The notes: generated by a model from the letters alone, not told the origin. 41,034 nt of DNA from a virus (IMGVR_UViG_3300031949_000088:1-41034); one strand, 5' to 3'; shown: positions 1 through 41,034, counted from the first letter of the stretch. Program-made: numbers and translations.

Positions 1-127
1 CGGCACCGATACGTTGATCGGGTCGTGGGTCGTGCAGCAAGGCTACGACGGCCTGCTGAACCGCGTTGTGCTCGACTATGAAGGCCAGAGCACCTTCCAG
101 AATTTCTCCGGGAATATCGTTTGGCGG
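1..127. repeat. 127-bp exact terminal direct repeat, left copy (circular assembly overlap)
   Basis: 1-127 is identical to 40908-41034; 127 is a common assembler k-mer; the ORF from 40363 stays in frame across the join. Confidence 0.97.
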
Positions 128-337
128 GTGAAGGTCAATTACCGCTACGCAAAGAATCTCGGCAACGTCCAATACAACTACGGGTCGCTCGAAAACCAGA
201 TGGACACACCTGGATTCGGTGTGCGCCTGGTCAGTGGTCAGACAGTCTCGATCTTTGCGGCCATCCCCAACGGAGCGCCGATCAATGACGGGATTGTGGT
301 CGCTGGAACCTTCGGCTGGACCTACCCGAGACGATGA
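1..337 (+). CDS. 3' part of origin-spanning beta-rich structural protein (starts at TTG 40363; 293 aa in the circle)
   Basis: Frame of track ORF 14..337 is open back through the repeat to 40363; ends VVAGTFGWTYPRR, similar to the termini of the upstream paralogs. Confidence 0.8.
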   Translation, partial: GTDTLIGSWVVQQGYDGLLNRVVLDYEGQSTFQNFSGNIVWRVKVNYRYAKNLGNVQYNYGSLENQMDTPGFGVRLVSGQTVSIFAAIPNGAPINDGIVVAGTFGWTYPRR

Positions 338-347
338 GGTTGAGAAC

Positions 348-746
348 ATGCTTTCGCTAGGTCAGACCATCCCAACAGAACCGGGGCCAGCAGCTCCGGC
401 CGGCACGGCAACGGTGAGCTGCCCGCCAGCCCCCGAGGGCATGTGGGTGAACCCCGCAAACTGCACGCAGTGGCTCGCTCCGGAGCAAGGCGCGAAGGTC
501 GGGAATCTCTGCATGTTTGGAACCGGCATCGCGCCTGGTCGCACGCGCGTCGGCGGCAACGGTGCCAACTCTAAACTTTACTGCGGGTGCTTTTTCGATA
601 GCCCCGTTACCGATTCGGCGGTGTTCTACGGCGGAGCTGCTGCGATCGCATTCTTTGCGCTGGACAAGCCGTACAAGTATTGGGTAGCGGGCGCATTCGC
701 CACGCTAGCCGCGCTGGGCGTACTCTATGGCCGCGCCGATTCTTAA
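348..746 (+). CDS. Cys/Pro-rich tail-anchored membrane protein, putative virion protein
   Basis: ATG 348 after GAGG; MLSLG leader; two hydrophobic segments at the C-terminus. Confidence 0.7.
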   Translation: MLSLGQTIPTEPGPAAPAGTATVSCPPAPEGMWVNPANCTQWLAPEQGAKVGNLCMFGTGIAPGRTRVGGNGANSKLYCGCFFDSPVTDSAVFYGGAAAIAFFALDKPYKYWVAGAFATLAALGVLYGRADS

Positions 747-755
747 GGAGGGCAG

Positions 756-953
756 ATGGCGACATGGGTGGGAAGAGTAGGGGCAACGGTTATCACCGGC
801 ACGAAGGCCGCTGTTCTTAAACGAGTCAAAGCGAAAGTGTTGAGAGAAACAAAACGCACTGGCAAACAGGTGAAAGGCACCGTAGAGGTGTTGCCGTCCG
901 ATCTTCGATACCGACGATTGGGAGCCGCTGATTACAGGCGCATGGGCAGGTAA
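756..953 (+). CDS. small basic protein
   Basis: AAGGAGG SD; K/R-rich 65 aa. Confidence 0.65.
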   Translation: MATWVGRVGATVITGTKAAVLKRVKAKVLRETKRTGKQVKGTVEVLPSDLRYRRLGAADYRRMGR

Positions 954-967
954 AAAAGAGGAGAGCA

Positions 968-1498
968 ATGAGCACAAACCCCGACTTCATGAGCCTAGCG
1001 GCCAAAAAGATGCAGCCGATTATCGGAACGGACTTCACCAACAACAGTCCGATTGATCCGTGGACCGCGATCTCCAACCCCACCGGGCCGGGAACAATTC
1101 GCGATTACCGAAACTACCGCGTGCGGACCAGCTTTCTGACGCCTGCCTACATCGAGGGCATGATCGAGAAGCTAGCCGGGGACATCGGCAAAGACCTGGT
1201 CGGAGAATTCCAGCTCAGCGGCGACTTCGATACGGACACCGATCCGCTGGGCAGGAAGTACGGCTATGTGCCTGTAAATGGCGTCTCGATCGTTCTGAAC
1301 GCGATCCTTTCGATGGTGGCCAGCGGCAACGATGCCAACGGAAACCAGATCTACTCCGCCGACAAGTACCAGCTCGGCGTGCCCACGGACTGGAAACTGG
1401 TGGGGGGCAAATTCATCTACACCCCGACGCCCCCAGCGAAGCAAACCGCAGACGGGCCTCCGGGCGTTCTGACGTTCACGCCCGCGCTTCTCAAGTAG
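968..1498 (+). CDS. hypothetical protein, last gene of the structural operon
   Basis: GAGGAG SD; natural composition; followed by hairpin and palindromes. Confidence 0.75.
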   Translation: MSTNPDFMSLAAKKMQPIIGTDFTNNSPIDPWTAISNPTGPGTIRDYRNYRVRTSFLTPAYIEGMIEKLAGDIGKDLVGEFQLSGDFDTDTDPLGRKYGYVPVNGVSIVLNAILSMVASGNDANGNQIYSADKYQLGVPTDWKLVGGKFIYTPTPPAKQTADGPPGVLTFTPALLK

Positions 1499-1505
1499 CT
1501 GCAGT

Positions 1506-1553
1506 AACGCCGTTCCCGGCGCTTGCCGGGCGGGCAACGCCCTTTCCGGCGCT
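1506..1553. repeat. two direct copies of aaCGCC-N6-GGCGct, with hairpin cccggc-gctt-gccggg
   Basis: Palindromic cores at 1508-1521 and 1538-1551, 30 bp apart, between convergent genes. Confidence 0.75.
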
Positions 1554-1626
1554 GCTAGCGATCGTGAGCTGGCGTACACTCTGTTTCAGGTGTCATAGCC
1601 TAGGATCGTCTCTGAGCCCCTCCGAC

Positions 1627-2577
1627 TCAGAGCGATCCGCTTGGGAGTCCGGGGCTCAGCGGTTCCGGGCTCCCGAATCCGGCTTCCTCGATCGCGGCCA
1701 GCAACGCGCGGCTTTCCATCAACGGCATTCGCTTAAGCCGCTCTACCCAGCGCCTTCTCCGCTTGGTGATCCGCCAGCGTTCCCGGTGGCCCTCGCCCAC
1801 ATAGCTGTAGTCGTGAAGGGCAACCGGCTCCGGGTAATTCATCCACAGCCATTCCGTCGCCATGGTGCCCGCTCGATTGACGGCTTGGAAGTTCATGGCC
1901 CGCCATCCCTTCAGCGTGCGATCGTACAGCCTGGTCCAGTAACCGGAGATCATCACCGGGCAGGGAATCGTCCGGAGGACTTCCAGCAGCGCCCTGTGCT
2001 GCGCATCCGTCATCTCGTATTCGTAGCGCCTGGTGCGTCCCCTGGTTTCGTGCATGTAGGGCGGATCGCAGTACACCATCTCGGCTCCGGTGAACTTGTA
2101 TTTCGAAAGCCACTCGATCGCGTCGGCGCGGTGGAACTCCCAGCGCGATCGCACAACGCCGGTTTCGGCGTGTGGTGATGAATAGCGATTCGTCGGATCC
2201 ACCGACGCCGTTTTCGATGTCAGGATCCGGGCGCCGGCGTTAGCGCCATAACCGGCGTTTCCGGCCGCCCGCGCCTTTTGTGGCGTCATGCGCCGGCGAG
2301 CACCGCCCGATTCGGCGTTGTTTCCGGAAGCGAGTATGACGTCCACCAACCCCGAAAGCGGCGTTGCTGCAGGAGTCACGGTTTCCGCGGCTACCCAGTT
2401 GAGCAACAACTTTTCGCCGTCCACCAGGTCAATGCCGATATTCAGGTTTGCCGGCTTCTTCAAACTCATGATGGCCGCACCCCCGAGAAACGCTTCGATG
2501 TACACCTGGTGCGGCGGAATCTGGCAGATGATCCGCTGGTAGGTTCCCGATCCGCTCTTTCCTCCGGGGTACGGCAT
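1627..2577 (-). CDS. Dam/D12-class N6-adenine DNA methyltransferase with ~90-aa low-complexity insertion
   Basis: MPYPGGKSG start, YIEAFLGGAAI SAM-binding motif, YCDPPY catalytic motif; start reassigned to ATG 2577. Confidence 0.9.
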   Translation of the reverse strand: MPYPGGKSGSGTYQRIICQIPPHQVYIEAFLGGAAIMSLKKPANLNIGIDLVDGEKLLLNWVAAETVTPAATPLSGLVDVILASGNNAESGGARRRMTPQKARAAGNAGYGANAGARILTSKTASVDPTNRYSSPHAETGVVRSRWEFHRADAIEWLSKYKFTGAEMVYCDPPYMHETRGRTRRYEYEMTDAQHRALLEVLRTIPCPVMISGYWTRLYDRTLKGWRAMNFQAVNRAGTMATEWLWMNYPEPVALHDYSYVGEGHRERWRITKRRRRWVERLKRMPLMESRALLAAIEEAGFGSPEPLSPGLPSGSL

Positions 2578-2628
2578 TCCTCGAGCATCGCCAAAAACGG
2601 CGTTGCTGTCAAGCGGTACAATTCCACA
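2578..2628. promoter_or_regulatory. divergent leaderless promoters with a palindromic operator candidate
   Basis: - strand: TTGACA (2612-2607), 17 bp, GATGCT (2589-2584), 6 nt, ATG 2577. + strand: TACAAT (2617-2622), 6 nt, ATG 2629. CGCC-AAAAAC-GGCG at 2589-2602. Confidence 0.65.
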
Positions 2629-3099
2629 ATGACGATTCCCCCAGCTCACCTGAAGGCGATCGCGGAGCTGAACGAAACGGGCACTCGCGCGTTCGCGCTC
2701 CGCTCGATCCCGCCACATGCGCGGGATCATAACGACGGTTCGGACCTGGTGCGGATCGTGAGGTATCTTAGCGTCGAGACCAGCGCCCGGTATAAGCCAG
2801 CGGGCGGGCTCACCTACTGCAACATCTATGCGACGGACTACTGCTATTGCTTTGGCGTGTATCTGCCCCGCGTGTGGTGGAACGATTTGGCGCTGGCCGA
2901 TTTCATACTGGGCAAGGAAGTAAAGCCGGTCTACAACAAAACCGTGGTGGAGCTGAACGCGAACGCGCTGCATCTGTGGCTGGTGCAATTCGGGGAAAGA
3001 TTCGGATGGCGGGCGGCAACCGTTGAAGAGCTACAGACCGCAGCGAACAGCGGCAAGGTACCAGAATCCCGCCTGCTCCATAGCGAACAGCGAGATTGA
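2629..3099 (+). pseudogene. CHAP/NlpC-like cysteine peptidoglycan hydrolase, C-terminally truncated
   Basis: TYCNIYA catalytic Cys motif and NAN.L..WL...G..FGWR...Q.AANSGKV, but the frame becomes unrelated at ~3060 before the expected GH catalytic His. Confidence 0.65.
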
Positions 3100-3334
3100 A
3101 ACCAGCTCCGGGCCCAGCGGGGCGAGTGTCCACCGTCAAGCCCGCTGCCGTCATGGGTGAGCCGGTCGAGAATTCCAGCGGGGCTTGCCCGAAGTTGTAG
3201 AGCACCACGGTCTGTCCGATCGCGCTGGTCTGCATCACTTCCGGGGTAGCCAGCGTGAAGGTGTCCAGGTCGGTGAACGTCGTAAGCGCGGCCTGTGCCG
3301 TGCCGATGGTCAATATCAAAAGCAGCGTTTTCAT
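3057..3334 (-). pseudogene. secreted protein with PEP-CTERM-family-like N-terminus, truncated
   Basis: Signal peptide MKTLLLILTIGTAQA then ALTTFTDLDTF; start overlaps the recombinase stop (ATGA); after ~3057 the frame is only the antisense of the hydrolase. Confidence 0.5.
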
Positions 3335-3954
3335 TTTTTCTCCGATTGTTGTTTCTGCCTATCGATCGCAAGCCGTACCGTGGCCCGCGATCGGTGAACC
3401 CGTCGCGCGATCTCCGCGACCGGCAAACTCTTCGCCGCCAGCCTGTGTATCTTCGCTTCGCAGCTCAGATCGCGCGGGCGTCCTAGCACCTGGCCCCGAG
3501 CTTTGGCGTTGGCCAGCCCGGACAGCACGCGCTCCCGGATCACCGCGCGTTCGTACTCCGCGAATCCGGCGACGATCGTGTAGAACAACCGCCCTTGCGC
3601 TGTGGTCGTGTCGATGTCTTCGGTGATGCTAATGAATTGCACGCCGTGGGAGCCGAAAAAGTTTAGGGCGTCGATCAGCGAAACCAGCGATCGCGCGAAG
3701 CGATCGTATCGCCACACCATGACGCACTGAAACTTTCCGGCCTTCGCATCGGCCAGCAGCGATCGGTACGCCGTGTCCGGTCGATTCCTTCGCTTGGCTC
3801 TGCCTTCCACGTCGCCGGTCACGCGGTCCACATACTCCCCGGCAATGGTGAAGTTCCGCCGTTTGCAGTAGGCCCGCATTTCGCGGAGCTGGGCAGCGGG
3901 GTTTTGATCGGGCGTCGACACCCTGGCATACAGCGCGACCTTAAACGCCTTCAT
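3331..3954 (-). CDS. small serine recombinase (resolvase/invertase) A
   Basis: YARVSTPDQ catalytic Ser, DRFARS, IDTTTAQGRLF, AEYERAVIRER, GRP hinge and C-terminal HTH; start ATG 3954. Confidence 0.95.
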   Translation of the reverse strand: MKAFKVALYARVSTPDQNPAAQLREMRAYCKRRNFTIAGEYVDRVTGDVEGRAKRRNRPDTAYRSLLADAKAGKFQCVMVWRYDRFARSLVSLIDALNFFGSHGVQFISITEDIDTTTAQGRLFYTIVAGFAEYERAVIRERVLSGLANAKARGQVLGRPRDLSCEAKIHRLAAKSLPVAEIARRVHRSRATVRLAIDRQKQQSEKK

Positions 3955-4205
3955 ACGCGAACCTTGGTCCAGCGGTGCTTGACCAGGCCGCAGTCGGCAC
4001 ACGTGCGAAATTGCTCGATCAGCTTTCCGATGAGTTTGTAGTCGTGATCGGCCCTGCACCCGGTCCACCGTTTTTTGCCGTCGCTGTAGGTCACAGTTTC
4101 GACCGGCTGATTGCCAGCGGCCAAGTGATTGAAGTTGTCACTCCAAAGGGGAACCTCACACCGGATGCGCCACTTATCGAAGCGATGGAAAATCCGGCAG
4201 CTCAC
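3951..4205 (-). CDS. small Cys/His-rich hypothetical protein
   Basis: Start/stop overlaps with both neighbours; CxxC motif. Confidence 0.5.
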   Translation of the reverse strand: MSCRIFHRFDKWRIRCEVPLWSDNFNHLAAGNQPVETVTYSDGKKRWTGCRADHDYKLIGKLIEQFRTCADCGLVKHRWTKVRV

Positions 4206-4460
4206 TTTTTGATGATCCCGGCTTGGAGAGCTTTGGCGAACGCATCGCGGAAATTTTGGATCGCGGTACCGAGCGCGGCGGCCTTAACCTCGATCACCTT
4301 TTCATCGTTCAACGTGCCCCGGATCACCCAGCCCCCGGAGGCAGGCCATCCCATCACCGAAAGGGGGGTGCATTCCCGTTTCAGTGCATCAAGTTTCGTT
4401 TGATCGGTCCCACGCGGCATTAAGGCTCCAATTCCCCGAAAACGGCCATGCGTACACGCA

Positions 4461-5015
4461 TTAGTTGACCGTTCCCGGTCCTGATGGACCACCAGCTTTT
4501 CGCGCAACGCTACGCGCTGCCCGTTGCAACATGATCGCTCGGGCCAAAGCGTGGAGAAGGGAACCGGCCAAAAGCCCCGCGAGATAGATCACCCATGCGG
4601 GCCGGGGATAGAGTTTGAAGGGAACCCCTTCGGCTTCCGGCCGCAATGATAGTTGCGGGACGCCAGAGACATAGATTCCCAGCACGATCGCGGACACCGC
4701 CACCGGCAGCAGCAGAAACCAGAACGCGGGAGACAAGCTCGGCGGAGGAGCTGGGGGCGGAGCTGGGGAAGCGGGCGGAACTTCTAGCAGAACGTCGGCG
4801 GCATTGCCTTCCATGTCGATACCCATGTTGGTGCCGTCGTTGAACAAAAACAGGATGTTGAATTTAGCGCGATCGACGTTGCCAGGGAAGGGAACCGTTC
4901 CCAGCAGACGGGCGACGTAGTGTTGTATCTGCATCATGCGCTCTTGCCCGAGCTGCCTCAGGTACGCCGGATCTTTCAGCGGATCTTGCTCTTCGGTCAC
5001 TTGGTTTCCATCCAT
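4461..5015 (-). CDS. membrane protein with Pro-rich linker and two TM segments
   Basis: PPASPAPPPAPPP linker followed by two hydrophobic helices. Confidence 0.55.
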   Translation of the reverse strand: MDGNQVTEEQDPLKDPAYLRQLGQERMMQIQHYVARLLGTVPFPGNVDRAKFNILFLFNDGTNMGIDMEGNAADVLLEVPPASPAPPPAPPPSLSPAFWFLLLPVAVSAIVLGIYVSGVPQLSLRPEAEGVPFKLYPRPAWVIYLAGLLAGSLLHALARAIMLQRAARSVARKAGGPSGPGTVN

Positions 5016-5063
5016 TCGGGAATTTGCATTAAGTCGAGGGCGGCCAGCGCCCGCACCGCGCTT

Positions 5064-6318
5064 TCATAGGCAGCTTCGTAGCATTATGTCCGAGTCCCAC
5101 GGCGCGGTTAGGCCCGTCGAATCGCTGTAGTAGACCAGACCGCCCGTCGCCCGCATGATTTGTTCGTCAAACTCTTCCGACGCCTGCCACTTACTGATGG
5201 CCCCGGAATTCTGCCGATCCAATATGCTTTTGGTGGCGTCAAGATTTTCAGTGCGCTGCCTCCGCCGTTCCTGCTCACGCTTCCACCGTTTTCTGAGACG
5301 ATCGATCATTCCTAGAAGACTGGCAGAAAACAGTGAAAGAATCAACGACTCTTCGGTACTGGAACGTCCCACAGGAGCGCCGTAAAATAAACTTCCAGCA
5401 ATCCGACCTTCCACCCAATAGACACAAGAGGCACCACCAGCAACCATGTTTCGTGGCGCTCTGGACTGTTCCATCTATCCAGTGCGATTACTAAGTCGAG
5501 GGCAAAGGAGAGGATCGTTCCTATCAGCCGCTCTCTAGAGCGGATCGGCCAAAAGGGGAACATGAAAGCTACGAACACCTGAAGCACGGTCCATCGTGGC
5601 AGGATGGTGTGACAGAATCAACGCTTCTTTAGTACCAGGACGGTCTAGTGGACCTGGTTCTTCCGATCGGCGGCATATAAATCGCGGGCAACTTTCAGCG
5701 TCTCATGCTCCCGAGCATTGCAGTGTTTTTCATATGCCCCCGGACCAGCCAAAGTGTCGATGGTGTTGGCGTCGTTCCAGACCATCATGAAATGATCGAG
5801 TCCAACGGGACGACCGAAAACAAGTGAAGAAAAGTGAGCGGGCAGATTCAGAGTTACAAACGGATCACCAACATAGGCGTCCGCGCGGCGCTTCAATTCT
5901 TGCCCTGAGTAGGCTCCGGTGCCTACAGCTTCGACGATGCCCCCACTAGTGAAAAAGATTGTACCTTGCGGAATGCCGACGCCGGCATGCCGGATCGGTT
6001 CGACACCCGCGTTTACGCACGCCATACAAAGAGGAGTGTTCCTCGACACGGTTTTCCCGCACGGGCATGACCCATTCCAACAGTCTCTCTTGGTCGCATT
6101 CATTGGATGACGAAACACCTGCATGTGCAGGGTTTACCTGGTCCTTGATTCGCACTGCAAGCGCCCTCTCCAACCATATGGAGAATCGAGTCGTGATCGC
6201 AGATGCAAACTTTCCGATAGTGCGGATGAAGACGCCAAGTCTTTACCCTTTGATCGGTCTGGTCGGCTATGACGATCTCACCATCTGCCGAGAACGGAAG
6301 CTGTTCTGTCTGGATCAT
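5064..6318 (-). other. cluster of small overlapping hypothetical ORFs (5064-5474, 5342-5587, 5645-6124, 6100-6318)
   Basis: Same-strand ORFs between the two recombinases; no recognised domains; some may be fragments. Confidence 0.4.
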
Positions 6319-6536
6319 TTTGCCATCTTGCTGGGGGAGTACGCCTTGGCCCTCAGCAACGCCATTCTAACTCCGATCATCCAGCGTGGCTTTTTATCAG
6401 TGGAGCGCCGCTGGCTTTGAACCTGCTCGGTCGGCTCGGAATCGCGTTGCGTGATGTGGCTGGCCGTGTCACAGCCCTTTGGACTCACCCAACAACTTCC
6501 TACGACGGACGCCCCGTTTAAGAGTAGCAGTTAAGG

Positions 6537-6737
6537 GTGAAAGACAACTACAAGTTAGTTGGCGCTGCGGCATTGGCTGGTGTGCTGTTCGCGCCCGGAT
6601 GGTGGAAACTGTTAGCGTTGGTCGGTGGTGGGTATGCGACGATTTGGAGCATGACGAGTAGCAAGGCCCTCGATGTGGAGAAGTCGATCCAGTCAGGCAA
6701 GGCAGTTTGCAGAATCAGCGGCGGCGGCGTACTTTAA
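6537..6737 (+). CDS. small membrane protein
   Basis: Hydrophobic hairpin LVGAAALAGVLFAPGWWKLLALVGGG; converges on recombinase B. Confidence 0.5.
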   Translation: MKDNYKLVGAAALAGVLFAPGWWKLLALVGGGYATIWSMTSSKALDVEKSIQSGKAVCRISGGGVL

Positions 6738-7360
6738 GGCTTGGTTCGCACCGGGGGACAGTAAAGATTTGCCCTGAGCAACACCAGCCGAACGCCAGCA
6801 CGGGAGCGGCCCGTAGCCCTGGAAATTTGCGAAAGGCTGGCCTTGGCCTGGTGCATCTCGATCACTTTCGCCTCATCGGGAATGTGTTTGCGCCCGAGAT
6901 GTACGCCCTTGGCCCTGGCGTTTGCGATCCCAGCGTTGACGCGCTCGACGATCATCTCGCGCTCGAATTCCGCGAAGGCTCCCACGACGTGGAAGAAAAG
7001 TCGCCCCATCGCAGTCGTGGTATCCACGTCCTGAGTCGCCGAAATAAAATCGATGCCCTGGTCTTTGAATCCCTGGAGGGCATCGATCAGAGCGGTTAGG
7101 GATCGGGCAAAGCGGTCGAACTTCCAAACGATCACGCAATCGAACTTCCCCTTACGGGCGTCCGCCATGAGTAGTTCGTAGGCGGGGGCCTTGGTCTGAT
7201 TCCGCCGTCTCTTTTCGACGTTGCCAGTCACGGTGTCGATATATTCCCCGACGATGGTGAAGCCGCGCCGCGCCGCGAATTCCTTCAGGGCAAGGACTTG
7301 CATTTCTGGGTTTTGATCGAGCGTCGAGACGCGGGCGTAGAGTGCAACGCGGCGGCTCAC
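6734..7360 (-). CDS. small serine recombinase (resolvase/invertase) B
   Basis: YARVSTLDQ, DRFARS, VDTTTAMGRLF, AEFEREMIVER, C-terminal HTH; clear paralog of 3331-3954. Confidence 0.95.
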   Translation of the reverse strand: MSRRVALYARVSTLDQNPEMQVLALKEFAARRGFTIVGEYIDTVTGNVEKRRRNQTKAPAYELLMADARKGKFDCVIVWKFDRFARSLTALIDALQGFKDQGIDFISATQDVDTTTAMGRLFFHVVGAFAEFEREMIVERVNAGIANARAKGVHLGRKHIPDEAKVIEMHQAKASLSQISRATGRSRAGVRLVLLRANLYCPPVRTKP

Positions 7361-7581
7361 TTCGTCCTGCGACTCTTCAGTTTCGGGCGCTTGACCTTCG
7401 GCCTTTTGATCTTGGGCAGTTTCCCAAGGTCGAACGGTCCAGGCATGAACGGACCCGGCCTTGGCCGAAACAGAGTCAGAAACGATCCGAACAGCATCCC
7501 CGCTATGAACGGATCAAAGATGCTTGGCTCGGATGTCGGCTTTTTGGGGGCTTTAGGTGGTGTTTTCTTTTTGGTCGCCAT
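7357..7581 (-). CDS. small Lys/Pro-rich protein with central hydrophobic segment
   Basis: CATAAT 8 nt upstream of ATG; stop overlaps the recombinase B start. Confidence 0.55.
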   Translation of the reverse strand: MATKKKTPPKAPKKPTSEPSIFDPFIAGMLFGSFLTLFRPRPGPFMPGPFDLGKLPKIKRPKVKRPKLKSRRTK

Positions 7582-7694
7582 AAGCGTTCATTATGGGGAT
7601 CAGTTCGTAGTTTAATCAACACCCAAATTGGCGTAGGACGTACCAGTACGATCAGTGGCTTGCGGAGCCCTGGCAAGGGGGGGTATTCTGCCAT

Positions 7695-9548
7695 GTGCTG
7701 TTCTATTGCCCGAAGTGCAGTGTCGTGTACGCCTGCTTAGAGCCTACTTTTTGTGTCCGCTGCCCTGGTGAGCGGTTGCGCAGTTTGTCGGAGCTGCTCG
7801 CAACGCAAACCCCGGCGTTGGAGCAACTGGGTAGAGACATCATGGACGAAATGGAAGCGGCTGCATCTGCTGGCGTCGCTTCTATCGGTGCGATCCGGCC
7901 TGCGCTTATCCGTAGAATCGTAGCTAGGATTCTTGAAGCGAAAGCCTTGGGGAAATTGTGACGCCCGAACATGATCCGATCCGCGATGCTGCTGAGCTGG
8001 AAAACACTGCCCAAATGCTGTATCGAGTATGGGCGTCTGGAGCGCGAAACCCCGAGCCATGGTGGAATATCATGCCTTCGGCGATGAAAGGCTGGCGTGA
8101 AGTCGCTAAACTCTACTTGCAGAACAGCCACGAATGCCCGGAGTGCGGATGAGACCCGGCGCTATCAAACTCGGATGGATCACAAGTTTTTGCGTTGCGT
8201 GGTTCAGCCAGTTTTTCATCAATCCAACGCGGGCATTCTACATCGGGCAAGGCCTGATTCAACTGGGATGGTTTGCGGCTTGGCGTTTCCGCTGCCGACA
8301 CTGGGAACACGATTTGCTCAACGTCTACACCAGGGACGGGCTCTACTTATACTCGAAACTGATGTGCATTCGGTGCCACCAGGTCTTTGACGTTCCAGCG
8401 CCGAAAGGGCCCCAGCTATGCAAATAATAACTTCTTATCGATGGGACTGGGCGTGTGGAAATTGCGGTAGTTTCTGTCTGGCCATCGTGGTGCCTGCCGG
8501 AACCGGCGTAGTGCAGGCGATGGATTTGATGATCGATAGCCACATGAAGAGTTCCCCCATTTGCCACGCGCGGAACGGGGCAAAGCGTCTAGAAATTACC
8601 CACGTCGTAGCGACGATGCCTGACGTGCGAAGATGAGCCATCCCCCTCCGCGATCGATCCGAATGCAGCAGCGCCGCTCGATCATTTTCGGGTTTCTGGT
8701 GTTGCTCTTCCTGTGGCAATTCGCGTTGCTTCTCCTGGGCGGTGGAAAGTTGTGGCTAGTGCCATCCACGGGCATTTTCATCCGCAACGATCGCGGGACG
8801 TATGATCGATTCATCGTCTGGCCGCTGGGCCGTGGCGAGGTACAGCCGGAAAGGAACCAATGAAAAGAGTCAATATCCGCCATAGGAATCCGAAGTTTTC
8901 GCCCGAACAGAAAGCGCTATTCCGAAAGGCCGACGTGTTGAACAACGTCTCAGCGATCGTGCAATCAGGTGTAGCGGAGCATCTGAAGTTGCTCGACGGG
9001 TTTGGACCGAGCAGCGTTTCTAAGTTGCGTGGCATGGCCGCGATGCTTGAGACAGCGGCCAACAGAGCTGCAAAAACGTATGGTGGAATTGGGGAGCTTG
9101 CTCAGCAAACCGTTTTTCCCTCTGTCCACGTCCGGGCCCATCGACGCCGAATTTGTGACACCACCACGCAAGAAAAAGGTTAGCCGATGAGCGGAGAAGA
9201 ATTGTACAACATGTATCGAACGATCCAGCGCAATCATAGTTGCGAGCTTGATCCATGGAGAGACCTCGATGAGACGGATCGAATCTGCTGGTGCGACTTA
9301 GCGAACGAACTTCGGGACAAATGACCCAAGAGCGCAACGTCAACGTATTCCCGACACTGGAGGCCCTATCTAACGAAGCGGTGGGCCTTCGGGTGATTCT
9401 GCTTGGTTCCGAATCGATTGTCCTAGTCACTTTCCATCCGGCTGCTGGCGGGTATCCTCCATTTCTGGAACTTCAGTTTGCCGATGGTTCGTGTAAGCGA
9501 CTCTCTGCGATGGACGGCTGCGAAGTTGTATCCAAAAAGAGGGGCTAG
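7695..9548 (+). other. operon of small coupled hypothetical genes, several Zn-ribbon-like (7695-7961, 7958-8152, ~8149-8427, 8418-8636, 8633-8863, 8860-9183, 9187-9324, 9321-9548)
   Basis: TATTCT 5 nt before GTG 7695; repeated ATGA/GTGA overlaps; CxxC pairs. Confidence 0.6.
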
Positions 9549-9550
9549 CC

Positions 9551-10090
9551 ATGATCCAAGAGACTAACATCTATGGCGATCAGTTCGGCTTCCAGCAGCG
9601 CCACTCAGTCGGCAGAATTCTGAACGTGGGCTGCAACACGGACGGCGGAAACCTTGCCAGCATGGGAGCCGTCAACGTAGACCTAGGGACGCTGGACAAT
9701 CTTGGCCAGGTCATGCCGGTGCGGGTGATCGCGGACGCGCGGGCGCTTCCCTTCGGCCCCCACTTCGATACCGTTGTACTGGGAGAGATTCTGGAACACA
9801 TGGAACACGACGCAGCGGTTTTGACCTTGCGCCAGGCGCGGGCCGCTCTTCGACCAGGCGGGCGCGTCGTCATCACAATGCCCCATGACATCCGGCGCGA
9901 AAACGATGCCCTTGAAGTTCCCGAACAAGAGTTCTATACCGAGGGCGTGTATGCTTTTCACTATCGCTGCATCCCTTGGGAAGAGTTGGCCGGCTGGTTA
10001 GCGGAAGCGGGCCTACGGCCTCGACTCCGGGCCGCGATTCATTATCCGTGGGGGGAGAAGGGCTCGGGGGCCGTGGCGGTGGTTTTGTGA
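9551..10090 (+). CDS. class I SAM-dependent methyltransferase
   Basis: ILNVGCN motif I, ADARALPF, FDTVVLGEILEH, LRPGGRVVITMP. Confidence 0.85.
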   Translation: MIQETNIYGDQFGFQQRHSVGRILNVGCNTDGGNLASMGAVNVDLGTLDNLGQVMPVRVIADARALPFGPHFDTVVLGEILEHMEHDAAVLTLRQARAALRPGGRVVITMPHDIRRENDALEVPEQEFYTEGVYAFHYRCIPWEELAGWLAEAGLRPRLRAAIHYPWGEKGSGAVAVVL

Positions 10091-10476
10091 CACTGAGCCT
10101 ATGGGCGCTTGTTCTGGCTTTGGCTTCGGACGAAGACGATGAAGACGACGGCTACGCCCCAGCGATCGCGGAAGAGGAGGGCATTGTTTTGGAAAGACTA
10201 CCAGAGGAGGTTTTGACTTTGCAGCCGTTGATGGACTGGCTAAAGGAATTGCCGTTTCGACGGCAGTTGGCGACTTTCGCGGATGGCAACGGGTCGGACG
10301 TGGTGCTGTGTCTCGAATTTGACAGCCGCGATATTCCGTTCATCGTTCGCAAGGGCGTCGGCAACAATCTGTTCACGGCCATGTTGCAGGCGTGCATCCA
10401 TCTGACCAAGCCCGAGCATGAGCTGCACGAACCGTTTGCGCTTCACTCACTGACTCGGGTGGTGAGGGCCGAATGA
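10087..10476 (+). CDS. hypothetical protein with acidic patch
   Basis: GTG start overlapping the upstream stop; DEDDEDD patch. Confidence 0.55.
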   Translation: MTLSLWALVLALASDEDDEDDGYAPAIAEEEGIVLERLPEEVLTLQPLMDWLKELPFRRQLATFADGNGSDVVLCLEFDSRDIPFIVRKGVGNNLFTAMLQACIHLTKPEHELHEPFALHSLTRVVRAE

Positions 10477-10594
10477 GAAAACGGCTCAATTGCGGAACGC
10501 GGAGCCGCAACGAAACCAGAGTGATCGGATCGCCCAAGGTAGGCGTCATTTCCAGGTGCGACGGCTCACCGTCCAATATGGCCATCATTCTTGA

Positions 10595-11157
10595 GGGGCC
10601 GCCCGCCGTGGTTGAGTTATTTGATCCGCCTATCGATATCCCGTTTGTGGTCGAATTTGTGACCGTGACGTTCTGGATCAGGTTCCCATTCCCGGCCCGG
10701 ATATTGATCGCGGTACTAAACCCATCGAAGGTGCAGTTATTGACGTAAAGACCCTGCACCAGCGTGTTGCCAGCCGGTCCGACGGCTTCAGACCTGGTGC
10801 CCGCCGTGTTGGTGAAGGTGAAGTTTTGAACCGTGATGCCGTTGTAGGGCACGGCGTTGTAAGCGATCAGACGGGTGGAATTGGTGGCTGTGGTCCAAGT
10901 GGCCTTGCCGCCGTCGCCTCGCGTGGTGGTGTAGCCAATGAACTGCGTTTGAACTCCAGCGCCCCCGGCTATGGTGCAAGTAGCCGTCACTGTGTAGGTC
11001 CCGGACGCCTTCAGCCAAAGCGTGTTTCCCTGCTGAACCTGGGCGCATGGCAGATTCGGTAATGTGAGCGCCCCGCCGATCGCGAAGGTACCCGCCGTAC
11101 AGCCGACAGTTCCAGCAACGCGGTCTAGCGTCGCAGTGACCACCGCCACGCTCACTA
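10595..11157 (-). pseudogene. internal fragment of a beta-helix spike/adhesin-like protein
   Basis: Thr/Gly/Asn-rich with repeating V/I-x-N strands (ITVQNFTF, LYVNNCTFDG, LIQNVTVTN); no natural start or end; boundaries approximate. Confidence 0.55.
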
Positions 11158-11297
11158 CTTGATAAAACCCAACTGGTAGCCGTCCACGTTCCCTGTCACG
11201 GCAGCTAAGCACAAAGCGTTGTTGGTTGGACCGACTAGCACTGGATTCATGCCGCCTACCCACCAAGATGTGAAGAAACCAACGGTCAAGCCAGCTC

Positions 11298-12533
11298 TTA
11301 AAATTGCGCATAGGTCACAATCCCTCCCACCGTGGAAGCTGCACTGAAGTGAAGGCACACATCGCGGGCCGCTACCGTCGTCCGGAGAGCCCCGTTGTTC
11401 CCGAAGTCGAGAGCCAAGCCCAAGACGTTTTCGTAGGCCCCGGAGAGTGCGACCTGGTTTGTCGCGCATGTTGCGCCCGTGCCCTGCCGGATCGTCACGT
11501 CTGCTGATGTGTCGCTCGAAAAACTGAACCCGCAAATCTTCGTCACCGTGGATCCGCCGCCGTTCGTGACGATCACAACATCGGTGCCGGCCGCAAGCGT
11601 GATCGCCGCGCTGAGCGTGCATTGAAACTCACGGTTGTAGGTTGCACCGTTGAATAGCGATAGACCCGTGGAGAGCATGTTGGCTCCGTTGTCTCCGTCG
11701 TCCACTGCGTTCATGCCGAAGGCCTGACGCGCCAAGCCCCCAGCCGATGCAATACCGATCACAACCGGACCCTGAGTAGCAGGGATCACACCGCCCGCCG
11801 CCGTGACCCCAGCGACGAACGTGCCCGACACATTGCCGCGCTGCCGATCCCAGGTAGTGCCGTTGAACAGGTAGCCTCTGATTCGATTCGCGATCATGGT
11901 TGATCCCGCCAAATTCGTTTCCGCTAGCGCCGTGTTGCTGAGCGCGTCGGCGTCCGCGATCAAAGCGTTGGCAGCCGGTTGACCCGTAGCGTTCAAGGGA
12001 AGATATTGCGCCAGGCCGCCCGAATCGACTCCCCCGCCCGGAAGTGGATTCCCGGTTTGCGCGGCTCCGGCAGCTACAGGCCCTTGCACATCGATCAGCC
12101 CGCTAATGATCGCGGAGGCAGTCACCAGCGTGGAGCATCCGGGGTTTCTGCAGCCGTATAGAACGCCCCGGATTGACCCGGCCCCGGTCACGGATGCGAG
12201 CTGCACCCGGACGTAAGCATTGAAGCCGTCGAGATGCACGGAGGCCTGCGGACTCGCTGTGTTTGGATTCACGCCCTCGACGGCGGTACCCACGAACGTG
12301 ACCCAGCTCGCGTTATCGGGAGAGCTTTGAACCACGATGTTAAGCGCGGCGAATCCGCCCCCGACATTCAAATAGGCCATGCGCCAATCGGTGATGCCCT
12401 GTGTGTTATTCCCGCACCCGGTTGTAGCCGTGGCCTGCAATGCAGCGGTGAAGGTGAAGGGCACAACGCAGTCGGGCGTCTGCGCGAAGCCCAAACCGGC
12501 AAATAGAAATGTTGCAAGTAGTAGTTTTTGCAT
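11298..12533 (-). CDS. signal-peptide-bearing beta-rich spike/receptor-binding or surface protein
   Basis: MQKLLLATFLFAGLGFA-QT Sec signal; G/A/T/N-rich; repeated FNGTTW/FNGATY motif; TAAGCT 5 nt before ATG 12533. Confidence 0.7.
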   Translation of the reverse strand: MQKLLLATFLFAGLGFAQTPDCVVPFTFTAALQATATTGCGNNTQGITDWRMAYLNVGGGFAALNIVVQSSPDNASWVTFVGTAVEGVNPNTASPQASVHLDGFNAYVRVQLASVTGAGSIRGVLYGCRNPGCSTLVTASAIISGLIDVQGPVAAGAAQTGNPLPGGGVDSGGLAQYLPLNATGQPAANALIADADALSNTALAETNLAGSTMIANRIRGYLFNGTTWDRQRGNVSGTFVAGVTAAGGVIPATQGPVVIGIASAGGLARQAFGMNAVDDGDNGANMLSTGLSLFNGATYNREFQCTLSAAITLAAGTDVVIVTNGGGSTVTKICGFSFSSDTSADVTIRQGTGATCATNQVALSGAYENVLGLALDFGNNGALRTTVAARDVCLHFSAASTVGGIVTYAQF

Positions 12534-12637
12534 ACCCGAGCTTAGGCCAAAACTCGGAATTATGGAAGGGGCAAAAGGACAGGGGCCGCAACTCTCGCTG
12601 CGACCCCCGGATTCCACTGACCGACAACCTGATTCCG

Positions 12638-12901
12638 TTATAGCATTTTCAATCCCCGCGTGCGGGGGTGTTGCGCCTGCGCAGCCGATTCGCCGACGAT
12701 CATGCCCCCGCCCAGCACGGGAATACCGTTTGCTTCCACGGAATCGGCTACGCGCGTCCACTCTTCGATACAGGCGTTTCGCATGGTGATGACTTGGCCG
12801 GGCGTGGCGATCAGATCGGGGCGGGGCTGGCCATCGACTACGATGGAGATTCTGTAGCCTGAGTAGTTCGATTTGGGCGTGGTGGTGATGACGACGCGCA
12901 T
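12638..12901 (-). CDS. hypothetical protein co-transcribed with ardC
   Basis: Starts 4 nt after the ardC stop. Confidence 0.55.
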   Translation of the reverse strand: MRVVITTTPKSNYSGYRISIVVDGQPRPDLIATPGQVITMRNACIEEWTRVADSVEANGIPVLGGGMIVGESAAQAQHPRTRGLKML

Positions 12902-12904
12902 GGG

Positions 12905-13909
12905 TTAGACCCCCGCTCCCACCAGTTCCCGCTCCACGGCGGGGGCCGCATCTTCGGCCCCCTCTTCGGCGATCGCGGGCAACGCTTCACCCTGAGCGCG
13001 TGCGATCAAAAAATCAACGGCCTGCTGTGCCTTGCTCGATGCGGTGAAGATCGCGTATTTGTCACCCTTCAGAACGTCCAGCCAATGCTTGACGTATTTC
13101 GCGTGATCCTCGCGCGGGGCACTCTCGATCCCCAGCATGACGCACATGAAAGCCGCGCCGATTTCCGCTATCAGCTCTTCAGCAGCATAGCCCAAAGTGC
13201 CGAAACGCTTGGACAGGTCACGATCCAAGCGCGAGCTGTGACCGGTCCAGTGGGTAAACTCATGGGCCAGGGTGCCGTAGTAGGGCACCGCGCTATCGAA
13301 CTGGGACAGGTGCGGCATTTGGACGTGATCGAACAACGGCGAATAGTGGGCGGAGTTTCCGCCGTGGCGGAGATCGACATTGCAGCCCGCGAAAAACTCT
13401 TCGGCGGCCTGAAAGCGTTCCGGCTCGGGGCGGATCGTTTCCGGCTTGGGGGTGTAGCCGTCCACTTGCGCAGCGTTGAAAACGTAGTAAGCGCGGGCCA
13501 GCACCGCGCGACGGCGTAGGCTCACCACTTCCCCATCGGCCCCGCCAGCGTCGCCGGATTCGCCGGAATCGGCCTTGCGCTTGCCCTTCACGGTATCGAA
13601 CTTCCAGAAAACGATTTGCGTGCCGTTCGATCCGCGCTTGACTTGGGCCCCGCGTTCCGCCCATTGCTTGTACGTGCCCCATTCGCCCGAAGTAAAGCCG
13701 TTTTTGGCCGCCGATGCCATGAGGCACAGAATGTTAATTCCCCGGTAGGGCTTGCGGCTTTCAAAGTTGATCGGTGAGCCAGCATGGCCCGCTACAGTGT
13801 GCCAGGGGCGTTTCCAGTTTCCATCGGCTAGCCCGGACTCGATAGCCTCAACAATCGCGTTCGTGACGGTCTGGTACAGGTCGAATTTTTCGGTAGTGGG
13901 TGACTTCAT
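12905..13909 (-). CDS. ardC: ArdC-family antirestriction protein (ssDNA-binding domain plus zincin-like domain)
   Basis: W.RPW, Y.GIN, WGTYKQW...GAQV, VFNAAQVDG, LAHEFTHWTGH..RL.R, YAAEELIAEIGAAF. Confidence 0.93.
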   Translation of the reverse strand: MKSPTTEKFDLYQTVTNAIVEAIESGLADGNWKRPWHTVAGHAGSPINFESRKPYRGINILCLMASAAKNGFTSGEWGTYKQWAERGAQVKRGSNGTQIVFWKFDTVKGKRKADSGESGDAGGADGEVVSLRRRAVLARAYYVFNAAQVDGYTPKPETIRPEPERFQAAEEFFAGCNVDLRHGGNSAHYSPLFDHVQMPHLSQFDSAVPYYGTLAHEFTHWTGHSSRLDRDLSKRFGTLGYAAEELIAEIGAAFMCVMLGIESAPREDHAKYVKHWLDVLKGDKYAIFTASSKAQQAVDFLIARAQGEALPAIAEEGAEDAAPAVERELVGAGV

Positions 13910-13983
13910 GCTTTAACTATAGGGGCCGATTTTGGACGCTCAAATGGTCCATGGGTACCGATTCCGAGGGCAAAAAGCCTTAG
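13907..13983 (-). promoter_or_regulatory. leaderless ardC promoter; conserved upstream element copy 1
   Basis: TATAGT 6 nt before ATG; colinear similarity to 20344-20421. Confidence 0.6.
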
Positions 13984-14036
13984 CCGGATCTAGGGGCTTT
14001 TTTCGATTGACATATCCCGCAGAGTATTTCCTACAG

Positions 14037-14071
14037 TTGACACTCGGCACCGGCGCGGGTACCCTTTTCCC
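14037..14071 (+). promoter_or_regulatory. sigma70-type leaderless promoter
   Basis: TTGACA 14037-14042, 17 bp, TACCCT 14060-14065, 6 nt, ATG 14072; a second TTGACA lies at 14007. Confidence 0.65.
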
Positions 14072-14389
14072 ATGCCCCAAGCCATCCTACGCATGAACGA
14101 AGAGCGAACCGCTTTTCAGGTCCAGGTCGATGAACAGGAATTCGAAACCGCCGCGTGGCCTCAGTCGCAATTGCAGCTCATGCAGGACCCCAGCGGTGTG
14201 GTCTATGCCGCTGTGCTCGATGGCTGCGAAAGCCTGAAGCCCTACACGGTTTACAGGCTCGAAGCACTGCCCACAATGACTGTCAACGAAGAGTTCGAAG
14301 AAGACGACGACGACGAATTTGACCCTGCCGACGCCGAAGAAGAAGACGACGACGATGAGGACGACGACGATGAGGACGACAAAGAGTGA
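14072..14389 (+). CDS. highly acidic protein with poly-D/E tail
   Basis: Last ~30 aa almost entirely Asp/Glu. Confidence 0.75.
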   Translation: MPQAILRMNEERTAFQVQVDEQEFETAAWPQSQLQLMQDPSGVVYAAVLDGCESLKPYTVYRLEALPTMTVNEEFEEDDDDEFDPADAEEEDDDDEDDDDEDDKE

Positions 14390-14972
14390 TCCACGTACCG
14401 CCCCCGCCTTCGAACACGCCGCCGTCGCCGGTTCCCGATCTGGAACTGGCAATCCGGGAGTCCGGGCAACGGTTCGAACAATCGCTACGCCGTGAGCTGG
14501 GGATGGCCTCTAGCTTTGTGGACATCGACCAGTACGTGCGCAATTACAAAACCGAGCTGCGGGCGTTCCATGCGGACCTGGTGAAGCGGGGCCTTGCTCA
14601 GTGATCGTAGTTCCCGGCGTTCACAATCTGAAAATCACCCGCCACCTTCCAGGCCTTGCGCAGCGAGACAAAAATGGGAAGATCCCTTTCTATCGCGCGA
14701 GGATCATCAACCAAAGCCCGCGCGTGCAATGGGCCGAGACAAATCACCCCGAGCACAAGCTGGTGTTTTTCATCGGCGAGACGTACATGTACTGGTGCCC
14801 TAAGTGCCAGGACACCATCTATCAGGAAGAAGTCAGCAGGCGGGGCCGGTTCACTTGCCCCCTTTGCGAAGTCCGCGTGCTGGCGCTCAGTCCGGGGGAC
14901 TGGGTGCGGATGCACTACCGGTTCCACCCGACGAACGAATGGGGCCGCTGGTATGGCCAGCGCATCTTATGA
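14386..14972 (+). other. two coupled hypothetical genes (14386-14604; 14601-14972 with two CxxC)
   Basis: GTGA overlaps; CPKC...CPLC. Confidence 0.6.
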
Positions 14973-15232
14973 ACAAACTCCACCACTACCCCGCCCTGCT
15001 ACCCCAGCTCCGTGACGAAGCGGCCCTGACCTATGCGCAGATTGCATCCCGCGTCGATGTGACCGTGGGCGCGGTCATGAAGTGGAAAACCAAGGGCATC
15101 ACGATCGAGGGAATCGTGAAGCTGCTGGAATTGTCGACGGCGCTGAAACTTCGGTGCTCTCAAAAGTTCGCCCACGCTTTGCAGGACCAGTGCGGCAAGG
15201 GCGTTGCCGTCGTGGTGAAGTTCAAGCCCTGA
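14969..15232 (+). CDS. Cro/XRE-like helix-turn-helix protein
   Basis: LRDEAALTYAQIASRVDVTVGAVMKWK; ATGA overlap at 14969. Confidence 0.7.
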   Translation: MNKLHHYPALLPQLRDEAALTYAQIASRVDVTVGAVMKWKTKGITIEGIVKLLELSTALKLRCSQKFAHALQDQCGKGVAVVVKFKP

Positions 15233-15242
15233 GGTCAAAGCC

Positions 15243-15698
15243 GTGCCCATCCCCCAGCATCTCCGCGTGTTCTACGGCAAGGAATGGCGCGAAGTCACCA
15301 GGCCGCGAATCTTGGCGCGGGCAACCAACAAATGCGAAAAGTGCGGGGTACCGAATCGGGAGACGGTATTGCGCACCGGGGGGTGGTGGCTCGAATTTAA
15401 GGTGAGCTGGAAAGATCGAGTGCAGCGGATGTGGCGAGACCAGCTCGGGCTACCGCGCGGATCGCGCAGGCCGAAGGGAACGAAGGTTCGCCGCGTGAAA
15501 ATCGTTCTCACCATCGCGCATCTCGACCAAACACCGGGCCATGACCATGACGACAACTTGGCCGCGATGTGCCAGTGGTGCCATCTGAGCTACGACCGGG
15601 AGCAACACATGAAAAACGGACGCGAGACAAGGATGGACCGCAAGGACGCGGAACGACCGCTGTTAGCAACTGCCCATGCCGAAAGTGAAAGACTATGA
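15243..15698 (+). CDS. HNH endonuclease-family protein
   Basis: CEKCG...VLTIAHLD...NLAAMCQWCHL. Confidence 0.85.
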   Translation: MPIPQHLRVFYGKEWREVTRPRILARATNKCEKCGVPNRETVLRTGGWWLEFKVSWKDRVQRMWRDQLGLPRGSRRPKGTKVRRVKIVLTIAHLDQTPGHDHDDNLAAMCQWCHLSYDREQHMKNGRETRMDRKDAERPLLATAHAESERL

Positions 15699-17288
15699 GC
15701 GAAACTACAGAACAACCAACGCAAGTGTTTGACACAGCCGAGGCCGAGCGGATCGCCGCATGGTGGACCCGGTTTAGACAGCTTCGGAAGCAACGCGAAC
15801 GTGAAAAAGCGTCCATCGAAGCTGCCAACAGGGCACGTAAAGGAGAGCAAAAATGAAAACCCGACAAGCGAACGGCAATAAGACATCGGACTACCAAGCC
15901 TACCTTGCGATCCGCTCCATGACCGGCGAGATCGTTGCGGAGAAAATAGCCCTGCTGGAACGCGAGTATCACGCATGGCTCGGGGTGAGCTTCAGCGACG
16001 ACGGCCTGCTGAACCGTGAGCCCACCAGGTGGAGCCGCTGGAAATGGAACGTGCTGTTTTTCCTGTGGCCCTCTACGATCTTCCGGCAACAAATCGAAGC
16101 CATGGCGATCGCGCTCAATCAAGCATGGCTATCGAACAACGCGGGCAGACAGCAGCAGGCCGAAGCACAGAACTATATCCGGCTGGCGGCCGAGGTTCGG
16201 GAGCTACACAAATTTCTGACGGCTCACTTCCCCGAGGAAATGATCGTCGCGGAGTCGGCTCAAACCAGCAATTTCCAGGTCGCGAAAGATATCATGCTGA
16301 GGGCCAGAAGGCCGAAGTCCAACATTGCCGAAGTTCCAGATCCCTTTAGTGGATTCCAGCGAGTATCGACCAGCATGAAAGTTCCGAACGGGTATGAACT
16401 ATGGGTTGATCCATCGGGCCGGGAAGGTGATGGATTTTGGGTCGCTGTCGCAGACAGCTTTCGAGCTGCATCTTTGGGCTTGCATAGGCAAGGCCCCCCC
16501 GGAGCGTCCGAAAACTAGTAGTCTTAAACCAATATGCAGCCTCAGCAGCCAGGTCAACACAATTTGAGTATGCCGACCAGCATGGACATCGGCCAGCTTC
16601 AAGCGTCTCTAGCGGTGTCGCAAGGTGAGCTTGGTTTGTGGCAAGTGAAGTACAACGCGCTCACCGATCACGGGCGGCGCCAGCGATGTTTGGTCGACCT
16701 GGTTTGCCGGCGCGTATTCGCCGAGGGCACAAAAGACGAACTGGCCGCGCTGAAACGCTTCATGGAATCGCACAAGACGGTCGATGAAGCGGAGCTGCAA
16801 ATTGTCGAACTTCAGCTTGCCCAGTTGAAAGCCAAGTGCTCAATCCTACAGTCCGCGATCGAGGAGCTGGGCAAGCGCGGGCAGGTTTCTTCCGTGATCG
16901 CGGGTCCGCACGCAGCAGGCAAGCGAATTCATATCCCAGGGCAGTGATTACCAGGAAGCCAGTTGCGGTAGCGTCGAACGTCGAACAGATGCGAGTCGAG
17001 CTGTATTCGAAAGCGGCCATGGCCAAAAAGATGGCCCGCTACGATGAGGCACGGCACCTGTATTGGATCTGGTGTTGCGCTCAATCCGGCGACTCGATCC
17101 CTTGGGAACAACTGACCGCCCCGGTTCAAATGGCGTGGCTTGAAATCGTGGAACACTACGAACCGCGCGAGTGCAAGGAATGCGGGGGAGAATTGTTCTG
17201 TGCCGAGTGCGCGGCTAAAGAAGCCCGCAAAGCCCGCGAGAAGATGCTGAGTAAGCTGGCACGAAAACCCCGCAACAAAATCGACTGA
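15695..17288 (+). other. coupled hypothetical genes (15695-15856, 15853-16518, 16534-16947 coiled-coil, ~16944-17288 Zn-finger)
   Basis: Start/stop overlaps, AGGAG SD at 15841, CKECG..CAEC. Confidence 0.6.
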
Positions 17289-17308
17289 TCCCGTGTATAC
17301 TTGCCGCT

Positions 17309-17800
17309 ATGAGCGCAATCAATCTAGTCCCAGCATCGCTAGGCCGGTTTATGACCCGATCCAGTCGCCTAGTTGAAATCACCGGATCGGAACAAGTCAA
17401 AGCCCCCAAACCTGGCGGTGGCACGATGACTAAAACGGTGTTCACCGGAACGCTGTTCAAGATGGATGGCAGGACCATCGATAGCAAACACCGCTGGGAT
17501 CTGTCTGGCCAGTTCGCGAATCAGCAGGGCGTGTCAAGCAACTACGACCTGTGCCAACGGATCGGCGGCCCAGCTCCCGAAACGTCCTCTGAAGCGGTTG
17601 CCGAAACTCCCGCGATCGCAGCGCCCGAAGATATCAACGCCGTTCTTTTCCCCTACGCCGAACCGGGCGAAACGGCGGTGGACACACTCAAGCGGCTGCT
17701 GGGCGAACTCGAAGAGCTGCGCAACGCCCAGGGCGTCGAGGCGCGGCCCGCTACCAAGCGCAAGGCCGCCGTGAAGAAAAAGGCCGCTGGCCGAAAGTAA
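17309..17800 (+). CDS. hypothetical protein with basic C-terminal tail
   Basis: TATACT 7 nt before ATG; KRKAAVKKKAAGRK tail; followed by a terminator. Confidence 0.7.
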   Translation: MSAINLVPASLGRFMTRSSRLVEITGSEQVKAPKPGGGTMTKTVFTGTLFKMDGRTIDSKHRWDLSGQFANQQGVSSNYDLCQRIGGPAPETSSEAVAETPAIAAPEDINAVLFPYAEPGETAVDTLKRLLGELEELRNAQGVEARPATKRKAAVKKKAAGRK

Positions 17801-17822
17801 GCGTTCCGTCTCTCTTGACATG

Positions 17823-17855
17823 GGGCCGGGGGTAAACCCCGGCCCTCTTTTTTTT
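17823..17855 (+). terminator. intrinsic terminator
   Basis: GGGCCGGGG-gtaaa-CCCCGGCCC stem followed by TC and T8. Confidence 0.85.
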
Positions 17856-17868
17856 GTACGATAGTCCC

Positions 17869-18435
17869 ATGCTTGTGATGCGCGGGCTCGGGCTTCTTAT
17901 TCAGCAACCGGTCAATGGCCGCGTATCGTCTCCGTTCGGAATGCGCAACGCTCCCACTGAAGGCGCAAGCACAAACCACAAGGGCATGGACTACGCCGTG
18001 CCGGTCGGAACTCCGGTTTCCGCGGCTGCCGGTGGAACTGTTTCTTTCTCGGGAGTTCAAAGCGGATTCGGCAACGTCGTCAAGATCAATCACGGCGGGG
18101 GCTACGTTTCGACCTATGCGCATTTGTCTCAAGCTCTGGTCAAGCAAGGGGACGCAGTGCAGGCGGGACAATTGATCGCGCTCTCGGGCGCGACGGGAAC
18201 CGTGACCGGTCCCAATCTTCATTTCCAGGTGGACTTGAACGGAACGCCTACCGATCCGGCTTCACTCTTTGGGGGGGGGATACCGCCTGTGTCGGGCGTC
18301 GAGCCGACATTGTTGCCCGATGCGGGTTTGTTCGATTTCGGCACCGTGGAGCTGGGCGGGCTCCAGGTGCCGATCGCGGGCTTAGCGCTGGGGGCGCTGG
18401 CTATCGTTGTGGTGATATACCTGGCACGGCGCTAG
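17869..18435 (+). CDS. M23 peptidase with GLG leader and C-terminal membrane anchor
   Basis: HKGMD (HxxxD), YAHL, GPNLHF (HxH variant); C-terminal TM plus RR; TACGAT 6 nt before ATG 17869. Confidence 0.9.
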   Translation: MLVMRGLGLLIQQPVNGRVSSPFGMRNAPTEGASTNHKGMDYAVPVGTPVSAAAGGTVSFSGVQSGFGNVVKINHGGGYVSTYAHLSQALVKQGDAVQAGQLIALSGATGTVTGPNLHFQVDLNGTPTDPASLFGGGIPPVSGVEPTLLPDAGLFDFGTVELGGLQVPIAGLALGALAIVVVIYLARR

Positions 18436-18626
18436 GCGTCTGTCTTTGGCTGATTCTTGGACCCAGGAGGCCGCCCGCGCCGTTTGGTCTCCGCAAGGGC
18501 CTGTTTCCACTTCGGAGGCCGCCCGCGTCGTTTCTGGCCCGATGCGAGGCCTTCAAATGTCCGTATGGCGTCGTCAATTCGTTCGCGCTCCGTGCGCAAC
18601 GCTTCTAGTATCTTGTGGTAGTCCAA
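18432..18626 (-). CDS. coiled-coil protein with two AT-hooks, nucleoid-associated-like
   Basis: TTG start after AAAGGA; ILEALRTERERIDDAIRTFE then KRRGRPP twice. Confidence 0.8.
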   Translation of the reverse strand: MDYHKILEALRTERERIDDAIRTFEGLASGQKRRGRPPKWKQALAETKRRGRPPGSKNQPKTDA

Positions 18627-20346
18627 TGGGTTCCTTTCGGTCAGTGGAAAAGCCAACTGGTGCGGCAAGCTCCGCAAGGGCTTCGCGGAACAATTCGCAC
18701 CAGTCACACACGCGGTATCGGCTGGGATCACCGCAAAAATAACAGGTCACGGTACGCGGTCTGCATCGCATCATGAACTGTTAGTGTCGTTTGGGGCCGG
18801 ATCATATCACCGGATTTTTCCGAATTGCCCGCCCCATCCAGAATTCGGCCTTGGCTCTCAACTGGTCCGATATCAGCCTGCCGATTTCGCGTTCAAGGGC
18901 ATCGTCGGACCAGTCTAGTATCAAATGGTCCGCTGCTGAATCATAAGCAGCGGCATAGCTTTCCTGCCGTCTCCGAATGTAAGCGTCCCACGCTTCTCCC
19001 TTTTTGCGGTTCACCGGCTCGGTCACAGGCGCGATTCCAGATCATCGCAGAGCGTGGACTTGACCTGATTGAGCAAGGGCACCAGCGGGGCCGTGCCCGC
19101 CCATATCTGACCCTTGGGGCCTACCAGCTCCGCAGTCAGATTGCAGGCATCGTCGCCCGTGTCGGTAACGGTCAGGGTGTAGCGGACGGTCTGAGCTTTC
19201 ATATTTTCTTAATCTCCCAGTTGGTTTCGGGGCCGATGACGCCAACGAATTCACCGGCTTTGTTGTACAGGTGGTGATGGAACAAGGGCGCATTCGGTCC
19301 CCAGGACTCTATGGTTTGAACGCGGGCAATGCCGTAGAACACAGCAGCGGTCTTGACGCGGCCAAAACGATCCGGCTCTTTGTAGACGAACAGACATTCG
19401 TGCTGTGGTTCTGGCAGCAGTCCCAGCTCCCGAAGATCGTCGCAGATGCTCACTTGTGACTCCCTTGAAAAAGTGAAGGGGCCGCGAATAGCGGCCCGTC
19501 GATTGGTGAAAGTGATCGGCTACCGTAACGCCAGTCTAGAGTCATGGCGCGGGCGCTGGCAATGGACAGCTCGGGGCAAAGGGGCGCGGGCTCGATCCGC
19601 ATGAGGAACGGCTGGACCTTGCGGATAAACACCCCGCGCCGGGAACGGTGCAACACGCGAGAATCGTATATCATGCGTTTGCCTTGGGCGGTGCGGGAGT
19701 ACCGGTGAGCAGACGCGCCGTTGCAATCAAATCTTCCAAGGTGCGCACCGCGTCGTCTCCGGTGTGCTCGAAGGTTTCTCCGTCTGGCATCACTTCCCCG
19801 CCCGCGAACATGCGGGCCACGAGCTGGGCAAAGTCCCGCAGCTCCGCATAGCTGGCCGTGGCGTGTTCCTTGCGCCCCTCGATCCGGCACGCTTCACGCA
19901 TTGCAAATGTAGCCGCTTCGGTCAGGTCCACGCCTAGCGCGTGGGCCTCTGCTGGGTTAAAGCTCGCGCGAACTCCGGGAATGGTCACGTCTACAGACGC
20001 CCGGGGATTTTGGGGATAGGGTGGCTTGCCTCCCCTGGTGCGCACGTTGGCGCTGCTATTCACTTGGTGTCTCACAGGCCCCTCCAGAACTTCACGGGAT
20101 CGGCCATCACTTGCCGCCGTGTTTCGGCGTCGGCACAGTACAGCGCCCCGACACAGGCCACGGTGACGGAAGAGAAAAAAGAAAGCAGCGCCATGGCGAT
20201 ATCGGCGATCATGCCCGCCTCCGCGCCATCTCGATATCGCTTTCAGCTTCGCCGGAATACAGGACAGCCCCCGCAGGCGGATTGCAGCGTGGGCAGGGTA
20301 CGTTTGTGGTCGGTGTGGTGGCCGGGACATTGTTGAGTGTTGCCAT
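18574..20346 (-). other. leftward operon of small hypothetical genes (e.g. 18802-19026, 19023-19202, 19199-19453, 19450-19674, 19671-20063, 20209-20346)
   Basis: Chain of 4-nt start/stop overlaps; CATAAT 7 nt before ATG 20346. Confidence 0.55.
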
Positions 20347-20421
20347 GTCCCTAATTATGGGGACTGGCGCTGACCCTTCCAATGAGACGCGGGTACTAAT
20401 TTGACGGGTAAAAAGCCTTAG
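20344..20421 (-). promoter_or_regulatory. conserved upstream element copy 2
   Basis: Shares the blocks and spacing of 13907-13983, including AAAAAGCCTTAG and GGGTAC. Confidence 0.6.
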
Positions 20422-20423
20422 GA

Positions 20424-20702
20424 CTATGGGCCTAGGACTGCCATGCGCCTCAGCTCTGGCCACGATTCGTTACAGGCGTCAGTGTGTTGCCTGCCGTCCG
20501 TTTCGTAGCATCGCGCACAGCAGAATTTTACATGGTCGATATCCGAAGCGCAGCAGGATCGGCGGACGCAGCGGCCCATCGCGCAGTAATGGGCGTCGAT
20601 GGTCTCGCCGTCAAATCCAGGGTGGCCCGGACCTGGCAAGGCGTACACCGTGATAACCGGACCCGAGGGCCACGAATTCGCAGCTTGTTTCGCTTTCGCC
20701 AT
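20424..20702 (-). CDS. small Cys-rich protein, leaderless
   Basis: TATACT 6 nt before ATG 20702; CC..CC.RC cluster. Confidence 0.55.
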   Translation of the reverse strand: MAKAKQAANSWPSGPVITVYALPGPGHPGFDGETIDAHYCAMGRCVRRSCCASDIDHVKFCCARCYETDGRQHTDACNESWPELRRMAVLGP

Positions 20703-20825
20703 GTCGAGAGTATACGACCCCGCTGAGTATTTTTGACACACTACCCCCATTTGCGGCTCTACCGCGTGTGCCGCCCCGGAAAATTTTCGGCCGATCCCGC
20801 CGCAACTGGCGTTGCCGGATCCCGA

Positions 20826-21060
20826 CGCCGAAAAAGGCGGTGGAGTACTCCTGAAACACGAAACCCATTGCATGTTTTAACGAAACCGGTTGCGCAGCCC
20901 ATCTCTATAAGTAGTAAGCTCTTCTCTGAAAGCTCTAAATACTCTAGTCAGCAGCAGCTATAACTGTGTAAGAGTACCGGAACCCTGGTTCGGAGCTGCT
21001 GCTGGTCTTCTCCTTATATTCCCCATCCTCAAGGGGAACAAAACAGAAACCCCTAGAAGG
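20826..21060. other. candidate replication origin / control region
   Basis: Partial iteron AACCGGTTGCGCA at 20884-20896, adjacent AT-rich tract, 11-bp inverted repeat 20949-20959 / 20994-21004. Confidence 0.5.
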
Positions 21061-21076
21061 GGGTAGACACGTGGGT

Positions 21077-21261
21077 TATAATAATTTCTGTTGGTAGTCC
21101 CTTCTCTGGCCGATTAGGGATCATGCGTTCTTTCGTTGGTAGTGCCGGAACAACAGGCAGTGAAGAGCCTCTCTTTCCCGGTGCTACCAGCGAAGGGCAA
21201 AAAAGAAAGAGGAAGTCTTCATGACCGTTCAACCTGCAACCTGTTCGAAAGGCACCTCACG
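21077..21261 (+). ncRNA. structured 5' leader of the replication gene (pseudoknot or alternative-fold candidate)
   Basis: TATAAT at 21077; stem A 21127-21148/21178-21198 with several G-U pairs; stem B 21161-21177/21205-21221 interleaved with A. Confidence 0.55.
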
Positions 21262-22527
21262 ATGAGTGCCGCCGCACAAGTAGCCCCCCGCAAAGTTACA
21301 GACGGCTGGTGCCAGATCCCCAATAGCCTGATCGAAAACGCCCGCACCCTCACAGCGGCTGAATTCTACCTTTCGCTGATCGTGCTGCGAAAAGACAAGC
21401 GCCACGGGCCTGTAGTGCTCACGGCAAAGAACTGGCAAGAGTGGACCGGGCTTTCTCCCCGCATGATGGACTATGCGACTGCCGGTTTGACCCAAAAGGG
21501 CTTACTCAAAGTCGAGGGACGCGGGGACAAAGCCACCTACGCTTTCGATGACGACAAGTGGGAAACGTACCTCAGAACGGCAGCGCCGGAGGAAAGGCCA
21601 AAGACCCAGGGCCGCAAGGCCGTCAAACCCGTGGCCGCAAAGCCGGGAGCCATGGTACACCCCGAATGCGCTCATGAGTGCGCCCTGCTGAAACAGGACC
21701 GGCAAGAGACCAAGGGCGGTATAACTCTGGTGCCAGCCCCCGTACCGATCGCGCAACCGGTTGCGCAAACTGCCCCGCCCACCCCATCCAATCCCCGAAG
21801 GAGTGTCAAACAGATGCACAGCGAAAGTCCTTCCGCTGCAACAAACTTTGCGCAACCGGTTGCGCAAATCGACCATTACGCCCTGGCCTGGTCGCTCACC
21901 CTATCGACCCTCCAAGCAATTTTCCCCGACGTGGGAACGCCGTTCCTGGTGCAGCTTCTCAATTCCGTTCGTTCCAGTGGTTTCGCCGATGTGACCGATG
22001 AAGAGTTGAGCGTTGCCGTACAGCGTGCATGGAATCGGAAACGCAACGTCCAAAAGGGCGAAGGCTTATTCCTGCTGACCGTCCCGGACGCGGTGCGGGT
22101 GATTCGTGGGACGCCGAAACGCGACGTGGAAGCGGAACAACGGTCTGAGTTCCAACGGCAACAAACGGCGATCCTGACCATGATCGGCAAAGTCGCCACG
22201 ATCCTGCATGAGAAGGGTTTCGATAAACCTGCCGGCCGTCTCGATAAACTCAAGGCGGAATTCGCGGGCAGCGATCCATTGCGCGGCGACGGCATGGAGC
22301 AGCTTGAAAATCAGATGGCGGAGATTGAGCGCGAAGCCGTCAAGCTATCGCTGGCCAATCTGACCCCGGACGAAAAGCGGGAAGCGAAAGAGCTGGCGAA
22401 GCGATGCGCGAAGCCCTACGCGGAACGGATGTCGCTTGACCAGGTGGCGGAAATGGAAAACCAGTTCATGGAACGGGCCGCGCTGAACGCCTTGGGAATT
22501 CCGCGGTTAAGTTTGTTCTACGTGTAA
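21262..22527 (+). CDS. replication initiator, lambda O / replisome-organiser-like N-terminal winged HTH
   Basis: DGWCQIPNSLIE...WTGLS...L.QKGLL; Pro-rich linker containing palindromic repeats; GAAAGG SD before ATG 21262. Confidence 0.7.
   Translation: MSAAAQVAPRKVTDGWCQIPNSLIENARTLTAAEFYLSLIVLRKDKRHGPVVLTAKNWQEWTGLSPRMMDYATAGLTQKGLLKVEGRGDKATYAFDDDKWETYLRTAAPEERPKTQGRKAVKPVAAKPGAMVHPECAHECALLKQDRQETKGGITLVPAPVPIAQPVAQTAPPTPSNPRRSVKQMHSESPSAATNFAQPVAQIDHYALAWSLTLSTLQAIFPDVGTPFLVQLLNSVRSSGFADVTDEELSVAVQRAWNRKRNVQKGEGLFLLTVPDAVRVIRGTPKRDVEAEQRSEFQRQQTAILTMIGKVATILHEKGFDKPAGRLDKLKAEFAGSDPLRGDGMEQLENQMAEIEREAVKLSLANLTPDEKREAKELAKRCAKPYAERMSLDQVAEMENQFMERAALNALGIPRLSLFYV
21751..21868. repeat. palindromic iteron candidates inside the initiator gene
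   Basis: GCGCAACCGGTTGCGC (16 bp, 21751-21766) and TTTGCGCAACCGGTTGCGCAAA (22-bp perfect palindrome, 21847-21868). Confidence 0.85.
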
Positions 22528-22538
22528 AGGGGGAAACG

Positions 22539-22903
22539 ATGCCATTCGATCGAAGAGCCATTCTGAAATACTTCGGCCTGTCGGCAGCGATCGGCCCAGT
22601 CTATGGCCCGTCGCCTGGCCTACAACCGATATCCACATGCGCAGCTCTTTCGCGGAACGCTACAGACTCGAACTGTGGGTCGGAAAGAAAAACTATTTCC
22701 GTGCCCCGGTGGCGGCTTGCTTCGCAGTCGGCGATATGGAAGCCATGGACCGGCCCGCGCTCGGTCTGGTGCAGCTCGAAGTTCCGGTTATCATCGCGAA
22801 CCAGATGAGCTTCTTTGCAACGCTAGATGGCAAGCCTGAATACACCGATGAATTCAAGCTGTGGGTGGTACTGGGCAATTTGCACGCACGCGGGGTGCAA
22901 TAA
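22539..22903 (+). pseudogene. partial paralog of the candidate major capsid protein, preceded out of frame by a twin-arginine-like leader
   Basis: 22637-22903 has LWVGKKNY, IIANQMSFF and LHARGVQ*, matching FWLGKKEY, VIANQMSFY and LYARGVQ* of 37056-37751; 22539 frame begins MPFDRRAILKYFGLSAA. Confidence 0.7.
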
Positions 22904-23008
22904 CACCCCCGAAAGGGCGATTTTGGCGATTTAGCCAAACTGATCCCGATTGTGATGCGTGCCACGCATCCAAGCAAATGCGTACACGCATTTGTTATAG
23001 TGGGAGGC

Positions 23009-23446
23009 ATGAAGCATCCCCAAACTGACCCAAACGCCGTAAACGTCGATTCTGACCCCCAAGAAAAACGTAAGCGCTGCCTCTACACCGGCTGCCGAAA
23101 ACTCTTCACTCCGAAACGCCCCTGGCAGAAATTTTGCCCGCCCGCTCCGGGCAAACCATCCTGCAAAGATCAACACCATAATTTCGGCGATGCCTATGGA
23201 CATCTCACAAAGCGCGGTACCGATCGCTTGGTGAAAGAGTCGTCAAAGAAACTGGAGAAGGAACTTCCGAAGCTGGCAAAAAAAGCGCTGAAGGATTTAG
23301 AGGCGAGAGTGCATGCGCTGGAGAAAAAAGAAGCGGTCAACGCTGCGATCGTTTCGGATCTGCAAAAAGCGTTGACCGCGATTGGTGTGCCGGTAACTAG
23401 GGCTATGACGCTGGAGTCGTTTCCGCCGCGCCGTTCGCTCCGTTGA
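23009..23446 (+). CDS. Zn-finger plus coiled-coil protein, possible regulator
   Basis: CLYTGC...F.PKRPWQKFC...C; extended -10 TGtTATAGT before ATG 23009. Confidence 0.65.
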   Translation: MKHPQTDPNAVNVDSDPQEKRKRCLYTGCRKLFTPKRPWQKFCPPAPGKPSCKDQHHNFGDAYGHLTKRGTDRLVKESSKKLEKELPKLAKKALKDLEARVHALEKKEAVNAAIVSDLQKALTAIGVPVTRAMTLESFPPRRSLR

Positions 23447-25118
23447 CTGGTCCAGCAGGTGCCGTCGCTTGGGCCTGCTGCTGGGCAGCGGCTACGAATT
23501 CATCGAAGGCAAAGAATTCATCGACAAACTTTTTGTAGGGTCCGGGCATACCCTTCACGCGAGACCAGATTTCGTCATTGCCCCGCACCAGCAAATCGAA
23601 GTTCTTTTTTCCGAGCCGCGACTTGATCGCGTCATAGTGAGCGCGGCCTTGCTCGGTCGGTCCCTCTCCGCCTTCACACAGGATGAAGTGAGCAAGCGTG
23701 TAGCCCTTGGCATCGCGGGTTAGGAAGTGAGTCAGGAAGGGCTCTTCGATGCTCTGCACAAACTTGGTCCATCCCTGCCGGTCCTGATCGGCTTGGGAGC
23801 TAGCCTGGTGTTGCTGCGGGGCTGGATCGGGACCTTGCACGCCCGCGCCTTGCGCTTGCTTGAGAGCATCGGCAGGGGACACCGGCACCATTCCGGGCGG
23901 CTGCACTTTCGCGACTACGATATTGTGCGTGATGTTTGCCAGCAGAATTAAAACGGTCTGAGCGCCCGCCACCACAAGCGGGAGCGTGGTTTCGTTCAGC
24001 CAGCTTTCCTTTTCGGGCGGTGGCGGTGGAGCTGCTACTTGCTGGACCGCGCCCGCGCCTGGCCCTTTGCTCCATCCGAACAGTTCAGCGATTCGGCGGT
24101 ATTCCTCCGCCTGCTCAATGAAAGTCTTTTGAGGCGGGGCCGCTGCTGCCGTGACCGTTCCATTGCCGATCTTAGCCAGCACATCGGTCATGAACTTATT
24201 GTGGCTGTCCATCAAAGCCAGTTGGCGATCGTGGCCCTTCTCCACAATCTGTAGAACCGTGTTCATCATGCCGGAGTCGTCTCCTTTGCTGCTATTGCCC
24301 ATCATCTCGGCGGTAGCCTTGATGATTTCGACGGCGTTGTATTGCTTGCCGGAATTGTCGGCAACCATCTTCACCATGGTCTGCGCAGTCTCGGCTACCA
24401 TGTCGATCGCGCGGGTAGCCGCGATCGTTTGGGCGTCGGGGCCGCGATCGTGGGCCGCTGCTACTCTTGCCTCGGCCAGCTCTTGAGCCATCTCCACGCG
24501 CACGTTCGCATCGTCCACGCGATCCTTGGCCATGCCCAGCACGGCATCAGTCGAAGCCTTCAAGGCGTCAGTAATAACGGAACCAGTCCCAGCCATGTCG
24601 TCTACCTCCCTCTTTGCTTCCCACGGAAGTTCAATCCCGTTCAACCGGCAAAACTTGTAGTACTCCTCATTTTGCGTAAGGTGGGGAATCACCGTGTTGA
24701 TATCGAGCTTCGGCGGGTAATTCTCCTTGTCCTGCCGGTTGGAGCACCCGAGCAGCTCCATCATCGGGCCTTTCGCGCCCGTTTGATTCAGCATGAACTT
24801 GTAGTCGCCGCAACCCCACTTGTCGCGCATCCATGTTTCGTAGTCGGCGGGCCGGTCGAACGGCATGGGGCCGGTCAAAACCTCGATCGCGTAGGAGTTG
24901 GTGTTGGGATTGACCAGCTTTTCATCGGTACGCGGCCAGAGGCGATAGACCCACACTTCCAGCAGCGCATTGTCCGCGTGATCGGACAGCGATTTCCAGT
25001 ACTCGAAGAACTTTATGCCGGTTTTGGCGCGTTGATCGTCGCGGGCTTCGCGCGACTGCGGAGCCGGAAAGATGTAGTCCCACGTAGCGCTCTTCGTAGA
25101 TCCACTAGATTTTGCCAT
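23403..25118 (-). CDS. large hypothetical protein (571 aa), divergent from the structural operon
   Basis: Long ORF with GAGG SD and upstream TATAGT; aromatic N-domain, Ala/Met/Gln helical middle, one hydrophobic segment. Confidence 0.85.
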   Translation of the reverse strand: MAKSSGSTKSATWDYIFPAPQSREARDDQRAKTGIKFFEYWKSLSDHADNALLEVWVYRLWPRTDEKLVNPNTNSYAIEVLTGPMPFDRPADYETWMRDKWGCGDYKFMLNQTGAKGPMMELLGCSNRQDKENYPPKLDINTVIPHLTQNEEYYKFCRLNGIELPWEAKREVDDMAGTGSVITDALKASTDAVLGMAKDRVDDANVRVEMAQELAEARVAAAHDRGPDAQTIAATRAIDMVAETAQTMVKMVADNSGKQYNAVEIIKATAEMMGNSSKGDDSGMMNTVLQIVEKGHDRQLALMDSHNKFMTDVLAKIGNGTVTAAAAPPQKTFIEQAEEYRRIAELFGWSKGPGAGAVQQVAAPPPPPEKESWLNETTLPLVVAGAQTVLILLANITHNIVVAKVQPPGMVPVSPADALKQAQGAGVQGPDPAPQQHQASSQADQDRQGWTKFVQSIEEPFLTHFLTRDAKGYTLAHFILCEGGEGPTEQGRAHYDAIKSRLGKKNFDLLVRGNDEIWSRVKGMPGPYKKFVDEFFAFDEFVAAAQQQAQATAPAGPVNGANGAAETTPAS

Positions 25119-25195
25119 GTTTCAGCCTCTTGCTCCACTATAACTATAACAACACCTATCACTGTGCAAGCATTTGGGTTATAGTATCACTCTAG

Positions 25196-25891
25196 ATGAA
25201 GTCCCATGCGTACCATCCGAACTTCGGCCAGGTGATCCCTTACGAGATCATGACCCTGCCGGAGGACCCGGACCAGCAGGTAGCGGTGACGGTAGAACGG
25301 TTGATCGACAATGCACGCCAGGATCTTTCCTGTCCGTGGGTGCGACTCGCGGCTGCGAAGGCGTTTCAATTGGGCGCGAATCCCCGGCTGTCACCAGCTC
25401 GTCAAGCGATCGCCGGAGTCTGGACCTACATCAAATCGAAAATGCGGTTTCAGCAGGACGAACAGCAAGCCATGATGCTGCAAACCCGCGATCCCCGGCT
25501 GAAGGATGTTATCGAGGTGGTGATCCGGCCCTCGGACATGGCGCGGCTGATTGAAGAGCGCGGCCAGGGCTTTGAGGATTGCGACGGCTTCACCGGATAC
25601 GCGGCCTGCCTTTTGACCGCTCTTGGTGTGCCGGTGAGCTTATGCGTCGTGGCGGCAGATGAAGAAATGCCGAACGACTACAGCCACATTTACATCGTGG
25701 CTTACGCGGACGGCGAGCGGATCGCGCTCGACTTTAGCCACGGGCCGCGCATCGGTTGGGAGTGCCCGAACTTAGGCCGTCAACGCGAATGGCACATGGA
25801 CGGCTGCGGTCTGTTCGATTTGTTGGTACCGATCGCTCTGGCCATCGGAATGTTTTTCGCTGTGCCCCACCTACGAAAGGCTCTCGCATGA
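25196..25891 (+). CDS. transglutaminase-like Cys-His-Asp enzyme (candidate maturation protease) with C-terminal TM anchor
   Basis: EDCDG, YSHIY, IALD triad motifs; C-terminal LLVPIALAIGMFFAV then RK. Confidence 0.85.
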   Translation: MKSHAYHPNFGQVIPYEIMTLPEDPDQQVAVTVERLIDNARQDLSCPWVRLAAAKAFQLGANPRLSPARQAIAGVWTYIKSKMRFQQDEQQAMMLQTRDPRLKDVIEVVIRPSDMARLIEERGQGFEDCDGFTGYAACLLTALGVPVSLCVVAADEEMPNDYSHIYIVAYADGERIALDFSHGPRIGWECPNLGRQREWHMDGCGLFDLLVPIALAIGMFFAVPHLRKALA

Positions 25892-26190
25892 TTCGCGTCC
25901 CGTCCACTCGCCCTGGTCTTGGCTTCTCTGTCTCTCCCAGCTTTTGGGACAGCCTGCCGGATTTGATTACTGCTGGTGCCACGGGAACAACGGCCATTCT
26001 GCAGCAGGTTCAAAAGCCCTACGTCATTCCCGGCACCAACGTGATTTACAACCCGGCGAATCAAGGCACCGCTACGCAGGCCGGAGTGACTGCGCAAAAT
26101 TTTGGTCAGGGCGCCGCGTGGGGTATGACGCCTCTGGTTTTGATTGCCGGGATCGGCCTGGTCGTGTTCCTAATGATGGGGAAAAAGTAA
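25888..26190 (+). CDS. tail-anchored putative virion membrane protein
   Basis: ATGA overlap; MIRVPSTRPGLG leader; TM plus KK. Confidence 0.75.
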   Translation: MIRVPSTRPGLGFSVSPSFWDSLPDLITAGATGTTAILQQVQKPYVIPGTNVIYNPANQGTATQAGVTAQNFGQGAAWGMTPLVLIAGIGLVVFLMMGKK

Positions 26191-26201
26191 AAGGAGCCAA
26201 C

Positions 26202-26513
26202 GTGGCGGTAGTCATCAAAAGAGCAATCGCGGGCCGCATGGTAGGCGGCAAGTTCCGCAGAGGCGGAACGTCACAGAATATCGCCCAAGGTTTCTACGTG
26301 GGCGATAAGTTCCATCCGATCCGATCCTCGCCAGACTACGATCCGGCGCGAGCTGGTGAGGGCGGCAAGAAAAAGAAGAAGGCAAAGACCAAAGCCAAGG
26401 CCAAAGCCGCGCCTAAGAAAAAAACGAAGTCGAAGGCCAAATCCCCGAAGAAGAAGGCGGCTAAGAAACGCACGGCTAAGAAAAAGACTTCCAAAAAGAA
26501 AGGGCGTCGATAA
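26202..26513 (+). CDS. histone-H1-like Lys/Ala-rich DNA-condensing protein
   Basis: AAGGAG SD, GTG start; C-terminal half mostly K/A. Confidence 0.8.
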   Translation: MAVVIKRAIAGRMVGGKFRRGGTSQNIAQGFYVGDKFHPIRSSPDYDPARAGEGGKKKKKAKTKAKAKAAPKKKTKSKAKSPKKKAAKKRTAKKKTSKKKGRR

Positions 26514-26515
26514 CC

Positions 26516-26722
26516 ATGGCAGGCAAGCGCAAGCGCCGTATAAACTCCGGCGAGACACCGTTCCCGATGAATGAAATGATCCCGGTGGAAGCGATCATGT
26601 TCAAGGGCGACGGCTCGATCGACGTTGTGATCGCCGACGAAAACCTGCCTGACCAGCTCCGGCAGCCCATCGATAGCATTTCGAATCCGCGCCGCAAGGC
26701 GAAAGCGAAGCGCCGAAAGTAA
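26516..26722 (+). CDS. small core-like protein with basic termini
   Basis: KRKRRIN...SNPRRKAKAKRRK. Confidence 0.7.
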   Translation: MAGKRKRRINSGETPFPMNEMIPVEAIMFKGDGSIDVVIADENLPDQLRQPIDSISNPRRKAKAKRRK

Positions 26723-26724
26723 CC

Positions 26725-27450
26725 ATGTACGTACCAGCAGCGAACATCCACGGTCTGTTCATTCCCCACGCGGGAATGCTCGGCTATTCGCTGCTCGAAC
26801 AAAACGGCCGCCAGCGCCCGATCGGGCGTCACGGGGTCTACGTGCCGGCTGGTTTGGGGATCACCAAATCCAGCGCAACGAGTTTCGCGTTCAACACTGC
26901 GGGAACTACGCTGCTCTCTTTCGCCGGTGCTGCCGGACCTGGTGCGCCGTTCGTAGCCGCTGCTGGTGCCGTCGCGATTCTCGCTGGACAAATTGCAAAG
27001 GCCTTCGGCGGGTGTGGTGGAACCTGTACGGCTTCAACGCAGCTCGCGAACGATTGGAGCGATGCGGTAAACGAAATCAAGCGCATCTACTGGGGCACGC
27101 CCACTCCGCGCTATCGCAGCTTTCAACAGTCAACGCTCGATCAGTTGACGCAGGCCGCCGATTGGTTGCGTACCGGATGCAGCGACATCAGCCTGAAGGA
27201 AGCGGGTAAGCGCTGCATCTCCGAACGTCTGGAGCGGGGCGGTACCGCGCCGTGGTGCCCTACAGCCGATCACAAGGGCTGCGATTTCTACACCGTCATT
27301 TACGATCCGATCGCGAACGATCCCAACGTGGTCGATGATCCGCCCGGATTCGCAGAGGACATGTTGCCGTTCATGGGGGGAGGCAGCAACTCCACGACGA
27401 TTTTGCTAGTGGGCGGATTGGCTTTGCTGCTGCTGCTGACTCAGTTATGA
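26725..27450 (+). CDS. Cys-containing tail-anchored putative virion protein
   Basis: MYVP...VYVPAGLG leader, Ala/Gly hydrophobic hairpin, C-terminal TM. Confidence 0.8.
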   Translation: MYVPAANIHGLFIPHAGMLGYSLLEQNGRQRPIGRHGVYVPAGLGITKSSATSFAFNTAGTTLLSFAGAAGPGAPFVAAAGAVAILAGQIAKAFGGCGGTCTASTQLANDWSDAVNEIKRIYWGTPTPRYRSFQQSTLDQLTQAADWLRTGCSDISLKEAGKRCISERLERGGTAPWCPTADHKGCDFYTVIYDPIANDPNVVDDPPGFAEDMLPFMGGGSNSTTILLVGGLALLLLLTQL

Positions 27451-27457
27451 GGGACCA

Positions 27458-28015
27458 ATGAGAGTTTCGCAACGATCGCTAGCAGGATTGGATACTTCCA
27501 GTTTCGCGGTAGGTCTGGCCACCGGCCTATCGACGGGGATGGCGTCACGGTTGCGCGGGCTTTCCGCGATGTTACCCGGCGACACAGAATTTTTCGGACC
27601 TGGCGGGCGCTGGATTGGCAACGGCTGTTTCTTCGGGCCGCCTGAAGACTGGCCCGCTTTCCAGCGGATGATCTGCAAGGATTGCTACACGTCCTGTACG
27701 ATCCCTTGCCCTGAGGACACATGCGCCGGGGCCGTGGCCAGAGGCAGCAATCGAATCGCGGAGCTGTGCGCTCCCGGTTCGCCGTGCGTGCCCAAGCCCG
27801 CCGATGTGCCGTTGCAGGCCATCCCCACGCTCACTCCGCAGAACATCATTCCGCCCCTGCCCAATATCACGCGGACGCTTGCGCCGCAACCCGTCTCTGT
27901 CCCGAGCTGTGAGCCCTGGTGTGTGGTGAACGCATGGATTACGGAGAATCCCGCGCTGGCCGTGGCGATCGTACTCGGTGCCGCTGCTCTGCTGTGGCCG
28001 AAAGGAAGCCGGTAA
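27458..28015 (+). CDS. Cys/Pro-rich tail-anchored putative virion protein
   Basis: GAGG SD; MRVSQRSLAGL leader; many Cys; TM plus basic end. Confidence 0.75.
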   Translation: MRVSQRSLAGLDTSSFAVGLATGLSTGMASRLRGLSAMLPGDTEFFGPGGRWIGNGCFFGPPEDWPAFQRMICKDCYTSCTIPCPEDTCAGAVARGSNRIAELCAPGSPCVPKPADVPLQAIPTLTPQNIIPPLPNITRTLAPQPVSVPSCEPWCVVNAWITENPALAVAIVLGAAALLWPKGSR

Positions 28016-28016
28016 G

Positions 28017-28568
28017 GTGGACCAGAAAGCGCTCATCAAATTCGCGTTGATCGGCGGAGGCCTCGCCGCCCTGTACTTCTACCTTCGCTCCAGCGGACTG
28101 CTGGACCAATGGTTCGGCGGCAACTCGACGTTCGACAATAGCCAGCAGCTCTTGGCTTACTGTCGGCAGAATCCCACGGGCAGCGCATCGTTTGTCGACC
28201 CACAAGGCCAAGCTCACTCCGCGCCGTGTGCGCAGTGGCTCGCTTCGAATTCCGCAAACCCTACTCCGGCTGCAACGATAGCCGCGGATCCGGTTGCCAT
28301 GGTTGACCGGCTGCGCAAATGGGCGATCGACAATCCGATACTCGGCACCGACTCGGCGAACGTCGACCAGTGGAACTACGGTTTCCAGGAACTCAAGCCC
28401 GCTGGCTTTGTGCCCGTCGATAACAGCAAGGTCGGAATCGAGCGCGGAGTCAACGACGTGATGAACGCTGCGAAGTACATGCAGTTTCGCGGGCAGCTCG
28501 GCTTGGCTGGTCTGGCCGGATACGGGCCGACACAAGAGGCCTATCAATTTCCAGCGTGGTTACAGTGA
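28017..28568 (+). CDS. N-anchored putative virion membrane protein
   Basis: GTG start; N-terminal TM; ANVDQWNY motif; GLAGLAG near the C-terminus. Confidence 0.75.
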   Translation: MDQKALIKFALIGGGLAALYFYLRSSGLLDQWFGGNSTFDNSQQLLAYCRQNPTGSASFVDPQGQAHSAPCAQWLASNSANPTPAATIAADPVAMVDRLRKWAIDNPILGTDSANVDQWNYGFQELKPAGFVPVDNSKVGIERGVNDVMNAAKYMQFRGQLGLAGLAGYGPTQEAYQFPAWLQ

Positions 28569-29938
28569 TGGCAAACAATAACTCACTTCTCATGATCGGG
28601 GGCGCGGTCGCAGCCGTGGGTATCGGCTACGTCGTGATGAAAGGCCGCTGCGAAGACGGCGACGGCCCGGACTTCCTGTGCGACATGCTACCGGGTACAG
28701 GTCCGTCGATTCCGCCCGATGTCATGACCCAGGCGACACTGGCTGATTTTGTCGCCAAAGGTCGCAGCCTAGGGCTAACGGATGCGCAGATCCAACTCAA
28801 GCTTGATGAATTCGTGGCACAGAAAAAGGCCTGCGTAACTCCCTCCACTTGGAAGTTAGAAACCTCAAGTTGCATGGGTGGCAGCTTGGTGGCAGGTCCA
28901 CCGCCTCCGTTGACCCAGCCGTATATTCCGCCGACGGTGCCGCCTCCCCCGAGCTTGCCGCCCGTCACGGACCCGGTTGTAGCCGCGCTGGCCGCCGCCG
29001 CAGCTGGCGACGCCTTTTTCGTCGGGGGCAAGGCAAACGCCGATCACTGGGCCTACTACTGGAACCGGCTGCATACCCCGATCACGGGTGCGCAGTTCAC
29101 GGCGGCATTCGGCGTCGATCGCGGGCCGCAGTCCATGACCGCCTCTGAATTTATTGGACGGATCAGAGCTGTCGGGCTCTCCGGTTTTCGGATGCGCGTG
29201 CCCGGAGTGCTCGGGGGCATCAGCTCGAACTTGCTGGGAATCCGCGTCCCTGGTTTCGGACTCGGCAGAACGGTGCAGCACAATTTCTTTGGAACGATGA
29301 TCGCCTACGCGGGCGCTGAAGACATCATGGCGGAGCTGGCGCGATCGTGGCAGTCGGCGCGGGGCAATGGCACCGGATTCGCCTGCCGTGATTTGCAGCG
29401 CGATCCGAGCACAGCAGCGCGGGCTCTCATTGACATCACCGTAGATCACTGCAACCTCGCCCCTGAAGCGTGCCAGGGCGTCGACGTTCCCGGCGTGGCG
29501 GGCGAACTCGCTTCCGATTATGCCGACTGGTTCAATCGCACCTTTCCCAAGGGCTGGGGCGATTGTTACAACTACGACGCGGCTACGTTTGCAGCGAAGT
29601 TCCCCGGAGCGAGTCAAGCCGACTACTGGTTCAGCGGGCCTCCAGGCGGCTCGGTGTCCGTGGCTCCGGCCCCGACTCCGCCCGTGATGCAGCAGCAGCA
29701 GCCCTTGAACAATCCGCCTGCCGTGTTATACATCACCCCGCCCCCGCCGCCTCCGGCGTCGGTAGCAGCTCCGCCTCCGGCGCCGGCACCAGGTCCAGCG
29801 GCGAACAACACCGCACCCAAGATGGACGGCGGTTTTGATTTTGGCGGCTCTGTGAAGATCGGGGATTTTGACGTGCCTTATTGGGCGCTCGGAATCGTTG
29901 CGGTGGGAGCGTTCATGTACATGAAGGGAGCCAAGTAG
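28568..29938 (+). CDS. two-module membrane protein with N- and C-terminal TM segments
   Basis: TGATG overlap; Pro-rich linkers; internal MRVPG...GFGLG leader at 29192. Confidence 0.8.
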   Translation: MANNNSLLMIGGAVAAVGIGYVVMKGRCEDGDGPDFLCDMLPGTGPSIPPDVMTQATLADFVAKGRSLGLTDAQIQLKLDEFVAQKKACVTPSTWKLETSSCMGGSLVAGPPPPLTQPYIPPTVPPPPSLPPVTDPVVAALAAAAAGDAFFVGGKANADHWAYYWNRLHTPITGAQFTAAFGVDRGPQSMTASEFIGRIRAVGLSGFRMRVPGVLGGISSNLLGIRVPGFGLGRTVQHNFFGTMIAYAGAEDIMAELARSWQSARGNGTGFACRDLQRDPSTAARALIDITVDHCNLAPEACQGVDVPGVAGELASDYADWFNRTFPKGWGDCYNYDAATFAAKFPGASQADYWFSGPPGGSVSVAPAPTPPVMQQQQPLNNPPAVLYITPPPPPPASVAAPPPAPAPGPAANNTAPKMDGGFDFGGSVKIGDFDVPYWALGIVAVGAFMYMKGAK

Positions 29939-30139
29939 ATGTTCGTGCCTCATCAAGGTTTAGGAGCTTGCTACAACTGGACGCAGCCGTGCGCTTCCAG
30001 CATGGTCACGGAAACTTGCGCACCCACTGAGCAACGCGGAACGCCGACGTGCGCGCCGACTGCGACCTGGTTTTGGATTCTTGCGGCCCTGGCCGCTGCT
30101 GCCGTCGTGGTGAAGAGCAACAAGGGAGCTGCCCGGTGA
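29939..30139 (+). CDS. small Cys-rich tail-anchored protein
   Basis: MFVPHQGLG leader; TM plus basic end. Confidence 0.7.
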   Translation: MFVPHQGLGACYNWTQPCASSMVTETCAPTEQRGTPTCAPTATWFWILAALAAAAVVVKSNKGAAR

Positions 30140-30573
30140 GAATGCCCGTCCAAACCATCCATCGCGGCATGGGCTGGATGCCGTGTATTCCCGCTGCCAT
30201 CAGCGAACTGAATGGTGAGCCGATCGCGCAGTGCAACTCGATCAGCGATCAAACGCCGTGCTACTTCGATGGCCCTCTGGCGAATTCCGGCTACTGCCCT
30301 TCAGGAATGCCGGGGGGACTTGGCACCGTTGATGAGCCGATCCGCGTGGACGTTACCGACTGTGCGCCGGATCTCTGTTTCGACTATTGGTTTCCTTGGG
30401 TCGGGAATCGAACGCAGACACCGCAAGGCCAATCGGTTTACGGCCGGGTGCTCAACGGCTCATGTTACTGCAAGCCGATTTTCGATGTGGCCCCGTGGAA
30501 CAAGCCGATTACGTTCGGACTTATCGGCCTGATTGGGCTGGCGATCGTCATGGGGGGGAAACGTCGCAGATGA
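30136..30573 (+). CDS. Cys-rich tail-anchored protein
   Basis: GTGA overlap; MRMPVQTIHRGMG leader; internal GGLG; TM plus KRRR. Confidence 0.75.
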   Translation: MRMPVQTIHRGMGWMPCIPAAISELNGEPIAQCNSISDQTPCYFDGPLANSGYCPSGMPGGLGTVDEPIRVDVTDCAPDLCFDYWFPWVGNRTQTPQGQSVYGRVLNGSCYCKPIFDVAPWNKPITFGLIGLIGLAIVMGGKRRR

Positions 30574-31025
30574 AAACCCACTATCAAGTTTTGGGAGTAG
30601 CGAACGATGCCCCGCCTGAAGTGGTGAAGGCGGCATACCGGGTGCTCGCTCAGCAGTATCATCCCGACAAAAATCCGGGCAACCAAACCGCCGAAGATTT
30701 GTTCAAGTCGGTGAACGCTGCCTATCAGGTCGTAGGTGATCCGGAGAAGCGCCGCGAGTACGATGTGTTTCTGGCATCGCGGAAACCGCAGGCGGTGCCG
30801 TTCCCGTCGCCGTTCACCGGATTCGACCCCTCCGGCTTTGTGCAGGCCTACCCCGATGCCTATAAGAACGTGGCGGGAGCTGTGGACCTGGCCGCGCACC
30901 AGGCCATGCAGGCCGCTGGCGAGGTTTTCGTTGAGACCATCCTTTCGACCATGCCACCTCACATACGGGAGTTTGCAAAGCAGGCTATGGCGGCTGCTAC
31001 CAAGCAAGCGAGGAAAAAGGCATGA
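30570..31025 (+). CDS. J-domain (DnaJ-like) co-chaperone
   Basis: HYQVLGV...KAAYR.LA.QYHPDKNPG...F..VN.AY.V.GDPEKRREYD with intact HPD. Confidence 0.93.
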   Translation: MKTHYQVLGVANDAPPEVVKAAYRVLAQQYHPDKNPGNQTAEDLFKSVNAAYQVVGDPEKRREYDVFLASRKPQAVPFPSPFTGFDPSGFVQAYPDAYKNVAGAVDLAAHQAMQAAGEVFVETILSTMPPHIREFAKQAMAAATKQARKKA

Positions 31026-31426
31026 GAATTCCCTTGGGAGCACTCGCGCTCTACGAAGGCCAGCCGGGATACGATCCGCTTCACCCGTGGTGGTTGCCCG
31101 GAGCCATGCACACCGATTTCGAGTGCAAGGCGCTGGTACAGCAAGGCAAGCCCGTTGACGATTTGTGTGTGTTCGCGTTCCACCAGGGAACCCCGCCCTA
31201 CGACTACGTGAGGCCGTCGAATGTTCCTTCGGTTGTGCAAGTCGCGATCAACACACCCGGCGATATCTTGGGCGGTGGCGCTGAAACGATATCCCATGCA
31301 GCGGGCAAAGTTGGATCGGGTGTCGGCGACGGTTTAGCAAGCGGGCTTTCTTTGTCAGGAGTGATGGTGTTTGGAGTGATCGCGCTGGTCGGACTGGGAG
31401 CATTGTTCGTTTACGCGAAACGGTAA
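31022..31426 (+). CDS. tail-anchored putative virion protein
   Basis: MRIPLG leader; TM plus KR. Confidence 0.75.
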   Translation: MRIPLGALALYEGQPGYDPLHPWWLPGAMHTDFECKALVQQGKPVDDLCVFAFHQGTPPYDYVRPSNVPSVVQVAINTPGDILGGGAETISHAAGKVGSGVGDGLASGLSLSGVMVFGVIALVGLGALFVYAKR

Positions 31427-31438
31427 GGAGAAAAAATC

Positions 31439-32068
31439 ATGAGACTTCACAGCGCAACTTTGGGTGTGTACGTTCCGGGGATGGGCGATTTCATCGACGC
31501 CGACGATTCCGCGTTTTTGACTTCGCTAGCTCCGAACCTTGGACCGAGCCTTGGGGATTTCGTAGCAGCGGATCGTGAAGCGTTTCTGACCGATCTCTCT
31601 CCGCACCTCGGCGACTTCATTGGTGCCGATCGCTCGGCGTTCCTGACTTCGCTGGCGGCAAACCTCGGGGACACAGTGCCCACAGCACCGCTCTATCCGA
31701 TTCCGCAGAATTCAGTGCTCACCGCTTATGGTCTCGCGGGTCTAGCAGCTCACGACGATTGCGGTTGCGGCTGTGCGGGAACGGGTGGATGCGGGGGCGG
31801 GCTGTCGGGCATCAGCGATATGATGTCCAGCGTCACGACGTGGGCCGAAGGGCAGTTTGCCAAGATCAAGGCCGGGGACATGGCCACGATCGCGATATGG
31901 GCCGGGGGCGGCCTGCTAGCGGCCTATTTCCTTTTTGGCTTCCGATTCGGCGGCTACAGTTCAGCCCGCAAGGAAGCAGCAGCGGATTATCGGGCGAAGC
32001 TCGCAAAGCTCCGCGCCGAATATCCCACAACCGCCGGTCGGGCACGGAGGGCAGCGTCCGCGTTCTAG
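31439..32068 (+). CDS. membrane protein with tandem GDFxxADxxAFLTxL repeats
   Basis: AAGGAG SD; VYVPGMG leader; three repeats at 31484-31666; CGCGC; TM plus basic helix. Confidence 0.85.
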   Translation: MRLHSATLGVYVPGMGDFIDADDSAFLTSLAPNLGPSLGDFVAADREAFLTDLSPHLGDFIGADRSAFLTSLAANLGDTVPTAPLYPIPQNSVLTAYGLAGLAAHDDCGCGCAGTGGCGGGLSGISDMMSSVTTWAEGQFAKIKAGDMATIAIWAGGGLLAAYFLFGFRFGGYSSARKEAAADYRAKLAKLRAEYPTTAGRARRAASAF

Positions 32069-32070
32069 CC

Positions 32071-33816
32071 ATGCCCGCCACTCAACAAAATCCGGTGATC
32101 TGGCCCCAGCGCTTCGATAGCGAAGCGCAAGCCCGCAGAGCGTACCGAGCTGCCGGGGCAAAGGAGCCCGCGCGTTTCGTCCCAGCGGGCAAATCCACGC
32201 TCATCGTACAGGGCGCTGTGTCGCAGGCCATGGCGTCGAAATTGGTTTCGGGTCTTACGGGATTGAGGCCGCGCGGGGAGAATCCCGTAGGACCGCGCGA
32301 AGCGGGACGGCAAGCCGTCGCCACGTCGGAGCTGAGGCCGTCGCCCGCGCTTGCAACGAAGTGGTTCAGCAATTGGAAGAGCCAAACGCCAGGCGCGACG
32401 TTCGGCGATCGCAAAGCGTTCATGGCTGGAATCACGGAGGCCTCCGCGTCGGCTGCCCGAAAGCGCGTCGATGAAATGCTGACCGCTGGTGGCTTGCGAA
32501 AAAACGGCAAGCGTAAAAATGCGTTGATCGAAACTCACCATCGCGGGGAAGAGAAAAAGTTTTATTACACGCACGGCGGAAAAACCTTCGGGCCCTACAA
32601 GACATACGCGGAGCGAGAGACAGCCCGGAAGCTCGCCATGGGACTACGGCAGAGTGCCGCCGAAAAGTTCATGGCCAAGTATCGATTCAAGAATCCTGGT
32701 CACAACAAACCCAAGCACCCGAAACTCGAAAAAGATAATGACCAGGGCGATGCGCTGAAAACTCGGTTGAAGGAGTTGAAGCCTGGAGCATTCGTCAAAG
32801 TGATAGCCAGCGGGGAGCGGTTCTGGGTACACGTCACGAAAGTTTCGGGATCCACAGTCACCGGAGCTGTGGACAACGATCTCGTAAATACCGACATCCA
32901 CGGTCTGCGATTGCAGGACTTCATAGAGTTTTCCAAGGATAAGATTTTCGCGTTGGGCTCCTCAAATCCCGCCAAGAACGGCGTTCCCGCCGGTCGCAAC
33001 GCCAAAAAAGGCGGTTCCGGCCGATTGCCGGAAATGACGGTGACGCACGGAAGCAAGCGTGCCGACATTTTCACCGAAGGCAAAAAGTTCGCCGTCGCGA
33101 TCGCGGGCGAAGCTCGCCAGGTGTTCGATTCGATCAAGGCCGCTGTCAGCTACGCGCGTCTGCGATTGCATGAAGTCGCTAACCAGCCGGCCAAACTCAC
33201 AGCGAACTCCAAAGCCGTCGCGAAGCTGCTGAAGAAAGCGAATCCCGGGGGACGCCGCGGCAACCCGGAAAACAGCGCCGTCGAGATGTACGAAATGTTC
33301 CACGGCCTGCCGTCGACGCAGTTTGTCGAGTACCGCGAAAAGTTCCACGTCCACGAATTCATGTGGGCAGCCGGGACTCTGGTTTCGATGGTCGTTACCG
33401 GCCCGCGCGGTGGTCAGATCACGCTCAGCAGCCCCGATCCCGACAAAGTGGATTTCTCGCAAGTCGTGATGGTGTGCTTCAGCGAAGACGGAAAGCAGAT
33501 TTACTTCCGGGGCGGGGAACAAGATTTGCCGCTTGATGGAATCGTGGAAGCGTTCGCGCTGAACGATGACGACGTGCGAGACAACATGGAGGTGGGCCGG
33601 ATCAAGCGCCTGACCTACCGCACGTTCAAAAACTTTGAAGAGAACGGCCAAGTGCCGATCGATTTTTACCACAATCACGGGAAGGAAGATGCTGAGGGCG
33701 TGTTACCGCTGCTGTGCTACAAACCGCTCGACCCCAGCATGTTCGTTGTAGGAGGCCGCTACAAGATCGCGCCAAAAGATCGCGTTCTGAAGGCGAGTCC
33801 CGGAGTTGTAGGCTGA
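32071..33816 (+). CDS. large basic modular core-like protein punctuated by Asn-Pro motifs
   Basis: Start ATG 32071; QNP, ENP, KNP, SNP, ANP and GNP separate modules; a DUF2314-like segment (ERFWV.V...GAVDND). Confidence 0.8.
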   Translation: MPATQQNPVIWPQRFDSEAQARRAYRAAGAKEPARFVPAGKSTLIVQGAVSQAMASKLVSGLTGLRPRGENPVGPREAGRQAVATSELRPSPALATKWFSNWKSQTPGATFGDRKAFMAGITEASASAARKRVDEMLTAGGLRKNGKRKNALIETHHRGEEKKFYYTHGGKTFGPYKTYAERETARKLAMGLRQSAAEKFMAKYRFKNPGHNKPKHPKLEKDNDQGDALKTRLKELKPGAFVKVIASGERFWVHVTKVSGSTVTGAVDNDLVNTDIHGLRLQDFIEFSKDKIFALGSSNPAKNGVPAGRNAKKGGSGRLPEMTVTHGSKRADIFTEGKKFAVAIAGEARQVFDSIKAAVSYARLRLHEVANQPAKLTANSKAVAKLLKKANPGGRRGNPENSAVEMYEMFHGLPSTQFVEYREKFHVHEFMWAAGTLVSMVVTGPRGGQITLSSPDPDKVDFSQVVMVCFSEDGKQIYFRGGEQDLPLDGIVEAFALNDDDVRDNMEVGRIKRLTYRTFKNFEENGQVPIDFYHNHGKEDAEGVLPLLCYKPLDPSMFVVGGRYKIAPKDRVLKASPGVVG

Positions 33817-35003
33817 TGACTATGACACCAAAACCGCAGTTCACGTTTCTATCGATGCCGACTTTTGAGCATTGGGATTGGCTGAATCCCGACGCCAAAG
33901 GAATCGGAGGCTCGGAGACCTCCCATATCCAGATGGCCCAGCGCCTCAAAAAGCGCGGCTGTGATGTTCGCAGTTACGGCCCGACGCCCTACACCGGTCC
34001 AATGACCGATGAGACGGGGCTCGAATGGCGCTGGTGGGACAAGGCGTTCGACGCCGAAGACGAAGGGCAGGCGCTCGATCGCGCAGGCGTGTGGGTGGTT
34101 TACCGCGATCCGCAAGCCGTGGACTTCGTGCCGCAAGGCTTCCCCATTTGGATGATTTGCCAGGACGTGGACTACGACACCTGGACCCCGGAGAGAATTG
34201 CCCGCTGCACGCGCATAGTCGCGCTGTGCGAAGAGCAAAAGCGATTCCTGGAGTATCATCACCCCGAGATGTGCGGGCGCGTGTGCGTCAGCTCTAACGG
34301 CGTGCGGCCTGGTCTCATTGAGCAGATGCGGCGGCTCGATCTCCCTCGCAATCCCAAGCGTCTGATTTATCCGTCGAGTCCCGATCGCGGCCTCATGAAC
34401 CTAGTGCCGATTTTCGAACGGGCGCGGGAAATCGATCATGAGCTGGAGCTGCACGTTTACTACGGCTTTGACAACATCGAAAAAGTTGTGGAGCGCGAAG
34501 CCGCCCTGCCGGGAAACATGGGCCTGGTCGCAAAGCAAACCCAGCGTATCCGCGATGCCATCAATAAGCCGGGTATCGTAGTCCATGGCCGAACGGGCCA
34601 GAAGGATCTCGCGCGAGAGTGGGCCCAGTCCGGTATCTGGTGTCATCCCTCGAATTTCCAGGAAACGTCCTGCATCACTTGCATGGACGCGCAAGCCTTC
34701 GGAGCCATCCCCATCACGAACCCGATTTGGGCGGTGGGTGAGAACGTAGAGCACGGCGTATTCATTGAAGGCAACGCGGCAAACTATGTTGTGCGCGGCC
34801 TCTATGCCCTGGAGCTGGTGCGGCTCGCAAGCGATCCGATCCGGCAGCAGGAAATCCGCAGAGTCATGATGCCGTGGGCTCGGGACCGATTCACTTGGGA
34901 AACTTTCACGGATCAGTGGATGTCTTGGGCAGTAAATGACACGACGTCGACCAGCGCCGGAACCGGCGTGGCTTCCAGGTCAGAACTCGCGGGGGTGCGC
35001 TAA
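33816..35003 (+). CDS. GT-B fold (GT4-like) glycosyltransferase
   Basis: GIGGSET, SSPDRGL, ETSCITCMDAQAFGAIPI; TGATG overlap. Confidence 0.88.
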   Translation: MTMTPKPQFTFLSMPTFEHWDWLNPDAKGIGGSETSHIQMAQRLKKRGCDVRSYGPTPYTGPMTDETGLEWRWWDKAFDAEDEGQALDRAGVWVVYRDPQAVDFVPQGFPIWMICQDVDYDTWTPERIARCTRIVALCEEQKRFLEYHHPEMCGRVCVSSNGVRPGLIEQMRRLDLPRNPKRLIYPSSPDRGLMNLVPIFERAREIDHELELHVYYGFDNIEKVVEREAALPGNMGLVAKQTQRIRDAINKPGIVVHGRTGQKDLAREWAQSGIWCHPSNFQETSCITCMDAQAFGAIPITNPIWAVGENVEHGVFIEGNAANYVVRGLYALELVRLASDPIRQQEIRRVMMPWARDRFTWETFTDQWMSWAVNDTTSTSAGTGVASRSELAGVR

Positions 35004-35696
35004 ATGGAAACCTTGCAACGCACCAAAGTAATCGGCTCGATCGCGTACATGGGCGGCATTATGTCCGTTCCCGAACCGTTCGCCTGGTCGTGGTCGCAGA
35101 TGGTGGAATTCAATCACTCCGCGCTGTGCGAAAACGGGGAACGGATCCACTACGATCGCTCACGGCTCAGCCTTCACGACTACGCGCGGAACGAACTCGT
35201 AGGGCGGATGCTCGGCGACTTCCTTTTGATGCTCGATACCGACATGCAGTTCGAACCGGATTTCGCGGCCCGCCTGGTCCACCAGATGTATGCCCACGAT
35301 CTCGACGTGGTGACTGGCCTCTATCAGTTCAAGGGCGGTGCTCATGCGCCTGTGTTGTGGCATGACAACGTGGAAGGCGACCGGCTGGAAATCATCGGCA
35401 AATGGGATGAGACCGTGGACCTGTTCCCGATCGGGAGCGCGGGCGCGGGCTGCCTGCTGCTCCGGAGACGGGCGCTTGAGCGCATCCGGCTTGAGTTGAA
35501 AGTAAATCCCTTCAGCCGCATCGACGGCAAGGGTGAAGATCATAGTTTCTTCGAACGATTGAAGAAACTCGGAATTCCGGCGTATTGCGCCTGGAAAGTG
35601 CAGGCTGGGCACCTCGACTACAAGCCGATCGGAATGGCGGATCGAAGCGAAGCCATGTTGATCGGCGAGTACGAGGTAGAAAGTTTGCGGAGTTAG
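35004..35696 (+). CDS. GT-A fold (GT2-like) glycosyltransferase
   Basis: ARN, LMLDTD (DxD), GAGCLLLRR, GEDHSF, GH. Confidence 0.88.
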   Translation: METLQRTKVIGSIAYMGGIMSVPEPFAWSWSQMVEFNHSALCENGERIHYDRSRLSLHDYARNELVGRMLGDFLLMLDTDMQFEPDFAARLVHQMYAHDLDVVTGLYQFKGGAHAPVLWHDNVEGDRLEIIGKWDETVDLFPIGSAGAGCLLLRRRALERIRLELKVNPFSRIDGKGEDHSFFERLKKLGIPAYCAWKVQAGHLDYKPIGMADRSEAMLIGEYEVESLRS

Positions 35697-35731
35697 AAGC
35701 CCCGGAAAGCGGGAAAAGGAAGGTAGTAGAA

Positions 35732-36238
35732 ATGACAAAACGAAACATCGCTCTCGGTTTTCTGGCGGTTCTGGCCCTGGTCGTAGCCGCCTTGGTGGTC
35801 ACTGATTGGAAGCAGCTTCCATTGGTGGTCGGAGTCATCGGCGCTGCCGGTACTGCACTATACGCGCTCTTCGCTCAGCAAGGCGAACGCGGCGCGGTCA
35901 CGGTGACATACCGCAACGTCGGCAGCGGCACTACGCCCCCCACGGCGATCGCAGCGCGGCGCGTCAATAGCGTCGTGGCAACCATCGCCGCATCGGCGGA
36001 CGCGGACGCTGCGGCTATCGTGACTCACAACATGAATTTGTCCGCTGCGGATTTGGCGGCAGGATGGCCTACTGTGCTATTCGAGCCGCTCAGCACGCAG
36101 TTCCAAACGTCTCGCTGGTTTGCGGTTTCGCATGACCCCAATTACGTGGGTCTGGTGAAGGGCAACGCGGCAGGCGGCGGCGCGGCTGGTGAACAGTTGA
36201 AAGTCACCGTAGCCCGTCCGCACACGATTGTCCGCTAG
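35732..36238 (+). CDS. N-anchored beta-rich putative structural protein
   Basis: AAGGAAGG SD; N-terminal hydrophobic segments then an Ala/Val/Thr-rich domain. Confidence 0.75.
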   Translation: MTKRNIALGFLAVLALVVAALVVTDWKQLPLVVGVIGAAGTALYALFAQQGERGAVTVTYRNVGSGTTPPTAIAARRVNSVVATIAASADADAAAIVTHNMNLSAADLAAGWPTVLFEPLSTQFQTSRWFAVSHDPNYVGLVKGNAAGGGAAGEQLKVTVARPHTIVR

Positions 36239-36266
36239 GGCGGTCCATGAAAGGAGAACACAACCG

Positions 36267-37001
36267 ATGTTCCTCGAACGTGTGACCAAAGTAGCGGTGG
36301 GCTCTCGGCAGAATCCGGCTCGACCAAAGAGCCGGAAGAAAGCCAAGGCCCCGAGCAGTAATCCAGCACATCTCTTGTCGCTGGGGTGGATCAACCCGAA
36401 AGTCACGAAAGGAAGCAACATGGCCAAAGCCAAACGGGCCGCCCCAAAAGCGTCCCAGAACCGTAAAGGAAAAAAGAAGGCGTCGAATCCCGGCACGAAA
36501 ATTGTCGTGATCGGACCCAAGCAGAACAAAGGCGGGCAGTACACCGTGCGCAAAAAGAGTCGCAACCCGACTTTCTTCGGCAGCAACGTAAGCGGAATGC
36601 AGATGGCTCAGTATGTCGGTGCCGGCCTCGCGGGCCTCACCGTGAACCGTCTCGCGCTGCCCATGCTGCCGGATATGTTCCGTCAGAGCCCCATCGCGGT
36701 CTCTCTGTCCGCTCTGGCCCTGGCCGGTGTGGAATGGTGGCTCGCGAGCATGGCCAGCAAGGAACTCGGCGCTGCCGTTGGTTTCGGTGCGTTGATGGGC
36801 GCCGGGAGCGTCATGCTGAACCAGGTCGTACCCAGTGTCGGTCGCAATGTGCCGATCAGTGGACGCCGCGGAACCGGTGATTTCGTGGGTGCCGATCGCT
36901 CGGCGTTCCTGACTTCGCTGGGCCCGGACATCGCGAGTGTTCCGGGCAACGGCGTAGCGATGCGCAGCGCGTATCCTGCGGCCTATGGGATGGCAGCCTA
37001 G
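36267..37001 (+). CDS. basic NP-motif protein with C-terminal membrane domain
   Basis: AAGGAG SD; QNP, SNP, INP, SNP, RNP; about three hydrophobic helices; one GDFVGADRSAFLTSL copy; possible second start at 36420. Confidence 0.8.
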   Translation: MFLERVTKVAVGSRQNPARPKSRKKAKAPSSNPAHLLSLGWINPKVTKGSNMAKAKRAAPKASQNRKGKKKASNPGTKIVVIGPKQNKGGQYTVRKKSRNPTFFGSNVSGMQMAQYVGAGLAGLTVNRLALPMLPDMFRQSPIAVSLSALALAGVEWWLASMASKELGAAVGFGALMGAGSVMLNQVVPSVGRNVPISGRRGTGDFVGADRSAFLTSLGPDIASVPGNGVAMRSAYPAAYGMAA

Positions 37002-37055
37002 AGCCAATTTAGGTAGCTGAGAAAAAGAGAAAAAGGAAATAAGGAGAAAAATTTT

Positions 37056-37751
37056 ATGGGAATGGGTCAACTCAGCGCTGCGGTTGCAGCGCAGGCCATG
37101 CAGCAAGCCTCGATCAATGCTCAGCAGAGCATGGTTCAGTCCGCGATCGCGGCGGTGACTGCGCAGCAGCAGTTCATCATCAATTCGTTCAAGGGCCAAA
37201 TCTACATCAGCGATCAGCTCGATGTGCAGGACACGCCCATCTACGACACCATCACCTACGCGGCTGGTGGCACGATCAACACGATCAACTCGCGTTTCTT
37301 CACAAACGTGGAAGATGGATCGGGCAAGAGCTACGCGCAAACCAACATGACGCAGAACGGCAAGTTGGACGCGCCGGAAGCCTTCGCGGTTTTCGGCGTG
37401 CGGCTGGGCTTCTCCGAAGACATCCTGCGTTCGGATCTGACGACGCTCTTGAACTCGTGGGCCTACGAGTTTTGGCTGGGGAAGAAAGAATACCAGCGCG
37501 GCAACATTCGGCACTTCAGCTCCGGCTGGGGTATCGCCGGGTGCACCACCAACACGGCGGAGGCGTTCTACACCAACGGCTCTCCTGGCCGTGAGTCCAT
37601 GAACATGCTCGCCGTCAAGCTGGTCATTGCGAACCAGATGTCGTTTTACGGGCAGCTCACCGGCGCGGCCAGCCAAGCGCTGTCCGAAGCGGGAACCGGG
37701 CTCATTCTCGTGAATGAGCTGGTGGGCCTCTACGCTCGCGGCGTGCAATAG
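37056..37751 (+). CDS. candidate major capsid protein (single jelly-roll inferred)
   Basis: Long purine-rich leader with TAAGGAG; strongly C/G-ending codons; beta-strand pattern (IYDT, FF, TNM..NGKL..P..F.V); followed by a GAAA hairpin. Fold not verified. Confidence 0.6.
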   Translation: MGMGQLSAAVAAQAMQQASINAQQSMVQSAIAAVTAQQQFIINSFKGQIYISDQLDVQDTPIYDTITYAAGGTINTINSRFFTNVEDGSGKSYAQTNMTQNGKLDAPEAFAVFGVRLGFSEDILRSDLTTLLNSWAYEFWLGKKEYQRGNIRHFSSGWGIAGCTTNTAEAFYTNGSPGRESMNMLAVKLVIANQMSFYGQLTGAASQALSEAGTGLILVNELVGLYARGVQ

Positions 37752-37785
37752 ACGAAAGGACGCGGACCACTTACCAACAACGGCG

Positions 37786-37805
37786 GGGCGGCGGAAACGC
37801 CGCCC
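37786..37805 (+). terminator. GC hairpin with GAAA tetraloop (attenuator or mRNA stabiliser)
   Basis: GGGCGGCG-GAAA-CGCCGCCC with only a TT tail, directly after the capsid candidate. Confidence 0.6.
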
Positions 37806-37822
37806 TTCCAAAAGAGGCCGAT

Positions 37823-38281
37823 GTGAAGAACACCTACCCGATCAACCAATTCGCTCCGGCCTATCTACAAGGCGTGATGACGCCCCCGCCTGGTCAGGTG
37901 GGATTCGAGGACAAGTATTTCGATTACGTGTTTGATCCGCGCGGGGGCCAGATATTGCTCGGCACCGATCCCATCGAAGAGCTGCAAATCGATCAGGACG
38001 CGGATTTCTATTTCACTGGTTTGCTCATCACCAAAATGACGGCCGATTTCCTGGTGCAGATCACCGATGCCAGTGGCTTCGAACTGACGGACGGTTTTAT
38101 TTCGTCCACCACCTTGTCGGCCTGCCCGTCGTTCCCGACGCAGCTAGGCGTGAAGCATCCGCTTCCAGCGGGTAGCAAGCTCGTCCTACACTTCCGGGAA
38201 ATCTCAGCGACCGACAATGCGCTGCAACTAGTTTTTAAGGGCTACAAACGATATCGCCGCTCAATGGAGAGTGCAGCATGA
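37823..38281 (+). CDS. beta-rich minor capsid/vertex candidate 1
   Basis: IDQDADFYF, QITDASG, H.LPAG, LQLVFKGYKRY. Confidence 0.7.
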   Translation: MKNTYPINQFAPAYLQGVMTPPPGQVGFEDKYFDYVFDPRGGQILLGTDPIEELQIDQDADFYFTGLLITKMTADFLVQITDASGFELTDGFISSTTLSACPSFPTQLGVKHPLPAGSKLVLHFREISATDNALQLVFKGYKRYRRSMESAA

Positions 38282-38670
38282 CACCGATGGAAGAGCTAGG
38301 GTTTTTCGATCGAAACTTTGAATACTTGTTTGTTCCACCGAACGGGCAGCTTACCCCCGGCCAGGTGTTGAACACTCAAATTTCGATCAACGTCGACGCC
38401 GAATTTTGGATCGCGGCTCTGTACCAAACAGGAGACTCCGTTTATGAAGTGATGATTACCGATTCGGACGGCTACCAGTTCAGCAACGTCCCCCGTCAAT
38501 CGGGCGGCATCCCTGGTGTTTCGTCGCCCGAAGTCATCTCCCCGGCTCACCGCATCCCGGCAGGCGGCAGAATCCAGCTCAACATCACGGAGCTGTCGGG
38601 CGCAACCGCGGACATGGGCCTGGTCTTCAAGGGCTGGAAACGATTTCAAAAGCCGGTCCCGCAACAATGA
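38278..38670 (+). CDS. beta-rich minor capsid/vertex candidate 2
   Basis: INVDAEFWI, MITDSDG, HRIPAG, GLVFKGWKRF; paralog of 37823. Confidence 0.7.
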   Translation: MTPMEELGFFDRNFEYLFVPPNGQLTPGQVLNTQISINVDAEFWIAALYQTGDSVYEVMITDSDGYQFSNVPRQSGGIPGVSSPEVISPAHRIPAGGRIQLNITELSGATADMGLVFKGWKRFQKPVPQQ

Positions 38671-39842
38671 AAAACTTTTTGCAGTATCCGTATTCTCCCC
38701 CCGAGGGCTACTACGATCTGCCCTTTACGTGGATCTTTGATGCGGGCGACCTGGTCGATGGTAGCGATGCACTGAACCGGTTCGTGTACATGCAGGGCGG
38801 CTATGGCGATTTCATCCTGCGCCGAATCGTGGGGCTCGATCGCGTGTTGCTCGATTCGCTCGCCACCCCGCCGTTTCAGGGGGGCCGCTATCGCACTTAC
38901 GATCGCTATGGTTCGCCGATGCAGTCAGCGCCTCAGAACATCATTCGGGTTAGCTCTATTCCCGGCGACGTTGGAATTGCTCCGGAGGAAATCTACCCCG
39001 AGCTGGGAAAGATCGCATTCGATCTCTACTCGATCCTAAAGATTTCGGCGCTCACTGCGCAGATCGCGTTCAAGGGTATTCGCCGGATGAAAGGCACGCC
39101 TCCCAAAACCTCCTACCGCCATCAGCCGAAAACCTTCAGTTACATTCAGACCGTCAGTTTGACCGGTGGCGTGGACATGGTGCCTATCCTCATGCGCCAA
39201 CAAATCCGGGACTACGATTTCGAGCTGTTCGATATCCGCCTACTCAAGCAGTCCGGCGGCAGCGCGGGCTCGGGCGGGGAAGCGGTGGCATCGGTTTCTT
39301 TCTTCGCGAATCCGGGCACAGCACCGTTCACGATCGAAATGCTGAGCGGCAGTGGCACTCCGAATTTGGTTCTAAGCGTGATCGTGGTACCTGGAGTATC
39401 GATCACGATTCAAGGAGCCACGGATGGGGCGGGCAGTCCGCTCTCTACGTCGGGCGATATGCTCGCGCTCTTCAATGCAACGCCTGACGCGGTGGCACTC
39501 GCTCAAATGTTTACCGACAATCCCGCTTTCGGCATCGCGGATATTACCCCGCCCGTGGTGGTGCAGGGTTCAGCCTGGGAGCCCATCAATCTCACGGACC
39601 CGCCTTTCTGCAAGCTGTGGATTCGCGACAAAGACCGCATAGCGATCGCCAGTGAGCCGGTGCTCGATATCTACTGCGACGGCGGCCCGGCAAGCGCATA
39701 CGTAGAGGGCTCGATCGTTCCCCCGCTGCTGTATCCGAAAGATCAGCTCTTGCAAATCGACGTTTCGAGCGTGATCGAAACCTTCACGACTCCGGTGGGC
39801 ATCATGATCGAGATGGTGGGGAGGCAGTTGATTCCATGCTAG
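38667..39842 (+). CDS. two-repeat minor capsid/vertex candidate with inserted domain
   Basis: YGDFILRRI...IAFKGIRR and DYDFELFDI...IEMVGRQ repeats; ~110-aa insertion in the second. Confidence 0.7.
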   Translation: MKNFLQYPYSPPEGYYDLPFTWIFDAGDLVDGSDALNRFVYMQGGYGDFILRRIVGLDRVLLDSLATPPFQGGRYRTYDRYGSPMQSAPQNIIRVSSIPGDVGIAPEEIYPELGKIAFDLYSILKISALTAQIAFKGIRRMKGTPPKTSYRHQPKTFSYIQTVSLTGGVDMVPILMRQQIRDYDFELFDIRLLKQSGGSAGSGGEAVASVSFFANPGTAPFTIEMLSGSGTPNLVLSVIVVPGVSITIQGATDGAGSPLSTSGDMLALFNATPDAVALAQMFTDNPAFGIADITPPVVVQGSAWEPINLTDPPFCKLWIRDKDRIAIASEPVLDIYCDGGPASAYVEGSIVPPLLYPKDQLLQIDVSSVIETFTTPVGIMIEMVGRQLIPC

Positions 39843-40366
39843 GCGAATTCCTAACTGAGTCGATCCTGAACAATTACCCGGTGATCGACGGTTTCACGTT
39901 GCGCCGCGACTATCGCTGCAACTATACGTTCCTGTCGCTGGCAGTCGATCAGTACGAGAGGCTGCGACGTGCGCAGAACTTCAAACAAAAGCAGTGGGTC
40001 TTTCCGCGCGATCCGTTCGCGGACCCGGTGCCAGCGTTTGGCAGTTCGGAGAAGGCGCTGCGCGTGGGCATCGGATCGGTCATTTGGGGCTACGGGCTTT
40101 CCGGCATAGTCCAGCCCGGACAGATCAGCGGCTTTCAGATCCGGGACACTTGCACCGATGAACCATTGTTCAGCGAGCCCATGACTCAGCAATTTTCGTT
40201 CTGGCCCGGGAACGTGACTGGTTTCAACGGGCCGATTGGGCTGCCAAGGCTGCTGGTGATCGGCAAGCCGGGGATCATCACAATCGAGCTGATGAACATT
40301 GGCTCAGCTCCCGCCCCGCAACAAATCGTTTTATACGGTGGCCAGCCTGTGGGGGTAGACCATTGA
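39836..40366 (+). CDS. beta-rich minor capsid/vertex candidate
   Basis: FQIRD....PLFSEP, LPRLLVI, ITIELMN, QIVLYGG. Confidence 0.65.
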   Translation: MLGEFLTESILNNYPVIDGFTLRRDYRCNYTFLSLAVDQYERLRRAQNFKQKQWVFPRDPFADPVPAFGSSEKALRVGIGSVIWGYGLSGIVQPGQISGFQIRDTCTDEPLFSEPMTQQFSFWPGNVTGFNGPIGLPRLLVIGKPGIITIELMNIGSAPAPQQIVLYGGQPVGVDH

Positions 40367-41034
40367 GAATTCCATCACTCGCCGATATCGTGCGTATGCC
40401 GTCGCCGTCGCGTCGGCTACCCTCCGCTTGGGGACCTGGTGGCGGCTCGGGGCCAGCTGGCAACGCTTTTTCTGGCGGGGGTCCAGGCGGTAACTACGCC
40501 GGAGGGCCTGGTCCTGGTGAGCCTGGGGGGAACGCCCTACAGCCTGGTGAAACATCAACCGGCCTTGTCATCCCTGCCGTGGCCAGCTCTTCGATGCCCG
40601 TTGCTGGCGATTGGACGCCCGCACAGCTCATCCCGGATTCGTCCCTGCCTGCGGCTCTCCAACGGGCGGGACAGCACGCTAGGACGCTCTACCGCGTCAA
40701 TGACAACGATGTGGCGCTCGTTCGGCAAGCCCGCATGTGGCAGTACATTTCCGAGCACGGCGGCCTGCGAAGCTGCTGCATAGTTCCCGAGCTGGGGCGG
40801 CCCATCTGGAGCAAGCCGCCTTGGATCGTCATGCCGTCCAACGGTCTCGAATTCCGAGAGGTCTTTAGCCAGTCGATCAATAACATTTCGGGGGGGCCGC
40901 CCTTTGACGGCACCGATACGTTGATCGGGTCGTGGGTCGTGCAGCAAGGCTACGACGGCCTGCTGAACCGCGTTGTGCTCGACTATGAAGGCCAGAGCAC
41001 CTTCCAGAATTTCTCCGGGAATATCGTTTGGCGG
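40363..41034 (+). CDS. 5' part of origin-spanning structural protein (MRIPSL..., Gly/Pro-rich N-terminus)
   Basis: TTG start overlapping the TGA of the previous gene; frame open to the window end and on to 337; missing from the ORF track. Confidence 0.8.
   Translation, partial: MRIPSLADIVRMPSPSRRLPSAWGPGGGSGPAGNAFSGGGPGGNYAGGPGPGEPGGNALQPGETSTGLVIPAVASSSMPVAGDWTPAQLIPDSSLPAALQRAGQHARTLYRVNDNDVALVRQARMWQYISEHGGLRSCCIVPELGRPIWSKPPWIVMPSNGLEFREVFSQSINNISGGPPFDGTDTLIGSWVVQQGYDGLLNRVVLDYEGQSTFQNFSGNIVWR
40908..41034. repeat. 127-bp exact terminal direct repeat, right copy
   Basis: Identical to 1-127. Confidence 0.97.

Follow-up and report, generated by a model that had tools for sequence, protein, structure and literature searches.

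A likely tailless soil virus of Acidobacteriota: circular genome, predicted single-jelly-roll coat and no detectable packaging ATPase

How a circular viral genome comes to be enclosed when it encodes no recognisable packaging motor is the question raised by the 41,034-nt stretch of soil DNA analysed here (the window). We consider it probable that the window represents a circular genome from a likely tailless virus infecting soil Acidobacteriota, with a predicted single-jelly-roll coat and no detectable ATPase, whose DNA would be condensed by basic polyproteins, enclosed in a membrane and a shell, and matured by a protease acting at Asn-Pro sites. The predicted single-jelly-roll coat, the lack of a detectable motor and the occurrence of relatives in chromosomes of Acidobacteria together make a bacterial virus likely.

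The circular genome

The ends of the window are identical, nucleotides 1–127 recurring exactly at 40908–41034. The repeat is the overlap from assembling a circle, which measures 40,907 bp; the IMG/VR entry, too, records direct terminal repeats. A Logan contig of 35,667 nt (depth 20.5) from run X1, a possible source sample that contains contigs rather than reads, runs from position 36892 across the join to 31651 with identical letters. The other 5.3 kb of the circle forms a second contig of this run (depth 23.7), and the two part at a 34-nt internal repeat. The circle of the initial annotation was hereby confirmed as a circular assembly, its double-strandedness being assumed from the DNA metagenome, and the misassembly that the annotation had named as a ground for rejection did not appear.

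A search of the window for tRNA genes found none. Its gene order is the same in 13 other genomes with end repeats, and a module of nine families is present in all 14 (41–61 kb), of which the window is the shortest. That the circle was misassembled, or is an incomplete part of a larger tailed-phage genome, is scarcely credible. CheckV does put the completeness of the window at 51%, the Atlas taxa labels are mainly Uroviricota, and the join is documented by assembled contigs instead of raw reads. However, the join is spanned at even depth, the module is common to the 13 further genomes, and a provirus with host DNA on both sides carries no tailed-phage families.

As initially described, a coupled operon of 17 kb could be followed on the plus strand, from 25196 over the join to 1498 (17.2 kb), with membrane-anchored, K/R-rich and beta-rich ORFs. 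Twelve of its 26 listed ORFs contain a hydrophobic 19-residue stretch (the one in 38667–39842 may be a beta-strand), and several are K/R-rich. Outside the operon, an M23 peptidase with a C-terminal membrane anchor (17854–18435, plus strand), likely a cell-wall hydrolase, implies a bacterial host. A replication-initiator-like protein (21136–22527, plus strand) was matched weakly (phrog_678, E 1.1e-6). The minus strand encodes two resolvase/invertase-type serine recombinases (3331–4068 and 6734–7360) and an ArdC-type anti-restriction protein (12905–13909).

The putative coat protein

The most conserved gene of the genome (37056–37751, plus strand) encodes a 231-aa protein that, going by its model, is likely the major capsid protein, with an N-terminal helix and a single jelly roll. 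The search yielded 534 homologues in 393 clusters at 50% identity; the best 120, self excluded, were 68–88% identical. The model (mean pLDDT 77, core blocks about 90) contains one beta-sandwich and is closest to 6oj0 chain T, which we infer to be VP4 of SPV1 (Z 7.3, rmsd 3.9, 140 aligned), followed by proteins of HCIV-1 (Z 7.2) and HHIV-2 (6.7) and by P23-77 VP17 (6.6). Of the eight top rows, five belong to icosahedral membrane viruses, in line with the jelly roll first suggested for this candidate. However, no row had a Z of at least 8, cellular jelly rolls (PHM, Z 6.9 and 6.8) were level with the capsid rows, Foldseek against the PDB gave no match at E 0.001, and neither the protein nor its profile was linked to solved structures by sequence. 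Comparison with PHROGs and GenBank phages gave nothing useful; a complex prediction for two copies of the capsid domain (score 0.00) gave no verdict and was set aside. A Z of about 7 is weak, yet usual for the SPV1/halopanivirus group, since SPV1 VP4 and P23-77 VP17 themselves align at a Z of only 7.5 (PMC8812541).

Downstream lie four conserved beta-rich proteins (starting at 37823, 38278, 38667 and 39836; 37823–40366, plus strand), which profile comparison showed to be mutually paralogous (HHalign probabilities 100, 99.9 and 90); by analogy they are likely penton or vertex components. A fifth conserved beta-rich protein continues over the join (40363–41034 and 128–337, plus strand). The initial annotation had counted five downstream paralogues of the capsid candidate: four are paralogues of each other, 40363 is not linked to these (0.3), and none of the downstream beta-rich genes was linked to the capsid profile by HHalign (at most 1.0). 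With tblastn, 38667–39842 found nothing in phages. A degenerate second copy of the capsid gene is present at 22539–22903 (plus strand), its C-terminal half in one frame and a twin-arginine-like leader in another.

The numerous membrane proteins, the plasmid-type genes (ArdC, resolvases) and the middling Z values, common to cellular folds, would also suit an element that is not an icosahedral virus but pleomorphic, vesicle-borne or plasmid-like, with the jelly roll as its spike or surface protein. We regard this as quite improbable: the conservation of the jelly-roll protein far exceeds that of any other in the genome, as expected for a lattice former, most of its top structural rows come from icosahedral membrane viruses, and an enzyme shared with Salisaeta phage SSIP-1 (see below) is a virion protein in that icosahedral phage.

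The search for a packaging ATPase

Pfam and PHROGs searches of 106 of the 316 listed ORFs detected no P-loop, large terminase, portal, HK97 or tail-structure family. The sole [GA]x4GK[ST] motif in window reading frames of at least 120 aa was the Cys-rich GSCPCGKT (5648–6133), whereas the same scan recovered the ATPases of P23-77, IN93 and SSIP-1 as positive controls. A six-frame search of the window with DUF87, Pox_A32 and FtsK also found nothing. The absence of recognisable ATPase, terminase, portal, HK97 and tail genes, noted at the outset, therefore stands. As side matches, an HNH ORF hit a small-terminase family over 31 aa and the M23 domain a tape-measure family.

Credible Walker A motifs are lacking in three of the 14 end-repeat genomes (the window, G825 and G826), and none was found in provirus G315 (about 20 kb), which carries the module between host genes on both sides. 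In the other end-repeat genomes the annotatable P-loop proteins were helicases, AAA_24, VapE, DnaB and UvrD. The underlying Pfam scan took 26 of 28 Walker-A references (one glycosyltransferase from G002 and an entry almost duplicating a G820 ORF were dropped) and left unscanned two more ORFs across locus boundaries, a long HerA of G005 and a helicase-like ORF of G009; Pfam assigned no family to 11 of the 26.

The claim of a virus without a recognisable motor held for the window, but a minority of its relatives carry a HerA-like ATPase. HerA/DUF87 genes were found in 5 of 26 IMG/VR records and 1 of the 14 end-repeat genomes, outside the module, and also near provirus G609. There is a small but appreciable chance that the same tailless jelly-roll virus pumps its DNA into a preformed membrane-containing procapsid with such an ATPase, with one borrowed from host or helper, or with one that is undetectably divergent. 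The HerA-like proteins match phrog_2666, as does the packaging ATPase of P23-77, and one of the virion proteins of SSIP-1, which shares the Cys enzyme, is an ATPase (gp40). The genomes of 41–61 kb are two to three times as large as that of SPV1. Moreover, no fold was recognised in two core proteins: that starting at 26725, and a 571-aa module protein with one hydrophobic segment (23403–25118, minus strand), divergent from the operon and present in all 14 end-repeat genomes, whose Atlas model (pTM 0.25) had no structural match. On the other hand, DUF87 is absent from 13 of the 14 end-repeat genomes, and the HerA-like proteins are mostly long (354–599 aa, with one 124-aa fragment) and encoded outside the module; those of G005, G006 and G010 lie on the opposite strand. 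Plentiful protamine-like proteins would, furthermore, be easier to reconcile with co-assembly than with naked DNA being translocated. We therefore prefer enclosure of a condensed core without a motor.

Basic core proteins and a candidate maturation protease

The core proteins are encoded on the plus strand. Two small K/R-rich ORFs (26202–26513 and 26516–26722), likely DNA-condensing by their composition, precede a run of membrane-anchored ORFs with a DnaJ-domain protein (26725–32068; DnaJ at 30570–31025), in which the 26725 family is found in all 14 genomes. These are followed by a basic modular polyprotein with six Asn-Pro sites (32071–33816), two glycosyltransferases (GT4-like and GT2, 33816–35696), a conserved membrane protein (35732–36238) and a protamine-like protein with five Asn-Pro sites and then a hydrophobic region (36267–37001), which likely links the DNA core to the membrane. 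The basic proteins had been labelled histone-like; this was rejected, as they match no histone family and their K/R tracts are of low complexity, which makes protamine-like polyproteins the better description. The polyprotein ends in a conserved 186-aa beta-rich domain (33256–33813), of which the model (pLDDT 90; best Z 4.4) had no structural match at a Z of at least 5, which does not imply a new fold. This model is not a P-loop fold; the domain was rejected as a hidden ATPase, a further point against pumping.

The first gene of the operon (25196–25891, plus strand) encodes a transglutaminase/papain-like enzyme with a C-terminal membrane anchor and the triad C129-H164-D179, invariant in 25 of 25 rows. 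It is homologous to SSIP-1 gp34 (E 1.1e-11), which is annotated as structural; proviral members of the family match Pfam Transglut_core, and tblastn against phages gave nothing. We consider this enzyme a likely maturation protease, a candidate missed in the initial annotation, that likely cuts the core proteins at Asn-Pro.

In the basic core proteins Asn-Pro occurs about six times as often as by chance (71 against 11.1 and 89 against 15.1 after shuffling). The excess was repeated in nine further genomes (50 against 7.5 and 65 against 8.5), in which Ser-Pro, Thr-Pro and Asp-Pro were not enriched. Asn precedes the C-terminal domain in 22 of 22 rows. In a distant capsid subgroup of 40 members, encoded in the same module with the enzyme (loci L214 and L217), Asn-Pro stands exactly 16 residues ahead of a conserved Asp in 26 of the 28 long N-termini, and five of the six proteins that begin at this position, lacking the pro-region, start with Met-Pro. 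Removal of the N-terminal Met is established for Met-Pro starts. With Met replacing Asn at the same position, both routes would yield an identical N-terminus, so that Asn-Pro, ending the basic pro-region exactly where the homologues without this region start, points to a cleavage site. Scans of IMG/VR for this subgroup found none, and a metagenome scan gave 20 true loci out of 28. The coat protein of the window itself, however, has no Asn-Pro pro-region.

The virion plan could be right with Asn-Pro left uncut, serving as a structural turn, a DNA-binding motif, a docking signal or a cross-link site for a true transglutaminase, in keeping with the Pfam label of the enzyme. Asn-Pro is often found as a helix cap and is similar to DNA-binding turns of the SPKK type. 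We judge this unlikely: a cap or SPKK turn was rejected because Ser-Pro, Thr-Pro and Asp-Pro show no enrichment, and Met takes the place of Asn at the exact position in the five capsid proteins mentioned. Cleavage at Asn-Pro remains our preferred explanation.

Relatives and host

Integrated relatives were located in Bryobacterales and other Acidobacteriota, which bears out the initial assignment to a bacterial virus. The capsid profile matched 11 of 401 genomes of the order of a Bryobacterales MAG and 5 of 401 of its phylum, against 1 of 401 in Pseudomonadota and 0 of 401 in Verrucomicrobiota. The best matches of the serine recombinases include Acidobacteriota MAGs, but a window recombinase also matches Azospirillaceae and Verrucomicrobiota MAG contigs at 53–58%. 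No capsid match was present in the five genomes that gave the best recombinase matches among Acidobacteriota, so the two inverted recombinases of G016, 55 kb apart, were not tied to such a provirus. A pattern scan of GTDB, based on the alignment of close capsid homologues, gave no match. Judged from these sequences, the host of the window virus is likely a soil Acidobacteriota. A literature search found no description of this lineage.

Comparison with known viruses

SPV1 (Portogloboviridae) infects Saccharolobus (Sulfolobales), has a genome of about 20 kb, a coiled nucleoprotein core and an inner lipid layer (PMC8459092) and lacks a packaging ATPase (PMC8812541). The window resembles it in its circular dsDNA, one main capsid protein with a predicted single jelly roll (top structural row, a middling match), the missing ATPase, glycosyltransferase and methyltransferase genes and, if the membrane-anchored and basic ORFs are read correctly, a membrane and nucleoprotein core. 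This likeness is one of predicted fold and gene content. Unlike SPV1, the window points to an Acidobacteriota host (M23 peptidase, proviruses), is 40.9 kb long (end-repeat relatives 41–61 kb, yet one provirus about 20 kb) and encodes an initiator-like protein, a cell-wall peptidase, the Cys enzyme and Asn-Pro polyproteins, and some members of its lineage integrate. The motor-free design with a condensed core, known from an archaeal virus, is here likely bacterial.

By gene content the closest isolated relative is probably SSIP-1, which the initial annotation did not name. A passage in PMC6260650 describes this bacterial phage as circular (43.8 kb), membrane-containing and T=49, with 'single jelly roll?'. 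It shares the Cys-His-Asp enzyme and has a few Glu/Gln-Asn-Pro sites in gp41, gp43 and gp44, just upstream of its capsid genes. The best viral model match of the window capsid by TM, I1ZBH9 (211 aa), has the length of SSIP-1 gp46 and presumably is that protein; in sequence, however, gp46 (E 0.36) and the other module families showed no significant match to SSIP-1. SSIP-1 differs in its P-loop ATPase gp40 (AAA_25/RecA-like), its hypersaline host and, according to a passage in PMC6356626, its two capsid types.

Halopanivirales (Singelaviria; P23-77, IN93, SH1, HCIV-1, HHIV-2) share the fold, among the top rows, and apparently the internal-membrane design. According to PMC8328091, viruses of this order encode a pair of major capsid proteins and, within the structural module, an FtsK/HerA ATPase. 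No such ATPase was found in the window. Its module has one capsid gene, but the downstream beta proteins, although without a profile link to it, could share its fold, and the degenerate copy lies elsewhere. Ten module profiles gave no match to P23-77 or IN93. The Odin group and FLiP are likewise prokaryotic jelly-roll viruses without packaging ATPase, but have double jelly rolls and genomes of 7–11 kb, ssDNA in FLiP (PMC5894146). In its one beta-sandwich the capsid protein differs from those of Bamfordvirae (PRD1, PM2, Odin, FLiP), and in its most conserved protein, which models as a jelly roll, and the missing HK97 capsid, portal and large terminase among the 106 ORFs the window differs from Caudoviricetes. 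The enzyme can be likened, by description (in part from PMC6260650), to the papain-like adenain-type maturation proteases of adenoviruses and polintons in that it would process basic core proteins and capsid-associated precursors at a short motif; it belongs to a transglutaminase-like subfamily with another motif, and the viruses with adenain-type enzymes are double-jelly-roll eukaryotic viruses.

Proposed assembly and implications

The circular dsDNA may be replicated by the initiator-like protein and host enzymes. The K/R-rich proteins would then bind the DNA, 36267–37001 tethering the core through its basic tracts and hydrophobic region to a membrane filled with the membrane-anchored proteins of the operon; condensation, membrane and particle are all deduced from the encoded proteins. 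Hexameric capsomers would be made of the coat protein, while the four paralogous beta proteins would occupy the vertices, in analogy to SPV1 VP4 and VP10, so that no ATP-driven pump would be required. The membrane-anchored enzyme would finally cut after Asn in basic-x-Asn-Pro, which would free the C-terminal domain along with short peptides that bind DNA; in some relatives it would also take the basic pro-region off the coat protein.

We tentatively suggest, as a possibility somewhat short of even, that the lineage is a large and extant bacterial branch of the stage, without motor and with a single capsid gene, that has been proposed as ancestor of Singelaviria, with an adenovirus-like maturation in which a transglutaminase-fold protease cuts the DNA-condensing polyproteins and the capsid pro-regions at Asn-Pro; SSIP-1 would be part of this radiation, and the scattered HerA-like genes would illustrate how a motor could be acquired. 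A widespread soil lineage of this design, with genomes reaching about 60 kb, would mean that encapsidation without a motor is feasible far above 20 kb. If a protease directed to Asn-Pro does act in maturation, this step would be new among prokaryotic jelly-roll viruses, and the specificity of the enzyme might be useful. Genomes of this lineage are probably now filed as tailed phages, judging by the Atlas labels, and counts of soil viromes may be skewed as a result.

Circular genome and structural operon

An identical sequence of 127 bases is present at both ends of the window, which thus represents the circle of 40,907 bp recognised in the initial annotation. In IMG/VR these ends are recorded as direct terminal repeats, and the CheckV completeness estimate is 51%. 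One soil-metagenome run carries the window sequence (assembled Logan contigs, not reads) and may be its source. A contig of this run (35,667 nt, depth 20.5) extends from 36892 across the join to 31651 with zero differences, and with the join spanned in this way a misassembled circle is scarcely credible. The rest of the window lies on a second contig (5,292 nt, depth 23.7), and the point separating the two contigs is a 34-nt internal repeat. This exact repeat (31626-31659 and 36888-36921) lies inside a 47-nt repeat family and encodes a short motif common to two membrane-associated proteins.

A plus-strand gene run starts at 25196, crosses the join and ends at 1498. It measures 17.2 kb, and 12 of its 26 listed ORFs contain a hydrophobic window while several are K/R-rich, in agreement with the earlier description of a 17-kb run of membrane-anchored and basic genes. 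Annotation with Pfam and PHROGs, covering 106 of the 316 window ORFs, identified resolvases, methyltransferases, ArdC, an M23 peptidase, DnaJ, two glycosyltransferases and an HNH nuclease; a replication initiator was matched only weakly. Accessory genes are a Dam-like methyltransferase (1627-2988), a SAM methyltransferase (9551-10090), the HNH nuclease (15243-15698) and two beta-rich reverse-strand ORFs (10373-12761), which may encode receptor-binding proteins. The SAM methyltransferase gene is located within the structural operon in relatives and is displaced in the window.

Relatives were drawn from IMG/VR. All 14 genomes with terminal repeats (41-61 kb, window included) share the same nine families: the 571-aa protein (23403-25118), the Cys enzyme (25196-25891), the membrane-anchored family (26725), the basic polyprotein with a conserved C-terminal domain (C-domain; 32071-33816), the protamine-like basic protein (36267-37001), the capsid candidate (37056-37751) and three families of beta-rich vertex candidates downstream of it. 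Gene order in this module was constant wherever mapped.

Capsid candidate

Among 1,963 candidates, 534 homologs of the capsid candidate were found, forming 393 clusters at 50% identity; the best 120, itself excluded, show 68-88% identity. Its structure model consists of one beta-sandwich and an N-terminal helix (mean pLDDT 77). In a wide structural search Sulfolobus polyhedral virus 1 (SPV1) ranked first (Z 7.3, rmsd 3.9, 140 aligned), followed by HCIV-1 (Z 7.2) and PHM (6.9 and 6.8). The next rows comprise a phage tail fibre and the turret of STIV together with HHIV-2 (Z 6.7), ahead of P23-77 VP17 (Z 6.6). For scale, SPV1 VP4 against P23-77 VP17 gives Z 7.5 (PMC8812541). The top rows are tied, all with Z below 8, and Foldseek of the model against the PDB gave no match at E 0.001. 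The single jelly roll proposed initially is therefore well supported by the model, with a middling best row, and the nearest structural family only moderately so. A non-icosahedral element is considered very unlikely.

Five downstream genes had been called paralogs. Profile comparison bore this out for four, which are paralogs of one another; the fifth was unlinked, and no profile link was found between the capsid candidate and any of the five.

Five of the first 11 large genomes carry an additional, diverged capsid gene located away from the module: the window (22539-22903), G002 (17918-18811), G004 (50383-51582), G007 (39209-39541) and G010 (23587-24384). The copy is divided over two reading frames in the window and has an insert with four Cys in G002. 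The copies of the window, G004, G007 and G010 carry a leader that we take to be twin-arginine-like.

Search for a packaging motor

No P-loop, large terminase, portal, HK97 or tail-structure family was found among the 106 of 316 window ORFs covered by Pfam and PHROGs. Six-frame searches for DUF87, Pox_A32 and FtsK gave matches in control genomes and none in the window. The reported lack of a recognisable packaging ATPase and of tailed-phage hallmarks held in these analyses. The sole Walker-A-like string in a long window frame is the Cys-rich GSCPCGKT, and no credible Walker A was found in the window, G825 or G826. In the remaining end-repeat genomes the annotatable P-loops belong to helicases, AAA_24, VapE, DnaB and UvrD. 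DUF87/HerA was detected in 1 of the 14 end-repeat genomes, in 5 of 26 records searched, and close to one provirus (G609). These HerA-like genes are sporadic and lie outside the module. Their products match phrog_2666, as does the packaging ATPase of P23-77, which weighs against a flat statement that the lineage never has a motor. Nevertheless, a borrowed or hidden motor is considered unlikely.

The C-domain, encoded beside the basic and capsid genes, was the foremost candidate for a motor in disguise. It was rejected as an ATPase on its confident beta-rich model (pLDDT 90), which has no P-loop and no structural match at Z of at least 5. The 571-aa protein yielded a low-confidence model (pTM 0.25) and no structural match.

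In the Salisaeta phage SSIP-1, the virion ATPase gp40 (L052:24775-25737), reportedly called the packaging ATPase, scores as AAA_25/RecA-like and not as FtsK/HerA.

Cys enzyme, Asn-Pro sites and proposed assembly

The Cys-His-Asp triad of the Cys enzyme is invariant in 25 of 25 aligned rows. Proviral members of the family are Transglut_core, and the enzyme is homologous to SSIP-1 gp34 (E 1.1e-11), annotated as a structural protein. Asn-Pro is in excess in the two basic families (71 versus 11.1 and 89 versus 15.1 in shuffles) and again in nine further genomes (50 versus 7.5 and 65 versus 8.5), where Ser-Pro, Thr-Pro and Asp-Pro showed no excess. It separates swappable modules and is kept in distant proviruses. 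Asn stands before the C-domain in every one of the 22 rows, with Pro next in 18, Ser in 3 and Thr in 1.

In a distant capsid subgroup (n = 40), compared by gene-caller starts, Asn-Pro lies exactly 16 residues before a conserved Asp in 26 of 28 long N-termini. Of six proteins starting at that position five begin with Met-Pro; six others start elsewhere. The initiator Met is normally removed when followed by Pro, so the pro-region and Met-Pro routes would yield one mature N-terminus, as a cleavage site at Asn-Pro predicts. In two long metagenome loci, this subgroup sits within the same module, along with the enzyme. The window's own capsid candidate lacks this Asn-Pro site. Given these patterns, a non-cleavage role for the motif is quite improbable, and putative cleavage is the reading adopted here.

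We consider the following mechanism, taken as a whole, to be probable. Basic polyproteins would compact the circular DNA and anchor it to a membrane rich in protein. Capsid and vertex proteins would form a shell around it with no need of a pump, and the membrane-anchored Cys enzyme would trim the core at Asn-Pro.

Relation to known viruses

The mode of assembly would resemble that of SPV1 (PMC8459092). The window differs from the Portogloboviridae in host and genome size, and from the Halopanivirales (PMC8328091) in lacking the ATPase. By gene content the nearest isolate is SSIP-1, which unlike the window has an ATPase (PMC6356626, PMC6260650). No description of this virus group was found in the literature covered, subscription papers being largely outside it. 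Bryobacterales proviruses and vOTUs of 44-59 kb, classed as Caudoviricetes, are reported in PMC11924767 and could include members of the lineage. Further related literature comprises PMC5894146, 10.1101/2025.08.03.668216, 10.64898/2026.04.06.716669, 10.1101/2025.02.15.638363 and 10.1101/2024.06.25.600602.

Proviruses and host

The best genome matches of a window serine recombinase included Acidobacteriota and Bryobacterales MAGs (56%); Azospirillaceae and Verrucomicrobiota contigs also matched (53-58%). In the order to which one Bryobacterales MAG belongs, a deep capsid profile matched 11 of 401 genomes; the unpublished G238 counts in this tally alone, which without it is 10. The profile matched 5 of 401 genomes in the phylum of that MAG, 1 of 401 among Pseudomonadota and none of 401 among Verrucomicrobiota. 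The Pseudomonadota match (G1218 C85 6968-7546, E 8e-23) may be a viral contig binned into the genome.

Several capsid-bearing elements of host genomes are integrated. An element of about 20 kb in G315 contains an integrase and the module, without a Walker A; it is flanked on one side by an outer-membrane barrel/BON gene pair and on the other by oxidoreductases. The G163 provirus follows tRNA-Gly in a 4.86-Mb contig, that of G324 lies in a 358-kb contig and is followed by host genes, and the elements of G682 and G691 adjoin tRNA-Arg genes. The window contains no tyrosine integrase; its recombinases are resolvase-type. These integrated relatives agree with the proposal of a bacterial virus, and from them we infer that the window's own host probably belongs to the Acidobacteriota.

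At the G163 site, two integrases and two primase/DUF927-like genes surround the provirus (L151:8451-12955 and L152:9224-13714). A tailed prophage adjoins it on the far side of the contig end, giving nested elements at a single site. Inside the G315 provirus a DUF2961 gene (L157:7319-8608) directly follows the vertex candidates; DUF2961 is a cellular family proposed in PMC8812541 as the origin of double-jelly-roll capsids. The same provirus encodes an Asn-Pro-punctuated protein (L157:3828-5345) stringing HNH and PBECR1 nuclease-like modules, which suggests cargo domains delivered with the core.

Four genomes of the Bryobacterales order share a compact module, 50-88% conserved, that consists of the Cys enzyme, a short relative of the C-domain and a capsid homolog: G079 (C9, about 14000-24700; L163), G177, G342 and G419. 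In G079 it is flanked by fliM and a sigma-54 regulator and has no integrase; the place of the basic protein is taken by an acidic repeat protein. It is possibly a domesticated virus module.
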